Part shown: positions 1 to 64,000 of the stretch, piece by piece
How positions within the stretch are numbered: the stretch's first letter is position 1
Layout of the letters: each line of letters starts with the position of its first letter
Assembly: GCA_965220055.1 (NCBI GenBank)
Contig: CBDCPE010000004.1
Span: 3,628,962 to 3,692,961 of the forward strand
Length of the DNA stretch: 64,000 bases
Source of the DNA: Dehalococcoidia bacterium
GTDB lineage: Bacteria; Chloroflexota; Dehalococcoidia; Lucifugimonadales; UBA3495
Reading direction: 5' to 3'
Program-made: the position numbers and the translations under genes
Notes under the pieces: model-generated
Databases searched by the model: none
What the model saw: only the letters and a program-made list of their open reading frames with translations
Told to the model about the DNA's origin: nothing

Positions 1-155
1 GACAGGGTGTTTTGGAGGGGTGGATTTTAGCGATTTCGGCTGATCTCGACGGGGTATGTTCTGGTCCTCAACTAGTCGTTCGAGGGGCTCGCCGAAGGGT
101 TTTGGAGGGCTCGATTTTGACGGATCAGGGCAATCTCACCGGTCATTTTCGGGGC
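1..155. repeat. Degenerate copies (about 1.6 units) of the 90-bp repeat family arrayed at 6466-6729; may continue left of the window
   Basis: By-eye alignment. The blocks cagggtgtttt.g..gg...gatttt and gggctcgattttg.cggatc.gggc.atctcaccggtc.ttttcgggg occur in the same order and orientation as in the 6466-6729 unit. Confidence 0.5.
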
Positions 156-635
156 GTCGACAGCCATGACCTGGTGATGGAAGCGCTCATGCGACCGGCT
201 TTGTCACGCGGAAAAGGAGTTAACAGGACAAATATCCTGCCTGGTCCATGGCGGCTGTCGACGGTCGATGCCGCTGGTCACGACGCCTCGGTTCACCCTG
301 GCCTTCGGCAATTTGTCCTACTGGAAATCGTTGCAAGAAGCGCGGGTTGCCACGGGTCTATAGGGTATCGCCGGTTCTCATAGCAACGGGCACGGCAACG
401 CGGACCCGCGTGAAACGAATTGGGGGATTTTGTTGCAGACAGGGTAAGGACAGATTTTCCAAGCAGAAATTTACCTGATAGTGCTCATGCGAAACGAGAT
501 ACGGGACAAATATGGGGTTCACCGGCGCCTGACGTCATTGGCGTTGTGAGAACCAAGCCCTGCTACATTGGGACCTGCGCTTCCCGGGGAACGGCGTCTT
601 GACGTGCCCTGGCGGCAGCGCCGCCCTTACGGTTG

Positions 636-664
636 ATGGCAGACTTCCGTTCAAAGTCTGCCAT
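636..664. repeat. Hairpin repeat, copy 1 (atggcagactt / aagtctgccat, 11-bp stem)
   Basis: Perfect inverted repeat. The same stem sequence recurs at 4111-4139 and, weaker, at 4206-4234. Lies about 150 nt downstream of the nuclease gene stop. Confidence 0.6.
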
Positions 665-814
665 TCTGGTTCAGCCGGCAAACCGAATGATCAACTCAAT
701 TCGCTGCGAGTACGGTTCCGCTATGGACTTCTGCCGGAGCATGTCAACCGACTTAACAGCCTTGGGGGAGTTGACGGACTATTGCATCCAGCCAACCCTG
801 AGATCGCTGAGTAA

Positions 815-1780
815 TCAAACCGCAGGCAATCCATTGGCGATGGCGGCCGCTCGTGTCCAAGCAGACATGTCTGCCAGGGTCTGGGACGAAATTGTTTCGC
901 ATAACTCGATTACTCGCGACCGATCGAACAAAATGCCGGCGTACGTCGACCTCTTGTACCAACGGTCTTCGGGCAACTCATCCGTGATGAAAAACATACG
1001 GACCGGGTCAACTGCTGGCATGTTGTCGAACCAATTTTTACAAAACGCATCGGGCCTGAGCCTTGTGAATTGTTCTTCGTAGTGGGTACCGGTTTTACAT
1101 TGCCCGAATCCAATCAACTTGCCTTGTCTGTCGTCGTTGAACGGATTCCAGACCACCACATCAAGTCCATCATCTTTTGCTTGGGGATTGCCGCCCGATT
1201 TGTTTCGGTAGGTACTCCCTTCACCTATTTGCTGACAAAGCGCGTTCACGCGGTCTGAAAAACTTCGAGTATCACTGGCTGTACCGAACACCAAGCTTCG
1301 GGATCCGTCTCCGAAATATCGACTAGCGACCTCTGCACAAAGTTGCTCGAATAATTCAGTCCCATCAATGCCCGCATGCTTCTTGTTTAGGTTCATATCC
1401 AATCGGGTTGCCAAGAGCAAATATTTGTACACGGTTTGGCGAGGGTTGCCACCGCCCTGGCGCCATTGAAGTGAACTACCAGTGTGGTCCAACTCGAAAG
1501 GATACCCTGAACCGTACGCTTCCGTGCGTTCTTCGACGAGCTCGAATGCTTCCTTCACCCACTCATGCAATTCGTCGATTTCGAGAACGCCGTTTGCATG
1601 GTCGTTCTCTTCAGGTTTGGCTAGTTGGTTAGAGACGTGCCTATCGGACGCCATGCCACTTTGCCAAGATATGAGCTCACTGAAATCTGCGACGTCCAGT
1701 TGCCATGCCAGTAGTTCGTTGTAGTCTGCTTGGTCTTGGTCAGTCGGTCGAGCTGGAAGTTCCTTGGGCCATTTGAACAC
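815..1780 (-). CDS. Mrr-cat / PD-(D/E)xK-type restriction-endonuclease-like protein with an unassigned N-terminal domain (321 aa, GTG start)
   Basis: The C-terminal half carries ELFEQL ... DDGLDVVVW-x15-GFGQCKTG, a D...QxK nuclease signature like the Mrr catalytic domain. AGGTGA SD sits 12 nt after the upstream ParB-like stop. It is the third gene of a tight operon. Confidence 0.55.
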   Translation of the reverse strand: MFKWPKELPARPTDQDQADYNELLAWQLDVADFSELISWQSGMASDRHVSNQLAKPEENDHANGVLEIDELHEWVKEAFELVEERTEAYGSGYPFELDHTGSSLQWRQGGGNPRQTVYKYLLLATRLDMNLNKKHAGIDGTELFEQLCAEVASRYFGDGSRSLVFGTASDTRSFSDRVNALCQQIGEGSTYRNKSGGNPQAKDDGLDVVVWNPFNDDRQGKLIGFGQCKTGTHYEEQFTRLRPDAFCKNWFDNMPAVDPVRMFFITDELPEDRWYKRSTYAGILFDRSRVIELCETISSQTLADMSAWTRAAAIANGLPAV

Positions 1781-1792
1781 GGGTGGTCACCT

Positions 1793-2893
1793 CTACGTTC
1801 GCGCGGGCTGAGGCCTTGGTGAAGCGAATTGTTTGCGCACCATCTCTGCGTGAAGGTCCGTAGCTAAAGCGACGACTCCATCAGCAGTCGCGAGCAATTC
1901 GCCGGATCCGTCATACCCGTCTGATAGCATTGCCCGCGCCTCACGCAAGCTCTCCATGGCCGCGACCAAGGATTCCTCGAATCGATTAGTCGGGGGACGA
2001 CTCGCCGCAAACGCCGCTTGGAGGTTGCTCGTATTGCGTAGACTAGCTACCGCCGACCGATTTCCCAGTACTGCGTCCAATTGACGGAGGTGCGGGTTCT
2101 GGGATCGTATGATGGGACGTGCATCCTTGCGCTTACTACCGTATAACCATAGGCATAGTTCACCAAGTTCCGTTCGTTTTTCCGAAGGGACAGGCTCCGG
2201 GTCCTCCGCTTCCTCTGAGGTCAGTCCGATATACGAACTGATGCCAGGATAATCTAGTCCCGTATAAAGATGGGAGAATGAAAAATGTCGGTGCCACCGG
2301 TCTTCGCGGCGAAAAACCTCCCAATCCTCAGCTTGTTCGATAACCTTCAGCCCACGAAAAAGCCTCTGGACCGTGTTGTGGTTGTCGCCAATCTGCTGCG
2401 CGATCTGTACCAACGAGACGTTGAAGGTTTGGTTGACCGAAGCGACGTATCGTGCTTTTGCGTAGCTGCCCCACTTAGCTGGACCGTTGACGTGTTTGAA
2501 ACCGAGAAACCTCCAGGTGTCTTCTCGCGTATCTATCAGACAAGGTAGGCGGTTCAGCCCATCAAGTAGGTCGGCCGCAATCGTCGGGATATTGGCTTTC
2601 ACCTGCCGGGCGACGGCGGGATCCCTGATTGCCTTGACTGCTGCCAGCCGACGGTTTCCTTCGATAACGACAAATTTGCCTGACTCCTCAACCACGATTA
2701 GAGGCTCGTGCCGGAAGAACCCGCTGGCCGTGATGGACATCACTAATTCCTGCACATCTTCCGTTTCCCACAGAATCTTGATGATGTCCATTTCGTTTTG
2801 GATCGGCGAGTCGAAAAATTCGGCAAGCCTCGGATTTTTCACGTCGAACTCGAGTTGGTCGACGTCGATGTCGGTAACCGTTTGCGTAGTCAT
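1793..2893 (-). CDS. ParB/Srx N-terminal-domain protein with HTH-like segment (about 366 aa)
   Basis: VIEGNRRLAAVKAI arginine patch at the position of ParB box II (GERRxRA). A later HTH-like stretch reads VSLVQIAQQIGDNHNTVQRLFRGLKV. The start ATG overlaps the MTase stop (ATGA at 2890-2893). I chose internal Met MTTQTV rather than the ORF-track Met at 2950. Confidence 0.7.
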   Translation of the reverse strand: MTTQTVTDIDVDQLEFDVKNPRLAEFFDSPIQNEMDIIKILWETEDVQELVMSITASGFFRHEPLIVVEESGKFVVIEGNRRLAAVKAIRDPAVARQVKANIPTIAADLLDGLNRLPCLIDTREDTWRFLGFKHVNGPAKWGSYAKARYVASVNQTFNVSLVQIAQQIGDNHNTVQRLFRGLKVIEQAEDWEVFRREDRWHRHFSFSHLYTGLDYPGISSYIGLTSEEAEDPEPVPSEKRTELGELCLWLYGSKRKDARPIIRSQNPHLRQLDAVLGNRSAVASLRNTSNLQAAFAASRPPTNRFEESLVAAMESLREARAMLSDGYDGSGELLATADGVVALATDLHAEMVRKQFASPRPQPART

Positions 2894-3792
2894 GGCGTTT
2901 GCACCATCTGTTGGTTGGGTATTGGCTCGGGACCGCAGGATGAGACCCATGCGGACGGGCGTTGCACGTAAGGTGGCGTAATCAGCAGTTCGTACGTTTT
3001 CTTCTTCTGTTGCAAGCTATACTGCAAACCGATATCCGAGATATTGCAGTCGGCGTAGAGCCCTCTGATGAGTTGGGAGTCATCGTATGAGGCTACCCAT
3101 CGGACCGATTGCTGTCGCCGCAAGTACCGAGCGAGTTTGCCGTGGTCTTTTGTGTCGTAATCGTTCAAATACAGGCGACTCCCCTTCGAGACGTAAGGTG
3201 GATCCAAATACACGAAGACCTGCTTGCGGCGGTTCCCTTTAGGAAGGTGGGTAGTCAAGAATCGCAACGCGTCGTCATTGGTAACCTGGATTCGGTCTCG
3301 TTGTTCAGCAACTCGGACGATTCGTTCAGCGAGAGCTTTACGGTTGAAACGCGCATCCATGCGCCACGTTCCGGTCTGGGAATATCCGCCTATCGGTGCC
3401 GAACCGAGCAGGATGCCAGAGCGATTGCACCGGTTCAAATAAAACGTGGCAAATCCGAGATCGAACGTGCTATGCCGGGTTGGTTGTAGGCAGATTTCTT
3501 TTTGCTTTCGCCATTGGTTTACGTTCAATTCAACCGACATGATCGCATCGGCAAATCGTTCATGTTCGCTGAGAATAGCCTGCCAGAACGCGTAAATCCT
3601 CGGGTCGAGATCGTTCAGCAGTAACTCAGAAACCACGCCCTCGCGCAAAAGCCGAAGGGCTGCTCCGGCTCCGCCTGCAAACGGTTCGAAGTATCTACAT
3701 TCGCTGAGACCGTTGGTTTCTATGAAACAACCCAATAGACCGGCCAGCGAACCCTTACCTCCCGGATAACGTAAAGGGCTAAACGCTCTCAT
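2890..3792 (-). CDS. Dam-family (D12 class) N6-adenine DNA methyltransferase
   Basis: N-terminal LRYPGGK. Motif I is FEPFAGGAGAA and motif IV is LDPPYV. The 300-aa size is typical of Dam/DpnIIA-type enzymes. Confidence 0.85.
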   Translation of the reverse strand: MRAFSPLRYPGGKGSLAGLLGCFIETNGLSECRYFEPFAGGAGAALRLLREGVVSELLLNDLDPRIYAFWQAILSEHERFADAIMSVELNVNQWRKQKEICLQPTRHSTFDLGFATFYLNRCNRSGILLGSAPIGGYSQTGTWRMDARFNRKALAERIVRVAEQRDRIQVTNDDALRFLTTHLPKGNRRKQVFVYLDPPYVSKGSRLYLNDYDTKDHGKLARYLRRQQSVRWVASYDDSQLIRGLYADCNISDIGLQYSLQQKKKTYELLITPPYVQRPSAWVSSCGPEPIPNQQMVQTP

Positions 3793-3929
3793 GCCAGCTC
3801 GCCTTTGCCGTACTAATTGAGGTCATTCTACTCGAATTCAATTGGAAGCAACAAAGACTGCCAGGCTCTCGGGAACCTGGTCTGGCCTGTAACGCGGGAC
3901 ACGATTTTGCGGGCGCTACCTAACAACCC

Positions 3930-4083
3930 CCGAGCCGTGGCGCTGCCCACCGGCGCCACGTAGTTGCGATTGGAGCCGAACGGCGAGTCCAGATAAATGA
4001 GGTAGACCGACGCGGAATTGATGCCGCACAAGATGTCCAGGTTGTCCCCTGTCCAGATGGTTCGATCGGCAGAATTGGTCATG
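3930..4083 (-). pseudogene. N-terminal fragment of a beta-class (N4/N6, PF01555-like) DNA methyltransferase
   Basis: MTNSADRTIWTGDNLDILCGINSASVYLIYLDSPFGSNRNY matches the GDxL...IYxDPPF-NSxxNY N-terminus of these MTases. Similarity stops after about 50 aa. Confidence 0.55.
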
Positions 4084-4110
4084 GGAAAATGCCAACTGGA
4101 CAGTCGAGCG

Positions 4111-4139
4111 ATGGCAGACTTTACTACAAAGTCTGCCAT
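4111..4139. repeat. Hairpin repeat, copy 2 (atggcagacttt / aaagtctgccat, 12-bp stem)
   Basis: Perfect inverted repeat with the same stem as 636-664. Confidence 0.6.
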
Positions 4140-4205
4140 TTTCCGCACCTGAGGGCGAAATCTGAGCAACACGGTGAGCGGGAACCGAACCAAATCGCCC
4201 GCCGA

Positions 4206-4234
4206 ATGGCAGAGTTGCTAATGAAATCTGCCAT
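4206..4234. repeat. Hairpin repeat, copy 3 (degenerate; atggcaga ... tctgccat)
   Basis: 8-bp stem with a longer loop. Shares the atggcaga/tctgccat core with the other copies. Confidence 0.35.
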
Positions 4235-4384
4235 GCGACTAATTGGCCCAAATGTTGCGCTAACCCCGGTCGGCCATACGGGTTTGTGGAGTTACCTAGC
4301 GGAAGATTGGTATTCGGCAACGACCACAGCTCATTGCCGATCCAGCTCCACAACAGGAGCTTGTAAACCCCCGCGCTGTGATTG

Positions 4385-4650
4385 CCTAACCACCCGTCCA
4401 ATTTCGCCCGGATCGCTATGGAGTTGCTGCTCTCTCGCCATTCGGAGGCAGTTATCCATATCGAGTAGGTATTGAGTACGGCGCGGGGCATGATGTGGTC
4501 CACTTCGAGCACTCGGAACGGAAACTCGATGCCGCAGGCGTCGCAACGACCCTCCTGGTGACCAAGCGGCGTGTGCTTGTGCTGGTGGCAGGGCACCAGC
4601 GCGTCGATGTTGGTACGTTGGGATGTCAGCAGTCGCGGATTGACACCTGG
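4385..4650 (-). pseudogene. HNH endonuclease remnant (frameshifted, 5' end cut by the IS derivative)
   Basis: CHQHKHTPLGHQEGRCDACGIEFPFRVLEVDHIMPRA reads as an HNH core. The expected downstream DN..LLC..CN..K part is only recoverable by changing frame. Confidence 0.4.
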
Positions 4651-5303
4651 CAGGGTGTTGAAAATGGCGGTGTGATGACTGAATGGGACCATATCCAGTG
4701 GGGAGGGTTGCCCGTAACGCAAGGCAGCGCAACAGGTCACCATGCTCGCGGCGGTTACGCTGGATGCCCTGGCTCCCAAAGGTCACTCCATTCGGCGTAT
4801 CAAGCCCATGGTGGATAAGGCCCTGAACCAGTTGTTCCCGACCTTCAACCGGATGTGCGCCGACCACGGTCGAGCGTCGATACCGCCGGAGCACCTCCTG
4901 AAAGCCGGCCTGCTGATGGCGCTGTTCTCGGTGCGCACCGCCCGGCATGAGGGGTACCGCTTGAGCCAGCGGGCGCGCAAACGGATTGAAGAAGTCTTCG
5001 GCTGGGTGAAGACGGTTGGCGGCGGTAGGATGTTACGGTACTGCGGGGTCGCCCGCAATCGGCTGTGGACGGAATTGACCTAGCGAGCTACAACCTGGTG
5101 CGGCTGGCCAAATTGACGGCGGTGGCGGCGTAGAACAAGGGACAAGTCTGTCCCGATCACCGCCGACAACGCCTAACCTTCGGAAATCGGCCTCCTGGCA
5201 GCGTCAACTAACCCTTTTCAGCCGTGAACCGTGCGCAAATGGACGGTGCAGAGGCGACAGAACATCCCTACGCGGCCATCACGCTACCCATTTCAACAGC
5301 CCG
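4651..5303 (+). mobile_element. Internally deleted IS5/IS1182-superfamily derivative (MITE-like, non-autonomous), copy 1
   Basis: Imperfect terminal IRs are cagggtgttgaaaat and catttcaacagcccg. The ORF joins a transposase N-terminus (HSIRRIKPMVDKAL...GRASIPPEHLLKAGLL) directly to a C-terminus (RKRIEEVFGWVKTVGGGR.LRYCGVARN). A second copy lies at 19343-20041. Confidence 0.7.
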
Positions 5304-5320
5304 CTAGTCCCGTAGTCTAG

Positions 5321-6388
5321 CAATCAAGTATCCCTACCAAGTCCTTCATGGACTTCGCCATTGCGTCCCTGGGCTTCTGGGCCTTCGGGTTCGCCTTCAT
5401 GCTGGGCGACACCGCCAGCGGCATCATCGGCCTGACCGGCTGGTTCCTCACCAGCGGCGACTACGTGGGCTGGATCTTCCAGATGGTCTTCGCCGCCACC
5501 GCCGCCACCATCGTGGCCGGCGCCATGGCCGAGCGCACCAGGCTGCAAACCTACCTGGCCTACAGCTTCATCGTCTCCGCGCTGATCTACCCCATCTACG
5601 GGCACTGGGTCTGGGGCGGCGGTTGGCTCGCCGACATGGGCGCCCTGGACTATGCCGGTTCCGGAGTGGTGCACGCGGTTGGCGGCTTCGTTGCCCTGGC
5701 CGGCGCAGCCGTGGTGGGTCCGCGCATGGGCAAGTTCATCAACGGGCGGGCGCAGGAGATGCCGGCGCACAGCACGCCCTTCGTGGTCGCCGGCACCTTC
5801 ATCCTGTTCTTCGGCTGGTTCGGCTTCAACATCGGCTGGGGTGACGATATCGGCCTCAACGCGGTCAACACCCTGCTGTCCGGCGCCACCGGCGCGGTCG
5901 TCGCGATGTACATCACGCTGATCGTCAAGGGCAAGGCCGACATCCTGATGGCGTGCAACGGCGCGCTGGCCGGCCTGGTAGGCATCACCGCTCCGGTGAA
6001 CTTCGTCGACCCCTGGGCCGCCGTGGTGATCGGCGCCATCGCGGCGCCCATCATGTACGGTTCCGTGATGCTCATGGAGCGCGTCCTGAAGATCGACGAC
6101 CCGGTGGGCGCCATCAGCGTGCACGGCGTGACCGGTCTGTGGGGATTGCTCGCCATCGCCATCTTCGCCAAGGACGGTGGCCTGGTCGGCGGCAGCGCGG
6201 GGCTGTTCGTTCCCCAGATCGTGAGCATCGTCGCGGTGGTCGCCTGGTCGCTGGTCACCGGTTTCGGCCTGTTCTACCTGCTGAAGTTCACGATGGGCAT
6301 CCGGGTGAGCGAGGCCGAGGAACTGCAGGGCCTGGACATCTCCGAGCACGGCATCCAGACCTACCCCGAATCGGCCGCCACCAGCTAA
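5321..6388 (+). pseudogene. Ammonium transporter (Amt family), 5'-truncated by the IS derivative
   Basis: Amt motifs are present (GHWVWGGGWL, AGSGVVH, FGWFGFN, ISVHGV.G.WG). The frame is open back to 5321 and reads ..TKSFMDFAIASLGFWAFGF, so about 45 N-terminal residues (first TM) are missing. The IS end lies at 5303. Confidence 0.8.
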
Positions 6389-6465
6389 ACGCTGCAATGA
6401 CGAATTTCTCTCCCCTTATAGCGAGGGCCGGGGGCTGTGGCCGCCCTCGGCTCTCGTATTTTTTG

Positions 6466-6729
6466 CCGATCTCACCGGCCCGTTTTCGGGGGCTCACTGG
6501 GCTTTTTCGGGGGCTCAACAGGGTGTTTTAGGTGGCTCGATTTTGGTGGATCTGGGCGATCTCACCGGTCTGTTTTCGGGGGCTCACTGGGCTTTTTCGG
6601 GGGCTCAACAGGGTGTTTTAGGTGGCTCGATTTTGGTGGATCTGGGCGATCTCACCGGTCTGTTTTCGGGGGCTCACTGGGCTTTTTCGGGGGCTCAACA
6701 GGGTGTTTTAGGTGGCTCGATTTTGGCGG
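6466..6729. repeat. Tandem repeat, 90-bp unit, about 2.9 copies
   Basis: Units at 6466-6555, 6556-6645 and 6646-6729. Copies 2 and 3 are essentially identical. The unit contains the internal sub-repeat ttttcgggggctca twice. Confidence 0.9.
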
Positions 6730-6775
6730 ATGGGGCCGCGCCCGCCGGGACCAGTCAGTGCGTCGATGGTGCAGG

Positions 6776-7006
6776 TTATGGGTCTCGCTGATTAGATTTG
6801 GTGTCGTTGAGCAGGGTGGTCCCCAGACTGGACAATCCGGTGATGCCGCTGCCAAGAAGACCAATCAGGGCGCCAATGATGAAGGCCGACGTGCTGGTGT
6901 CAGATGCCTGCATCGTCAACGCCTTCAAGATGACGAAGATGATCCCTCCGCAAATCCCGCCTATCAGGGTGGCGATAATGATCAAGTTCAAACGAAACGG
7001 GGTCAT
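6776..7006 (-). CDS. Small hydrophobic (2-TM) protein, hypothetical
   Basis: 76-aa ORF with two long hydrophobic stretches in the AT-richer patch. No recognisable motif. Confidence 0.35.
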   Translation of the reverse strand: MTPFRLNLIIIATLIGGICGGIIFVILKALTMQASDTSTSAFIIGALIGLLGSGITGLSSLGTTLLNDTKSNQRDP

Positions 7007-7389
7007 CTGGCCGACCTCCCAGTGGAATCTGAGCGACCGGTCGCTCCGACGAATTATCCAGCAAAGCTCAAGCCCGTGCAGTCTGGCTGACAGATACTCA
7101 TTCGGCCAGACCCGGAACTGGCTGCCTGGAGGATCTGACTTGGATCCGGAGGTTCATTCGTCTGTGATACGGCGAAATCGGCGAACCTCGATGGCGGGTT
7201 TTCGGGCTGTCGACCGTCGTCATGTACTGTCAGCCACACCATTCGACGGGGCTCAACTGTTCCTACTTGATGATCGCCGTATCGAAAAGTTATGATGGGC
7301 TCCCATCTGTTCCCTCATCGCCGCAAATATACCCATCAAGTCCACAGCTTTCGCCCAGGCCACCGGCACTGCGCGGTTACATCGCCATT

Positions 7390-8256
7390 ATGCATAGCCT
7401 TAACTATCCTGAACTGCGTTCTTGGCTGGTTGAAAAGGCGTCTCAGAACGGTAACTACCGACATCTGTGTCTCGTGGAGGACACTGGTCGCCGACAGGAG
7501 GCCATTGACGTTCTCAAAAGGATCGTTAATGACGCACATGCGGACGCCAAACGTCACCTATTTCGGCTGACCGCCACTAATTTGGACCCCCTTGGAGCCA
7601 CGTCGTCCGACTCCGTCGCCCACGCCTATCCCGGCTCACTGCATCTAACCACACGAAAGGCATACTTCGGTGAGATCATGGCCGGGATCGTGGCCGAAAA
7701 CTTCGTGCGGACGCCGCCTGGCCAATGGCGTGTACCAGCATTTTTGTTCAGGCATCATGAGTTGGCATTTGACCAGCTGGAGAGGGCACGTACGTCAGGA
7801 CAGCCCCCCGACCACGTCTTTGGCCAGACCGGGGACGACTGTCTGGCGTTTAGTACAGGACCAGAGGGTTTTGTAACGGCTTCGCTCGTCGGTGAAGCGA
7901 AATGTACAAACGACCATGATGCTTCGATGCTTGGAGCCGCTCATTGCAAAGTCAATTCAGTCGAGCCACGACCATTAAGCCTCAGCCGAGTCATTCGCAT
8001 CCTTAGCGATCAAAGCGGCGACTCTGAAGCAGCCGATTGGGCCAACATGCTGCGAGAACTCTACTATCGCAAAAACCTGCGGGACTACAAACGAGCCGAC
8101 CTGGTCAGTTATACCTGCGGACGAAGCCCAGTACGGAGGGACAGTTGGGCCCGGACAGACGCGCCAGACCCAGTGTATAGTGCCGGCAGAGAGTTGGAAT
8201 GCGTAGAAATCCACCTTTCCAACGTGGACGGTTTGGTGGACGAGATCTACGCGTAA
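7390..8256 (+). CDS. HamA-like (DUF1837-like) PD-(D/E)xK effector candidate, 288 aa
   Basis: Carries FGEIMAGIVAENF and then GDDCLAF-x14-LVGEAKC (E...D...ExK). Size and position immediately upstream of an SF2 helicase match Hachiman HamA. The start is uncertain (ORF is open from 7222; Met at 7390 chosen). Confidence 0.5.
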   Translation: MHSLNYPELRSWLVEKASQNGNYRHLCLVEDTGRRQEAIDVLKRIVNDAHADAKRHLFRLTATNLDPLGATSSDSVAHAYPGSLHLTTRKAYFGEIMAGIVAENFVRTPPGQWRVPAFLFRHHELAFDQLERARTSGQPPDHVFGQTGDDCLAFSTGPEGFVTASLVGEAKCTNDHDASMLGAAHCKVNSVEPRPLSLSRVIRILSDQSGDSEAADWANMLRELYYRKNLRDYKRADLVSYTCGRSPVRRDSWARTDAPDPVYSAGRELECVEIHLSNVDGLVDEIYA

Positions 8257-8278
8257 GAAGTTCAGTGGGGAGGCCATC

Positions 8279-11200
8279 ATGCCCGAACCTCATTCTTCTC
8301 CTCTAGCGCTGGCTCGTGACATTCAATTGCAATTAGGGGGTTGGGCATTAACGCCTGCCGTTGCCAAATTGTACAGTCAGTACACCCAGCTTACCGCCGG
8401 CAGACCTGGGGTGAACTTTTGGAGGCCAGGCGAGGCGAGCGAGCGACTTACAGACGCTGCGCATTTGATTGACTCGTCGTTCATCAAGAAGGACGCCGGA
8501 GATAGCGACTGGTACATCGGTATGAGGCGTGCCGGAGAAATTTTAGAATGGCTAAGTCATCCTCAGCTTGAACTCCGCGATGTTCCGACACGACTGCTGG
8601 CTGCCGCCGCGTATCAATTGGCCGGTTATCCAGCGATGGCTGCTAGTTTGCTGGACAGAACCTCTGCGACAAGCGACGAATCTCGCCTCCTGCCGGCATT
8701 GCTGAAAGGCGACTTTGCGGGATTGCTTGGTGGGTTGACTACGTTTTGGCAAGAGCGTCATTTTCAGGCATTGTCGCTCGCTAATGGTAATGGCGACACA
8801 ACCTCTGAACTCTTTGAGCCTGAGTTAGAGGATGTCCTGTTGGATCAAATAGCTAGTGCTTTAGGAGCATTGTGCGCAGAAGCACGTTGGGGAGGAGAAC
8901 AACGATTCGGCGACGCTCTAGAGCAACTTGCAAACATATGTGACTTCTATATGTACAGTGGTGACACGTACTCATGGCTTCTCAGTAGGCTGGTTTCCGA
9001 AACGGCCAAAAATTTGGGAGCACAGTTCATCCGGACTTGCCTAAATCCGCTTTTATACAACCTCGCACCTGGCGGGCAAAAGGCCCTTGAGTTATACGCC
9101 CGCAACGCGTATCAAAACCAAAGATCTGTGATTTGGCCTTCTCAGTCATTAGGCCTATCCCGTCTCAGGACCGGGGAGTCGTTTGCACTATGTACACCGA
9201 CCGGCTCTGGAAAAACTACAGTTGCGGAGATCGCGCTGCTCCAGTGTCTATTCGAAAACGGTTCGGTTGATCAAGAAGATAGCGACACTGCCGGAAACGC
9301 GCCTCTTGGAATGTATTTGGTACCCAGCAGGGCTCTTGCCGCAGAAGCTGAAGCCAAACTACATAGTATCTTGACAAGAGTTTCGTCAGGGGATGACCGG
9401 ATAACCGTCACTGGATTGTACGGCGGTACCGACTGGGGACCGACCGACGCGTGGCTTACGCGTGAAGGCAAAACCGTTCTCATTTGTACATACGAAAAAG
9501 CTGAGGCGATCTTGCGGTTCCTTGGCCCCCTGTTTCTAAACAGACTCAGGGTTGTGGTAATCGATGAAGCCCATTCGGTCGAGTTCAACGGCCGCGACGC
9601 CGAATTGCAAAATGGTGAGAGCCGACCTTTACGCCTAGAAGCTCTTGGTGCCAGGTTGCTCACGCATATTTCCGAGAACAATACCAAAGTCATCGCCTTA
9701 TCAGCCGTAGCCGGGGGAATAGACGATACCCTAGCAAGCTGGGTTAGAGGGAGTAAATCCAAGGCCGATACCAGCGATTACCGAAGTACTCGCCAACTGA
9801 TTGGGAGGCTAGAGTGCCTTCCGGGTAGGAGATCTGACATCCGTTATGACCTGCTGGACGGAACAAGGCTCACATTCAGAGAGCAAGGTAGGGACGATAG
9901 TCCGTACATTAGTGATGCATTGCCACCTCATCCACCAGCCTCCAAATTAGAAAACGGTGGCCCGGAAAAACGGCTGCGCCCGCATCTCTTCTGGGCTGCG
10001 CTTAATTTCGTAGGCTCGGCGGAAACTTCAGGGAATGCGACAGTTCTGATATTTGTACCACAGCAGATTGGTGGTTATGCAGAAGACTTTATTTCTCTAT
10101 TGGAACGGGAATGGTCGGGTGCTGTTCTCCCGTCATTCTTTGAGCCCCCGACAGAGGGTGACAAGGCGGTCCTTTGGACGCGTTGCTTGAACACATGTGC
10201 AGACTACTTCACGACGGCTTCTAGAGAGTATCGTTTGCTTGAGAAAGGCATTGTCGTACATCACGGCAGAATGCCGCGGCTCCTGTCCCGTCTCTTTGTA
10301 GAAGTCATAGAACAACGGATCTCCAATATTGTGTTAGCAACCTCGACGCTGGCAGAGGGTGTCAACTTACCGTTTGAAGTGTTGTTGGTGCCTAGTTTGA
10401 GGCGCGGCCAGACAGACATCTCAGCGAGAGAGCTAAAAAACCTAGTCGGCAGGACTGGTCGTCCTGGTGTCGCCACGGAAGGCAGAACCTTGGTCCTACT
10501 CAGTAACCCAGCTACTGATTGGTCTTCTACCCAAGCTCGTAATAGATATGAAAACATTATAGGGTCGCTTGCTGCTGACCTGAATACCCTGCAAAACGGA
10601 TATTTTGGCCTCAGCCCTCTCGCTCAGTTGCTCATTCAACTGAGGGATCAGTGGGAGCAACTCGACCGTCGCGGCAACATCTCATTCTTCGAATGGTTAG
10701 AACACACTAGGCCATTAGATGAACCTTTACATTCCGACCCGGCGGTGGAATCGCTAGATGTACTCGACTCGATCTTGGTGTCTACGATAGTGGAACTCGA
10801 GCACTTGACTGAGGATAGAACAGCACCTGAAAACCTAGAAGACCGGTTACGTAAAATATGGCAGCGAACCTATGCCCGTTACGCCTCTGTGCGCGAAGAG
10901 GAACTCTCATCCATCTTCGTAAGACGGGGTAGAGCCATTCAGGATAATGTCTACACTGAGCAGGAATACCGACGGAGGCTTTACAAGACGAGCATGCCGC
11001 CTAGGTCAGCATCTATGTTGATTGCCTTATCTGCGGATGTCAGGAACCGACTTAGTGCCGGAGAGTTCTATAGGGCATGGTCGAAGATCAATCAGTTTAA
11101 CTTCATCAGGTCGCTTGTGGAATTGGTGCGAACACATCCACGTTTCAGTATCCCCGAGACTTTGGGAAAGGGAAAGAACGCACCAACCTGGGATCAAATA

Positions 11201-11869
11201 CTTCGATGGTGGCTTGATCCTCAAGGTTGCCGGAAGAAGCCTAACGGCACTCAAGTGTCAGGTTGGTACAATTTCGTATCACAAAACTTCGATTATAGGT
11301 TCAATTGGGGGTTGTCTAGCGTACTGTCCTTAGCGATAGACGAAGTTACGGTAGACTCGTCCGAACCCCTCAGTCTGGAACAATGGCCATTGACGGGCCT
11401 TCCTTGGATATCATTTTGGATCAAGGAACTGATCATTTGGGGTACGCTAGATCCCGTGGTGGCCTTTTTACTGTCTAGGCGCATCGTGTGGACGCGGCGA
11501 GAGGCTGAGGAATTAGCGCAACGTTATTATGTGCAGACGTTGTCTGCTGACCCTAACGAGCAACTTGACCCGTCCGCAATCCGTCACTGGACTGATAGGA
11601 TATCCGCAACTGTTGAGTCGGGCAAGGCGCGACCATCTCCTGCAACTTATCCCGTGGAATTGCTACGTGATTTTTCACATTCAAAGCAATCTCAATGGAG
11701 AGTGATCCCCCTTAGAGCCTCCGACGCTCTTGTTTGGCTGGACCCGGCTGGATTCCCGTTGGCAAAATCGCCTAATCCTACCGAATGGTCCCATGAATGG
11801 TCCGAGAACTATGACTTCTTGCTGTTTAGCGAACAGAAGCTAGTTCGGTCTGTTTTTTATCTTTCGTAG
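8279..11869 (+). CDS. Ski2/Hel308-like SF2 DEAH helicase, 1196 aa (HamB-like)
   Basis: Walker A CTPTGSGKT is at about aa 305 and DEAH (VVIDEAHSV) at about aa 429. Also present are ALSAV, HHGRMP...LATSTLAEGVNLP and GRTGRPG at about aa 724. GGGAGG SD precedes the start. About 290 aa N-terminal and about 460 aa C-terminal are unassigned. Confidence 0.8.
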   Translation: MPEPHSSPLALARDIQLQLGGWALTPAVAKLYSQYTQLTAGRPGVNFWRPGEASERLTDAAHLIDSSFIKKDAGDSDWYIGMRRAGEILEWLSHPQLELRDVPTRLLAAAAYQLAGYPAMAASLLDRTSATSDESRLLPALLKGDFAGLLGGLTTFWQERHFQALSLANGNGDTTSELFEPELEDVLLDQIASALGALCAEARWGGEQRFGDALEQLANICDFYMYSGDTYSWLLSRLVSETAKNLGAQFIRTCLNPLLYNLAPGGQKALELYARNAYQNQRSVIWPSQSLGLSRLRTGESFALCTPTGSGKTTVAEIALLQCLFENGSVDQEDSDTAGNAPLGMYLVPSRALAAEAEAKLHSILTRVSSGDDRITVTGLYGGTDWGPTDAWLTREGKTVLICTYEKAEAILRFLGPLFLNRLRVVVIDEAHSVEFNGRDAELQNGESRPLRLEALGARLLTHISENNTKVIALSAVAGGIDDTLASWVRGSKSKADTSDYRSTRQLIGRLECLPGRRSDIRYDLLDGTRLTFREQGRDDSPYISDALPPHPPASKLENGGPEKRLRPHLFWAALNFVGSAETSGNATVLIFVPQQIGGYAEDFISLLEREWSGAVLPSFFEPPTEGDKAVLWTRCLNTCADYFTTASREYRLLEKGIVVHHGRMPRLLSRLFVEVIEQRISNIVLATSTLAEGVNLPFEVLLVPSLRRGQTDISARELKNLVGRTGRPGVATEGRTLVLLSNPATDWSSTQARNRYENIIGSLAADLNTLQNGYFGLSPLAQLLIQLRDQWEQLDRRGNISFFEWLEHTRPLDEPLHSDPAVESLDVLDSILVSTIVELEHLTEDRTAPENLEDRLRKIWQRTYARYASVREEELSSIFVRRGRAIQDNVYTEQEYRRRLYKTSMPPRSASMLIALSADVRNRLSAGEFYRAWSKINQFNFIRSLVELVRTHPRFSIPETLGKGKNAPTWDQILRWWLDPQGCRKKPNGTQVSGWYNFVSQNFDYRFNWGLSSVLSLAIDEVTVDSSEPLSLEQWPLTGLPWISFWIKELIIWGTLDPVVAFLLSRRIVWTRREAEELAQRYYVQTLSADPNEQLDPSAIRHWTDRISATVESGKARPSPATYPVELLRDFSHSKQSQWRVIPLRASDALVWLDPAGFPLAKSPNPTEWSHEWSENYDFLLFSEQKLVRSVFYLS

Positions 11870-12674
11870 GGTGCCGTGTCTTCGCTACGTTGGCCAATGA
11901 GACCGTATTAAATTAACACGTACAGACTAACTGCCAAAGCTAGGGGGTGTCACGAATTGCCTACAGTCCTCAGGAATGGATAGGATTTGAGGTCTGCACA
12001 GCCAAACAGATGAAACGGTAGCCCTAGACCGTCACCTCCAGGTGGTCGGGCCAGGCGCGACAGAACTCGCGCTGCGGTCCTACCAGGATGGTCCCCGGGT
12101 CGGCGTTGATGAACAGCTTGGGGACGTTGCTGGACGACAGCCACCGGGAGTAGGCATCGACGATCTCCACCACATCGGCGGGCTCGCGGTCCAGGGGAAT
12201 CTGGCGAGGCCAGGTCAGGGTCGGGCGGCGGGACTCGCCGGGCTCCAGGTAGGGGCGGCGGTACACTTCCATCTCCGGTTCGGTCAGTCCGCGCATCACG
12301 CTGGCCGGCAGGATGCGCTCGACGAACACGTTCCGCTCCAGGATGATCTGCTCGCCGTCCGGTGAGCGCATGGACTGGAACAGCCCGCGGGAGCGCTCGG
12401 GCCACTCCTCCCACGCCAGGGGCCGGACGATGGCCTCCATGTAGGCGATCCCCTTGACCCGCTGCTGGTGCCGATGGGCCCAGTGAAACGCCAGGGCCGA
12501 GCCCCAGTCGTGGGCGACCAGGGTGACGTTCTCGGTCAACCCCAGGGCGTCGAACCAGGCGTCCAGGTAGCGGGCATGGTCCACGAATCGGTAAGACCCG
12601 CTCGAGGCCCGGTCCGATATTCCCCCATTCCCAGCAGGTCAGGGGCCAGGCAGCGCGCCGTCTCGGCCACGTGG

Positions 12675-14194
<1,520 letters not shown>

Positions 14195-15068
14195 CTACTG
14201 AGGCCCATGGTATCAGGTTGCCCCAGGGGTTACGCGAGCCCACCCCGGCAGGGCCGTTGACAGAGAACATGAGATGGGGACGCTGCCCGGTCAGTCGCGC
14301 GACCGACGATGCTCTCGCAACCCACATACCCGGCACACTCTGAATTGCTCATGTCGTTACACCGGGCAGTACGAGTTCGCAGCACATCGCCGTTGAGCAG
14401 GTGATGACCGACCGCCGCCGCCTGATGCAGGACGTCCGCGCCCGCTACCTCGCCATGGCCCTCGAGGAAGACGACGGCCGCCACCGCGTCATCGTCGAAG
14501 CCACCAACGCCGTGGAGAACATCTTCTTACTCGCCCAGGGTAAGCCCCGATCCACCGAAAAGATGAGTGTGGCGGCGTGATAAAGGGATGAGAAAGTGCT
14601 CCCGGCTTCGGGGATAATGGTTTCGGACACACAAAACCGACCCCAGACCAGGAGCACCCATCAGATGCTATCACCTGAGCGCCCCGACCGCATCCGCGTC
14701 GCCTTCGACGATCACCGCCTGGTGGCCAATGCCGGGCTGATCCTGCCGGTCACCCTGGCCCACCATCTGGGTCTGGGAGGCTTGGTGGACCGCCACGTTG
14801 ACCTGGGCCGTGCCCCGGGTCGAGCCAACGCGGGGGACAAGGTGCTGACGTTGGTGGCCTCCGCGCTGGCCGGTGGCGACTGCATTGACGACGCCGACGC
14901 GCTGCGCACCGGCAGAACGGCTGGCGCCATCGGCGGCGTGGTGAAGGCGCCGTCCACGTTGGGGACCTTCCTGCGGAGTTTCCGGTGGGGCCAGGTGCGC
15001 CAGTTGGACCGGGTGAGCCGGGAGTTGCTGGCGCGGGCCTGGGCGGCTGGGGCGGGACCTGGCGATGA

Positions 15069-16931
<1,863 letters not shown>

Positions 16932-17371
16932 TTGCTGGCCCGCTGGGCAGCGCGCATCGGTCTGGGTGAGCAACTGGTCACCACCAAGACCCTCCGGCGC
17001 CGCTTCTTCGCCATGGCCGGACGCCTCACTCGCTCGGGCCGTCGCCTCACCCTGCATCTTCCCCAAGGCTGGCCCTGGCAAAACCAGTTCACTCACGCCC
17101 TCACTCGATTGCGTACCCTGCCATCTCCTTCCTGACCGAGCCGTCGGCGCCGAACCCATCCACCATACCTCCCAACGGCCTCCCAGATCCCCGCCAGGCT
17201 GGTCTCCCAGTGTCTCCCCATGTGCGCCGGCCTGGCAATATCGCCCAACACCGCCGCTGTGGGCCGTCCAAATCCCCTCAGCATGGCGGCCGCACCCCCC
17301 ACTCCGGCCACATCTTTGGGATCAGGGCCTCATCGTCTTTGTCTCTTGCCTCACATCCCCCTTCTCTCCCA

Positions 17372-17700
17372 CATGCCTGCATCCTTTCGGTGGATTCGGG
17401 CTAACGAGCTGATCGCATCGGCCAACACTGATGCCGACACCTCTGTGACGGACCAACCCGCCAACCTGGTCCTCACCGTCGAGCCGGGAACCACCAAGCT
17501 CTCCGCCGACTGGGACCCGGTCATGAAATCGACTTCATATCAGGTCCGATGGCGACTGCGCCGGCAATCCTTCGCCGCCGACGCCAGCCGGACATCCACG
17601 GAATCGGACGCAGAAATTGACCTGCCATCGCAAGGCGACTGGATCATCCGCGTCCAAGCCTGCAACCACCACGGATGCGGCAAACCCGCCACGTCATCGT
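17372..17700 (+). pseudogene. Possible fibronectin-type-III-like domain fragment
   Basis: PANLVLTVEPGTTKLSADWDPVMKSTSYQVRWR...IRVQACNHHGCG resembles an FN3 module. There is no credible N-terminus and it abuts the IS1380 remnant. Confidence 0.3.
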
Positions 17701-17800
17701 CATATTCGCTAATTTTTTTGTGGTGGCAGCTATTTCTGCCGCTTCTGCTAGTCGACCGGACGGCGGAGGTTTATTTTACGGCGTGGGAGTGGACATTTGG

Positions 17801-18148
17801 ATGGGAACTGGCTTAGCCAGCATTTTCGCCGGCGAGATTTGGTTTGTTGTTACAGTCGTCTTTTTGGTAGCGGCTGCCTGCCGTAACCGATGTCGCAACG
17901 TCGGTATCGACCGCACTATCTTCACTGTCACTGTTGGCGGGACAGTCGTTTTTGCAATCGTCACCACAGCTTTTGCTGTATTTATCACAGCTATCAGCAT
18001 TGCGAACGCTGATAGGAATTTTGACACGCCTTCGGCAATCATGGCTGGGATCATCAGTTTGCCGACCGGAGTCGCAATGACTGGCGCTGCGGTTCTGATC
18101 GGGGCGGTCTGTCACAGTTATTACCGTCGTGCTATGCGCGAGAGATGA
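17801..18148 (+). CDS. Hypothetical small membrane protein
   Basis: Three to four hydrophobic segments in an AT-richer patch. The start is uncertain (ORF open from 17675). Confidence 0.3.
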   Translation: MGTGLASIFAGEIWFVVTVVFLVAAACRNRCRNVGIDRTIFTVTVGGTVVFAIVTTAFAVFITAISIANADRNFDTPSAIMAGIISLPTGVAMTGAAVLIGAVCHSYYRRAMRER

Positions 18149-18347
18149 TGCGACCCTTCACATGAATTTTCTGTAGGAGAGGCGCAGTTATTTGGACCTC
18201 TCTTTCGTTCGGTTTTTCTGACCTCGCTCGTACCCACCTCGACATGAAAAGCTACCCGTATGGGCGGACATGCAATCGCTTGACGTGGCCGGCATGAATG
18301 ACTAGTCTGATAGCTAGTCATCAGCGAAGGTTACGCCCGGAGGGAGC

Positions 18348-18608
18348 ATGAGCAATGTCTGGCCGGTACAGGATGCCAAGGCCCGTTTCAGCGAGATGCT
18401 GGAGACCAGCCTTGCCGAGGGCCCCCAGATCGTGACCAGGCGGGGTGTCGAGGCAGCTGTGCTGGTGCCTATCGAGCAGTGGCGGCATTTGGAGCGGATG
18501 ACCCGGCCCGGCCTCAAGGAGTTGTTGCTGACTCCGGAGGCGCGCACGGAGGAACTGATCCCGCCGCGGCCGGAGTATCGCAGCCGGTCTCCGGTCAGCT
18601 TCGAGTAG
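18348..18608 (+). CDS. Type II antitoxin, Phd/YefM family
   Basis: MSNVWPVQDAKARFSEMLE...GPQIVTRRGVEAAVLVPIEQW is a typical Phd/YefM N-terminus. It sits 1 nt upstream of a PIN toxin. Confidence 0.85.
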   Translation: MSNVWPVQDAKARFSEMLETSLAEGPQIVTRRGVEAAVLVPIEQWRHLERMTRPGLKELLLTPEARTEELIPPRPEYRSRSPVSFE

Positions 18609-18609
18609 C

Positions 18610-19020
18610 GTGGTGTACCTGCTGGACACCAACGTGGTTTCGGAATTGCGTCGCCCCCGGCCCCATCCGGCGGTGCTGGTCTGGATTGGCGATGTGGCCG
18701 AGGCGGACCTCTACTTGTGCGCTGTGACCATTGGAGAGATCCAGGCGGGCATTGAGATCACCAGGGAACAGGACGCGGTGAAAGCGGCAGAACTCGACCA
18801 GTGGCTGGGCCGGGTGCTGGACACGTACCAGGTGTTGGCGGTGGACGCGATGGCATTCCGGGAGTGGGCGCGGCTGATGCACCGGCAGTCGGACACCCTG
18901 TTGCAGGACGCTATGATTGCCGCGGTGGCCGTGGTGCATCGGTTGACCGTGGTTACCAGGAACGTGCGGGATTTTGAGCGCCTGGGCGTCCCGACACTCG
19001 ATCCCTTCGCCCACCGATGA
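18610..19020 (+). CDS. vapC: PIN-domain toxin VapC
   Basis: YLLDTNVVSELRR at the N-terminus, with later IGEIQ, DAMIAA and VVTRNVRDF, which are conserved PIN acidic positions. GTG start. Confidence 0.85.
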   Translation: MVYLLDTNVVSELRRPRPHPAVLVWIGDVAEADLYLCAVTIGEIQAGIEITREQDAVKAAELDQWLGRVLDTYQVLAVDAMAFREWARLMHRQSDTLLQDAMIAAVAVVHRLTVVTRNVRDFERLGVPTLDPFAHR

Positions 19021-19342
19021 TCTGAGCAAAAGGGCAAGCCGGATCCGATCGCGTGGCGTCGGCGCCCGATACATCCGCCGTCGTACTTCAGCGTCATCCA
19101 TGCGTCACCGCTCCAGCAGTGGCCCTATCTCCATCATGCCCAACAGCAACCCTCACTCTGATTTGTTCACCGACCAACTCAACTACCGCCAATTCTACCC
19201 AACGCCAACGCGGGTTTCACCTTGGCTTCAGTTTAGGCAACTGCTATCGCCGTCGGCTGCGTGGCCCGATTTGCCGCCGCTCATTGCAGCTAAACCACCG
19301 CATGAAAGCGTAACGCGATTTTGGACGTGAACCACCCCCTAG

Positions 19343-20041
19343 CAGGGTGTTGAAAATCGCGGCGGCGTGGCCGGGTGGCAGGATGCGGACCATCTCCAGT
19401 GGGGAGGGTTCACGATGCGGGGCACGGCAGCGCGGCAGGCCACCATGCTCACGGCGGTCACGCCGGACGCTCTGGTTCCCGAAGGTCACCCCATTCGGCG
19501 TATCAAGCCCATGGTGGATAGGGCCCATGGTTGACAGGGCCCTGACCCAGTTGTCCCCGACCTTCAACCGGATGTACGCCGACCACGGTCGAGCGTCGAT
19601 ACCGCCGGAGCATCGATACCTCCGGAGCACCTCCTGAAAGCCGGCCTGCTGATGGCGCTGTTTTCGGTGCGGAGCGCCCGGCATGAGGGGTACCGCTTGA
19701 GCCAGCGGGCACGCAAACGGATTGAGGCGGTCTTCGGCTGGGTGAAGACGGTGGGCGGCGGTAGGAAGTTACGGTACTGCGGGGTCGCCCGCAATCGGCT
19801 GTGGACGGAATTGACCCTAGCGAGCTACAACCCGGTGCGGCTGGCCAAATTGACGGCGGTGGCGGCGTAGAGCAAGGGACAGGTCTTTCTGGATTGCCGC
19901 TGACAACGCCTGGCCGCTCGGAAATCGGCCTCCTGGCAGCGTCAACTAACCCTTTTCAGCCGTGAACCGTGCGCACATGGGCGGCGCGGACGCGACAGAA
20001 AATCCCTACGCGGCCATCACGCTACCCATTTCAACAGCCTG
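19343..20041 (+). mobile_element. Internally deleted IS5/IS1182-superfamily derivative, copy 2
   Basis: Collinear with 4651-5303 and has the same IRs. It carries two extra imperfect tandem duplications (19509-19540, 19596-19629). Confidence 0.7.
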
Positions 20042-20056
20042 CTAAATTGACGGGAA

Positions 20057-20506
20057 CTATTGCCCACCGAACGAATCGGAGATTGCTGAGGGTAAATCCC
20101 CTTCCCGGAGTAGGGCGATATCCTGATTACGGAAGTTCACTATTTGCTGAGGATCGGAAAAGTATTCGAATCTTGCTCGTATTGGGTCCAATGTCATCCC
20201 CACCAATTCGAAAGAATCGCTGGGCAGGACAGCATCGGGTTCGTAATCTCTATGCCGAATGTGAGCAACAGAGATCAAAGCCTCAGGAGCGATGTCGAAC
20301 TGGCAGGAAATCTGAACAGCCAAACAACCAGCCCAATCTGACACGTTTGGGCCAGGATTGTTAGCTAATTCCGTCTGCAGCGGTCTTGAGCAGGATGCGC
20401 GCGCCCGATCGATCACCCGAACGGAGGGCTGGCCACTACGGATCAACCGCTCCAGTTGCTCCCGATCTTCCGACGACAACCACACCCGGTATTTCTCTGC
20501 AACCAT
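20057..20506 (-). pseudogene. IS630-family transposase N-terminal HTH remnant fused to unrelated sequence
   Basis: YRVWLSSEDREQLERLIRSGQPSVRVIDRAR matches the IS630 N-terminal HTH. The continuation (RARILLKTAADGIS..) is only readable by frame changes. The 3' part is unassigned. Confidence 0.4.
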
Positions 20507-20629
20507 GGTTGCCGCACCTCCCGCACCGCGGTTTGCCGGACGGCGTAGCAGCCATGGCCAGTGTCGCGCTTTGTCTGCCCGTACAAGATCAACTCAATAC
20601 CAGGGAACCTCTGAATAAGTCTCCCTTCC

Positions 20630-20760
20630 CGTCGGCGGGCCGTCATTCTGGCGGAAGCCGGAATCTACATTCCTGGGTTTGTGGATTCCGGCATGCACCG
20701 GAAGGACGTTGTTACGAGCTTCCCGGAATCTTCACGTCGTTCCCGGAATCGTCACGAAGG
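20630..20760. repeat. Cluster of GATTCCGG/CCGGAATC motifs (REP/MITE-like)
   Basis: ccggaatc or gattccgg occurs four times, including the direct repeat ttcccggaatc.tcacg twice. Lies just downstream of the thiolase stop. Confidence 0.4.
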
Positions 20761-22068
20761 GTACTTGCCCAGCATCAGCCAACCACCGCTGCTGGGCGTG
20801 GTGAAGGCGCACAGGGCAGTCTCCGCCCGCACGGTTACCTGGCGGTCGCCGGCGGTGCCCCGGAGTTGCTCGATGCTGTCGGTGTACATGGCGGTGCGGG
20901 TGCGACCGTTGCCCAGGTTGCCGCCGCTGGAACTGAAGGGGTTGGGGCCCTTGACGCTGATGTCGCCGGCGTAAAAGGCAAGGGCGTCGCCCCGCTCGAC
21001 CCCGTGCCACTGGAACCCCTCCAGGAAGAACTGGGTCATTATGGAGTAGCCGTCGTAGGGGTTGAAGATGTCCACGTCGGCGGGACCCAGACCGGCGCCT
21101 TCGTACATGCGGGCGGCCTGCCGGTCGGTCCACATCTCCACTTCGTCCAGGTCGGGCTGGGTGGTTCGGAACGGGAAGTTGTGCTGGGAATGGTTGAGCA
21201 CGTACACGGGCTGGGAATCCATATCCTGCGCCCGCTCTGCGGTGGTGAACAGGTAGGCCGCCGAGGCGTTGACGGGACGGTCGCAGTCCCAGATGCGTAG
21301 CGGATTCAAGATTGGCCGGGAACCTATGTAGTCTTCTACCGATATGGGTTCGATGTTGTGGGTGGCGTTGTACCCCCAGGGGGTGAGGATCCCGTTCTTG
21401 TGCTGGTTGATGACAAAGGGGGCAAGGTCCTCATGTTCGCCGCCGTACCTCATCAAGTACTGGCGGTGGGGAAAGATGTTGATGAAATCGTTGCCGCCGT
21501 GGTTGCCCCAGGGCACGGTCCACTGGCGTGCGCCCCGGGCGTAGTCGTCGGCATTCTCGCCGCCCCGCCGGTAGCGGCCTTCCATGTTGCCCGTGGGATA
21601 GATGACCAGGCAGGTGGAGCAAACACCGTCGCCCACGGCCTGGGAGGCCATGCCCACCATCTCGCCGATGGTCGGCACCCCGGTGGGAGCAAATTTGACG
21701 TTCTCGAAGCCCATGGTGTTGATGAGCCACTGCGCGTTGATCAGCGTCAGGCCGTACTCCGAATCGTATGGCGGGTCGAAGTAGGGCCGGGGAGCCCACT
21801 GGGAGGTGGTCCCGCCGCTGCCGCCAGCGATGTGGCTGTCACAGCAGACGATGCCGTCCACCTGATCAATGGTGACTCCGGCCTGCTCCATGGCCTTTTC
21901 GCAGGCCATGATGGTGTAAGCGCCCAGGGATTCATCCAGCTTCGTTTCGTCCCACCGCCGGTCCACCGGCGAATGGCCGTAGCCGACGACGGCTACCTCG
22001 CCCCGGTGTTCCCACACCCCCAGGCCGTCCCGGTCCCTGCGCCACTGGAAATTATTGCTGCTGGTCAT
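20752..22068 (-). CDS. Thiolase-fold protein (SCP-x / lipid-transfer-protein-like)
   Basis: 438 aa with overall thiolase-like layout (VAVVGYG..., GxG-rich C-terminus NPFSSSGGNLGNG). Adjacent to a DUF35 OB-fold/Zn-ribbon partner, which is the classic pairing. Confidence 0.7.
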   Translation of the reverse strand: MTSSNNFQWRRDRDGLGVWEHRGEVAVVGYGHSPVDRRWDETKLDESLGAYTIMACEKAMEQAGVTIDQVDGIVCCDSHIAGGSGGTTSQWAPRPYFDPPYDSEYGLTLINAQWLINTMGFENVKFAPTGVPTIGEMVGMASQAVGDGVCSTCLVIYPTGNMEGRYRRGGENADDYARGARQWTVPWGNHGGNDFINIFPHRQYLMRYGGEHEDLAPFVINQHKNGILTPWGYNATHNIEPISVEDYIGSRPILNPLRIWDCDRPVNASAAYLFTTAERAQDMDSQPVYVLNHSQHNFPFRTTQPDLDEVEMWTDRQAARMYEGAGLGPADVDIFNPYDGYSIMTQFFLEGFQWHGVERGDALAFYAGDISVKGPNPFSSSGGNLGNGRTRTAMYTDSIEQLRGTAGDRQVTVRAETALCAFTTPSSGGWLMLGKYPS

Positions 22069-22164
22069 AGTCCGTCCTTTTGTCGCCTATCCACTGATCG
22101 CCTATCCATCGATCGCGTATTCGTTATCGCGTTTCCATGAATCAGCGCGAAGTTTCACCAATGG

Positions 22165-22575
22165 TTATTCCACCACCATCCACTCGTGTATCAACTGGCC
22201 GGGAGCCACTTCCTCGAAGGTAACCTCCACGGCCGCGCCCACCGGTACTTCGTAGGCCGGGACGCCCGGCAGGTTGGAGTAGAAGTTCACAGTGGGGTCC
22301 TGGTCCAGCGTCACCAGGGCAAGATTGTAGGGCTGGTCGAGCATCCGACGGTTCAGGCGGCCGTCCTCGATGACGATGTAGGCGGCGATGTGGCCCTTGC
22401 CTACCACCTCTTTCCACTCCAGCCCATCGGCGGACCCGCACGCTTGGCAAGCCACCTGGGGCGGGTACTGGAGCTTGTCGCAGGCGGTGCAGTTCTGGAG
22501 GACCAGGCGCTGTTCGTTCACCGCGTCCCAGAAAGGCTGGCTGAGTTCATCGGGTACCGGGATTATCTTTGGCAT
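22165..22575 (-). CDS. DUF35 OB-fold / zinc-ribbon acyl-CoA-associated protein
   Basis: FWDAVNEQRLVLQNCTACDKLQYPPQVACQACGS is a CxxC...CxxC rubredoxin-like ribbon, followed by an OB-fold-like C-terminus. Start chosen at MPKIIPV. Confidence 0.75.
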   Translation of the reverse strand: MPKIIPVPDELSQPFWDAVNEQRLVLQNCTACDKLQYPPQVACQACGSADGLEWKEVVGKGHIAAYIVIEDGRLNRRMLDQPYNLALVTLDQDPTVNFYSNLPGVPAYEVPVGAAVEVTFEEVAPGQLIHEWMVVE

Positions 22576-22598
22576 TGCTTGTCTCCAACCATTTCTTT

Positions 22599-22638
22599 TC
22601 ACGCAACTCCGTTACAGATCACGCAACTCCGTTACAGA
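22599..22638. repeat. Perfect 20-bp tandem duplication (tcacgcaactccgttacaga x2)
   Basis: Read directly from the sequence. Confidence 0.9.
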
Positions 22639-23188
22639 ACCGGGTATGCGGGCGGCTGCGGCCCGTCCCATGCTTGCGGGTCGGAACCGTATTGGTTCGG
22701 ACCCGCTTGGCCCGTTTGACCAGCCAAATCAGCATCCATGCAATCGAACCTGCGCATATCGCCAACCCCACAAGGAAGGCAGCAAAAGCTAGGCCGAGGA
22801 TTAGTGATAAGTTGCCAGAGTTGCTACCACCGGAAAATACAAAAGTCATGTACCACAGGCCAATTGCCCCAGATACCAACAGGATAGCCCCCAATACTCC
22901 CTTTACTATCCGGAGCAATTGCCACCCGCCGCTCTTGCCTATGTCGTGCGAGCGGCGGGCAACCACCGCAAGGCTGGGGATCGGGATCGCCAACCCAGAT
23001 ATAAATTGAAAGGGAGTGTAGACATCCAAATCGGCCAGGGAGCCTATGGAAATGTCCACACCACTGAGCATCAAACTGACAATATTGGTAGCCAGCACTC
23101 ACCATCAGTACTCGGCCCGGGTGGCCCGCCCGCTGAAGACGGCATACTTGCGAATACAAGCCCTGGCCGAGTCCTGCAGGGTCATCAT
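22619..23188 (-). pseudogene. DUF805-family membrane protein with two in-frame TGA codons
   Basis: Reads MMTLQDSARACIRKYAVFSGRATRAEY-TGA-W-TGA-VLATNIV... and later ARRSHDIGKSGGWQLL (DUF805 RRLHD.G.SGWW block). The stops are at 23105-23107 and 23099-23101. Confidence 0.65.
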
Positions 23189-23351
23189 GGGCTTGCCCGG
23201 GGGATATCGCCTGGCTGCATTGGTTACTCCTGGGCGGATTTGCGTGCTGGCCATTCTACCCGTAAAACGGCGCTTCATCCACTTGGGACTGGCCGCTGGC
23301 GTCCGGGCCCTTCTCCCCTGCCTGCCAACGGGCGCCGTTTTCCTAACCATC

Positions 23352-24570
23352 CTCTGAACAAGTCCGTGGTGATGTGGCATAGTCAAGCTGGAGAGCCTAA
23401 TGCTGACCGGGGATGAGGTTGTATGGACCAGGCAAGCTTTGCTGACTTGGAATACCAGGGCAAGAGGCGCAAGACCCGCCGGGAAGTGTTCTTGGAGCGG
23501 ATGGACGGCCTGATTCCCTGGAAGTTGCTGGAGGACCGCATCCGTCCCTTCTACCCAAAGGCCGGAAGGGGGCGCCATCCATATCCTCTGTCCGCCATGT
23601 TGAGAACACACTGTGTCCAGCTTTTCTACAATTTGAGCGACCCCGGCAGCGACCCCGTCATGGAGGACCTGCTCTACGAGTCCGAGCCGGTCCGGCGGTT
23701 CGTGGGGTTGAGGCTCTCAGGCCCCCTGCCCGACGAGACCACCATCCTCAACTTTCGTCATCTCTTGGAAAAGAGCAGCCTGTGCCAGGGCCTGCTGGAG
23801 GAAATCAACGCCCACCTGGAATCCCAGGGCCTGAAACTGCGGGAGGGAACCATCGTGGACGCCACCATCATCGAGGCGCCGTCCTCCACCAAGAACCGGG
23901 CTGTGGAGCGGGACCCTGAGATGCATCAGACCAAGAAGGGGAACCGGTGGCATTTCGGTATGAAGGCGCACATCGGAGTGGACTCGGAGACTGGCATAGT
24001 CCACAGCATGAGCGCGACGGCGGCCAACGTGCACGATGTTACCGAGACGCACAATCTGCTGCACGGGGGCGAAACGGTGGTGTGGGGCGACGCTGGGTAT
24101 CAGGGAGTGGGGAGGAGAGAGGATAATCTGGGGCTTTTGGTGGAATGGCGGGTGGCGATGCGTCCGGGGCGTCGTCGGAAGTTGGCGCCTGGGAGCAGGG
24201 AGGCGCTGGCGGAGCAGGTGAAGGCACAGGTGAGAGCCAAGGTGGAGCACCCCTTCCTGAGGCTGAAGCGGCTGTTCGGGTACGCCAAGGTACGCTACCG
24301 GGGTCTGGCAAAGAACGCGGAGCGCCTGGCGCTGCTGTTCGGGCTGGGCAACCTGCTGACGGCGGAGGGTCTACTGTCGGGGTAGTGCGCCCGTCGCAAG
24401 CCCCAGCCGGCCCTATGGCCCGCGCCGGACTCCAACGGCCCCGCCAGGGGCGAAACGCAAGGAGCGAAACGCAAGGAGCCGGATGCCGGACCGCAACGCC
24501 CAGACGCCAGTTCTCGCCCCTTCGCTATCCCAATAAACCCAATGCAGCCCAAACCGGCTTTGTTCAGAGC
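23352..24570 (+). mobile_element. IS5-family insertion sequence (approximate ends)
   Basis: Terminal IR core ctctgaacaa (23352...) pairs with ttgttcagag (...24570). The flanks contain ctaa/ctag, consistent with an IS5-type YTAR target. Confidence 0.65.
23423..24385 (+). CDS. IS5-family DDE transposase (InsH-like)
   Basis: Contains SDP..ED.LYES...RRF, TILNFRHLLE, DATIIEAPSSTKN, HFGMKAHIGVD, GDAGYQG and VEHPF...K..FGY.KVRYRGL.KN. Confidence 0.9.
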   Translation: MDQASFADLEYQGKRRKTRREVFLERMDGLIPWKLLEDRIRPFYPKAGRGRHPYPLSAMLRTHCVQLFYNLSDPGSDPVMEDLLYESEPVRRFVGLRLSGPLPDETTILNFRHLLEKSSLCQGLLEEINAHLESQGLKLREGTIVDATIIEAPSSTKNRAVERDPEMHQTKKGNRWHFGMKAHIGVDSETGIVHSMSATAANVHDVTETHNLLHGGETVVWGDAGYQGVGRREDNLGLLVEWRVAMRPGRRRKLAPGSREALAEQVKAQVRAKVEHPFLRLKRLFGYAKVRYRGLAKNAERLALLFGLGNLLTAEGLLSG

Positions 24571-24876
24571 GTCCCTAGAATCTGCCTGATCCCGACCATG
24601 CCCGAGGAGACCCTGAAGGCTGTTGAGACTTGGCGAGGGCCGTTGTCGCTCAGCAGCCTGGTTCGGTCAGGCACGGGACCGTGATCCATCCGGTCTTGTC
24701 CACCGCGCCCTGGACGACCTTGGTCCTGGGCCACCTCGGTCCTGGCCTATCGCTGCTCTGCGCGCAACCACCCTGGGGATGTACAATGCGGCACTTGGCG
24801 GATGTTCCAGGGCGCACCGACCACGTAAGTAAGAGCAGCGGCACGGGAACCTGAAACGGCAAAACTGGTGAAATAG

Positions 24877-26106
24877 TTGGCCCAGATTCTGGTCATTGGA
24901 CGCAGGCTCCAGACCTTTCGCGCGCTGCGGCACCGCGATTTCCGCTGGTTCTGGATCGGCGCGAACGCCCAGGCATTGGCCAGGGGGATGCAGTTCCTGA
25001 TCCTGGGCTGGTTGGTATTGGAACTGACCGATTCCGCCTCCCGCATGGGGTTCATGATTTTCCTCTACGGGGTGCCCACGGTGGGGTTCGTACTGTTCGG
25101 CGGCACCTTCGCCGACCGGTTCGACCGACGCGGACTGCTGATGCTGACCCAGGCCCTGGTGGGACTCCTGGTCTTTGGACTGGCCGTGTTGGAGACCGCA
25201 GGGCTGGTTGCCCTGTGGCACATCTACGCGGCGGCTTTCGTCCTCGGCACCCTCCAAGCCATCAACACCCCGGCCCGGCTGGCCATAGTCCGCGACCTGG
25301 TGGACCGAGATGACCTGATGAACGCCGTCGTTCTGAACTCGGCGATCATGAACTCGGGACGAATCCTAGGCCCGGCCCTGGCCGGAGGCGTCATCGAACT
25401 GGCCGGAACAACCCCGGCGCTGTACCTGGCCGCCGGATGCTTTTGCGTGGGCACGGTAACGCTGCTCATGGTCCGGCGAGTGCCAGTGCCGGCCCGGGAC
25501 CGGCGCTCGACCATCCTGTCCGAACTGTGGGGCGGGCTGCGGTACTGCTGGTCGAACCCGGTCACTTTCACCGTCATCGGCATCGGGTTCGCCTTCGGTT
25601 TCTTCGCAATGCCCTATGCCCAGTTGCTGCCCGCTTTCGCCAAGCTGGTGCTGGACACAGGAGCCGGCGGAGCCGGGCTGCTGATCACCGGGGCGGGCAT
25701 TGGGTCCCTGTCCGGCACGATCATCATGGCATCATTGGGCAACTCGCCCCATAAGAACCGACTGCTGCTGGCCTGCATCTTCCTTTTCGGCATAGCCCTT
25801 TTCTGCCTGGCCTGGTCACAGTGGTTCTGGCTGTCTTGGGCGATATTGTTTCTGGTCGGGATGGGCAGCATAGTGCCAATGGGGACGACCGTGTTACAAC
25901 TCTCCGTGCCAACGGAGTTCCAGGGCAGAGTGATGAGCGTTTGGTACATTTCCGCCGGGTTCATGTTCATCGGCTCCTATCCCATGACGCTGGTTGCAGA
26001 GTACATAAGCTGGACCGCGGCCTTCGCCGGCGGAGCCGCCATTTACCTGACGATCGCGTTGGTGCTGGGGGTCTGGCGTCCGACACTGCGCCGCCTGCGC
26101 GTGTAG
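24877..26106 (+). CDS. MFS transporter (DUF894/EntS-like subfamily)
   Basis: N-terminus FRALRHRDFRWFWIGANAQALARGMQ with 12-TM-like hydrophobicity. TTG start in the ORF track, so the start is uncertain. Confidence 0.75.
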   Translation: MAQILVIGRRLQTFRALRHRDFRWFWIGANAQALARGMQFLILGWLVLELTDSASRMGFMIFLYGVPTVGFVLFGGTFADRFDRRGLLMLTQALVGLLVFGLAVLETAGLVALWHIYAAAFVLGTLQAINTPARLAIVRDLVDRDDLMNAVVLNSAIMNSGRILGPALAGGVIELAGTTPALYLAAGCFCVGTVTLLMVRRVPVPARDRRSTILSELWGGLRYCWSNPVTFTVIGIGFAFGFFAMPYAQLLPAFAKLVLDTGAGGAGLLITGAGIGSLSGTIIMASLGNSPHKNRLLLACIFLFGIALFCLAWSQWFWLSWAILFLVGMGSIVPMGTTVLQLSVPTEFQGRVMSVWYISAGFMFIGSYPMTLVAEYISWTAAFAGGAAIYLTIALVLGVWRPTLRRLRV

Positions 26107-26168
26107 CTCGGTGCGCGGTCGCCAGTTGCCCTTCACAATGCCGCTGCGACGACTAATACGACACTCGG

Positions 26169-26218
26169 CAGCCTATGAGACTCGACAGCCTATGAGACTC
26201 GACAGCCTATGAGACTCG
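26169..26218. repeat. 17-bp tandem repeat x3 (cagcctatgagactcga)
   Basis: Read directly from the sequence. Intergenic. Confidence 0.9.
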
Positions 26219-26595
26219 CCCTGATACCCAAAGCAAATCCGCTGAAACGCGGTGCCCAGAGGCCGGTTTGTACGAGACTGTCTGCGGCTTCTCAACTGCC
26301 ATGGAGACGACCGACCGCCTTCACCGGTTCCCACGAACCATGGGCCGGGGAGCCGCGGCTACGGCTTCCCGAAACATGTCACGGCGTTGTCCAGCAGGAT
26401 CTTCGGCAGCAGGTCTTCCAGGGCATCCCAATCCAATCTTGGCCGCCATGCCCGCCGGTCAGCCTGGGCTGTTCGCCCTGCTGCTGTGGCGCCCGGCGCA
26501 GCGCAAGCTGAGGCTTTGGAACCGGAATGGCACTAGCTGGGCTTTGCGTGCGCTGCGCCCACCATTGGTCCAGGTCGGGCTTTCCAGCCGAAGTT

Positions 26596-27480
26596 CTAGT
26601 GCAAAGAGGTGAGCCATTCGGCAATGGCCTGGCCGATCTCGGCGGGGGAGTCCTCCTGGATGAAGTGGAACCCTTTGACCGTCACTTCCCGCTGGCTGGG
26701 CCAGCCCCGACAGAACTCTCGCTGCGCGCCCGTCAGGATTGTCCCCGGATCCGCGTTGATGAACAGCTTGGGGAGGTCGCTGACGGACAGCCATCGGGAG
26801 TAATCTTCGACAATTGCCACCACGTCGGCCGGCTCGCCGTCCAAAGGAATCTGGCGAGGCCAGGTGAGGGTCGGACGCCGGGACTCGCCCGTCTCCAGAT
26901 AGGGCCGTCGGTACACTTCCATCTCCGGTTCGCCCAGCCCGCGCATCACGCTGGCCGGCAGGATGCGTTCGACGAACACGTTCCTCTCAAGGATGATCTC
27001 CTCCCCATCCGGGGAGCGCATGGACTGGAACAACGACCGTGAACGCTCGGGCCACTCCTCCCACGCCAGGGGCCGGACGATGGCTTCCATGTACGCGATT
27101 CCCTTGACCCGTTCCTGGTGTCGATAGGCCCAGTGGAATGCCAGGGCCGAACCCCAATCGTGCGCGACGAGGGTGACGTTCTCGGTCAACTCAAGGGCAT
27201 CGAACCAGGCGTCCAAGTAGCGGGCATGGTCGACAAACCGGTAGGTCCCGCGGGGGGCACGGTCCGACTCCCCCATTCCCAACAGGTCGGGGGCCAGGCA
27301 GCGCGCCATCCCGGCCACGTGGGGGATGACGTTGCGCCACAGGTATGACGAGGTGGGATTCCCGTGCAGGAACACGACCGGGTCTCCCTGTCCAGTATCG
27401 ACGGTGGCGAGCTCCACGTTGAGGGCCGGTACCCGATGTCTTGAATAGGGATCGGCGGCGGAGATGTGGCTTTCTACCAT
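26596..27480 (-). CDS. Haloalkane dehalogenase (HLD-II/DhaA-like alpha/beta hydrolase), intact paralog
   Basis: Contains [14 protein letters not shown], the nucleophile elbow HDWGSALAF, and C-terminal KGFHFIQEDSP carrying the catalytic His. Confidence 0.85.
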   Translation of the reverse strand: MVESHISAADPYSRHRVPALNVELATVDTGQGDPVVFLHGNPTSSYLWRNVIPHVAGMARCLAPDLLGMGESDRAPRGTYRFVDHARYLDAWFDALELTENVTLVAHDWGSALAFHWAYRHQERVKGIAYMEAIVRPLAWEEWPERSRSLFQSMRSPDGEEIILERNVFVERILPASVMRGLGEPEMEVYRRPYLETGESRRPTLTWPRQIPLDGEPADVVAIVEDYSRWLSVSDLPKLFINADPGTILTGAQREFCRGWPSQREVTVKGFHFIQEDSPAEIGQAIAEWLTSLH

Positions 27481-27549
27481 CGAACGCCCTCCTTAATATC
27501 TGATGAGGCCCATGGTATCAGGTTGCTCCGGTGGCTACGTGAAGTCCTC

Positions 27550-27680
27550 ACGCGTACCCAGTTTGTCATTGCGAGGAGCCAAGCGACGCGGCAATCCCGC
27601 CACCTGGACGATGTCTCCTCCGCCAACGAGATTGCCGCGCTTTGCTCGCAATGACAGTTTGGACACAAGTAGGTACGCGT
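27550..27680. repeat. 131-bp MITE-like hairpin element (acgcgtaccc ... gtcattgcgag ... ctcgcaatgac ... gggtacgcgt)
   Basis: Long inverted-repeat arms. A same-length copy lies at 44393-44523 with the central spacer in the opposite orientation, and a half copy lies near 27721-27775. Confidence 0.75.
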
Positions 27681-27963
27681 CAGACGTGAAGTCTCGGTGA
27701 CGTAGCGATTATTCTCGCGGCGATGAGATTGCCGCGCTTCACTCGCGATGACAGTTGTCCGACATTGGGTACGCATGAGCTGTCTGGGGCACTCTAAAAT
27801 TTCGATAGACGAATTCATGCGCGTCGTTACGATGATATTACGAAATACGTCTCCAAATTGACTTTGCAATCCAGTCGAATTACACTTCGGCCACCTTAAG
27901 TTGCCCATGTCGTCAGGCAGGGCAGGATGAATTCGTAGCACATCGCCGTTGGGAGGTAACTAT

Positions 27964-29640
27964 ATGCCGGAGTTTGATTTGGTGATTCGCGGTGGAACCG
28001 TAGTCGACGGCACCGGCCTGCCCCGGATCCGCGCCGATGTCGGCATCAAGGACGGGCGGGTGGCCATGATCAGCGGGCGTATCAACGCGGCTGGCGCCAA
28101 AGAGCTGGACGCCAGCGGATGCATTGTGGCCCCGGGCGCGGTGGACCTGCATACGCACTACGACGCGCAGCTAAACTGGGACCCGTACGCGTCACTGTCG
28201 GGATGGTTCGGCGTGACCTCCCTGACCGTCGGGCAGTGCGGCTTCGGGTTTGCGCCGACCCGGGCCGAGGACCGGGACCTGAACATGCGCATGATGAACC
28301 GCATCGAGGCGATACCGCTGGAGTCGATGCGGCTGGGGATGCGATGGGACTGGGAAACCTTCCCCGAATACATGGACAGCCTGGACCGCCAGGGCCTGGG
28401 GGTGAACGTCGGCGCGCTGGTGCCCTTCTCCCCGCTGCGCGGCTACGTGCTGGGCATGATACCGGCGCGGGAACGGACATCCGTAACCGAGGCCGAGCTG
28501 AACCAGATGAAGCAGATTTTGTACGACTCCATGAAGGCGGGGGCGTTCGGACTGTCGGCCGACAAGAACCTGGAAGACCGGCCTGAGGACGGCAGTTGGC
28601 TGCCCAGCCACGTGGCGTCTCCCGAGGAGTTCTACGCTTTGTCCAAGGTCTTGAGCCAGTTCGGCGTGGGCCATCTGGGCTGGACCATCGGCATCTCGGA
28701 CGACCGGCCCGGTCAGCGGGAGATGCTGGCGGAGATGGTGCGCATGAGCGGGCGTCCGCTGCACGTCGCGCTAGGCGATGAGGAAGGCTACGACTGGCTG
28801 GAGGAAGTCCGGAAAGAAGGACTTCCCGTCCTGGCGCAGCAGGGCTCGGTGCCGACCATCGCCGAGTTCAAGCTCTCCGAATATAACCTGTTCGACTATA
28901 TGCCCAACTGGGTCCAGCCGTTGGTCGGCACCAAGGAGGAGCGGATTGCCAAGCTCTCCGAGGACGGCATTCGCTCGGGCATGAAACGCGACGTTATCGA
29001 CCGCCCGCACGCTCGGACGGATTGGACGCAGTTGCAGGTGGTCGAGGTAGCGCTGGAGCGGAACCTCAAGTACGAGGGGTTATCCATCGCCGACATCGCC
29101 GAGGCCGAGGGCAAGCACCCGTTGGACGCGTTCCTGGACATCGCGCTGGACGAGGACCTGGAAACCGAATTCGCGCACCCGGCCGGCGGGCAGGGCGACG
29201 ACGCACGGGCGGAGCGCCTGGTCAACCCCTACGTCCACATCTCGGTGTCCGACGGCGGCGCCCACACCCGTTTCCTGGTCAACAGCGTGTGGCCCGTGTA
29301 TTTCCTGGGCCACTGGATCCGCGACAACGAGCTGATGACCCTGGAACAGGCCCACCAGAAGATGAGCGCGCTGCCAGCGGCGTTCTCCGACATGAAGGGT
29401 CGCGGCACCCTGCGCGTCGGCGACTGGGCCGATGTCATGATCTATAACTTGGACGAGCTGGGGCTGCTATACGACAAGCCTCGGTTCGAGACCGACTTCC
29501 CCGGTGGTGAGAAGCGGTTGGTGCAAATGCCCACCGGAATTCGCTACATCCTGGTCAACGGCACCGTAACCTTCGTGGAAAACGAGTGCACCGGCGAGCT
29601 GCCCGGCAAGCTGCTGCGCAGTTACGACATGGTGGGCTGA
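27964..29640 (+). CDS. Amidohydrolase, N-acyl-D-amino-acid deacylase (D-aminoacylase) family
   Basis: FDLVIRGGTVVDGTG...DVGIKDGRV...ELDASGCIVAPGAVDLHTHYD. GGAGG SD precedes the Met at 27964. Confidence 0.8.
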   Translation: MPEFDLVIRGGTVVDGTGLPRIRADVGIKDGRVAMISGRINAAGAKELDASGCIVAPGAVDLHTHYDAQLNWDPYASLSGWFGVTSLTVGQCGFGFAPTRAEDRDLNMRMMNRIEAIPLESMRLGMRWDWETFPEYMDSLDRQGLGVNVGALVPFSPLRGYVLGMIPARERTSVTEAELNQMKQILYDSMKAGAFGLSADKNLEDRPEDGSWLPSHVASPEEFYALSKVLSQFGVGHLGWTIGISDDRPGQREMLAEMVRMSGRPLHVALGDEEGYDWLEEVRKEGLPVLAQQGSVPTIAEFKLSEYNLFDYMPNWVQPLVGTKEERIAKLSEDGIRSGMKRDVIDRPHARTDWTQLQVVEVALERNLKYEGLSIADIAEAEGKHPLDAFLDIALDEDLETEFAHPAGGQGDDARAERLVNPYVHISVSDGGAHTRFLVNSVWPVYFLGHWIRDNELMTLEQAHQKMSALPAAFSDMKGRGTLRVGDWADVMIYNLDELGLLYDKPRFETDFPGGEKRLVQMPTGIRYILVNGTVTFVENECTGELPGKLLRSYDMVG

Positions 29641-29735
29641 CCCCGCAGGGATCCTGGTCCCGTGAATAGGTACGCCCCGGGTGATCAAGCCCGGGGCGGA
29701 TTTCGTATCGACTGGGGTGGGGTGGGGCGCTCGGG

Positions 29736-30104
29736 CTACTCGTCCGGCACCAGCGCGACCAGACGGTTGTCCTGCACGGTAACCAGGAACGCCTTCATGC
29801 GGAAGTCTGGTTGGTTGACGCAGGTGCCCTCGCCCTTCTCGTACTGCCAACCGTGGCCGTCGCAGACGAATACCTCGTCGCCTTCATCCTCGATCTCCCC
29901 GCCCTGATGGGGGCACATCGTGGACAGCAGCTTGTATCCGTCGCGCCCGCGCACCAGAAAGTATGAGGCGTCGCCCACTTTGACGGGAGCGGGCAGGGCG
30001 GTGAACGACGATTCCTCTCCCAAGTCCGCCCTGACCTTCTTCGATCGGGCCGAGCCGCTCACCTGGCGGAGGGTAACGGTTCCTCTTCTGCGTTCGGTAG
30101 TCAT
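29736..30104 (-). CDS. Rieske [2Fe-2S] domain protein
   Basis: CPHQGG...(17)...CDGHGW is the CxH...CxxH Rieske motif. Confidence 0.8.
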   Translation of the reverse strand: MTTERRRGTVTLRQVSGSARSKKVRADLGEESSFTALPAPVKVGDASYFLVRGRDGYKLLSTMCPHQGGEIEDEGDEVFVCDGHGWQYEKGEGTCVNQPDFRMKAFLVTVQDNRLVALVPDE

Positions 30105-30262
30105 TGCAATATCCCTTGCCGACGTCGTGACGCTGCTGTAGCTGGATCGGTGAATGGCCCAAGTATAGCAAAATCCTGACGAATTCTAATCGTCAGTGGC
30201 AGTTCGCGAGAACGCATGCTACACTCCCTGAAAATGCAAGTCGCATAGCGTAGGAGGTTGAC

Positions 30263-31357
30263 ATGGTTGGTCTCGAATCCGCTACAGATCTGGGAAAATT
30301 CGGCCTTGCCGTCGGCACGCCGGTGATCAAATCGGTGGGTCCGCTGGCCTTCGGTCCTGAGGGTGTGCTCTTCATCGGCGACAACGTGGGGGCGGCCATA
30401 TTCGCCGTTGATGCGGGTGACGCCGGCGGAGACGGCGCGGCCCAGGCCGTGGACCTGGACAATTTTGACGCCTCCCTGGCGTCGTACCTCGGCTGTTCAA
30501 GAGACGACGTGGCCATACGGGACATGGCAGTCCATCCGACGTCCGGCAACGTGTACTTCTCCGTAATGCGCGGCAGCGGGGACGCGGCCATTCCGGTGAT
30601 AATCAGGGTCTCCGGCGATGGGAGCATCAGCGACGTGGCCCTGGAGAGCGTGGCCTTCTCGCAGTACGACATCACCGACGCGGCGGACGAAGACGACCCT
30701 CGCCTGGTTACACGGATGAAACTGCGGACCGTAACGATTACGGACATGTCGTACGTGGACGGGCTGCTGCTGGTGGCGGGGACGTCCAACGAGGAGTTCA
30801 CCTCCACCCTGCGACGCATTCCGTTCCCCTTCGGCGGCGAGGCCGCAGCTAACTCCCTGGAGATATTCCACGTCTCCCACGGCAAGTACGAAACGGCGGC
30901 GCCCATCCGCGCGTTCGTGCCCTACCAGGGGAACTCCAGCATCCTGGCCAGTTACACCTGCACTCCGGTGGTGCAGTTCTCGCTGTCGGATTTCGACGCG
31001 GGCAAACATGTGATGGGCAAGACCGTGGCCGAACTGGGTTCGCACAACCATCCGCTGGACCTGATTTCTTACGAGCACGACGGCGGGGAATACCTGCTGG
31101 TTTGCAACGACCGCCATCCCCTGTTCAAGGTCGCCTGCAAGGACATCGATGTGCAGGGTCCGCTGACCGAGCCTGATGATTCGATGGATGCCTCACCGGC
31201 GGACCCGGTCACGCCCGGGGTGGGCGTGCCGCGGTGGTTGCTGCCGCACCCCGGCGTGAAGCGCATGGCCAACCTCAACGGCAGCGGCGTGCTCATGCTG
31301 CAGCAGGACGAGGACGGGAACACCCACCTGCACACCTACGACACCTCGACGCTGTGA
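30263..31357 (+). CDS. Hypothetical protein, beta-propeller-like repeats
   Basis: 364-aa ORF with backbone codon usage. Repeated strand-like blocks (GVLFIGDN, GNVYFSV, LLLVAGTS, YLLVCND). No named family recognised. Confidence 0.55.
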   Translation: MVGLESATDLGKFGLAVGTPVIKSVGPLAFGPEGVLFIGDNVGAAIFAVDAGDAGGDGAAQAVDLDNFDASLASYLGCSRDDVAIRDMAVHPTSGNVYFSVMRGSGDAAIPVIIRVSGDGSISDVALESVAFSQYDITDAADEDDPRLVTRMKLRTVTITDMSYVDGLLLVAGTSNEEFTSTLRRIPFPFGGEAAANSLEIFHVSHGKYETAAPIRAFVPYQGNSSILASYTCTPVVQFSLSDFDAGKHVMGKTVAELGSHNHPLDLISYEHDGGEYLLVCNDRHPLFKVACKDIDVQGPLTEPDDSMDASPADPVTPGVGVPRWLLPHPGVKRMANLNGSGVLMLQQDEDGNTHLHTYDTSTL

Positions 31358-32466
31358 CCCACGGCCGTCATCTGCAACTGGAGTGGGCGCAATACCAGGG
31401 GCGCGACTGCCTGAAAATCAGCGGCTGGAACGACGCCGAGCTTCATGAGTTGGGCGGCTTGGACGCCGGGGCATTGTCCCGGCGTCTCGCCGTATATCCC
31501 AGCGAAGCGCTGACTCGAGGTGACGACAGCCCGGTTGTTCCGCCCGCCGCCGGCCGTTTTCTGGTTCAGGGCGGGTCCATCTGCTTCGTGCCCCGCTTCC
31601 CCTTCGCTGGCGGAGTGGGCTATTCCCTGCTGGTCGAGACCGCCGGCGAAGGGGAAGGCGCCGAGGTCTGGCAGATCCGGCGGCCATCTCCGGCGGTCGC
31701 TTCCACCGCGGAGGTCCTGGCGATCTACCCCACCACCGCCGAGCTCCCGGTGAACCTGCTCCGGGTGTACGTGCACTTCTCCGCACCAATGAGCGAGGGC
31801 TGGGCGGCGCGGGCAATTAAAGTCAGTAGCGGGGACACCGGGGAAGCGCTGGAGGGAGCCTTCCTCCCGCCCGAGCCGGAGCTATGGGATGCCCAGCGGA
31901 CACGGCTGACCATGCTGCTGGACCCCGGGCGCATCAAGCGCGGCCTCGTGCCCAACCTGGAGTTCGGTTACCCCCTGGTGGAGGGCACAACGGTCAGCAT
32001 CGCCATCGACCCGGCCTTTCACGACGCAACGGGCCGGCCGCTCAAGGCAGGAGCTGAACGGAGCTACCGCATCGGCCCAGCTCTGCGGTCGCGCGTTGAC
32101 CCTGCCGCCTGGCGATTGATCGCTCCCGTCGCCGGCTCTAGAGCCCCGCTGCTGGTTGAATTCGACCGGCCCCTGGATCACGGATTGCTTCAACACAGCC
32201 TGTCGGTCCGGGACACTGCGGGAGAGCCGATGCCAGGAGAGGGAGAAGCGGGAAAGGCGGAACGCAGTTGGCATTTCACGCCGTCGCATACCTGGGAGGG
32301 CGGCGATTACCAGTTGGTCGTCGAATCGCGCCTGGAAGACGTGGCCGGAAATTCGCCGGCCCGGGTTTTTGATCGGGACGTTTCGAAGCCCGAAGACTCG
32401 CCAACGCGATCGGAAGCGACAACCGTCAGCTTCGCGTGCTCCCCGGCCGCGCTTTCGTTTCGATAA
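31354..32466 (+). CDS. Hypothetical protein with Ig-like (Big_5/SbsA-type) repeats
   Basis: The GTG start overlaps the upstream stop (GTGA at 31354-31357). LRVYVHFSAPMSEG and LLVEFDRPLDHG resemble SbsA-Ig-type domain starts. Confidence 0.5.
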   Translation: MTHGRHLQLEWAQYQGRDCLKISGWNDAELHELGGLDAGALSRRLAVYPSEALTRGDDSPVVPPAAGRFLVQGGSICFVPRFPFAGGVGYSLLVETAGEGEGAEVWQIRRPSPAVASTAEVLAIYPTTAELPVNLLRVYVHFSAPMSEGWAARAIKVSSGDTGEALEGAFLPPEPELWDAQRTRLTMLLDPGRIKRGLVPNLEFGYPLVEGTTVSIAIDPAFHDATGRPLKAGAERSYRIGPALRSRVDPAAWRLIAPVAGSRAPLLVEFDRPLDHGLLQHSLSVRDTAGEPMPGEGEAGKAERSWHFTPSHTWEGGDYQLVVESRLEDVAGNSPARVFDRDVSKPEDSPTRSEATTVSFACSPAALSFR

Positions 32467-32881
32467 GTCTGCGGGCCCGTAATCGCGGCCAAAATCGCGC
32501 GGGTCGCCGGTGGGGCCAGAACGGTCGGCGGATCACGTGTGTTCGTTTTCTCTAGCCTGTCATTACGCGCGGGCCGCCAGGAGTTCGTGGCAATCCCGCA
32601 TAGGATGTGGTGACCGCGTCGGAACGTCCACACTTCCCCGACGAGACTGCCACGCCACGCTTTACTCGCCATGCAAAGCTGGCTACGCGTGAGTTGGCCG
32701 CAGCCGTGGCCGGTGCAAGCATTGTCCGCGCCGAGTTCCGAATCGATATCAAATTCGGACCACCGAACGTAGCAGGGGTTGTGTCGACCAGAGTGTGTAT
32801 CAACATGTCATTATTCGTGCCGAGACCTGTCAATTCATGCAAAGAGTGATCACCAAAATCTTCCGGCCCTTAATTTCCTAA

Positions 32882-33758
32882 GAGGGTGTCTAAAAAGGTT
32901 GGAATTGGGGTAGAGGTATCCAGGCGTGATAAGGGGGTTGGTCATAACGTTGGGGTATGAAACGACCAGCCTATCCCAGCGACCTCAGCGACCGAGAATG
33001 GCAACTGCTCGAGCCCCTGTTGCCACCCCCCAAACCGGGCGGCCGACCGATCACCTACCCCCGGCGGGAGATCGTCAACGCGACCCGCTACGTGCTGCGC
33101 ACTGGTTGCTCCTGGCGGATGCTGCCCCATGACCTGCCGCCGTGGCGCATCGTGTTCCATTACTTCCGTACCTGGCGTCGTGATGGCGCCTGGCAACGGG
33201 TACATGGCACCCTGCACGCCGAGCTGCGCCAGGCTCAGGGTCGCCAGGCCAGTCCCAGCGCGGCCATCATCGACAGCCAATCGGTGAAGACCACGGAAAA
33301 AGGGGGCCTCGGGGTTACGACGCCGGCAAGAAGGTGAAGGGCCGCAAGCGCCACATCGTGGTGGATACCCTGGGGCTGCCGCTGGCGGTGGCAGTGCATC
33401 CCGCCGACATTCAGGACCGGGACGGCGCCCGGTTGGTACTGACCCGGCTGCTCGGCCGTTTCCCTCGACTACAGCTGATCTGGGCTGATGGGGCCTACGG
33501 CGGCAAATTGGTAGAGTGGGCCAGGACGGTGGGCGGCTGGACCCTGGAGTTGGTGCGGCGCCCAGCACAGCAGCATACCTTTCAGGTCCTGCCCCGGCGG
33601 TGGGTCGTGGAGCGCACCTTCGGTTGGCTGAACCTGCAACGGCGGTTGAGCAAGGACTACGCAGCATTGTGTGAAACCACCGAAACCTGGATTTACATCG
33701 CAATGACCGGCCTCACCCTGCGCAGACTGGCCCGCCTTCCCCATTTTTAGACACCCTC
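32882..33758 (+). mobile_element. IS5-family (IS427-group) insertion sequence, 877 bp
   Basis: Perfect 15-bp IRs gagggtgtctaaaaa and tttttagacaccctc, flanked by TAA on both sides (32879-32881, 33759-33761). Confidence 0.9.
32957..33750 (+). CDS. IS5-family transposase made by programmed -1 frameshift (orfA 32957-33337, orfB to 33750)
   Basis: Slippery A5G5 at 33297-33306. The fused product reads [32 protein letters not shown]...WADGAYGG...VVERTFGWL, as in frameshifting IS5-family transposases. Confidence 0.85.
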
Positions 33759-33829
33759 TAAGACTTCCTCCCGGGACCACTTGTGCTTCGTATGGATGGC
33801 CTTGCATAACTGTAGGGTATCATTCTCCT

Positions 33830-34261
33830 GTGGCTTCATTAACTTTTTTGCTCTTATCCTTTTGGCACGTCGTAGGGCGGGGTGCGAAGGGTGTACATGC
33901 AATTTGGCGCGCACGCCCGAGCGGGGAATCTCGCCTACGCGCTACGGCAGTCGCTTGCAACGGTTGGTTGCATGATCATCAAAAGATTATCACCTGGTAC
34001 TTGTTTGCGGCGCTGATCGCACGTACCTTGGTGAAAATTGGTTCGTTCGTCGCCATCGGTCTCTTGCTTTGGGACGGTGTTCCAGGTACCAGGTTTGATG
34101 GGATCCCTCGGGGCGTGTCGATCCCTTCGTTGGCACTGTTCGGGTTAGTTTCGGCGCCGATTTTCGTGATAGGAATCTACCAGGACATGGAGAAGGTGAA
34201 ACGGTGGGGAGACAGACGAGCTCAACGCACTGCGGTGTTGGACGATGTGGATTTGAGATGA
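33830..34261 (+). CDS. Hypothetical membrane protein
   Basis: Two clear hydrophobic helices in an AT-richer patch next to the IS. The start is uncertain. Confidence 0.25.
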   Translation: MASLTFLLLSFWHVVGRGAKGVHAIWRARPSGESRLRATAVACNGWLHDHQKIITWYLFAALIARTLVKIGSFVAIGLLLWDGVPGTRFDGIPRGVSIPSLALFGLVSAPIFVIGIYQDMEKVKRWGDRRAQRTAVLDDVDLR

Positions 34262-34536
34262 CGACGGTCAACATGGACATATGCCCTCCAGTTGACCTCG
34301 ACCAAGGTGCGAAGCAGTCCGGGGAATGATGATGTGGAAGTGCCTACTCAGCACACCTCCGGGTATGGGGGATCCTGCAACGTTTCTCCTTGTGCAATTG
34401 TTGCAAAACGCTGGTTTGGTGCTGATCCCAGCCGCGCTTCCGTCTCGGTGAATCTACCGGCCCACAATCTCGCCGACAATCGCGCACTCCGTCGGTGGTG
34501 CAAGACTGGTCGGCGGGTCACCCGTATTCGTTTTTT

Positions 34537-35900
34537 CTAACCTGCTAGAGGGTCGCCAATCGCACGAAAGTCCAGGCAGGGACCGCATCGTTTCATCGAT
34601 ACGGCCCCGAGCCGGTAAGGCACCAACCGGCGCGCCCAAGTTCCTCGCGCGCCCGGCGAGCCAGACGAATACCGCGCTGGCCGCAAGGTAGCGGCGAACA
34701 CTCGGAAAGCAGCCTCCAGGCTTCCGACCTGGTCGTAAACGAACGCGGCGAACAATGGCCCGCCGATGCTGGCGATGAGGTAGAAGGGGCTCATCACTCC
34801 TCTGATCGTACCCTGGTGACGCCGACCGAAATGCGCCGCCCACAGCAGGGGCCCAATCACCACCAGCGAACCTCCGGTGAGACCGTACATCACCCCGAAC
34901 GTGCCGTACAGCTGGCACATGCTCGTAGAGCCAACGCCGGCTAATATGCTGACGGCCTCAATATCAGGGCGATTATGGCCAGCATCCAGATCGAGTAACG
35001 GTCTGCCAGAAATCCCCAGGCCAGCTTGGCCGCGATAGCGCAAATGCCGTAGATCCCGAAGGAGATCCCCGCCTGCACCGCGGAAAATCCGAGATCCGTC
35101 GCGTAGGGGATCCGGTGGATGATCAGGGCGCCGAGCGACATGCCGGCCAACACCTCATAGGCAACGAGCAGCCAGAACGCCGGGGCGCGCACCGCCTGTC
35201 GTACCGTCCAACTCACCTCTCCAGTCGGGTCCTGCCGTTCACCACCGGGCTCCTGCCCTTCGTCAGGATCTGACGACTCGACGCGGGTGCCACCGTCCGG
35301 CAGCAATCCCATATCTTCCGGCTGCCGGCGCAGCCAGAGCAGGGAAGGCGGCACAACGACGATCCAGGGAACGAAACCGAGGAAGAACCAGGCGGTTCGC
35401 CATCCGAATACTTGGATCAGGAACAATATCAGGGGTGTCAACGCCACCGCGCCCACGTTGAGTCCGGCGGTTGCAATGCCGGTGGCCCGGCCCCGATGAC
35501 GAATGAACCACTTGGCGATGGTCGGGCTGACCACGCCGTAACCGAGCCCCGGAACGCCGAAGGTGCCGATGACACCGTAAAACAGGACAAACTGCCAAAT
35601 CTCCCGGGTTTGGGACAGGAGCATCAGCGAAATGCCCAATACGACGGCGCTGCCTGCCATCAGGAATCGGGGACCGTAGCGGTCCACAGCATATCCGGCG
35701 ACGGGGTATACACCGGCGCTGACCAGGTCTCTCGCGAGGAGCGCGGCGGTCATGACGGTGCGGCTCCATCCCAGCTCCTCGATCATCGGCTTGAAGAAGA
35801 AACCGAAGGTCTGGGCACCCAACCCTACCCGCATACCCTGGCTCAAGAACCCGCAGACGACGATATACCACCCGTGAAATATTTTTGGGTTTGAGTTCAC
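34537..35900 (-). pseudogene. MFS transporter (oxalate/formate-antiporter-like), frameshifted near 34941-34960
   Basis: The two overlapping ORFs (34941-35975 and 34537-35043) together give a 12-TM MFS layout, with N-terminus FHGWYIVVCGFLSQG. This may be a true frameshift or an assembly error. Confidence 0.6.
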
Positions 35901-36186
35901 TGTGAGCCTGATGCAGAGGTCATGATCCAGCGGGCGCCATCGGATGCGCTGGCGGAACAATCGGGCGCACAACAATATGATCGGCCCCCGCCAGTGTCAA
36001 CTCCGATAAAGTCGGCTCTTACATGAAATCCACCCGCTCATCCACAGCATGGGAGCGTATCTCTGCCACGGTGCCGAGGCCTGTGGACACTCCCGGATCT
36101 CGTTTTGTTGCGTAAGGCTGTTTGAGTCCAGCGCTGTCCGTGGACCCCTATACAGCCCTTCCCAATAGGGGACTTCCCGGTTGGAC

Positions 36187-36235
36187 GTAACAACTTTGTA
36201 ACATTTCCGTCATTAGTACGTAACACGGGAAATCC
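36187..36235 (+). promoter_or_regulatory. Five pentamers phased at exactly 11 bp (GTAAC-n6-GTAAC-n6-GTCAT-n6-GTAAC-n6-AATCC) upstream of amt
   Basis: Read directly from the sequence. Lies 140-190 nt upstream of the amt start. The architecture resembles OmpR-family GlnR boxes (gTnAc-n6-GaAAc). Confidence 0.35.
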
Positions 36236-36376
36236 AAACTGATTCAGTAAATTTTCGCGCCGACAAATGCATGCCAGCGCAACCGTTGACGGTACAGCCA
36301 CCCGCTTTCGGGCGGGCCGTAGCGGGGTCCTAGCGAAAAAGCATCTGCCGGTCGCCAATAGTGGGGAGATAGAGAT

Positions 36377-37594
36377 ATGGAGTTCTCCGAGCTGGAAGTA
36401 TTCTCCTTCCTGATTTCAGCTGCCCTGGTGTTCCTTATGGTGCCCGGCCTGGCGCTGTTCTACGGCGGTCTGGTCCGCCATAAGAACGTGATCGGCACCA
36501 TGATGCACTCCGTCACGGCCATTGGAGTGGTCAGCGTACTCTGGGTCCTCTGGGGATACAGCCTGGCCTTCAGCACCAGCGTTGGCGGTCTGGGTTTCGT
36601 CGGCGGCCTCACCAAGTTCGGCATGGTGGGCGTCGGACTGGACGAACAGGCATTCATGATCTTCCAGGGAATGTTCGCCATCATCACCGTGGCACTCATC
36701 GCCGGCGGCTTTGCCGAGCGGTTCAAGTTCAAGTCCTACATCATCTTCGCCGCCCTCTGGGTGACTATCGTGTACGCCCCGCTGTGCCACTGGGTCTGGG
36801 GTGGCGGTTGGCTCGGAAACCTGGGCAGTGTCCTGGGGATGAGCGAATCCGGATTCGCCCTCGACTTCGCCGGCGGCACCGTGGTCCACATCGCGTCGGG
36901 CACGGCTGCCCTGGCGGCCGCGCTCATAGTGGGACGCCGCAGCGGTTTCGGCACTACCACCATCACGCCGGGCAACGTGCCGCTGGTCCTTCTGGGAGCC
37001 GGCCTGCTGTGGTTCGGATGGTTCGGGTTCAACGCTGGCAGCAGCTTCGACCTGACAACGGACAGTGCCGCAAACGCCTTCGTTGTAACCAACGTGGCGG
37101 CAGCCACCGCCATGTCCTCATGGTCAATCATCTCCTGGTTCATCACCAAGCGCCCATCCGCCAGCGGCGCCGCGGCTGGAGCCGTGGCCGGCCTGGTGGC
37201 GATCACCCCCGCCGCCGGCTTTGTCGGCGTCATGCCGGCCATCATCATCGGCGCCGGCGCCGGAGGAGCCTGCTTCATCGCCGTAGAGCTGATACACCGG
37301 TTCCGCATCGACGACTCTCTCGACGTGTTCGGCATCCACGGCATCGGCGGTATGTGGGGCGCATTGGCCACCGGAATCTTCGTCGGCATCGGCTTCGGCG
37401 CTTTGGAGGCCGACGTCACCCGCATTGAACAGGTCCTCTATCAAATCATCGGCATCGCCGCCGCCTTCGCCTGGTCCTTCGTGGTCTCCGCCATCATTCT
37501 GCTGGCCCTGAAGTACACCATCGGCCTGCGCGTCACTGACCAGGAAGAAGAGATCGGCATCGACCTCACCCAGCACGGGGAGGGAATGAACTAA
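36377..37594 (+). CDS. amt: Ammonium transporter
   Basis: LISAALVFLMVPGLALFYGGLVR, CHWVWGGGWL, DFAGGTVVH, FGWFGFNAG and DVFGIHGIGGMWG. GGGGAG SD. Confidence 0.92.
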   Translation: MEFSELEVFSFLISAALVFLMVPGLALFYGGLVRHKNVIGTMMHSVTAIGVVSVLWVLWGYSLAFSTSVGGLGFVGGLTKFGMVGVGLDEQAFMIFQGMFAIITVALIAGGFAERFKFKSYIIFAALWVTIVYAPLCHWVWGGGWLGNLGSVLGMSESGFALDFAGGTVVHIASGTAALAAALIVGRRSGFGTTTITPGNVPLVLLGAGLLWFGWFGFNAGSSFDLTTDSAANAFVVTNVAAATAMSSWSIISWFITKRPSASGAAAGAVAGLVAITPAAGFVGVMPAIIIGAGAGGACFIAVELIHRFRIDDSLDVFGIHGIGGMWGALATGIFVGIGFGALEADVTRIEQVLYQIIGIAAAFAWSFVVSAIILLALKYTIGLRVTDQEEEIGIDLTQHGEGMN

Positions 37595-37671
37595 TCACCT
37601 GGACTCCCGGTCGGCAATACCAGACACCGATGCTAACTCGCACAAAAATGGTCGCAAAGGAGGAACCCAGT

Positions 37672-39096
37672 ATGACCCCGAGAGAAGTCATCGAGTTTTG
37701 CAAGTCCAGCAACATCGGCATCATTGACCTGCGGTTCACCGACTTGCCAGGCACGTTTCAGCACCTCTCCATACCCCTGAGCGAGCTCAGCGAGGACAAC
37801 ATGGCCGAAGGGTACGGCTTCGACGGCTCCAGCATCCGCGGTTTCAAGTCCATCGACGAAAGCGATATGCTGTTGACCCCCGACGCCAGCACCGCCGCCG
37901 TCGACCCGTTTTTCAAGATCCCCACTCTCCACATGATCTGCGATATCCTCGACCCGGTAACCCGCGAGTCCTACAGCCGCGACCCGCGCCACGTCGCCCA
38001 CAAGGCCGAGGCCTACCTCAGGGCGAGCGGCATCGCCGACACCAGTTACTGGGGCCCTGAGCCCGAGTTCTTCGTCTTCGAATCCGCTCGCTTCGACCAG
38101 AACATCAACTCCGGTTATTACTTCATCGACTCCGACGAAGGCTTCTGGAACACCGGCGCCGAGTGGACCATCGACGGCGGCAACAACCTGGCCTACCGCC
38201 CCCGCAACAAGGAAGGCTACTTCCCCACCCCTCCGTTCGACACCTTCCAGGACATCCGCTCCGAGATGGTGCAAAAGATCGAGCACTTCGGGATCATCGT
38301 CGAAAAGCACCACCACGAGGTGGCTACCGCCGGCCAGGCCGAGATCGACGTCCGCTACGACACCCTGACCACCATGGCCGACACCGTAACCATCCTGAAA
38401 TACGTGGTGAAGAACGTGGCCAAGGACCACGGCAAGGTCGCCACCTTCATGCCCAAGCCTCTCTTCGGCGACAACGGCACCGGCATGCACACCCACCAAA
38501 GCCTGTGGAAGGACGGGTCCAACCTGTTCTATGATGCCAACGGCTACGCCATGCTGTCCGCCACCTGCCGGCACTACATCGGAGGTCTGCTGCAGCGCGC
38601 GCCGGCCCTGCTGGCCTTCGCGGCGCCCACCACCAACAGCTACAAGCGCCTGGTGCCCGGCTTCGAGGCTCCGGTGAACCTGGTCTACTCGGTGCGCAAC
38701 CGCTCGGCTTGCATCCGCATCCCGACATACTCCAACAGCCCGGCGGCCCGCCGCCTGGAGTTCCGCGCTCCTGACCCGTCCTGCAACCCCTACATTGCCT
38801 TCGCCGCCATGCTCATGGCCGGCATCGACGGTGTGATCAACGAGATCGAGCCGCCGGACCCCGTGGACCAGAACCTCTACGAGATGTCCGCGGCCGATCT
38901 GGCCATGATCCGCCAGGTTCCCGGCTCGCTGGACGAGGCCCTCGGCGCCCTCGAGCGCGACAACGAGTTCCTCATGCGGGGCGGCGTCTTCACCGACGAC
39001 CTCATCGAGACCTGGCTGGACTACAAGAAGAACGACGTGGACGACCTGCGTCTGCGCCCTCATCCGATCGAATTCTTCAAGTACTTCGACGCCTAG
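37672..39096 (+). CDS. glnA: Glutamine synthetase, type I
   Basis: DLRFTDLPG, GFDGSSIRGF, FGDNGTGMHTHQSLW, NSYKRLVPGFEAPV, RIP...RLEFRAPD.S.NPY. AAGGAGG SD precedes the Met at 37672. Confidence 0.92.
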   Translation: MTPREVIEFCKSSNIGIIDLRFTDLPGTFQHLSIPLSELSEDNMAEGYGFDGSSIRGFKSIDESDMLLTPDASTAAVDPFFKIPTLHMICDILDPVTRESYSRDPRHVAHKAEAYLRASGIADTSYWGPEPEFFVFESARFDQNINSGYYFIDSDEGFWNTGAEWTIDGGNNLAYRPRNKEGYFPTPPFDTFQDIRSEMVQKIEHFGIIVEKHHHEVATAGQAEIDVRYDTLTTMADTVTILKYVVKNVAKDHGKVATFMPKPLFGDNGTGMHTHQSLWKDGSNLFYDANGYAMLSATCRHYIGGLLQRAPALLAFAAPTTNSYKRLVPGFEAPVNLVYSVRNRSACIRIPTYSNSPAARRLEFRAPDPSCNPYIAFAAMLMAGIDGVINEIEPPDPVDQNLYEMSAADLAMIRQVPGSLDEALGALERDNEFLMRGGVFTDDLIETWLDYKKNDVDDLRLRPHPIEFFKYFDA

Positions 39097-39213
39097 TCGC
39101 GACACTGTCGTCGTCGACGAACCGTGCAGGGGCGGGTATGACCCGCCCCTACTGGTACAATGCCCCGGAGAAAACCCGGTGTGTCGGGACGACCATCTTC
39201 CAGGAGACCACCC

Positions 39214-40554
39214 GTGCTGACTGACCACCACGCCGCCGAGCGCGAGTACGTGCTCCGCAGCGCCCGCGATTTCGACGTCAAATTCATTCGCCTGTGGTTC
39301 ACCGATATCCTCGGCAACCTCAAGGGATTCGCCATTACCGTGGACGATCTGGAGGATGCCCTGGAGCTGGGCGTCGGATTCGACGGCGCAGCCATCGAGG
39401 GTTACAGCACCGACACGGAAAGCGACATGCGGGCTTTCCCAGACCCGACCACCTTCACCCTCCTGCCCTGGCGGCCCCGGCGCAACGCCGTGGCCCGCAT
39501 CTTCTGCGACGTCCGTACCCCCAGGGGAGAGCCGTTCATAGGCGATCCACGCCACGTGTTGAAGCGTAATTTGGAACGTCTGGCCAGCCTGGGATACATA
39601 TATTACGTCGGCCCGGAGCTTGAATACTTCTACTTCCGGGACGCCGCAACGCCAGAGCCTCTGGACACCTACGGATATTACGACCAGCTTTCCAGTCACC
39701 CGGCCTCCGACTTGCGTCGCGACACCGTGCTCAACCTCGCTGAAATGGGCATTCCCGTCAAGTATTCCCACCACGAGGGCGCGCCCAGCCAGCACGAAAT
39801 CGACCTCCAATACACCGACGCCCTGACCATGGCCGACAACGTGATGACCGCCCGGATGGTTATCAAAGAACTGGCCCAGCAACAGGGCGTCTATGCCTCC
39901 TTCATGCCGAAACCGTTTTCCACTTCCAACGGCAGCGGTATGCATACCCACCAGTCGCTGTTCCGCGGCAACAGCAACGCCTTCTATGACCCGGACGACG
40001 ACCTTCATCTGTCCGTGATCGGCAAGCGATTCATCGCCGGCCTCCTGCGCCACGCTCCGGAAATCACCCTGGTGACCAACCAGTGGGTCAACTCCTACAA
40101 GCGGCTGGTGCCTGGGTACGAGGCACCGGTGCATGTGTCCTGGACCATGTCCAACCGCCTGGATTTGATTCGGGTTCCCTCGTACAAGGCAGGCTACGAA
40201 ACCTCGCTGCGCGTCGAGTACCGCGCCCCTGACCCGGCCTGCAACCCGTACCTGGCTTTCAGCGTATTGCTCGCCGCCGGCCTGAAGGGGATCGAGGACG
40301 AGTATCCGGTGCCCTCACCAATCACGGGCGATGTCATGTCCATGTCCCCGGAAGAGCGCACCGCTCGCGGCATCGGACGCCTACCCACCAGCATGGGCGA
40401 GGCAATCGCGTTGGCGGAAAATAGTGAACTTCTGCGCAAGACTCTCGGCGATTTCGTCTATGAAACCCTGATCCGCAACAAGAAGCAGGAGTGGGAGGAA
40501 TATCGCTCTACGGTTACCGACTACGAGATTTCACGATACCTGCCTTTGCTGTAG
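39214..40554 (+). CDS. Second glutamine synthetase paralog (type I, GlnA2/GSI-alpha-like)
   Basis: IRLWFTDILG, GFDGAAIEGY, NGSGMHTHQSLF, NSYKRLVPGYEAPV, RVEYRAPDPACNPY. GTG start with AGGAG SD. Confidence 0.85.
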   Translation: MLTDHHAAEREYVLRSARDFDVKFIRLWFTDILGNLKGFAITVDDLEDALELGVGFDGAAIEGYSTDTESDMRAFPDPTTFTLLPWRPRRNAVARIFCDVRTPRGEPFIGDPRHVLKRNLERLASLGYIYYVGPELEYFYFRDAATPEPLDTYGYYDQLSSHPASDLRRDTVLNLAEMGIPVKYSHHEGAPSQHEIDLQYTDALTMADNVMTARMVIKELAQQQGVYASFMPKPFSTSNGSGMHTHQSLFRGNSNAFYDPDDDLHLSVIGKRFIAGLLRHAPEITLVTNQWVNSYKRLVPGYEAPVHVSWTMSNRLDLIRVPSYKAGYETSLRVEYRAPDPACNPYLAFSVLLAAGLKGIEDEYPVPSPITGDVMSMSPEERTARGIGRLPTSMGEAIALAENSELLRKTLGDFVYETLIRNKKQEWEEYRSTVTDYEISRYLPLL

Positions 40555-40584
40555 ACCCGGTATCCCCCGTCAGAGAGGCCACAC

Positions 40585-41340
40585 ATGCAATTCTCCGGGA
40601 AACTGGTCATCATCGCCGCGCTGGCGGTGACGGTGTTGCTGGTCAGCAACATCATTGCCATCAAGCCGGTTACGCTGTTCACCCTGCCGTTCAACTTTAT
40701 CGGCAGCGACCTGTTCGTCGTGTCGGCGGCCATCGTCTGCTTTCCCGTCGGCTACATCATCAGCGACATCCTGACCGAGGTGTACGGGTTCCGGGTGGCC
40801 CGCGGCGTCATCTGGCTGGGGTTCGTGTGCAATCTGCTGATGGTGGTCCTCTTCTGGGTCGGAGACATGATTCCCGGCGCGTTCTTCTGGGAAAACCAGG
40901 AGGAATATCAGACCATCCTGGGGGCCACTGGCTGGATTATGCTGGGTTCGTTCGTCGCCTATATCGTCGGCGAGTTCACCAACGCCGTGGTGATGGTGCT
41001 GCTGAAGAACCGCACCCAAGGCCGTTACCTCTGGCTCCGCACCATATCCTCCACAGTGGTAGGCCAAGGCATCGACTCCATCCTGTTTTTCACCATCGCC
41101 TTTGGAGTTTCGGGCTTGTGGGTCGACCCCGACGGCTCATGGTCGCCGGTGTTCAACGCCGCTATATGCGCGTGGATCGCCAAGTCGGTTTACGAGATCG
41201 TCGCCACGCCGCTCACCTACATCGTGGTCGGCTGGCTGAAGCGTACCGAGCAAATGGACGTTTACGATGCGCCGCGCTCGCTGAACCCGTTCGGTGTGTT
41301 CGGCAGCGGCGACACCAACGCCGCGGCTTCCCGAGCCTGA
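40585..41340 (+). CDS. YhhQ/DUF165-family queuosine-precursor transporter
   Basis: FPVGYIISDILTEVYGFRVARGVIWLGF is the hallmark YhhQ block. Six-TM layout. Confidence 0.75.
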   Translation: MQFSGKLVIIAALAVTVLLVSNIIAIKPVTLFTLPFNFIGSDLFVVSAAIVCFPVGYIISDILTEVYGFRVARGVIWLGFVCNLLMVVLFWVGDMIPGAFFWENQEEYQTILGATGWIMLGSFVAYIVGEFTNAVVMVLLKNRTQGRYLWLRTISSTVVGQGIDSILFFTIAFGVSGLWVDPDGSWSPVFNAAICAWIAKSVYEIVATPLTYIVVGWLKRTEQMDVYDAPRSLNPFGVFGSGDTNAAASRA

Positions 41341-41689
41341 ACTCGGCCACGAGTTCCGCGTATGGCCGACCAAGAGCCTGACCACGGCCATCCCCACGAC
41401 CACCAACACGGCGGCCCCGAAAGCCTGGGCGCACCGTTCGCGAACCTCCGGGGCACCGGGTTGCCGTGGCGCAAGGTAGTGGCGCTGGTGGTCTCCAATA
41501 CGCGGCGAAAGGTGGTTTCGCGGCGCGGCTGCTGCGGAAACCACGGCCAACCCGGCTGTTGACGCCGCTGATCTCGCGCCGGCGTGACCGGCGCTTACGC
41601 GAGGCCCCCACTTCCAAAAGGGCTCCGAACCTCGATATGTTACGATTGGGTTAGCCGCCATTGCATATCGACAGAAAGGAGCCTGACTG

Positions 41690-42397
41690 ATGCACTCCGA
41701 ACAGCGCCGGGTAGCCGACGACGGCCTTCATTACCTCGTCATCTTCCCCGACGAATATGACGCCGACGCCCGCTACCCGCTGGTCGTCATGCTGCACGGT
41801 TTTGGCGCCAACATGCAGGACCTCGCCGGCCTCGCTCCGTCGATCAACCGCAAGGGCTACGTGTACGTTTGTCCCAACGCGCCGATCCCTTTCGAGTTGG
41901 CTCCCGGGATGACCGGCTACGGTTGGCATCCGCCGCGCGGTCAGGCGACCGATGAGCATTTCGACCAGGCCGAGTCGCTCCTCGACGCCTTCTTCACCGA
42001 GGCGCTGAACGAGTTCAAGGCCGAGGAAAACCGCGCCGTTTTGCTCGGCTTCTCCCAGGGCGGCGGCATGACGTACCGCATGGGTTTGGAACGGCCGGAC
42101 AAGTTCGTGGCCCTGGTCGCTCTCAGCGCCTCCCTGCCGGACCCGGAGATCCTGCGCCCACGGCTGCCCGACCACCGCGAGCAGCCGGTTTTCGTGGCCC
42201 ACGGTCTCCACGACCAGATGGTCTCGATGGACAGCGCGCGCCGCACCCGCGAGTTCCTCGACGCGGAGAACTACAACCTGTCCTACCACGAATACAATAT
42301 GGGCCACGAAATACCCGCGGAAGTCCTGCGCGACATGGTCCCCTGGATGGAGGCCCTCCTGCCTCCGCTCGTCGCCGAAACCGACCGCATCTTCTAG
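41690..42397 (+). CDS. Alpha/beta hydrolase, phospholipase/carboxylesterase family
   Basis: LVVMLHGFGAN, nucleophile elbow GFSQGG, late HG..D and H residues. Confidence 0.75.
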   Translation: MHSEQRRVADDGLHYLVIFPDEYDADARYPLVVMLHGFGANMQDLAGLAPSINRKGYVYVCPNAPIPFELAPGMTGYGWHPPRGQATDEHFDQAESLLDAFFTEALNEFKAEENRAVLLGFSQGGGMTYRMGLERPDKFVALVALSASLPDPEILRPRLPDHREQPVFVAHGLHDQMVSMDSARRTREFLDAENYNLSYHEYNMGHEIPAEVLRDMVPWMEALLPPLVAETDRIF

Positions 42398-42417
42398 AGC
42401 CCGAAGAGCATTGCTTG

Positions 42418-42890
42418 ACATGGATGCACAGGATGGACAGGATAACGGCGAGGAGATGCTTTTTCGTGAATTAACCAGGGCGATACTGGGTTGCGCTTTC
42501 GACGTGATTAATGAGCTTGGTTCGGGGTTTTTGGAATCAGTGTACGAAAAATCAATGGTAGTGGCGCTTGAGGAGTCCGGCGTTACAGTTCAAGCTCAAG
42601 CACCGATAAACGTCAATTTTCGCGGTAGGGCCGTGGGTGACTGTTACGCCGATTTGTTAGTGGACCAAAAAGTAATCGTCGAGCTAAAAGCGGTTTCTTC
42701 CCTGACCCCGCAACACGAAGCCCAGATAATCAATTACCTTACGGCTACGGGCATCCCTGTCGGGTTGTTACTGAATTTTGGCAATCCCAAACTGCAATAT
42801 CGTCGTTTCACACGAAAATGAAGCAGGCTCACAAACTTGGCTGCACGTTTGATGGCCCAATCCGATCCTGTATATCCTGTGCATCCATGT
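42418..42890. other. 473-bp cassette bounded by 26-nt inverted repeats (24/26 match) and carrying only the GxxExxY gene
   Basis: The left end acatggatgcacaggatggacaggat (42418-42443) pairs with the right end atcctgtatatcctgtgcatccatgt (42865-42890). The interior is AT-richer than the flanks. Confidence 0.6.
42456..42821 (+). CDS. GxxExxY protein (PD-(D/E)xK nuclease superfamily)
   Basis: LGSGFLESVYEKSM carries GxxExxY. Then DLLVDQKVIVELKA carries D...ExK, followed by INYL and GLLLNFG. Confidence 0.8.
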   Translation: MLFRELTRAILGCAFDVINELGSGFLESVYEKSMVVALEESGVTVQAQAPINVNFRGRAVGDCYADLLVDQKVIVELKAVSSLTPQHEAQIINYLTATGIPVGLLLNFGNPKLQYRRFTRK

Positions 42891-42922
42891 AAGACACGAG
42901 CCCGTACTGAGGTTTCTCAAAC

Positions 42923-43849
42923 ATGAAAGCCACTACCCAACTGCGCCAGATGCTCGCATCCGACCGGATGGTCGTTGCGCCCTTCGTACTCAACGCCCTG
43001 CACGCCCGCATCGCCGAAGACGTGGGGCACCAGGCCGTCTACATGACCGGCGCCGGCACCGCCGCCGAGCGCGGCTTCCCCGATGTCGGCCTGCTCACCA
43101 TGACCGAAATGGTAGCCAACGCCAAGTACATCGCAGACGCCGTCAACATCCCGGTTATCTGCGACGCCGATACCGGGTACGGGAACCCCCTCAACGTGCA
43201 CCGCACCGTCCGCGAGTACGAAGCCGCCGGCGTGGCTGCCCTCCACCTCGAGGACCAGGTGTTCCCCAAGAAGTGCGGCTTCTTCGCCGGCAAGCAGGTG
43301 GTGCCTGCCGAGGAGCACGTCCAGAAAATCCGCGCGGCCCTAGACGCGCGCACCGATCCCGACTTTGTCATCATCGCCCGCTGCGACGCCTACGCGGTCA
43401 CCAGCTGGGAGGATACCGTGCGACGCTGCCGTGCCTACGCCGACGCCGGCGCCGACCTCGTTTTCGTCGATGGCATCAAGTCCCAGGACGACATCCAGCG
43501 CTACGCCGCCGACCTGGCCAACGTGCCCCGCATGTACAACGGCGACCTGGCCACGACGCAGACCATGGACGAACTGGGCTACAAGATCATGATCTGCGGC
43601 AGCACCATCTGGCTCATTTACAAGCAGGTGCGCGCCGCCTACGAAGAGCTCATGAGCGCCGGCAAAGTGGACCCGGACCGCTTCGGCACCCGCTGGGACG
43701 TCGCCTCCGTGCTTGGGCTGGACGCCATTTACGAGCTGGAAAAGAAGTACGGTGTGCAGGACGTGGGCACCGATGTCGCGGGTCTCGCCGCGGCCCAGGC
43801 CGCGCAGATGGCCGCCGACGCCGCCGTGCTCACCCCAGCGGACGACTAG
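42923..43849 (+). CDS. Isocitrate lyase/PEP mutase superfamily enzyme (methylisocitrate lyase-like)
   Basis: YMTGAG, DADTGYGN, LHLEDQVFPKKCG. The size is about 300 aa. Confidence 0.75.
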   Translation: MKATTQLRQMLASDRMVVAPFVLNALHARIAEDVGHQAVYMTGAGTAAERGFPDVGLLTMTEMVANAKYIADAVNIPVICDADTGYGNPLNVHRTVREYEAAGVAALHLEDQVFPKKCGFFAGKQVVPAEEHVQKIRAALDARTDPDFVIIARCDAYAVTSWEDTVRRCRAYADAGADLVFVDGIKSQDDIQRYAADLANVPRMYNGDLATTQTMDELGYKIMICGSTIWLIYKQVRAAYEELMSAGKVDPDRFGTRWDVASVLGLDAIYELEKKYGVQDVGTDVAGLAAAQAAQMAADAAVLTPADD

Positions 43850-43859
43850 GCTCCCCAAA

Positions 43860-44267
43860 ATGGCTGAGGCCTCATTGGTGAAGCCGGCGATGAGTGACCG
43901 TTTCCGAATGCTCTACGACGGCTCGTGCCCGATGTGCAGCCGCGAAGTGATGAAACTCTATCGCCGGCGCCCAGGGGCCATCGAGCCCGTGGACATCTCT
44001 GCCGAGGATTTCGACGCTGCGGCATGGGGGTTGGAAGCCGACCGGGTCCAGTCTGCCATGTACGGCGTGCGGCCGGACGGCAGCGTCACGGTGGGCATGG
44101 AGAGCCTCCGCGAGGGCTACCGTCTGGCTGGTCTTGGCTGGCTGATCGGGTGGACCCAGTGGTGGCCGGCTCGCCCTGCCTTTGATGTCTTCTACCGTGG
44201 CTTCGCTCGCAACCGGATGCGCGTCAGTAACTGGCTGGGCCGCTGCGACGGCCATTGCCGCGTCTGA
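43860..44267 (+). CDS. DCC1-like thiol-disulfide oxidoreductase (DUF393)
   Basis: LYDGSCPMCS is the YDGxCxxC motif, and later FDVFYRGFARNR. The internal Met at 43860 was chosen because the upstream part of the ORF overlaps the previous gene. Confidence 0.7.
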   Translation: MAEASLVKPAMSDRFRMLYDGSCPMCSREVMKLYRRRPGAIEPVDISAEDFDAAAWGLEADRVQSAMYGVRPDGSVTVGMESLREGYRLAGLGWLIGWTQWWPARPAFDVFYRGFARNRMRVSNWLGRCDGHCRV

Positions 44268-44392
44268 AACCATTGGCCAGTCCCGCGAAGACCGTTGATG
44301 GGCACTCAGTAACTGGCGCCGCGGACGATCCGTGTTCGTACCTTCGACGTTGAACCTCGAGCGTCGATTGACGCAACATGCTAGCGAACCTG

Positions 44393-44523
44393 ACGCGTAC
44401 CCACCCGCGATCAAACTGTCATTGCGAGCGAAGCGCGGCAATCTTGTTGGCGGAGGAGCCGCCGTCCAGGCATCGAGATTGCCGCGTCGCTTCGCTGCTC
44501 GCAATAACAAACTGGGTACGCGT
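44393..44523. repeat. 131-bp MITE-like hairpin element, second copy
   Basis: Same terminal (acgcgtaccc/gggtacgcgt) and inner (gtcattgcgag/ctcgcaataac) arms as 27550-27680. The central spacer is the reverse complement of that copy's spacer. Confidence 0.75.
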
Positions 44524-44564
44524 GAAGCTAGCGAAGAGATACATCGCGAGGCTGCGCAAGCGTA

Positions 44565-45521
44565 ATGTGGCCTCTACTCGCGTTGGGCTCTGCTCTGGCC
44601 TTTTGCTTCGTCAGCGTCTGCGACAAACGCCTGCTGTCATTCCACCTGAATGGCGTTCCGCCCCTATGCCTGTGGTGCGGGACCACCGGACTGATCTACG
44701 GCACCATCGTGGCCGCCATCGTTGGGGTACCGTCCGGCACCACGTGGCAAGTCGCGGTTACTCCCATTGTCTCTGGCCTGTTCATGGGATGCTCCGTGGT
44801 GCTGCTGTTTCGCGGCCTGCGCCTCATGGAGGCTTCTCGAGCGGTCGCCATTTCCCAGACCAATCCGATTTTCGTCGCCATTTTGGCCCTGTTGTTCCTG
44901 GATGAGCACATCTCACCGGCCCAATGGTGCGGTATTGGCCTGGTGGTCGGCGGAGCGGCCCTCATCTCAGTGCGGCTGTTCCAGGAACTACCCTACACTC
45001 GCATCGGCCCGGGTCTGGCCATCCCCAGAACCGCCGTCTTCGATTTGCGCGATCGTGGTGCGATTTACGGCCCGGCTCTCCTTTTCGTCAGCGCCTTGTG
45101 CGCCGCCTCCAGCTTCGTGGTCACCAAAGCGGCCCTCAACGCCCACCTGCCGGTGCTGACGGTATTCGGCATCCAGCAGGCCACCGTGGGCGTCGTCTTC
45201 CTATGCGTGGGGCTGACCGGCGGACCCCGCCTGATGGAGGCGGTGCGGCAGCCCAAGGTCCTGGCGATGCTCCTGTTCGGCGAATCCCTGATGCCGGCGA
45301 TCTCGATCCTCCTGGGCGTCTACGCCTACAGTCTGGGGCCCGCCTCCCTGGTGGCTGCCGTACTGGCGACCCGACCGTTGTTCGTGTTCATCGCGTCCAC
45401 CATCCTGTCCCGTATGCGTTGGCAGTTCCTCGACGAGTCGCTGAACCCCCGTGTCCTGGCGGCAAAAGCCGCGTCTATAGTCATGATCGTTGGCGGTGTG
45501 GGCACCCTCAGCGTGGGCTGA
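44565..45521 (+). CDS. EamA/DMT-family transporter
   Basis: Ten-TM-like hydrophobic profile in two halves, each ending in an EamA-like block (..LFLDEHISPAQWCGIGLVVGGAALI). Confidence 0.65.
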   Translation: MWPLLALGSALAFCFVSVCDKRLLSFHLNGVPPLCLWCGTTGLIYGTIVAAIVGVPSGTTWQVAVTPIVSGLFMGCSVVLLFRGLRLMEASRAVAISQTNPIFVAILALLFLDEHISPAQWCGIGLVVGGAALISVRLFQELPYTRIGPGLAIPRTAVFDLRDRGAIYGPALLFVSALCAASSFVVTKAALNAHLPVLTVFGIQQATVGVVFLCVGLTGGPRLMEAVRQPKVLAMLLFGESLMPAISILLGVYAYSLGPASLVAAVLATRPLFVFIASTILSRMRWQFLDESLNPRVLAAKAASIVMIVGGVGTLSVG

Positions 45522-45744
45522 TCCCCAAAACGGGAACTCTCCGTAATCCCTACCGCTATTACGTTTATGATGCGTTAGAAGCGGCGAAAAAGCAGCGAAT
45601 CCGTCGCGAATAAAACGATAATGTTTATCCATGTCCCATTGATGATTGACAACCGCAGCAAGAACGAATAATATCCGATGCTGAATATCTACGCTGCTGA
45701 ACGTAGACATATGACCGCATACTTAGCACGGAGTCTGCCAACCA

Positions 45745-46179
45745 ATGGACGAACTTGACCTGAAAATCATCGGTATACTGCAATCGGACGGGCGTGCGTC
45801 CAACGCCAAGATTGCACGCGCAGTGGGTGTCAGCGAAGGCACCGTAAGACGCAGGCTGCGCCGCCTCATCAAAGAAGACATCGTCCATGTGGTGGCAGTA
45901 CCCAACCTCGAAAAAATGGGCTACGGCACCACCGCCCTCATCGGTTTGGAAACCGGCCCGGGTAAGTCCGACTCCGTCGCCGAATCCATCGCCAACCTCG
46001 ATGAAGCCCACTATGTCGTCGTCGCCACCGGCCCCTACGACGTATTCGTCTGGACTGCTCTGGAATCCGCCGAAAGCCTCGGCGATTTCCTGCGTACCCG
46101 CATCGGCGTCATCGACGGAGTGCAAAAGACCCAGACCTTCGTCACCCTCTCGACCAAGAAGCGTTTCACCCGGGTTTAA
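45745..46179 (+). CDS. Lrp/AsnC-family transcriptional regulator
   Basis: LDLKIIGILQSDGRASNAKIARAVGVSEGTVRRRLRRL is the HTH_AsnC block, followed by a RAM/ACT-like C-terminal domain. Confidence 0.85.
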   Translation: MDELDLKIIGILQSDGRASNAKIARAVGVSEGTVRRRLRRLIKEDIVHVVAVPNLEKMGYGTTALIGLETGPGKSDSVAESIANLDEAHYVVVATGPYDVFVWTALESAESLGDFLRTRIGVIDGVQKTQTFVTLSTKKRFTRV

Positions 46180-46218
46180 ACCGCCGCCCCAAGCATCCGG
46201 TCCGGCGGTCCCGGACAC

Positions 46219-47650
46219 GTAACAGTTCAGAGTTGAGGGGAAGTGAGCAGTTGACGGCAGGCAGCGATGGGGTTGAGAGCTTGTGCTCGCCAGGTGCCGA
46301 AGATTGAGGCCAGCGTCATCTTGGTGTCGGTGCCCTGCGCTGAGCGGGTGCCCCCGCTGACCTTGCGGCTGACCACCAAATGGCGCAGGCTGCGCTCGGC
46401 GGCATTGTTGTCCGGCGGCACTTCCGGTTGGGCCACGAAGACGAAGAGTTCCTTGATGTGCTTCTCCATGCGTCGGCACAGTCTGGCCGGGACGGCCGAC
46501 GGGTCGTCCCGGAATGGACGGCAGAGGGCCAGCAGTCGCCTTTCCAGGGTCAGTTGGGCGGTGCGGCGTGGTGGTTCTGAAGGGTGGGTAAAGGTCGTGG
46601 CCTGACGGTAGAGTTGGTGGACGGCGTCAGCCCACTGGGCCAGTGATCTATCATCAGGGTAGAGGACACGCAGGTCGTGGATGTCCCGCAGCAGGTGAGC
46701 CCAGCAGCGTTGCTTGGGACCGTCGTAATGGTGGTAGGCGGCATAGAAGTCGCTGACCAGCACGCCAGCAAACTCCTTGCCCAGGACTTCGTCGACCACG
46801 GCCTTGCCCCGACCACGCCGCAGGAAGTACCGCTGGTCGGAGGTGCTGAAAGTCCACACGTAGCCGTTGTGTCCGTCTTCACGCCAGCCGGTCTCATCGG
46901 CGTGGACCACTGGGCTGCCGCGGACGCGCTCCAGTATGCCCGCCAGTTCGGTCTGCGCTTTGCCCGCCACGGTGCGTGTGGCATTTACGATGGCGCCCAG
47001 GCTGAGGCGCAGCCCGTGCACGGTGTCCAGGTACCATTGGATGGTGCGTAACGGCAGCCTGGCCTCCTCCCGCAGGGCTGCAATCAGGCTGATGACATTG
47101 ACCCCCAGACGCTGCTTGCCCATCACCACGCCGTCCAGTTGTGCTTTGGGAACACAGCAGCGTCGGCACTGTGGACAGGTGCGGGCCAGGTAAACGTGCT
47201 CGGTTACCTGCGCCGGAACCTGGGGCAGGTCGATGACCTCCCGAGTGCGCTGGGCCCAGCCTCCGGACAAGTGGGTCCCGCAGTCGGGACACTGCTCCAC
47301 CACATGCTCCACTCGGTGGGTGGGCGTCATGCGGGATCGGGCAAAGCCGTGAAACCGGGGTTTGCGTGGCTCCTTGGGACGTGCTGGCTCCCGGTCCGCT
47401 TTGGGCTTCAGACCGGGCATCCGGCGGGAGCTTTGGGGTTTGGCTTGGCCTTCCAACTGGGCAATCCGCTTCTCCAGCCGCTCGATGATGGCTTGCTGGC
47501 GGACTATGATGCCAATCAGGACATCCCGGTCAGCTGCCCTGAGATTGATTTCGGTATCCATCCCAGTTATATGACATAACCACCGCCCCCAAAGCCAGCC
47601 ACCCGCAAACCAAGTTCGCCCAATTCACCCCACCAACTCTGAACAGTTAC
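46219..47650 (-). mobile_element. IS66-family element, copy A1 (1432 bp)
   Basis: 17-bp IRs gtaacagttcagagttg and caactctgaacagttac. The 8-bp TSD ccggacac is at 46211-46218 and 47651-47658. Confidence 0.9.
46227..47561 (-). CDS. IS66-family transposase (single-ORF type)
   Basis: Leucine-zipper-like N-terminus, Zn-finger CPDCG...CPQC, HADETGW and C-terminal PDNNAAERSLR. Confidence 0.9.
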   Translation of the reverse strand: MDTEINLRAADRDVLIGIIVRQQAIIERLEKRIAQLEGQAKPQSSRRMPGLKPKADREPARPKEPRKPRFHGFARSRMTPTHRVEHVVEQCPDCGTHLSGGWAQRTREVIDLPQVPAQVTEHVYLARTCPQCRRCCVPKAQLDGVVMGKQRLGVNVISLIAALREEARLPLRTIQWYLDTVHGLRLSLGAIVNATRTVAGKAQTELAGILERVRGSPVVHADETGWREDGHNGYVWTFSTSDQRYFLRRGRGKAVVDEVLGKEFAGVLVSDFYAAYHHYDGPKQRCWAHLLRDIHDLRVLYPDDRSLAQWADAVHQLYRQATTFTHPSEPPRRTAQLTLERRLLALCRPFRDDPSAVPARLCRRMEKHIKELFVFVAQPEVPPDNNAAERSLRHLVVSRKVSGGTRSAQGTDTKMTLASIFGTWRAQALNPIAACRQLLTSPQL

Positions 47651-47773
47651 CCGGACACGCGCCGCGTTTGCATTGCATATTCGCCGTGCTATAATTTCCA
47701 CACCCGTGAGTTGTGGCCCGAAGTTCGGCTTGCCACTGTCAACCCACACCACATCATCCGAGGGAATGCCGCT

Positions 47774-48016
47774 ATGACCTACATCATTACCGAACCATGC
47801 GTGGGTGTCAAAGACGCCGCGTGTGTCGACGTTTGCCCGGTGGACTGCATCTACACCACCGACGACGATGACATGTACTTCATCAGCCCCGATGAGTGCA
47901 TCGACTGCGCTGCCTGCGAACCGGTGTGCCCCGTCACGGCCATCTTCGCTGAGGAAGCAGTGCCGTCCATGTATGAAGACTTTATCAAGATAAACTACGA
48001 CTACTTCAGCAAGTAG
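47774..48016 (+). CDS. Ferredoxin, 7Fe/2x[4Fe-4S] type
   Basis: MTYIITEPCVGVKDAACVDVCPVDCIY...DECIDCAACEPVCPV. Confidence 0.85.
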   Translation: MTYIITEPCVGVKDAACVDVCPVDCIYTTDDDDMYFISPDECIDCAACEPVCPVTAIFAEEAVPSMYEDFIKINYDYFSK

Positions 48017-48102
48017 TCGTCGCGCCCCCCGGCGTACGCCGACCCGTCGTGCGCCCGGCGCTTGGTCGCCGGGCGCACGTTTAGCGGTTCACACTTTCTC
48101 TG

Positions 48103-48930
48103 ATGTCCGCATCCGACCCGCAGCGATCCGCCCGCCCTGAAGTCAACGTGGTCGTCTGCACCGACGAGTACGGGTGCGGACGCTGGTATCATCGCGGCCG
48201 CAACGCCAACACCGTGCTGAGCGATCTCCGTGACGCCGCACATCGGCTGGGCGGCGAACGCATGCAGGTCACCCCAGCGGGTTGCATCCTTGGCTGCACC
48301 TACGGCCCGCGTTTCGACGTCGCCCGCCGTTGGTCCGGCGAAAAAGTGCTCTACGGCTCCATCGAGGGCGAAGCTGCCGTCACCCGGCGGGGTCGGGTAC
48401 GATTTGCCGCCATCCCAGACGATCTGGATCAAGTGGTGTCCGACCATCTGGCCGAGACCGCGGTTCCCGTCCACCGTCTCACCGAAACCAACCCTCCGGC
48501 CGACATCGACCTGCTGCGCCGTATCCTGTCCGACTGCAGCCGTGGAATAGGCGATCCCGCCGTCGGGCTGGACGAAGCCGTTATCATGGTGCATAACTCG
48601 GCCGCCACCGTCTCCATTCCCGCCACACTCGCCAACTTGCAATTCGTGGATGGCAGCGGGAGCACCCACCCTGCCGGAGACATCGCCCTGCTTGCCACCG
48701 ACGGCGACGGTCAGGCGGCCTTGCAACTCAGCCGCATTCGCCAGGTAGAGTTCCTGTACCGCACCCTGCGCAATGGTTTTCCCAGCTACTCCATTTGGTT
48801 GCGGGACGATGATTTGGCTACCGTATACCGTATCTACCTGCGCCGCTCGGAAACCCCAGCCAACAATCCCCTGCGTCATCACCTCTTCATGAACCTCACC
48901 GAAAAGTATGGCGAAAAGGTAACCCTGTAA
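48103..48930 (+). CDS. Hypothetical protein with N-terminal thioredoxin-like [2Fe-2S] ferredoxin-type Cys pattern
   Basis: CTDEYGC...(about 40)...GCILGC has C-x5-C...C-x3-C spacing. The C-terminal about 170 aa is unassigned. Confidence 0.4.
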   Translation: MSASDPQRSARPEVNVVVCTDEYGCGRWYHRGRNANTVLSDLRDAAHRLGGERMQVTPAGCILGCTYGPRFDVARRWSGEKVLYGSIEGEAAVTRRGRVRFAAIPDDLDQVVSDHLAETAVPVHRLTETNPPADIDLLRRILSDCSRGIGDPAVGLDEAVIMVHNSAATVSIPATLANLQFVDGSGSTHPAGDIALLATDGDGQAALQLSRIRQVEFLYRTLRNGFPSYSIWLRDDDLATVYRIYLRRSETPANNPLRHHLFMNLTEKYGEKVTL

Positions 48931-49047
48931 CATCTCCCCGGGCACGGTCGCCCGCCGCGGCATTCTGTATCACATTTCGCTTTCGTGGTTGACAGTGCGC
49001 CGGTCGGGCCGACCCAGGGGGGCTAAACTCGAGGAGGAGCGAACATA

Positions 49048-51330
49048 ATGAGCAACATCGATTCCACTCCTGAATTCGTGCGGGAAACGTACCGCAAGAT
49101 GGACGAGAAACTGACCCAGGTACGGGCCAGGCTCAACCGCCCGCTGACGATGACCGAGAAACTGCTGCTTTCCCACTTGGACGACGTCGCCGACGCCGAC
49201 CTGCGCCCGGGCGACAGTTACATCAATCTCCGCCCCGACCGAGTGGCCCACCAGGACGTCACCGGTCAGATGGCTATCCTGCAGTTCATGCAATCGGGCC
49301 GCGACCGCGTCGCGGTCCCGACGACTGTCCACTGCGACCACCTGATCCAGGCCCGCGTCGGCGCCTCCTCCGACCTCCAGGACGCACTCAATGAGAGCAA
49401 CGAGGTCTACCAGTTCCTTGAATCCTCCAGCCGCCGGTACGGCATGGGCTTCTGGAAGCCCGGCTCCGGCATTGTCCACCAGGTGGTGTTGGAAAAGTAT
49501 GCCTTCCCCGGCTCGCTGATCATCGGTACCGACTCCCACACCGTCAATGGCGGCGGCTTGGGCTCCCTGGCCATCGGTGTGGGCGGCGCGGACGCTGCCG
49601 ACGTCATGGCCGGCCTTCCCTGGGAAGTCCGCTACCCTCGCATCATCGGCGTTAAGCTCACCGGTTCCATGAGCGGCTGGACCGCACCCAAGGACGTCAT
49701 CATCAAGCTGGCCTACGAGCTCACCGTGTCCGGCGGCACCAACGCCATCATCGAGTACTTCGGACCCGGCGCCGCCTCCATCTCCGCTACGGGCAAGGGC
49801 ACCATCTGTAACATGGGTGCCGAGCTCGGAGCCACTGGCGACGTTTTCCCTTACGATGAGCGCATGGCCACCTACCTCCGCGCCACCGGCCGCGGCGACC
49901 TCGTTGCAATCGCCGAGGAGTACGTCCACCTGCTCCAGTCGGACCCCGAAGTCGAGGAGCATCCGGAACAGTTTTACGACCAGATCGTGGAAATCGACCT
50001 GTCGACCCTGGAACCCCACGTCACCGGCCCCCACTCTCCCGACCGGGCGCGGCCGATCTCCGAATTGGCCGCCGAGGCGCAGCGAGAGGGTTTCCCGGAG
50101 CGGGTGTCCGTGGCCCTGGTCGGTAGCTGCACCAACTCCTCCTACGAAGACATGGAACGCTGCGCTGACGTGGCCCGCCAGGCCTCCGCCCACGGGATTT
50201 CCGCCGCCTCCGGCCTGCTGGTAACCCCCGGTTCCGAGCAAGTCCGCGCCACCATCGAGCGCGACGGCCAACAGGCCGCGCTGGAAGCCATCGGCGCCAC
50301 CGTGCTGGCCAACGCTTGCGGTCCCTGCATCGGCCAGTGGAACCGACCGGAGGCCCGCGGCACCGACAACAGCATCGTTACTTCCTACAACCGCAACTTC
50401 CCCAGCCGCAACGACGGCAACGCCGGCACCATGAACTTCATTGCCAGCCCTGAGCTGGCCGTGGCCATGGGTTTGGGCGGTAGCCTGTCGTTCAACCCAC
50501 TCACCGATCCGCTGGTGGACGCCGACGGCAACGAGTTCATGCTCCAGCCGCCGTCCGAGGCCCCCGAGGTGCCGCCCACCGGCTTCGACCCGGGTATCGA
50601 TATGTACATCGAGCCGCCGGAAGATGGCAGCGATGTCGAAATTCGCGTCGACCCCAGCAGCAACCGTTTGCAAGTCTTGGACCCTTGGGCACCCTGGGAC
50701 GGCAACGACTTCCAAGACGTGCCCGTCCTGGTGAAGACCCAGGGCAAGACGACCACCGACTCTATCTCTCCGGCGGGCCCGTGGTTGCGCTTCCGGGGTC
50801 ACCTCAACAACCTCAGCGACAATATGTTCCTCGGCGCCAACAACGCCTATACCGACGAAACCGGCACCGGCAAGAACCAGCTCTCCGGCGAAGAGATCAT
50901 GCCAATACCGGAGCTTGCCCGCACCTACAGTGCGCAGGGCATCCGCTGGGTCGCCATCGGCGACGAGAACTACGGAGAGGGCTCCAGCCGTGAGCACGCC
51001 GCCCTGTCGCCTCGGATGCTGGGCGCCGCGGCCATCATCACCCGCAGCTTCGCCCGCATCCACGAATCCAACCTTAAGAAGCAGGGGCTCCTGGCCCTCA
51101 CCTTCGAGGACCCGGCGGACTGGGACCGTGTGTTGGAAGATGACCGCATGAGCCTCGTGGGTCTCAGCGACCTGGCCCCCGGCCGGCCGGTGCAGGCTGT
51201 CCTCAAGCACGCCGACGGGACCGAGGAGACCCTGAACCTGCGCCATACGCTGAACGAACCCCAGATCGCGTGGTTCCGGGCCGGCAGCGCCATGAACCAC
51301 ATGAAAAACCTGGAGGGAGCCGCAAGTTAG
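49048..51330 (+). CDS. Aconitate hydratase (about 760 aa, mitochondrial-type/AcnA-like)
   Basis: LTMTEKLL.SHL, RPDRVAHQDVTGQMA, HCDHLI, GTDSHT, VGSCTNSSYED, ANACGPCIGQW, SYNRNFPSRNDG, GEGSSREHAA. GAGGAGG SD. Confidence 0.92.
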   Translation: MSNIDSTPEFVRETYRKMDEKLTQVRARLNRPLTMTEKLLLSHLDDVADADLRPGDSYINLRPDRVAHQDVTGQMAILQFMQSGRDRVAVPTTVHCDHLIQARVGASSDLQDALNESNEVYQFLESSSRRYGMGFWKPGSGIVHQVVLEKYAFPGSLIIGTDSHTVNGGGLGSLAIGVGGADAADVMAGLPWEVRYPRIIGVKLTGSMSGWTAPKDVIIKLAYELTVSGGTNAIIEYFGPGAASISATGKGTICNMGAELGATGDVFPYDERMATYLRATGRGDLVAIAEEYVHLLQSDPEVEEHPEQFYDQIVEIDLSTLEPHVTGPHSPDRARPISELAAEAQREGFPERVSVALVGSCTNSSYEDMERCADVARQASAHGISAASGLLVTPGSEQVRATIERDGQQAALEAIGATVLANACGPCIGQWNRPEARGTDNSIVTSYNRNFPSRNDGNAGTMNFIASPELAVAMGLGGSLSFNPLTDPLVDADGNEFMLQPPSEAPEVPPTGFDPGIDMYIEPPEDGSDVEIRVDPSSNRLQVLDPWAPWDGNDFQDVPVLVKTQGKTTTDSISPAGPWLRFRGHLNNLSDNMFLGANNAYTDETGTGKNQLSGEEIMPIPELARTYSAQGIRWVAIGDENYGEGSSREHAALSPRMLGAAAIITRSFARIHESNLKKQGLLALTFEDPADWDRVLEDDRMSLVGLSDLAPGRPVQAVLKHADGTEETLNLRHTLNEPQIAWFRAGSAMNHMKNLEGAAS

Positions 51331-51354
51331 TCAACCTACCATCTGAATTCTCGC

Positions 51355-51390
51355 AAAAAGGGGCGCCCGCACGCGGGCGCCCCTTTTTCG
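51355..51390 (+). terminator. Rho-independent terminator after the aconitase gene
   Basis: The GC-rich stem gggcgcccgc/gcgggcgccc is flanked by an A-tract upstream and ctttttcg downstream. Confidence 0.75.
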
Positions 51391-51668
51391 CTGAACGCAT
51401 CGATTTTGTGATACAGGCGTAATGTCCAGCCAATGGTAGCCGACGTTGGCGTCTGGACTAACTCAATTCCACCTCGCCGTGGCCCGCTGGCAGGGCCATT
51501 CGATTATCCAGATTCGCTTTGCTGCCGACGGGGTATCCCGGTATACACTCATCGTTCGGATCGTTGGATGTGGCCGAGAATCGTCATCGCTCAGCAATAA
51601 TCGAAAGGCCCTGGGCCCGCTGGACCCTCACTTGATTGCCCTCGCCGGCCGGTGGTATGGTATTGACC

Positions 51669-53468
51669 ATGACCACGCAAATCACCAACGAAGACATCGT
51701 CCAACTGTTCAACAACATGGCGGCCATGTTGGAGATCAAGGGCGACACCGTCTTCAAGATTCGCGCCTACCAGCGCGCTGCCAACACCATCGAACAGATC
51801 AGTTGGTCATTGGCCGCAGCGGCTGCCGCCGGCGACGACCTGAAGCAAATCCCAGGTGTCGGCAAGGCCATCAGCGAAAAGGTCCAGGAGTACGTGGCTA
51901 CCGGGCATGTTGCCGCATACGACCGTCTCGCTGAGGAACTGCCTCCCAATGTCCTGGACTTGCTTGAAGTTCCCGGCATGGGCCCCAAGACGGTGAAGGC
52001 CGCCGTGGACGAACTCGGTATCGGCTCTGTCACCGAGCTTGAGCAGGCCGCGTTGGACGGGAGGCTCTCCCAGTTGCCGCGCATGGGCAAACGCTCTGCC
52101 GCAAACATCCTGCGCCACATCCAGGCCCAGCGCTCCCGCTCCGACCGCACGCCCTTGGGCATCGCTTCCGAGACCTGCGCTGCGGTTACAGCCCAGTTGT
52201 TCGACGCCTGCCCTGGTTTGGTGAGCCTCACCCCGGCCGGCTCGCTGCGCCGCTGGGAGGAGACCATCGGAGACCTCGATCTCATCGCCGTTTCGGACAA
52301 CTCGGCCGAAACTGGGCCAGCTCTCGCCGCCTTGTCGTCCGTCCGTGAGATCCTGGTCCAGGGAGACTCGAAGACATCAGTGGTCGTCGACCCCGGCATC
52401 CAGATCGACCTGCGGATCGGCGAGCCGGACGCCATGGGCGCAATGCTCCAGTACTTCACCGGCAGCCAGCAGCACAACATCCGCCTCCGGGATTACGCCA
52501 ATCGACGCGGGCTGTCCCTCAACGAATACGGCATCACCGTCATCGAAAGCGGCGAAACCGAACGTTTCCCGGATGAGGAGTCCTTCTACGGTCGCCTCGA
52601 TCTGCCCTGGATACCGCCGGAACTCCGTCGCGGCTCCGACGAACTGGACGCCGCCCGCGCGGGCAATCTTCCCAACCTGGTTACCGAGACCGACCTCCGC
52701 GGCGATCTGCACCTCCACAGCGACTGGAGCGATGGCAAGTTCCCCCTGGAAGAGATGGTTGCCGCCGTCGCCGCCATGGGCTACGAGTACATGGCCCTCA
52801 CCGACCATTCCCAAGGCCTCGGCGTCGCCAATGGGTTGACTCCCGACCGTCTCGCCCGCCAGATCGAAATCCTGAAGCGTCTCCAGTCGCGGTACGAAAT
52901 GACCATCCTCTGCGGTTCCGAGGTGGACATCCGAGCCGACGGCGCCATGGACTTCCCCGACGACGTCCTGAGCATGCTGGATTGGGTTATCGCCTCCGTT
53001 CACAACGCCATGAGCCAGGACCGTGAGACTATGACCCGGCGCATCGCCAGCGCCATGGAGAACGCCTACGTAACCGTCATCGGCCACGCCTCAACCCGGC
53101 TGCTCGGTCGGCGGGACCCGGTGGAGTTCGATATCGAGGCCCTGCTGAAGACCGCCCGCGACACCGGCACTGCCATGGAGATTAACGCCGCTCCGGAGCG
53201 TCTCGACCTCAAGGACACCCATGCGGCTCGCGCCCGCGAGTGGGGCGTCCCGTTGGTCATCAACACCGACTCTCACCACGTCGACGGCTTGACGAACCGC
53301 ACCTTCGGTGTGGCCGTGGCCCGTCGTGCTTGGTGCGGACCCGAGCATATCCTCAACACCTACCCGTCGAACGAGTTTCTCGCGTGGCTCCGTGCCCCCA
53401 AAGGGCAGCGGCCGGACCGCTTCGACGCTATGGTAGGTGCACGCAGTGCCGGGGCATCCCGACCGTGA
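51669..53468 (+). CDS. PolX-family DNA polymerase with C-terminal PHP domain
   Basis: FKIRAYQRAANTIE and helix-hairpin-helix blocks (IPGVGKAI, VPGMGPKT). GDLDL is the nucleotidyl-transferase motif. The PHP motifs are DLHLHSDWSDG and TDSH. The start is uncertain (51636-51669). Confidence 0.85.
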   Translation: MTTQITNEDIVQLFNNMAAMLEIKGDTVFKIRAYQRAANTIEQISWSLAAAAAAGDDLKQIPGVGKAISEKVQEYVATGHVAAYDRLAEELPPNVLDLLEVPGMGPKTVKAAVDELGIGSVTELEQAALDGRLSQLPRMGKRSAANILRHIQAQRSRSDRTPLGIASETCAAVTAQLFDACPGLVSLTPAGSLRRWEETIGDLDLIAVSDNSAETGPALAALSSVREILVQGDSKTSVVVDPGIQIDLRIGEPDAMGAMLQYFTGSQQHNIRLRDYANRRGLSLNEYGITVIESGETERFPDEESFYGRLDLPWIPPELRRGSDELDAARAGNLPNLVTETDLRGDLHLHSDWSDGKFPLEEMVAAVAAMGYEYMALTDHSQGLGVANGLTPDRLARQIEILKRLQSRYEMTILCGSEVDIRADGAMDFPDDVLSMLDWVIASVHNAMSQDRETMTRRIASAMENAYVTVIGHASTRLLGRRDPVEFDIEALLKTARDTGTAMEINAAPERLDLKDTHAARAREWGVPLVINTDSHHVDGLTNRTFGVAVARRAWCGPEHILNTYPSNEFLAWLRAPKGQRPDRFDAMVGARSAGASRP

Positions 53469-54256
53469 CCTTTTCGGTGGGCGACACCGGGGTCACGGTT
53501 ATCTCGCCGGCCTATGGCGAGGCCGGAGCGCTGCCCGATTACGATCACGTCATCGAGCGTTTGCGTTCCCGTGCCGGCCGTACCGAGCCGTGGCACATCG
53601 CCCTGCTCGACGCCATGGGTCGCTGGAGCCTCTCTCACGAGGACCTGTGGGGACGGCGCTGGCACTACGTCATCGGCGGCGAAGCGCTGGACTGGCTTAC
53701 CTTGGCCCATCGTCTTTGCTTATCCATCCCCGACGCTGTGCCGCCTGCGGAACTGGAATCGTTGCTGTTGTACGGTCGCCTGCCCGAAGACATCAGCTCC
53801 GAACGGTTCCGCCAACTAATCGGGCCCTACCGCTACACCGCCCACTTGAACTTCTGGTACGGCGTGGTGGTAGAAGAGGCTTTACAACTGGTGAGCGAGG
53901 ACTCCATCCGCAAAAGCCGGTTGGCTCGCTGCTACGGCGACAACGACGATGTGGCCGAGGAAGCCTACCGCCATCTCTACGGCGAGACCCGGACCTACCT
54001 CGTCCCTCAATTCTTATCCGATGCCGGCGGAACCTGGGGATACGACCCCGAAGCACTTTCCCTTGTCGCCTGGCATGAGTTCACCTACTGGCTGTTCAAG
54101 CGCCGGATACGCAAGTGGCATCCCGCCCGTGTCGCCAGCGATACCCGACGCGGCCTGGTGCGGCTCCGTGAGTTGCGCGACGACGAAAATGCCGCAGATA
54201 CTGGCCACCTCATCATCAACGATATCGACCTGCCTGCTCTGCAGGCAACAAAATAG
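53465..54256 (+). CDS. Hypothetical protein, translationally coupled to polX
   Basis: The GTG start overlaps the polX stop (GTGA at 53465-53468). 263 aa with backbone codon usage and no recognised motif. Confidence 0.5.
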   Translation: MTFSVGDTGVTVISPAYGEAGALPDYDHVIERLRSRAGRTEPWHIALLDAMGRWSLSHEDLWGRRWHYVIGGEALDWLTLAHRLCLSIPDAVPPAELESLLLYGRLPEDISSERFRQLIGPYRYTAHLNFWYGVVVEEALQLVSEDSIRKSRLARCYGDNDDVAEEAYRHLYGETRTYLVPQFLSDAGGTWGYDPEALSLVAWHEFTYWLFKRRIRKWHPARVASDTRRGLVRLRELRDDENAADTGHLIINDIDLPALQATK

Positions 54257-54275
54257 GGGCGAAAAATTCGCCCCT
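54255..54275. terminator. Bidirectional hairpin terminator between convergent genes
   Basis: Stem aggggcgaa-aaa-ttcgcccct with A/T-rich flanks on both sides. Confidence 0.6.
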
Positions 54276-54306
54276 AAACATTTTCGCCGCTGTGCCGCGT
54301 CCGCGG

Positions 54307-55407
54307 CTACAGGCCGTATACCTTGCGGTAACTCAGGCTCATCCGCTTTCGCTCGGTGTCAATGCTCAGGATCTGCACCTTGATCTGCTGACCCTGGTAG
54401 ACGATCTCCCGAGGGTGCTCCATCCGACGCGCCGATAGTTCGGAGATGTGCACCAAGCCTTCGACCCAGTCTTCCAACTTCACGAAAGCACCGAAGTCCA
54501 TCAAACGCGTGACCGTCCCGTCAACGATGTCACCGACCTGGTAGCGCTCCGGAACGGTGTCCCACGGCTCGGGCTGGGTCCGCTTCAGGCTCAGCGAGAT
54601 CTTACTGTTCTCCCGGTCCACCCGCAGCACCTTCAGCGTTAGGTCGTCTCCAACGCTGACCACTTCCTCCGGCGACTTAATCATCGCCCAAGACAACTCC
54701 GAGATAGGCACCAACCCCTCCGCGTCGCCCAAGTCCACGAAAGCGCCAAACCCCCGCATGGACCGTACCGTGCCCTGCACGATCTGGCCTTCCTGCAATA
54801 CTTCCAGCAGGCGCTCCTTGGCGGCGTTTCGCAACTGCCGCCAGATGCGGCGTTCGGTCAGCACCAGCTTTTCCCGCTGGGCGTCAAGCTCCAGGATGTT
54901 GAAACGGGCGTCCTCACCTATTCGAGCGTCCAAGTGCTCGACACGGCCCTCCTTGGGCACCGGCGCCATCTGGGAAAAGGGAACGAACCCCCGTACCCCT
55001 TGCCAGTCCACTACCAAGCCACCCTTGTTGTGTTGTACCACCTGGGCCGACAGCTCGGAGTCCTGCTTGTGCATCTCAATTAGCTCTTCCCAGACCTGCT
55101 TTTCCTGCGCTTGGTCGAAGGAAAACACGGCCATACCGCCCGGCCCGCGATTGTTCAGGTGAATGACAATCACGTTGGTGCCCGGCTGCATCTGCTCTCG
55201 CCTCTCGTCAGTAAGTGTCCGCATCTCTTGTGGCGGAACAATTCCCTCGGTTTTCAGGCCGGCGCTGATGACCATACCCTCGTCATCGATGCGCACTATC
55301 TCGCCGGTCACCAAGTCGCCCCTCCGGTACTCCCTCGGCGAAAACGCCGACTCCGGGAGCTGCGACATATCAGTGACTTCGACTACATTCGGGTCCTGGG
55401 CTACCAT
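54307..55407 (-). CDS. rpsA: 30S ribosomal protein S1-like (four S1 domains)
   Basis: Four repeats of the G..V.G.V......G.FV S1 pattern (GDLVTGEIVRI, GQIVQGTVRSMRGFGAFVDL, GDIVDGTVTRLMDFGAFVKL). Confidence 0.8.
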   Translation of the reverse strand: MVAQDPNVVEVTDMSQLPESAFSPREYRRGDLVTGEIVRIDDEGMVISAGLKTEGIVPPQEMRTLTDERREQMQPGTNVIVIHLNNRGPGGMAVFSFDQAQEKQVWEELIEMHKQDSELSAQVVQHNKGGLVVDWQGVRGFVPFSQMAPVPKEGRVEHLDARIGEDARFNILELDAQREKLVLTERRIWRQLRNAAKERLLEVLQEGQIVQGTVRSMRGFGAFVDLGDAEGLVPISELSWAMIKSPEEVVSVGDDLTLKVLRVDRENSKISLSLKRTQPEPWDTVPERYQVGDIVDGTVTRLMDFGAFVKLEDWVEGLVHISELSARRMEHPREIVYQGQQIKVQILSIDTERKRMSLSYRKVYGL

Positions 55408-55703
55408 CAGTTAAGCTGCTCCTTACTCTTGCTTACGGCCAGTTGGCGTGGCCGCATAGGTCGAGCAGGTACTTCGTTCTCGCTTGGATCACTTTCCCCA
55501 CAATTCGCCTGCCTAATAATACTTATACCGCAAGCAAATTGCAACCGCTAAATTCGAGAAACGCTGCATGCCCCATCTCGCCGCCTACTCGACCAACAAC
55601 GGACCCATAGAGACTGTTCGAGCCACGCAGGGCAATCGCAATTCAGCATAGTCTAAAAGTCTGGCTAATATTGGTGCGGAGATGAAGTTGTGAGAGGTGC
55701 GCG

Positions 55704-56538
55704 GTGGCGATGGACAATGTACCGCTTTCGATTATGGAACGCTTCGAAATACTGGAAGACCCGCGAACTGGACATGCCAGAAGGCACGAGTTGCGGGACA
55801 TCATCGTCATCACCCTTTGCGCCGTCATCTGCGGCGCCGACAACTGGGTGGAGATTGAGGAGTTCGGCAAGGCCAAGGAGGAGTGGTTCCGCCGGTTCCT
55901 GAAACTGCCCAACGGGATACCGTCCCACGACACCTTCGGGAGGGTGTTCAGGCTGCTGGACCCAGAGCAGTTCTCAGCCTGCTTCATGGACTGGGTACGT
56001 ATGGACTGGGTACGTTCGGTGAGTGAACTGGCCCATGGCGAGGTGGTGGCGATAGATGGCAAGACCCTGCGGCGTTGTCATGACCGAGCCAACGGGCGAG
56101 GTCCGCTGCACAGGGTAAGCGCCTGGGCCACGGAGCACCGCATGGTGCTGGGGCAGACCCGCACCGAGGCTCACTCCAATGAGATCACGGCGATACCGGA
56201 ACTGCTGAAGGTGCTGGAACTGAAAGGGTGCCTGGTAACGATGCGATCTTTGACCAATCACGCCATGGGCTGCCAGAAGAACATCGCCCGTCAGGTGGTG
56301 CGAGGGGGCGCGGAGCCACCGGAGCATCGAGAACAGCCTGCACGGGGTGTTGGACGTGGCCTTCGACGAGGACCACAGTCGTGTGAGGACGGACCATCCC
56401 GACCAGAACCTGGCGGTGATGCGACACCTGACACTCAACCTTCTCAGGCAGGAACGCAGTGCTAAAGTCGGCATCAAAGCGAAACGCAAAAAGGCCGGAT
56501 GGTACTTCGATTACCTGCTCAAAGTCCTATCCCAATGA
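55704..56538 (+). pseudogene. ISAs1-family transposase remnant (internal deletion, in-frame 15-bp duplication)
   Basis: FEILEDPRTGHARRHELRDIIVITLCAVICGADNW...VAIDGKTLR, then a jump to SIENSLH.VLDVAFDEDHSRVRTDH..NLAVMRH..LNLL. MDWVR is duplicated (55985-56014). Confidence 0.8.
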
Positions 56539-56575
56539 AATGCGATTGCCCCCGCACGCCTCCAGGGTCTTTCGA

Positions 56576-57755
56576 TTATTGGAGTGGAGCGCCGATCAAA
56601 GCTAGCGGACGTGATGGGTGGACGGCGAAACGGCGTAAGGCAGCCGCGATATTGGGTTCTCCAGCCAATCGGAACAGACTGACGGTCAGGTTGCGCCGGG
56701 CCGCCATGACCTGGGGAGCCGAACCGGTGCGTACCTGAGAACGGTCTTCGTCGAAGGTAACGTCTCTTACCCAGTGCACTCGGTTCTCGATGCCCCAGTG
56801 TCCTCGCCACAAGGCAAGGAGCCTTTGGTGGCTGGCTTCCTGGCGCGGCAGGCTTCCTGGCGCGGCAGGCTGGTTACGGCATAGGCCAGTTCTCGACGGG
56901 TGGAGTTCTTGCGGCGGACGACGCGCTCCAGTCGGCATACCCGAGACAGGTGCGGCCAATCACTGTAGCCCACCAGAACAGCTGAAACCCCCAGCCGTCG
57001 CTGCTCCACCCGACCACCGTGCTGGTCAACTTGCATCGCTTGGGGTTCTTCCTCCGGTTCCGTCTCCCAAATGGCCGTGATGTCAGGTAACAAGGTGGGC
57101 TGGTTACCCTTCACCGCGAAGAAGTAGTGCCCCCTTGCGCCACCACCCGCTGACATACCACCCGCTGGGTGAACTGGGCATCGCCAGTTGCCACCAGACC
57201 CTTCAGGTCCAACTGCCCCAGCAGACCCGCTACCGCATCCAGCTCATTCTTCTGCTCCCCCACCGCCTGCTGCCCCACCACGACCCCAGCCTGATGAGCA
57301 TATGCCGCCACCAGATGTACCCCAGGCAACCGATCGCCGTGAATGCCCCGCAATGCTTTCCCATCAATGGCCACCGCCTCACCTTCCGACAAACCACGCG
57401 CTTGCAGCCATTGCCCCAACGCCTGCTCGAAGGCCTCCCGATCCAATCTGCTGAACACCTGATGCCGCGTGGACACGCACGGCGTCCGCTCCCGAGTGAA
57501 CCTCAAAGCCTGGGACACTTCCCGGCCCTGGTCCCGTCCCCACTGGCTGATGGCGTACAGACGGGGCGCTCCGCACCGCATGGCGCACACTGCCAATCCT
57601 AAAATCGCCCCCAACGGATGTCGCTTCCCGTGGGCACTGCGCGGGTCCGGCAACCGGCCCAACATCTCGATCAGCGACGAACCAATTTCCGGTTCCTGCC
57701 CTTGTCCCATCACGCACCCCCAAATCTGTGGATGCCCTGACCCTTTATCCCTCAC
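56576..57755 (-). pseudogene. Second ISAs1-family transposase remnant (two frameshifts)
   Basis: Readable in three frames: LPDPRSAHGKRHPL...VAIDGKALRG; then YFFAVKGNQPTL; then HWGIENRVHWVRDVTFDEDRSQVR. One frameshift coincides with the 17-bp duplication at 56833-56866. Confidence 0.8.
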
Positions 57756-57822
57756 CCTCCTTCCTCCAAGCTCGCCCTTGCCCCAGTTTCTTCAATAATC
57801 GAAAAGCCCTGGCACGCCTCGG

Positions 57823-59270
57823 GTAACAGTTCAGAATTGAGGGGAAACGAGCAACTGAAGGCAGGCGTCGAGAGGGTTTAGACCTCTGGCGCGCCAGGTG
57901 CCGAAGAGAGATGCCAGCGCCATCTTGCTTTCGGTGCCCTGCTCCGAACGAGTGCCGCCGCTGACTTTGCGGCTGATTACCACATGGCGCAGGCTGCGCT
58001 CGGCGGCGTTGTTGTCTGGCGGCACGTCCGGTTCGGCCACAAAGACGAAGAGTTCCTTGATGTGGCGCTCGATGCGTCGGCACAGCCTGGCTGGTATTGC
58101 CGACGGGTTATCCAGGAAGGGCTGGCAGATGGTCAGCAGGCTGCGCTCCAATGCCAGTTGGACAACCCGCCGTCGCTGTTGCTCGGGATGGTGGAAGGCT
58201 TTGGCCGCGGCATAGAGTTGGTGGATTGCCCCGGCCCACTGCACCAGTGGGGCGTCCTTTGGGTGGAGGGCTACCAGGTCGTGGATGTCCCGTAGCAGGT
58301 GGGCCCAGCACCGCTGCTTGGGGCCATCATAATGGTGGTAGGCAGCGTAGCAATCGCTGACCAATACTCCGGAGAAAGCATCGCTCAGCGCCTGGTCCAC
58401 GACTGTTTTGCCCCGACCCCGCCGCGGGAAGTAGCGTTCGCGGGAAGTAGCGTTCGGTGGGGGTGCTGAAAGTCCACACCTAGCCGTTGGCCCCGCTCTG
58501 ACGCCAGCCGGTTTCGTCGGCGTGGACCACCGGGCTGGCGCGGATGCGGTCCAGGATCGCGGCCACTGCCGGTTGGGCCCGCTGCGCCGTGCGCTGGATG
58601 GCGCTCACGATGGCCCCCACGCTGCGGCGCAACTGATGCACGGTGTCCAGATACCACTGGACGCTACGGATGGGCAGCCGCCCCTCTTCCCGCAGCGTGG
58701 CGATCAGGCTGAGCAGGTTGACGCCGCGGCGCTGCTGGCCCAGGACCACGCCGTCCAGTTCCGCCGGAGGTGTGCAGCGCCGTCGGCACGCCGGGCAAGT
58801 CCGAGCAATGTAGACCTGCTCGGTGACTTGCACCGGAACCACCGGCAGCTCGATGACTTCCCGAGTGCGCTGGGTCCAACCGCCGGACCGGTGGGCGCCG
58901 CAATCGGGACAGTTCTCCATCACGTGCTCCACCCGGTGGGTCGGTGTCATGCGCGGGCGGGCGAAGCCGTGGCGTCGCTGCTTGCGGGGCCCCGGCTGCG
59001 CTGGGGGCTTCCGGGCCGATTTCGCCTTGAGGCCGGGCATTCGGAGCGGGTCGCCCGGTTTCGCCGGGCCTTCCAGTTCGGCAATCCGCCGCTGCAACCG
59101 CTCAATCACCGCCTGTAACTCGGCGATGATGGCAATCAGCACATCGCGGCCGACGGTGGTGAGGTCAACTTCAGTATCCATGCCCGGTATATGACATAAC
59201 CACCGCCACCCGTGCCAGCGTTCGGCAACCCGCCTTCGGCCAATTCACCTCACCAAGTCTGAACTGTTAC
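57823..59270 (-). mobile_element. IS66-family element, divergent copy B. Its transposase is split (57831-58400 and 58480-59181) by a 16-bp tandem duplication
   Basis: IRs gtaacagttcagaattg and caagtctgaactgttac. Flanked by cgcctcgg at 57815-57822 and 59271-59278. The duplication cgggaagtagcgttcg x2 is at 58425-58456. Confidence 0.85.
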
Positions 59271-59278
59271 CGCCTCGG

Positions 59279-60710
59279 GTAACAGTTCAGAGTTGAGGGG
59301 AAGTGAGCAGTTGACGGCAGGCAGCGATGGGGTTGAGAGCTTGTGCTCGCCAGGTGCCGAAGATTGAGGCCAGCGTCATCTTGGTGTCGGTGCCCTGCGC
59401 TGAGCGGGTGCCCCCGCTGACCTTGCGGCTGACCACCAAATGGCGCAGGCTGCGCTCGGCGGCATTGTTGTCCGGCGGCACTTCCGGTTGGGCCACGAAG
59501 ACGAAGAGTTCCTTGATGTGCTTCTCCATGCGTCGGCACAGTCTGGCCGGGACGGCCGACGGGTCGTCCCGGAATGGACGGCAGAGGGCCAGCAGTCGCC
59601 TTTCCAGGGTCAGTTGGGCGGTGCGGCGTGGTGGTTCTGAAGGGTGGGTAAAGGTCGTGGCCTGACGGTAGAGTTGGTGGACGGCGTCAGCCCACTGGGC
59701 CAGTGATCTATCATCAGGGTAGAGGACACGCAGGTCGTGGATGTCCCGCAGCAGGTGAGCCCAGCAGCGTTGCTTGGGAGCGTCGTAATGGTGGTAGGCG
59801 GCATAGAAGTCGCTGACCAGCACGCCAGCAAACTCCTTGCCCAGGACTTCGTCGACCACGGCCTTGCCCCGACCACGCCGCAGGAAGTACCGCTGGTCGG
59901 AGGTGCTGAAAGTCCACACGTAGCCGTTGTGTCCGTCTTCACGCCAGCCGGTCTCATCGGCGTGGACCACTGGGCTGCCGCGGACGCGCTCCAGTATGCC
60001 CGCCAGTTCGGTCTGCGCTTTGCCCGCCACGGTGCGTGTGGCATTTACGATGGCGCCCAGGCTGAGGCGCAGCCCGTGCACGGTGTCCAGGTACCATTGG
60101 ATGGTGCGTAACGGCAGCCTGGCCTCCTCCCGCAGGGCTGCAATCAGGCTGATGACATTGACCCCCAGACGCTGCTTGCCCATCACCACGCCGTCCAGTT
60201 GTGCTTTGGGAACACAGCAGCGTCGGCACTGTGGACAGGTGCGGGCCAGGTAAACGTGCTCGGTTACCTGCGCCGGAACCTGGGGCAGGTCGATGACCTC
60301 CCGAGTGCGCTGGGCCCAGCCTCCGGACAAGTGGGTCCCGCAGTCGGGACACTGCTCCACCACATGCTCCACTCGGTGGGTGGGCGTCATGCGGGATCGG
60401 GCAAAGCCGTGAAACCGGGGTTTGCGTGGCTCCTTGGGACGTGCTGGCTCCCGGTCCGCTTTGGGCTTCAGACCGGGCATCCGGCGGGAGCTTTGGGGTT
60501 TGGCTTGGCCTTCCAACTGGGCAATCCGCTTCTCCAGCCGCTCGATGATGGCTTGCTGGCGGACTATGATGCCAATCAGGACATCCCGGTCAGCTGCCCT
60601 GAGATTGATTTCGGTATCCATCCCAGTTATATGACATAACCACCGCCCCCAAAGCCAGCCACCCGCAAACCAAGTTCGCCCAATTCACCCCACCAACTCT
60701 GAACAGTTAC
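59279..60710 (-). mobile_element. IS66-family element, copy A2 (1432 bp, near-identical to A1)
   Basis: Same IRs as A1, offset exactly 13060 bp. TSD cgcctcgg at 59271-59278 and 60711-60718. I noticed a single difference (Gly/Ala codon in YDGPKQ/YDAPKQ). Confidence 0.9.
59287..60621 (-). CDS. IS66-family transposase (copy A2)
   Basis: 444 aa. Identical to 46227-47561 except for one residue. Confidence 0.9.
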   Translation of the reverse strand: MDTEINLRAADRDVLIGIIVRQQAIIERLEKRIAQLEGQAKPQSSRRMPGLKPKADREPARPKEPRKPRFHGFARSRMTPTHRVEHVVEQCPDCGTHLSGGWAQRTREVIDLPQVPAQVTEHVYLARTCPQCRRCCVPKAQLDGVVMGKQRLGVNVISLIAALREEARLPLRTIQWYLDTVHGLRLSLGAIVNATRTVAGKAQTELAGILERVRGSPVVHADETGWREDGHNGYVWTFSTSDQRYFLRRGRGKAVVDEVLGKEFAGVLVSDFYAAYHHYDAPKQRCWAHLLRDIHDLRVLYPDDRSLAQWADAVHQLYRQATTFTHPSEPPRRTAQLTLERRLLALCRPFRDDPSAVPARLCRRMEKHIKELFVFVAQPEVPPDNNAAERSLRHLVVSRKVSGGTRSAQGTDTKMTLASIFGTWRAQALNPIAACRQLLTSPQL

Positions 60711-60767
60711 CGCCTCGGAACTCAATTGACACGAATGGTGCCTCCGTCTATGATTAAAGTACGTTTA

Positions 60768-60841
60768 GCCGAGGTAGCTCAGCCTGGTAGAGCACGGCAC
60801 TGAAAATGCCGGTGTCGGTGGTTCGAATCCGCCCCTCGGCA
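60768..60841 (+). tRNA. tRNA-Phe (GAA)
   Basis: Hand-folded cloverleaf. Acceptor GCCGAGG/CCTCGGC, D arm GCTC/GAGC, anticodon stem CGGCA/TGCCG with loop CTGAAAA, T arm GGTGG/CCGCC with TTCGAAT. Discriminator A; CCA is not encoded. Confidence 0.9.
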
Positions 60842-60980
60842 CCTCTTTCTCAATAAGGGTCGGCTGCAAACTCACAAACGGTATCAATAAGAGGGGTATC
60901 GGCAGGATCGTCCCTATTTTGCTGGACAAACTCCCGGCAACGCACAGTAAGAGGCGGTAATAAACAGCACTCGATGACAT

Positions 60981-61017
60981 GATCGCGCCCGGAAACTCCG
61001 GGCGCGATCTTATTGTT
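60981..61017 (+). terminator. Rho-independent terminator-like hairpin
   Basis: Perfect 13-bp stem gatcgcgcccgga-aac-tccgggcgcgatc followed by ttattgtt. Confidence 0.6.
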
Positions 61018-61402
61018 GCGGTAGCCGAGGATCACTCACATCTACAATGCCCCGCATGGCTCGGTACCGATATAGGCCGACGACCGGGACCGCGTCGACC
61101 TCCCTTCAGGTCCGTGGACGAACAGAGAATTGCATCCCAGTTCCAACCCGGCAACGTGATATATTCCCGGGTGCGGCGGCGGCGGGACAATGTCCCGCAG
61201 GAAGATGAGGTGTAAGTGGTCAACGTCGCTCCGTGTCGATCGCCAATGCCTACCGGATGATGCAGGACACCAGCCAGGCAATCAGCGTAGAACACCGGCG
61301 CCCGGACGGCTATACCTTGGACGTTCTGGATTTAACCGTATCGCACCCATCAGATCACGCCAAATCCAGGACCATCACGCTGTTCTGACGGGAGCCGACC
61401 GC

Positions 61403-62250
61403 ATGAGCCAGCAGCCCCAAGGGGTTCTGATCGCCATCGACTGGGAGAACATCCGACGCGGCGCACAGCTCTACCACCGCAACATCAGGCCGGCCGACCT
61501 GTGCCGGGCCATGCAGGATGTGGGCGGCATTTTCGGTGAGGTGGCAGGCGGCAAGGCCTTCGGCGACTGGTCGCTCCGGCCCGAGGACGGGCGGGAGTTC
61601 ACCGAGCACGACATCGTCCTGTATCACGCTCCCCGCACCAGCGCCGGCAAGGACCGGTCCGACCCGGCCATTCTGTTGGAAGTCTACGAGTGGATCAGGG
61701 ACCGTGAGGACTGCGGCACGGTGATCCTGGGTTCCGGCGACGCCGACTACCAGGCCCTGGTGGACCGGGCCCGGGTCCACGGGCGACGCATCGTGCTGTG
61801 CGCTTTCAGCCGGTCGGTGTCTCGTGACATGCTGGCTGCGGCTCCGCTCTTCCCGCTTGAGGCCGAGCTGGGTATCCAGTTGGCGGAACATGGCGACGTC
61901 AACCTGGACCTCCCCGCGGTTCTGGAGGCGCACGACGAGGAGATCGACGATGTCCTGGAACGGTTCGTCCGGGAGATGTACAACCTGGAAGGCAGGCTGA
62001 GCTTGTCGGCTACAGCATGCTATGCAACCAGTGGATGCCGGATTGGGGATTGGCCTGGAACGAGCACGAGTGCAGGCGGCTGGTCGACGAGTACCAGGAG
62101 GATGGGATCGTGGAACGCCACGAGGTGGTCAACCGCAACAACCCCGATTGGCCCACGTCGGCGGTGCGGCTAATCCGGACCAACGACACGGTGCGCCAGG
62201 CGCTGGGGTTCAGCGACGTGACCATAACAAACCCGGTCCCGGCACGCTGA
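61403..62250 (+). pseudogene. NYN/LabA-like (DUF88) domain protein, frameshifted near 61990-62015
   Basis: VLIAIDWENIRRGA...GKAFGDW...ILGSGDADYQALV...GRRIVLCAF is the NYN pattern. The C-terminal domain continues in another frame (62017-62250). GGGAG SD. This could be an assembly error. Confidence 0.6.
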
Positions 62251-62429
62251 TAATGCCGCCGCCATTGACACCGGCATTCCTTATTGTTGTCGATCAGGTG
62301 CGGTTTTGCATAGGTAGGTAGTCACCGTTATCTCCCCAGTGGATGCTCCCAACGGGGCAGCACCCTTCTGATTTCGCGTCCCATTTCTGTGCTCCTTTTG
62401 GGTGTGGGTTCGGCTGCTGGGATTTGTTA

Positions 62430-63542
62430 CTAAGCTTGGTTGTTGGCCGCCCGTGCCGGTCGGTTCCTGTGAACGGACGAGACCTCGTGCATGCAGGCCA
62501 GGATCTCGCGGTAGGACCGCACTGGGCCGGTCTCGTGGTAGGGGATCCCCGTTAGCGGCAGAACTCCTTGATGATGGGACGGGCCCGGCCGAGCTGGTTG
62601 CGCGGGCATCATGGTGAACAGGTGGTGCTCGATTTGGTAGTTGAGCCCGCCGTACAGGAAGTCGACCACCGGGTTGGGCCTGACGTTGCGGCTGGTCAGC
62701 ACTTGGGTGCGCACGAAGTCCAGCGGGTTGTCGTCATCCAGGATCAGCATGCCCTTGTGGTTCGGCGCGAATACCGTGCCGTAGTAGATCACGAATATCG
62801 CTTGGTGGACCAGCGCGAAGGCCAGTGCCTGCCAGGGGCCCAGCGCGTAGACGAGCAAGCTGCAGTACAGCGCGGTATGCAGGGCCATGAGCATGGCTTC
62901 GATCGGCCAGCTGCCGGGGCGGCGCCTTCCGGCCAGGAACAGTGTGCTAGCCCATCGCATGCTCATGGATTCCATGGACAGGATCGGTATGAAGTAGAAG
63001 GCTCGTTAGGCGGTCGTCCGTCTGACGATGCCCCTCAGGCGTTTGGCTCGTTCTTTGGAGAAGGCCAGCACCGGTATGAGCGTGTGAGGGTCTTCGTACA
63101 GGTTGTTGGGAGTGCGGTGATGCTGGTTGTGCGTGGTTATCCACCACGACTGGCTGACGTTGATGAGCGCGCTGGCTGCGTAGCCGATGAGCCGGTTACC
63201 GCGGGCCGACCGGCAGATGGCCAGGTGTCCGGCGTCGTGGCCGATGTAGCCGATCTGTCCGAACACGAAAGCCAGGAACGCCGCGTCCGCCAGCTGGAAT
63301 CACGTGTTGTCCACGGTCAGCAAGACCGTGAGGCTCAGGGCCAGCATGGCGTTCGTAGACGCCATCTTTAGCGTGTAGTAGCCCAGCTGGCGCTCCAGCA
63401 GGCCCTGTTCGCGTATCCGCCGGGGCAGCTCCGCAAAGTCGGCGACCTCCGTGCTATTTTTGCTCTTATGCCGGATGGCGTCCGCTGTTTCTTTCTGCAG
63501 GTGTCCCGCGTCAACTAAATATGCCGAATCGCATTGCCTCAT
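62430..63542 (-). pseudogene. Membrane fatty-acid desaturase with in-frame TGA and TAA plus a compensated double frameshift
   Basis: The His boxes HDAGH, HNQHH and QIEHH are all in one frame but interrupted by TGA (63300-63302) and TAA (63006-63008). Around 62560-62620 the expected MPRNQLGRARPIIKEFCR is only readable in another frame. Confidence 0.8.
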
Positions 63543-63590
63543 TAAAAACGTTACCCACGCCGAATGGTTGCCTCAACTAGTGTTATGTAT

Positions 63591-64000
63591 CTAAAGTACA
63601 CCTGCAAAAACTGGCGACCTTGGCCAGGATCTGGTCGGCGGTCTTGGTCCAGATAAAGGGCTTGGGGTTTTCGTTGGTAAGGTCAAGATATTGGTAAGGT
63701 CAAGATAGCGGTAGATGGCGGCTTCCAGTGCCCCGCTGCTCTGATGCACCCCTCGCCGTAGTTGCTGCTCGGTCAGCATCCCGAACCACCGCTCCACCAG
63801 GTTCAGCCAGGATGCGCTGGTCGGCGTGAAGTGCAGGTGGAACCGTGGCCGCTTGGCTAACCAGTTCCGGATCAGTGTCGTCTGGTGGGTGGCGTAGTTG
63901 TCCACGATGAGATGGACGTCCCGGTCAAGGGGCACTTCGGCCTCAATGGTATCGAGGAACTTGCGGAACTCCACGGCCCGGTGGCGTCGGTGGCATTGGC
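63591..64000 (-). pseudogene. IS630-family transposase C-terminal part, frameshifted by a 17-bp tandem duplication; runs off the window
   Basis: DNYATHQT...HLHFTPTSASWLNLVERWF is the DDE/D35E region. After the duplication at 63674-63707, the proper C-terminus NENPKPFIWTKTADQILAKV is in another frame. Confidence 0.8.

Follow-up and report, generated by a model that had tools for sequence, protein, structure and literature searches.

A coupled adenine methylase, ParB-fold protein and nuclease-like protein of a Dehalococcoidia bacterium resemble the PD-λ-5 defence system

What does a ParB-fold protein do between a DNA methylase and a nuclease-like protein? The question is raised by a 64,000-nt stretch of the genome of a Dehalococcoidia bacterium (GCA_965220055.1, contig CBDCPE010000004.1, positions 3,628,962-3,692,961 of the forward strand; hereafter the window). 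Three open reading frames, gene 1 (2890-3792), gene 2 (1793-2893) and gene 3 (815-1780), are tightly coupled on its minus strand, and every coordinate of the packed three-gene operon described in the initial annotation was borne out. Genes 1 and 2 share the bases of an ATGA overlap (2890-2893, minus strand), in which the TGA of gene 1 occupies 2892-2890 and the ATG of gene 2 occupies 2893-2891, in the context ...ACG CCA TGA CTA CG. The ORF listing places the start of gene 2 farther upstream, at an ATG at 2950; the start at 2893, chosen in the initial annotation, is supported since the homologues share this methionine and a length of 366-368 aa. The TAG stop codon of gene 2 (1795-1793) is followed by GAGGTGAccaccc and the GTG start of gene 3 at 1780. 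The spacer of 12 nt (1781-1792, minus strand) contains most of the Shine-Dalgarno sequence GAGGTGA, whose first base is the final base of the gene 2 stop codon and which lies 6 nt upstream of the GTG. Overlap and spacer had thus both been read correctly.

Gene 1 (minus strand) encodes a protein of 300 aa that affiliates with the D12-class (Dam-like) N6-adenine DNA methyltransferases. It matched Pfam MethyltransfD12 over its full length (6.6e-17) and the PADLOC profile PD-Lambda-5_B (PDLC04018) at 1.1e-100, with residues 3-280 aligned to positions 4-277 of the 291 profile positions. The AdoMet motif I FEPFAGGAG (residues 35-43; 3664-3690, minus strand) and the catalytic motif IV DPPY (residues 197-200; 3193-3204, minus strand) are both in place, and together with the profile matches they confirm the Dam-family assignment. 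With the B methylase of a Kosakonia plasmid, taken from a PD-λ-5 locus of canonical two-gene form, the protein shares 41% sequence identity.

Gene 2 (366 aa, minus strand) comprises a ParB/Srx N-terminal domain (residues ~5-150), a helix-turn-helix (HTH, ~143-190) and a helical C-terminal region (~200-355). Its AF2 model (pLDDT 87) retrieved in Foldseek the N-terminal domain and HTH of Noc, KorB and ParB (E 1.6e-6 to 1e-4, probability 1.0), including CDP/CTPγS-bound ParB, Noc and KorB; the alignments of 240-290 columns span the N-terminal and DNA-binding domains of these truncated proteins. Pfam ParB_N was matched at 4.7e-4. The Box II or P-motif EGNRRLAAV (residues 78-86; 2636-2662, minus strand) was aligned by HMMER to Box II 'AGERRLRA' of H. 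pylori Spo0J (4umk), and the two methods agree on a ParB/Srx domain with its arginine patch at Box II, as had been proposed. Residues E78, G79, N80 and R81 are invariant in the family alignment and R82 nearly so. The HTH-like segment noted behind this domain, LVQIAQQIGDNHNTVQRLFRGLKVIEQAE (residues 161-189; 2327-2413, minus strand), was likewise recovered, with helices at 161-168 and 172-190 in the model and Foldseek alignments covering the DNA-binding domain of Noc, KorB and ParB. As in these CTP-switch clamps, which were its best structural matches, gene 2 places an HTH behind a ParB/Srx domain with Box II arginines. It differs from them in having GNRR instead of GERR in Box II, GFKHVNG..KW instead of ENLQR in Box III and another C-terminal half. 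The ParB/Srx domain is probably a nucleotide-binding switch; the nucleotide specificity of this fold is predicted by neither sequence nor AlphaFold3 (PMC12704722). Among phage protein families, gene 2 corresponds to PHROG 3694 (3.6e-79).

Gene 3 (321 aa, minus strand, GTG start) was modelled by AF2 with a pLDDT of 82.6 and a pTM of 0.85 as a winged-helix-like N-terminal domain (residues ~20-126) and an α/β C-terminal domain (~140-290) with a predicted α-β-β-β-α-β core. The C-terminal domain carries an acidic/QxK site that is a candidate PD-(D/E)xK site: the near-invariant E145 (1346-1348, minus strand), D203 and D207 in DDGLDVVVW (residues 203-211; within 1148-1174, minus strand) and Q227-x-K229 in GFGQCKTG (residues 224-231; within 1088-1111, minus strand). 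Counted with 125 representatives at 27-45% identity, conservation was 123/126 for E145, 126/126 for D203 and for D207, 125/126 for Q227 and 118/126 for K229; the lysine is replaced by alanine in 7/126 and by glycine or alanine in phage Wphi and Vibrio. The PD-(D/E)xK nucleases VC1899, FokI, Can2 and Card1 and a viral 'restriction endonuclease' headed the Foldseek matches, all of them non-significant (best E-values 0.043 in PDB and 0.012 in BFVD), and winged-helix matches were weak and confined to local stretches (target-normalised TM 0.5-0.67, E>0.3). Gene 3 had no match in Pfam, NCBIfam or PADLOC and no sequence match in PDB. Among phage protein families it corresponds to PHROGs 14650 and 3984. 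Its family, which comprises 2,346 clusters at 50% identity, is without a Pfam model; a scan of species-level genomes yielded 177 stretches encoding a relative. We consider gene 3 a likely PD-(D/E)xK nuclease on the basis of the modelled fold and the conserved residues, with no significant database match. The Mrr-cat/PD-(D/E)xK signature of the initial annotation therefore stands in part: the conserved D...QxK residues lie on the predicted core, and membership in Mrr-cat (PF04471) found no support, as none of 46 family members matched Mrr_cat at E<=1 or any other Pfam nuclease model, and hhalign against EcoKMrr gave 0.3% probability.

The initial annotation could name no defence system of this composition. 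Gene 1 as a full-length match to PD-Lambda-5_B and gene 2 with an N-terminal domain of the PD-Lambda-5_A subtype contradict this statement. PD-λ-5 (Vassallo et al. 2022, Nat Microbiol), described as 'ParB/HEPN + methyltransferase', has been validated as a system conferring broad phage protection, for which an mrr-deleted host was required (PMC9519451). It was among the broadest-acting systems of the E. coli functional screen, and no description of its mechanism was found in the literature searched. The locus shares with it the D12 methylase family (full-length, 1e-100), the ParB/Srx subtype with D..NPR and EGNRR signatures, the latter invariant in PD-Lambda-5_A too, and the adjacency of methylase and ParB-fold genes. 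In gene 2 the likeness is confined to the N-terminal domain. PADLOC matches to PD-Lambda-5_A were limited to the first ~170 profile positions, and hhalign of the two family alignments gave 98.7% with 33% identity over residues 5-150 only; beyond residue ~150 no similarity was found and the HEPN half is absent. The A protein of PD-λ-5 has 430-500 aa with HEPN in its C-terminal half, whereas gene 2 has 366 aa and continues into HTH and helical C-terminus. PD-λ-5 is also without a third gene, in contrast to the separate nuclease-like gene 3 that is coupled to and conserved with gene 2 and has no similarity to PD-Lambda-5_A. Finally, the A gene precedes the B gene in the Kosakonia example, and here the methylase comes first. 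Judged by sequence, the three-gene architecture is not PD-λ-5 itself but an uncharacterised, widespread variant of it.

How far the three genes belong together was read from their neighbourhoods in 80 species-level genomes from many phyla. In 75 of these, gene 2 immediately precedes gene 3, a recurrence that makes the pairing more than chance. An overlap of 1 nt joins the two genes in 57/70 other loci, which fits a stoichiometric complex of both proteins. A full-length methylase of the PD-Lambda-5_B type is linked in 59/80 genomes, with gaps to gene 2 of typically -4 to about +30 nt; 45 of these methylases are closely related and encoded on the same strand, and the remaining 14 form a second family whose best match is also PD-Lambda-5_B, at 1e-45. 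The trio is hence conserved as a unit in the gene-neighbourhood check proposed for it. Decay of the methylase and of the gene 2/3 pair is correlated: beside an intact methylase 57/59 pairs are intact, and beside a methylase fragment 3/5 are broken. Nevertheless, 14/80 loci contain an intact pair without a D12 methylase within about 6 kb. Ten ORFs immediately upstream in methylase-less loci had no Pfam match (6), looked unrelated and of housekeeping type (3) or encoded an N6_N4 methylase (1), the only such enzyme among the 80 loci. These 14 pairs weaken the 'obligate' restriction-modification logic of the initial annotation.

We favour, with confidence evenly balanced between acceptance and doubt, the interpretation of the trio as a three-gene methylation-linked defence module, sister to PD-λ-5, whose gene 2/3 pair cuts DNA without the mark of the methylase. 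The D12 methylase of gene 1 would methylate adenines of the host's own DNA. Gene 2 would be the DNA-sensing subunit that binds DNA via its HTH, and its ParB/Srx domain, by binding a nucleotide, would probably work as a switch. In a fixed complex with gene 2, the PD-(D/E)xK-type C-terminal domain of gene 3 would cleave DNA lacking the mark, and the module as a whole would act against phages. Relative to PD-λ-5, the fused HEPN effector would have been swapped for the HTH/helical extension and a separate winged-helix/nuclease gene. In favour of this reading are the kinship of genes 1 and 2 with the parts of PD-λ-5, the conserved trio with its gene 2/3 overlap, the correlated decay, distant versions that follow the same logic with other methylase arrangements, and the low-GC locus beside a Hachiman-like pair. 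Against it are the non-significant matches for the nuclease fold of gene 3, the replacement of K229 in some branches and the plasmid-borne pairs that lack an adjacent D12 methylase. Of the features of type II restriction-modification, methylase motifs I and IV are present, but a linked D12 methylase is missing at the 14 intact pairs; these count against classical restriction because an enzyme of that kind is not expected to persist once its methylase is gone, unless the latter is encoded elsewhere. A more specific and unlikely version has the ParB-fold protein as a nucleotide-gated clamp that is loaded by the HTH at an unmethylated site, is closed by NTP via the GNRR domain, slides or spreads and licenses cutting by gene 3. 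If true, a ParB switch would take the place that ATP-driven long-range communication has in Type I and Type III enzymes, and one ParB sensor would be reused with HEPN (PD-λ-5), the PDC-M38A extension and gene 3.

The relationship with PD-λ-5 may also be read differently. In an 'RM + Abi' arrangement in the style of PD-λ-5, the gene 2/3 pair would be a toxin-like effector that responds to infection, e.g. to a phage product, to structures in phage DNA or to lost methylation, and the methylase a safety or regulatory partner; no site-specific restriction of unmethylated DNA would occur. We judge this rather improbable. It accords with the common families of ParB N-terminal domain and methylase and with the apparent interchangeability of effectors on the ParB scaffold, namely HEPN, the extension of 350 aa in PDC-M38A and gene 3. 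The HTH of gene 2 is near-invariant across loci regardless of the linked methylase family, and no residue of gene 2 separates loci of the first methylase family from those of the second. Gene 2 thus gives no sign of a co-varying sequence specificity, which speaks for an infection-triggered effector and against the favoured reading. Against it, gene 3 resembles in its model a DNase with a DNA-binding winged helix and not a HEPN RNase, and the methylase-first order with start/stop overlap is typical of restriction-modification operons. The scaffold comparison includes protein A of the PADLOC candidate PDC-M38 (715 aa): over its N-terminal ~340 positions it can be aligned to most of the gene 2 family, including the region behind the ParB domain, and its additional ~350 aa are unmatched by gene 3, which had no PADLOC match.

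Less probable to us is a self-contained gene 2/3 pair that performs Type IV-like (modification-dependent) or methylase-independent restriction, beside a separable methylase with another role. Analogues would be GmrSD, SspE and BrxU, in which a ParB-fold NTPase is joined to a nuclease, or Mrr, in which a winged helix precedes PD-(D/E)xK. Persistence of the pair at all 14 loci without linked methylase points in this direction, as do distant plasmid-borne pairs in Persicobacter, Neorhizobium and Mesorhizobium, which have no adjacent D12 methylase; the combination of ParB-fold NTPase and nuclease is the GmrSD design (PMC12839542), and the domain layout of gene 3 is that of Mrr. On the other hand, one methylase superfamily accompanies the pair in 59/80 loci, usually translationally coupled to gene 2, and broken pairs accompany methylase fragments. 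An m6A-dependent nuclease beside an m6A methylase would moreover be self-destructive. The trio had no Pfam match to DUF262 or DUF1524 and no Mrr_cat signal. GmrSD, SspE and BrxU likewise couple a nucleotide-binding domain of ParB/Srx fold to a DNA endonuclease for defence (PMC12839542), but are single polypeptides of DUF262 (DGQQR-type) and HNH/DUF1524, modification-dependent and without methylase; here, two proteins provide a GNRR-type ParB domain with HTH and a PD-(D/E)xK-like partner, and a methylase is linked. ParB-fold NTPases recur in defence in GmrSD, DndB and DpdB (PMC12839542), whereas the initial annotation could name no defence system with an obligate ParB-fold middle gene.

That gene 2 is a plasmid or ICE partition protein or a KorB-type transcriptional regulator functionally unrelated to its neighbours is very improbable, despite ParB, Noc and KorB as best structural matches and one distant homologue named 'ParB/RepB/Spo0J family partition protein' by NCBI: in agreement with the initial annotation no ParA-like gene was found within positions 1-12 kb of the window, replication or conjugation genes do not adjoin the loci inspected, the loci are found on the chromosomes of many phyla, the same nuclease-like gene overlaps gene 2 in nearly every case and in most loci the methylase is a neighbour as well in place of a ParA/partition context, its C-terminal half is unrelated at sequence level to the ParB dimerisation domain, and its N-terminal domain is of the PD-λ-5 defence subtype.

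The methylase and ParB-domain core of PD-λ-5 therefore also exists in a much more widespread three-gene form, which offers a natural comparison for whether the ParB fold serves defence as an enzyme, a clamp or a nucleotide switch. Wide reuse of the ParB-CTPase fold beyond chromosome segregation has recently been found, and the trio is a further, defined example. Annotation of the families would reach several thousand 'hypothetical' proteins, including gp96 and gp98 of the P2-like phage Wphi, for which no function is reported in the literature searched. Wphi gp98 is homologous to gene 2 over its full length (hhalign 99.9%, 314 columns, 31% identity) and gp96 a homologue of gene 3 (hhalign 96.7%) with glycine at the position of K229. 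As in the Dehalococcoidia locus, the two phage genes overlap and a DNA methylase gene, mth, is adjacent; in contrast to the D12 adenine enzyme, Mth is a C5-cytosine methylase encoded on the opposite strand. In Vibrio campbellii, a distant version neighbours an integrase and is accompanied by a convergent D12 methylase. In the window, the module is AT-richer than the backbone, as had been stated (GC 0.530 in 815-3792 vs 0.624 in 12000-64000), and the defence-gene surroundings described for it correspond to a Hachiman-like pair at 7222-11869, consisting of HamB (2e-59) and a weak HamA match, and to a transposase fragment at 4742-5083.

The three genes of the module (window positions 815-3792) are real minus-strand ORFs at the coordinates assigned by the initial annotation, and the motifs it quoted for the three proteins are at the claimed places. 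Gene 1 (2890-3792, minus strand) encodes a D12 methylase of 300 aa, gene 2 (1793-2893, minus strand) a ParB-fold protein of 366 aa and gene 3 (815-1780, minus strand, GTG start) a nuclease-like protein of 321 aa. Reading of the sequence confirmed that the stop of gene 1 and the start of gene 2 overlap in the ATGA at 2890-2893. Gene 2 ends with the TAG at 1793-1795, followed by GAGGTGAccaccc and then by the GTG of gene 3 at 1780. The ORF call for gene 2 stretches to 2950; the proposed start at 2893 is supported by its homologues, which are 366-368 aa long and have their first Met at this position. As had been proposed, the module is AT-richer than its surroundings (GC 0.530 vs 0.624 for 12000-64000). 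An operon scan detected no promoter of sigma-70 type and no more terminators than expected by chance; for a Dehalococcoidia-like host it is uninformative. No tRNA integration site was found near the module in window 1-16 kb.

The product of gene 1 affiliates with the D12-class N6-adenine methyltransferases (Pfam, 6.6e-17) and is under the cut-off for a bona fide Dam (52.8 vs 114.85 bits). Its best PADLOC match, over the full length, is PD-Lambda-5_B (1.1e-100), the methylase model of the anti-phage system PD-λ-5, and it shares 41% identity with the methylase of a canonical PD-λ-5 locus of two genes carried by a Kosakonia plasmid.

The AF2 model of the gene 2 product is confident (pLDDT 87). 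In Foldseek it matched the N-terminal nucleotide-binding domain and the HTH DNA-binding domain of Noc, KorB and ParB (E 1.6e-6 to 1e-4, probability 1.0, 240-290 columns aligned), and HMMER aligned its VIEGNRRLAAV with Box II (LIAGERRLRA) of Spo0J, in agreement with the ParB N-terminal domain and following HTH described previously. Sequence searches of solved structures returned Spo0J and SbnI only, around Box II. The family is unusually conserved, with a mean column identity of 72% across phyla and invariant positions that include D17, N20-P21-R22, E78-G79-N80-R81, K133-H134, N136-G137, K140-W141 and a large part of the HTH. The segment ~200-355 is predicted as helical, with no match to anything known. 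In PADLOC, gene 2 matches about 25 PD-Lambda-5_A (ParB/HEPN) models, limited to their first ~170 positions, about 34% of the model. A profile-profile comparison (hhalign) with 40 aligned PD-Lambda-5_A proteins covered residues 5-150 with 98.7% probability and 33% identity and aligned nothing past residue ~150; gene 2 therefore has the ParB domain of PD-λ-5 without the HEPN half. A HEPN-like C-terminus is unsupported, and an R196-x6-H203 pattern noticed by eye falls where the model is largely non-helical.

Gene 3 has no match in Pfam, NCBIfam or PADLOC, and its matches to PDB sequences are at chance level. The family is large, with 909 matches in a word-indexed search and 2,346 clusters at 50% identity in an exhaustive search; the best 150 of the 2,346 clusters are all stand-alone proteins, mostly of ~300-340 aa. 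The AF2 model (pLDDT 82.6, pTM 0.85) consists of two parts. The N-terminal helical/β-hairpin unit gave local winged-helix matches to E2F-DP, cullin WHB, Cdt1 and Stn1 (Foldseek; TM 0.5-0.67 normalised to target, E above 0.3). The C-terminal unit is predicted to follow the order helix (140-155), strand (161-164), helix (174-185), strand (208-212), strand (221-229), helix (243-250) and strand (260-265), where E145 lies in the first helix, D207 starts the second strand and Q227-x-K229 ends the third, a placement which we take to be canonical for a PD-(D/E)xK site. These residues, together with D203, are near-invariant (E145 in 123/126, D203 and D207 in 126/126, Q227 in 125/126 and K229 in 118/126; counts from 125 representatives at 27-45% identity). 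PD-(D/E)xK nucleases dominate the whole-model Foldseek matches, none of them significant: VC1899, FokI, Can2, Card1, MspI and Bse634I in the PDB (best E 0.043) and six entries named 'restriction endonuclease' in the top 20 of BFVD (best E 0.012). The affiliation with Mrr-cat made in the initial annotation is rejected, as none of 46 family members matches any Pfam model and hhalign found no similarity to EcoKMrr; the residues and their placement in the model, along with the Foldseek profile, make gene 3 a probable PD-(D/E)xK nuclease outside Mrr-cat. The idea of gene 3 as a detached C-terminal half of PD-Lambda-5_A is likewise rejected, as BLASTP and hhalign gave nothing.

The coupling of the genes suggested by the initial annotation is borne out in other genomes, as the same trio occurs on contigs encoding gene 3 homologues. 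A scan of one genome per species gave 177 stretches with a gene 3 relative, and the best 80 of these, used for all locus counts, come from Dehalococcoidia and other Chloroflexota, Binatia, Latescibacterota, Alpha- and Gammaproteobacteria, Spirochaetia, Acidobacteriota, Rhodothermales, Nitrospirales, Verrucomicrobia and others. A ParB-like gene is located directly upstream of gene 3 in 75 of the 80 loci and is present but displaced in three; in one locus gene 3 sits at a contig end, and in one (L065) it is truly solo. A 1-nt overlap joins genes 2 and 3 in 57 of 70 loci, and the two lie within 12 nt of each other in 66 of 70. A close D12 methylase is encoded upstream on the same strand in 45/80 loci. 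Another 14/80 carry a second D12 family (best match PD-Lambda-5_B at 1e-45), with ~28% identity to the window's methylase and 44-96% among themselves, divergently oriented in six of the 14. Methylase fragments only were found in 5/80 loci, and no D12 methylase in 16/80, namely 14 with an intact pair of genes 2 and 3 plus the contig-end and solo loci. The pair is intact in 57/59 loci with an intact methylase and in 14/14 of the loci with both genes and no methylase, and broken in 3/5 loci with methylase fragments. Of these 14 intact pairs, seven belong to Alphaproteobacteria MAGs. The genomes without a linked methylase include complete chromosomes, such as OZ241745, OZ251545, OZ241738 and OZ241357.

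An alternative first gene in the methylase-less loci was rejected. The ten upstream ORFs scanned comprise one N6_N4 methylase, three unrelated genes and six without a Pfam match; those at the expected first-gene position are probably spurious or unrelated, because they lack Pfam matches and only one pair, from two alphaproteobacterial genomes, is alike.

The locus most similar to that of the window (96-99% identity) is in the Dehalococcoidia MAG CBDCYO010000001.1 (L009, 6001-6966). Its methylase and ParB-like genes are intact and its gene 3 carries a nonsense codon at Q200, just ahead of the DDGLD motif and the catalytic aspartates; the window's gene 3 is intact. In most of the 80 loci (L009-L088), from very different phyla with widely varied host GC, the ParB-like protein is 51-63% identical, which points to extensive horizontal transfer. 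Several MAG names (RHO, STY and 'bin75/bin80' bins) presumably resemble those of sponge-metagenome bins.

Distant versions were found as well. Among PHROGs, phrog_3694 matches gene 2 at 3.6e-79, and phrog_14650 and phrog_3984 match gene 3. The P2-like phage Wphi (L089, AY135739, 96-3266) encodes gp98, a full-length gene 2 homologue (hhalign 99.9%), overlapped by gp96, a gene 3 homologue (hhalign 96.7%) with G at the K229 position; adjacent and convergent to both is Mth, a C5-cytosine methylase. The papers searched assign no function to gp96 or gp98. In Vibrio campbellii (L094, NZ_CP050465, 3754-8109) the order is integrase, ParB-like gene (372 aa), gene 3 homologue (338 aa) and convergent D12 methylase, the last with 35% identity to the methylase of the window. 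This gene 3 homologue has QVA in place of QCK, and 7/126 gene 3 representatives have A at the K229 position, so that not every family member keeps the lysine of the putative site. The pairs of Persicobacter, Neorhizobium and Mesorhizobium are carried on plasmids, and no D12 methylase lies next to them. PDC-M38A (715 aa), a PADLOC candidate, can be aligned to most of the ParB-like protein, beyond which it has a different extension. These sequences suggest that a ParB-fold 'sensor', in most cases accompanied by a methylase, would serve as a scaffold for different attached effectors.

A methylation-linked, restriction-type defence is the best-supported reading of the module, and we give it about an even chance. 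From the anatomy, homologies, conserved residues and synteny computed here we infer every biochemical step: the gene 1 methylase would mark self DNA, gene 2 would bind DNA through its HTH with the nucleotide-binding domain as a switch, and gene 3, in a fixed complex with gene 2, would cut unmarked DNA. Against strict restriction-modification count the intact pairs without a linked methylase. The same holds for gene 2, in which no column separates the loci by methylase family and all loci share one HTH; either the two families leave an identical mark, or methylation sites are not what the HTH reads. The known relative PD-λ-5 also counts against it, as this system uses a HEPN effector and was read as partly abortive (PMC9519451). 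A triggered effector in the style of PD-λ-5 has in its favour the same ParB domain and methylase family as genes 2 and 1; we consider this explanation rather unlikely. Somewhat less probable again is a methylase-independent, Type IV-like pair, which would suit the loci where genes 2 and 3 stand intact without a methylase and sits less easily with the many where a D12 gene is linked. A partition or KorB-type role for gene 2, despite its structural matches, is rejected on context as very improbable.

The module is an offshoot of the validated system PD-λ-5 and not a new category. PD-λ-5 was listed by its discoverers as 'ParB/HEPN, methyltransferase' and gave broad protection in an mrr-deleted host strain (PMC9519451). 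The initial annotation, which could name no system with a ParB-type component, was mistaken on this point: PD-λ-5 has this very ParB domain and methylase, and ParB-fold NTPases are also part of GmrSD, DndB and DpdB (PMC12839542). A survey of the ParB-CTPase fold reported many fusions to methyltransferases and HNH nucleases, and a nucleotide specificity not predictable from sequence (PMC12704722). New in the three-gene form are the combination of the ParB domain with an HTH and a helical tail, the separate nuclease-like protein without a Pfam family and the lack of a HEPN domain. No description of the trio was found in the libraries or papers searched; the form is widespread and strikingly conserved.

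The defence-gene surroundings noted earlier were recovered as well, with a Hachiman-like pair 3.4 kb from the module (PADLOC; HamB 2e-59, HamA weak) and a transposase remnant in between. This pair (7222-11869, plus strand) lies in a second low-GC stretch (GC 0.52). Its 1196-aa DEAD-box helicase accounts for the HamB match, and the upstream 344-aa protein, without a Pfam match, resembles HamA (DUF1837) at 1e-4. Gene remnants lie at window positions 3828-5083, between the module and a backbone gene. The ORF at 3828-4193 (minus strand) contains VYLIYLDSPFGSNRNY, similar on visual inspection to motif IV of an N6/N4 methylase, and has no Pfam match; the ORF at 4742-5083 (plus strand) shows weak DDE transposase matches (0.003). 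Between a high-GC transporter-like gene (5348-6388) and the Hachiman-like island lies a 90-bp tandem repeat (6467-6731) of 2.9 copies with 98% identity and an internal 22-bp sub-period.

Follow-up and report, generated by a model that had tools for sequence, protein, structure and literature searches.

Short tandem duplications across a SAR202 genus, with breakpoints bearing a putative type IA topoisomerase cleavage-site mark

The birth of tandem repeats in previously unrepeated DNA is an open question, as stated explicitly in work on E. coli topA, in which, for want of a motif, it could not be decided whether the enzyme acts directly (PMC6954433). The closest described case is that of the topA point mutants of E. 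coli, in which tandem duplications of 2–19 bp form de novo and independently of repeats; an evolved clone with topA R168C had acquired five events of 15–17 bp, and a sixth event, of 15 bp in lptG, came from a topA R35P clone (PMC6954433). An enzyme that gives birth to new tandem repeats was proposed on these grounds, with no motif found (Bachar et al. 2020, NAR; PMC6954433). The cleavage preference of the enzyme family has been described separately. Bacterial and archaeal topoisomerases I select a C that lies 4 nt upstream of the cut by means of R169, R173, and Y177 (PMC3467081), and the in vivo motif of E. coli TopoI is TCNTT↓A (the arrow marks the cut), in which the C is "strictly required for cleavage" (PMC9352719). 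Duplications of 2–4 bp are described for topoisomerase II, in yeast top2-F1025Y,R1128G and in the signature ID_TOP2A of human TOP2A K743N (bioRxiv 10.1101/2020.05.03.075358; PMC8795545).

A first-pass annotation of the 64,000-nt stretch of DNA analysed here (the window) had listed nine short head-to-tail duplications and described them as mostly disabling transposase genes. The source organism is a sponge-associated SAR202 bacterium. All nine arrays were recovered by TRF at the places given, seven of them perfect and two slightly diverged, but the description of their effect held only in part. It held for an IS66-family transposase (57834..59244, minus strand), which is divided into two ORFs exactly at a perfect 16-bp x2.1 array (58423..58456). 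The N-terminal part (58483-59244, minus strand) retains zf-IS66 and positions 5–78 of DDE_Tnp_IS66, the C-terminal part (57834-58604, minus strand) retains positions 107–283, and an intact paralogue with an open frame of 465 aa (59290..60684, minus strand) provides the comparison. The same duplication occurs at nine genomic loci, with 2.9 copies at three of the nine. It held also for the DDE_3 (IS630-type) transposase ORF at 63594-63998, which runs off the window and ends just past a perfect 17-bp x2 duplication near its 3' end (63674..63707, minus strand; unit present at three loci genome-wide). It did not hold for the perfect 15-bp x2 duplication at 55986..56015 (minus strand), which is in frame within an ISAs1-type transposase ORF, nor for the perfect 14-bp x2.1 array at 24450..24479, which lies 65 nt past the stop codon of an intact IS5-type transposase ORF (23417-24382), nor for two perfect intergenic arrays, of 20 bp x2 (22599..22638, plus strand) and 17 bp x3.3 (26163..26218). 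The remaining three are a perfect 17-bp x2.2 array in degraded IS DNA downstream of the ISAs1 ORF (56834..56871; unit at three loci in the genome) and the two diverged arrays, 16 bp x2.2 in an IS derivative (19507..19542) and 17 bp x2.3 as delimited by TRF (19591..19629).

Timing of the events by comparison with related strains had been suggested. Independent assemblies of sister strains from other samples, which also served in place of read-level support, have some duplications in common with the window and differ in copy number at another. The array at 19507..19542 is an older event and is identical in two sister-strain assemblies. At 19591..19629 two sister strains (99.7% identity) retain two 17-bp copies without a difference between them, and the strain of the window has thus gained a point mutation later; the single-copy allele of this site also occurs elsewhere in the genome of the window strain, while a sister strain keeps the perfect duplication. 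The duplication at 24450..24479 was found in four independent strain assemblies, one of them only 94.7% identical, and that at 22599..22638 is common to the 94.7%-identical strain, with one substitution in its second copy there. The array at 26163..26218 is 56 bp long here and 39 bp, or one unit fewer, in two strains of 99.7% identity, so this change of copy number is recent.

The genome-wide scan for a size peak that had been proposed was run, and the peak is clear. Perfect head-to-tail duplications of 14–19 bp number 193 loci with 95 distinct units in the whole genome, against 2–13 loci per period at 10–13 bp and 1–5 per period at 20 bp and above. By period, the perfect loci are 13 at 10 bp, 2 at 11, 10 at 12, 7 at 13, 48 at 14, 32 at 15, 44 at 16, 25 at 17, 23 at 18, 21 at 19, 3 at 20, and 1 at 21. 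When copies borne by repeated IS elements are collapsed, the distinct units number 5 at 13 bp, 14 at 14, 22 at 15, 20 at 16, 17 at 17, 18 at 18, 4 at 19, and 3 at 20. The peak is also present, at periods not divisible by three, in TRF counts that include imperfect copies (75 at 14 bp, 67 at 16, 54 at 17, and 32 at 19), with 28 at 13, 6 at 22, and 3 at 23 off the peak. Such a sharp peak supports the suggestion that the duplications come from a specific mutational process confined to a narrow range of sizes. Copy number varies as well: one 14-bp unit has from 2 to 7 copies among IS copies, and the largest arrays reach 29 copies.

The same class of duplication is seen in both long-read and Illumina (SPAdes, MEGAHIT) metagenome-assembled genomes (MAGs) of the genus. 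Counts per 400 kb are 14 (G009), 10 (G013), 6 (G018), and 4 (G015), and 4 (G022), 1 (G029), and 1 (G024); the signal is present throughout the genus and fades at the order level, and none was found in 372 kb from other phyla. Duplications of 13–19 bp arise de novo across this SAR202 genus, often where no repeat existed before.

The concentration in mobile-element DNA that the first-pass annotation had noticed is real. Within the repeated 20% of the genome lie 140 of the 193 loci, and distinct events amount to 45–175 per Mb of repeated DNA, a range that depends on the denominator chosen, versus 12 per Mb of unique DNA. Tolerance of such damage where it silences transposases, offered as an alternative to a specific process, is the best account of this concentration: events surviving in unique coding DNA are in frame in 8 of 11 cases, versus 14 of 38 elsewhere. 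The pile-up in IS and transposase DNA is mostly a matter of relaxed selection, in that frameshifts are purged from needed genes and the damage is tolerated in these elements.

The breakpoints themselves were examined in duplications with unambiguous edges, for which their positions are exact. Of 47 such events, 37 have cytosine at position −4 of the left breakpoint (p 2e-11), and 32 have it at −4 of the junction/right breakpoint (p 2e-7); the signal at every other position is far weaker. In 36 of 45 events, C(−4) marks both breakpoints of a single strand, where the null is 0.184 (p 5e-19), and the double mark recurs in each of three independent subsets (14/15 in the genome's own repeated DNA, 11/15 in its unique DNA, and 11/15 in relatives). 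Chance repeats of 7–11 bp passed through identical code stayed at the null (0.09–0.24). When either strand is allowed to count, 43 of the 45 events have C(−4) at the flank; an estimate that treats the set as a mixture of strands puts the mark at about 1.0 for the flank (cut) site and about 0.82 for the unit-end (reseal) site. In the logo built from oriented events, T or A occupies position −5 of site 1 in 33 of 37 events, and T occupies that position of site 2 in 17 of 37. The marked strand of exact-edge events reads 5'-(T/A)CNNN↓ unit ... TCNNN↓ and onward; C is further preferred at −3 and +1 of site 1, which gives W-C-C-N-N↓C. Within the window, both breakpoints have C(−4) at 55986..56015 and 63674..63707 (each with unambiguous edges, on the minus strand) and at 22599..22638 (unambiguous edges, plus strand). 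The array at 56834..56871 has a junction microhomology of 4 nt, with one offset compatible with the mark, and at 24450..24479 no offset is compatible with it.

Several results qualify this signal. Events with a microhomology of 1–4 nt have a C(−4)-compatible offset in 27 of 44 cases where a fraction of about 0.47 is expected, a weak excess. The last held-out samples yielded two further unambiguous events, both without the full mark, and a search for a matching class of 13–19 bp deletions found the mark in 5 of 14, which is not significant. The mark has no strand bias (coding versus template 12 to 15, leading versus lagging 8 to 6), and since TopA works with transcription this symmetry counts against a topoisomerase link.

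Judged from its sequence, the mark at the breakpoints follows the cleavage rule of type IA topoisomerases. The genome has a single gene matching the PF01131 profile, encoding a TopA of 821 aa (G000:C4:2629511-2631976, outside the window). Alignment to E. coli TopA structures indicates that the equivalents of R35, G116, R168, R169, D172, R173, Y177, Y319, and M320 are conserved; the cytosine pocket (R169, D172, R173, Y177) is thus intact and the catalytic Y319 is kept, and both R168 and R35 are arginine here ('NAQQARR' and 'GHVRDLP'). None of the residues checked has a lesion that would account for a duplication-prone lineage. The C-terminus has four zinc ribbons in the genus versus three in most order-level relatives. 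By analogy with the E. coli case, we think it rather probable that this single type IA enzyme sets the breakpoints of a mutational process that runs through the whole lineage and leaves the duplications as its scars.

Other explanations have to be weighed against this one. Artefacts of sequencing or of long-read metagenome assembly might be suspected because the genus includes many long-read MAGs, whose accession numbers belong to similar series. They are scarcely credible as a cause, however, when Illumina MAGs built with two assemblers contain the same class and particular duplications turn up again in assemblies of three other samples, where one has acquired a later point mutation and another differs in copy number. 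Moreover, older copies have diverged, coding DNA is enriched in in-frame events, and a biochemical cleavage motif is not expected from an artefact. Footprints of excised mobile elements are highly improbable as well. Casposons make target duplications of 14–15 bp, and the strong enrichment in DNA rich in mobile elements would suit the excision of a casposon-like or IS1634-like element, whose target duplication is long and varies in length. Yet the lengths are spread over 13–19 bp and not confined to one fixed value, the junctions are exact with no leftover element bases between the copies, many species have events in core genes and in intergenic DNA, and comparison of the strains showed no occupied allele. 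Casposases and IS1634-type integrases are not known to prefer CNNN↓ sites.

The first-pass annotation had itself put forward slippage or template switching and the fill-in of staggered breaks, with a PolX polymerase as a possible agent. In the first of these, copying would slip between short direct repeats with no topoisomerase involved, and the size would reflect the footprint of the polymerase or clamp. The proposed check of flanking microhomology gave a divided answer. An overall excess is evident among the 86 distinct two-copy events, 45 of which have at least 2 nt (about 6 expected), and only 31 have none at the junction where chance predicts 63; arrays also gain and lose units between IS copies and between strains, as slippage predicts. 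Nevertheless, those 31 events (36%) lack any microhomology, and simple slippage explains neither them nor the exact placing of C at −4 of both breakpoints on the same strand. A sharply bounded window of 13/14–19 bp, with hardly any events at 10–12 bp, is not predicted by slippage either. We therefore regard it as unlikely to be the general cause, and part of the spectrum may still be ordinary slippage, as events with microhomology make up about 64% of the two-copy events. Opposite-strand nicks 14–19 bp apart would create a staggered double-strand break whose overhangs are filled, for example by PolX, before end joining. Exact tandem duplications free of microhomology follow from this geometry, which has precedents in topoisomerase II and in paired nicks in plants (see also the discussion of PMC6954433) and would suit the weaker mirror-image G(+4) signal that is present at the breakpoints and the PolX-family polymerase encoded in the window (51669..53468, plus strand). 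It predicts, however, that the mark lies on opposite strands of the two flanks, which fits 23 of 45 events compared with 36 of 45 for the same strand, and no Ku was found in the 95.6%-complete genome; we consider it quite improbable. PolX is conserved just as well among order-level relatives and other phyla where duplications are few or absent, and is thus not a sufficient cause alone.

In the explanation that we favor, in which TopA sets both breakpoints, the enzyme would cut single-stranded DNA after CNNN and remain bound to the 5' phosphate, where it would shield that end from flap nucleases. A polymerase, which could be PolX, would extend the freed 3'-OH by 13–19 nt and displace the old strand. 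Once the new 3' end again had a C at −4, TopA would capture it and reseal it to the displaced 5' end, and the loop of 13–19 nt left behind would be fixed as a tandem duplication at the next replication. Later slippage or recombination would expand some units into arrays, up to those of 29 copies. We infer these cut, extend, and reseal steps, and likewise the length ruler. That both breakpoints follow the enzyme's own site rule argues that the enzyme acts directly and provides defined sites at which the mechanism can be tested.

What might follow from such a process? In this organism it helps to explain broken transposases and other dispensable genes, as well as short peptide repeats that enter proteins. 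The combination of 13–19 bp duplications and C at −4 of both breakpoints is a genomic signature that can be searched for in any genome. A more general proposal, which we offer tentatively and with some doubt, is that wild-type topoisomerase I is a natural generator of tandem repeats, which would cut at CNNN↓, let the 3' end be copied, and reseal at the next CNNN, the length being given by its grip on single-stranded DNA. If this were true, the mark would be expected in other duplication-prone lineages, and the birth of bacterial minisatellites would be explained.

Compared with known systems, the breakpoints resemble type IA topoisomerase sites in having C exactly at −4 of the break and, in part, T at −5 (T or A at site 1), and the cytosine-reading residues are conserved in TopA here. 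They differ from TCNTT↓A in that positions −2, −1, and +1 are not T, T, and A, a mismatch for which differences between species may plausibly account, and the known motif belongs to transient cleavage during relaxation, whereas here it appears as a scar in the genome; no description of CNNN↓ as a genomic scar was found in the open literature searched. The topA R168C and R35P mutator of E. coli, the closest precedent, shares with the present case de novo head-to-tail duplications of up to 19 bp, independence of pre-existing repeats, and topoisomerase I. It is, however, a laboratory point mutant with impaired relaxation and a broad spectrum of 2–19 bp with many events of 8–10 bp, whereas the process here is natural and genus-wide, has almost no events at 10–12 bp, and operates with R168 and R35 conserved. 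The double C(−4) occurs in at most one of seven galK events of the E. coli topA mutants and in none of four events of 15–16 bp, so this direct precedent differs from the present case; R168 adjoins the cytosine pocket, which, as a guess, might explain the missing mark.

The duplications made by topoisomerase II are alike in that an enzyme stays on the 5' end while the 3'-OH that it leaves free is copied, giving a short exact duplication whose length reflects enzyme geometry. They are unlike in being 2–4 bp long (a 4-nt stagger) and in arising through a double-strand break and end joining; here the length is 13–19 bp, the mark is on one strand, and no Ku was found. Slippage-type VNTRs and minisatellites resemble these arrays in the variation of copy number among IS copies and strains, but the literature on them concerns expansion and contraction rather than birth. 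The present case concerns the birth step, with a size window and a breakpoint motif of its own, in a natural lineage that offers dozens of fresh events with the enzyme's site rule at both breakpoints.

The window corresponds to G000:C4:3628962-3692961. All nine short tandem duplications listed for it by the first-pass annotation were recovered in place by Tandem Repeats Finder, seven as perfect arrays and two (19507-19542 and 19591-19629) as slightly diverged ones. When all perfect head-to-tail duplications with periods of 6-60 bp were counted over the genome (5.05 Mb in four contigs, 62% G+C), the size peak anticipated at 14-20 bp appeared as a sharp one at 14-19 bp. The loci number 13, 2, 10 and 7 at periods of 10, 11, 12 and 13 bp, then 48, 32, 44, 25, 23 and 21 at 14, 15, 16, 17, 18 and 19 bp, and 3 and 1 at 20 and 21 bp. 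Many of these loci are one duplication borne by several IS copies, and after such copies were collapsed 95 distinct units of 14-19 bp were left and the peak persisted (5 units of 13 bp; 14, 22, 20, 17, 18 and 4 units of 14 through 19 bp; 3 units of 20 bp). With imperfect copies allowed, periods not divisible by three are still prominent (75 at 14 bp, 67 at 16, 54 at 17 and 32 at 19, against 28 at 13, 6 at 22 and 3 at 23), which excludes protein-coding periodicity as the cause.

The largest minisatellite of the 14-19 bp size class lies at G000:C3:97731-98629 (contig C3 of the same genome), where the 16-bp unit CACCCAGAGCATCATC is perfectly arrayed in three neighbouring blocks of 29, 15 and 6 copies. 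The repeat at 6467-6731 of the window belongs to another size class, with a 90-bp unit present 2.9 times (98% matches) and an internal 22-bp sub-repeat. At G000:C4:3301988-3302193 a 60-bp unit, consisting of the CRISPR-like repeat CTATCCCCGCGCGTGCGGGGGAACCC and its spacer, is repeated perfectly 3.4 times, and a single spacer seems to be present three times in succession. The motif GTCATTGCGAGCG, or GTCATTCCG in relatives, forms the core of 24-25 bp and 43 bp repeats that occur in several places (G000:C1:104727-104844, C3:306014-306228 and C4:3615240-3616492, and also the related loci L072, L086, L106 and L152) and may represent a REP-like dispersed element family of the order.

The breakpoints carry a mark of their own. 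It was first seen in 31 exact-edge events of this genome, which lack junction microhomology and thus have unambiguous breakpoints, and was then tested on 16 from relatives. In the pooled set (n=47), C stands at position -4 of the left edge in 37 events (p = 2e-11). Position -4 of the junction and of the right edge, the fourth base from the end of the unit, is occupied by C in 32 (p = 2e-7), and both breakpoints show an excess of T at -5 (20/47 each). The mirror image, G at +4 and A at +5, is present and weaker, as expected for events on either strand. After joint de-duplication, C(-4) at both breakpoints of one strand was found in 36 of 45 events against a null of 0.184 from 200,000 random genome positions (p = 5e-19), namely 14/15 in repeated DNA and 11/15 in unique DNA of this genome, and 11/15 in relatives. 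Chance repeats of 7-11 bp, analysed with identical code, fall at the null (0.09-0.24), and periods of at least 13 bp at about 0.8. A two-strand mixture estimate puts C(-4) at about 100% for the flank site and about 82% for the unit-end site, and the flank C is found on one strand or both in 43 of the 45 events. When only the -4 C is used for orientation, the logo reads W(-5)CCNN↓C at the flank and T(-5)CANN↓G at the unit end, the arrow being the breakpoint.

The last, small held-out samples gave two further exact-edge events, one of them from the flanks of the topoisomerase gene, and both lack the full mark; the sample from the congeneric genome G015 gave 4 events, none with exact edges. A deletion counterpart, looked for in non-tandem 12-16 bp indels among IS copies, showed the mark in 5/14, which is not significant. 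The events have no transcription-strand bias and no replication-strand bias, the latter a weak test given the irregular GC skew of the main contig. Along contig C4 (4.09 Mb) the cumulative GC skew is lowest near 0.20 Mb and highest near 1.59 Mb, which means either replichores of very different length or a contig with a rearrangement or misjoin.

The genome has a very heavy IS load. Repeated DNA, taken as stretches of 300 bp or longer with an identity of at least 85%, makes up about 20% of it (1.02 Mb, only about 0.26 Mb as non-redundant sequence; 47% of contig C2) and holds 140 of the 193 loci. The proposed enrichment in mobile-element DNA is borne out by the density of distinct events, which is 45 per Mb over all repeated DNA and 175 per Mb over its non-redundant part, versus 12 per Mb in unique DNA. 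Tolerance where transposases are silenced, suggested as an alternative, is also supported: in unique DNA flanked on either side by coding signal the period is divisible by three for 8 of 11 events, versus 14 of 38 elsewhere, near the neutral one third. In the conserved neighbourhood of PolX, periods of 15, 18 and 21 predominate. These patterns look like a non-specific mutational input followed by a selection filter, with IS genes as places where frameshifts are tolerated; an additional IS-specific factor of a few-fold may also act. A crude test for a longer open frame after removal of one copy proved of limited use in this GC-rich genome.

The statement that the window duplications mostly disable transposase genes held only in part. 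The 16-bp duplication is the exact split point of the IS66 transposase, which adjoins an intact paralogue, and the DDE_3 (IS630-type) reading frame stops just past its 17-bp duplication; the 15-bp duplication within ISAs1 keeps the frame, and the IS5 transposase ORF is intact, its 14-bp duplication lying downstream of the stop codon. The split IS66 element occurs with its duplication at nine genomic loci, hence either the duplication is older than the spread of the element or the element was mobilised in trans. On the minus strand, 62430-63572 looks like a gene broken by frameshifts: next to a fatty-acid-desaturase-like ORF at 62433-63005, which matches positions 107-251 of Pfam FA_desaturase, lie two short ORFs, 63006-63299 and 63300-63572, that abut and use different frames.

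Loci around PolX place the genome among uncultured SAR202-cluster Dehalococcoidia, and several close relatives have sample names that we take to denote sponge metagenome bins. Perfect duplications of 14-19 bp were counted in evenly spaced 400-kb samples of relatives: 14, 10, 6 and 4 events per 400 kb in G009, G013, G018 and G015 of the same genus, and 4, 1 and 1 in G022, G029 and G024 of the same order. Around PolX in the genus, long-read MAGs held 15 events in 650 kb and Illumina (SPAdes/MEGAHIT) MAGs 4 in 325 kb. The 372 kb taken from other phyla contained no perfect duplication of at least 13 bp.

Near-identical strains from three other ENA samples were found by exact-protein look-ups; further look-ups of this kind mostly re-sampled the same contigs, and the metagenome contigs recovered around relatives of IS66, being short and distant, yielded too little as held-out material. 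A strain of only 94.7% identity shares the 20-bp duplication at 22599 and the 14-bp duplication at 24450, and a copy of the 20-bp unit has since gained a single substitution there. In this genome the 17-bp array at 26163-26218 measures 56 bp, versus 39 bp in two 99.7%-identical strains. These two strains retain a perfect version of the 17-bp duplication that has diverged at 19591 here, and its single-copy allele is also found in this genome. Such shared, diverged and copy-number-variant alleles among independent assemblies indicate that the events are real, heritable, of varied ages and still changing.

Through R169, R173 and Y177, bacterial and archaeal topoisomerase I select a cytosine at the fourth nucleotide before the scissile bond (PMC3467081). 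A genome-wide cleavage map in E. coli gave TCNTT↓A, whose C is described as "strictly required for cleavage" (PMC9352719). The genome has one type IA topoisomerase gene, topA (G000:C4:2629511-2631976, outside the window). In alignment to E. coli TopA structures its product conserves R168, R169, D172, R173, Y177 and the catalytic Y319, as well as the equivalents of R35, G116 and M320; conservation of R35, G116, R168 and M320 rules out an R168C-like or "self-poisoning" lesion. Across the topA loci L200-L229, TopA has four C-terminal zinc ribbons in the genus and in the intermediate relative G022 (tail about 180 aa) and three in ten other order-level relatives (tail about 118 aa). Duplication density tracks this split among the sampled genomes, the three-ribbon order-level relatives being almost event-free, which we regard as a correlation among kin and nothing more.

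The earlier suggestion of a specific mutational process is borne out, and the best-supported interpretation is that topoisomerase I defines the duplications, which gives them a testable breakpoint signature. TopA would cut one strand after CNNN and remain on the 5' phosphate; the free 3'-OH would escape, and a polymerase would add 13-19 nt to it and displace the old strand, whose protein-capped 5' end would resist trimming. Once the growing end again presented C at -4, the enzyme would bind and reseal it, and the next replication would turn the extra loop of 13-19 nt into a duplication. The stricter C(-4) at the flank (cutting) than at the unit end (resealing) fits this order. A single-chain model of full-length E. 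coli topoisomerase I gives the enzyme an estimated span of 18 or more single-stranded bases upstream of the cut (PMC4678816), a dimension that would match the 13-19 nt ruler.

Neither slippage nor fill-in at staggered breaks by PolX, as named by the first-pass annotation, fits best. Fill-in and rejoining of a staggered double-strand break is spoken against by the pairing of the marks, since flank and unit end pair on the same strand in 36/45 events versus 23/45 for flanks paired across opposite strands, and no Ku was found in this genome for end joining. Roughly two in three two-copy events show some microhomology at the junction, and in this group the enrichment of the mark is only weak; ordinary slippage may contribute, and it surely drives later array expansion. 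A flap-nuclease deficiency as in yeast rad27 was rejected because the genome has PolA with its 5'-nuclease domain and, separately, a FEN-like gene, and loss of mismatch repair because MutS is present.

The nearest known phenomenon is that of E. coli topA R168C, which produces repeat-independent tandem duplications of 2-19 bp; its authors found no motif and left direct versus indirect topoisomerase action undecided (Bachar et al., PMC6954433). Placed on the MG1655 sequence, galK duplications of 4-13 bp from E. coli topA mutants have a compatible offset in 1/7, and locatable 15-16 bp events of evolved clones (PMC6954433) in 0/4, so the natural process would be related to the topA-mutant phenotype and not a copy of it. 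Duplications linked to topoisomerase II in yeast and human tumours are of 2-4 bp and offer an analogy in principle. In the literature searched, neither a natural type IA topoisomerase duplication mark nor the phenomenon in SAR202 or sponge symbionts was found. Unlike E. coli topA R168C, the process proposed here has wild-type pocket residues, a narrower size window and an explicit footprint, and it would add a natural variant to what E. coli mutants have shown.
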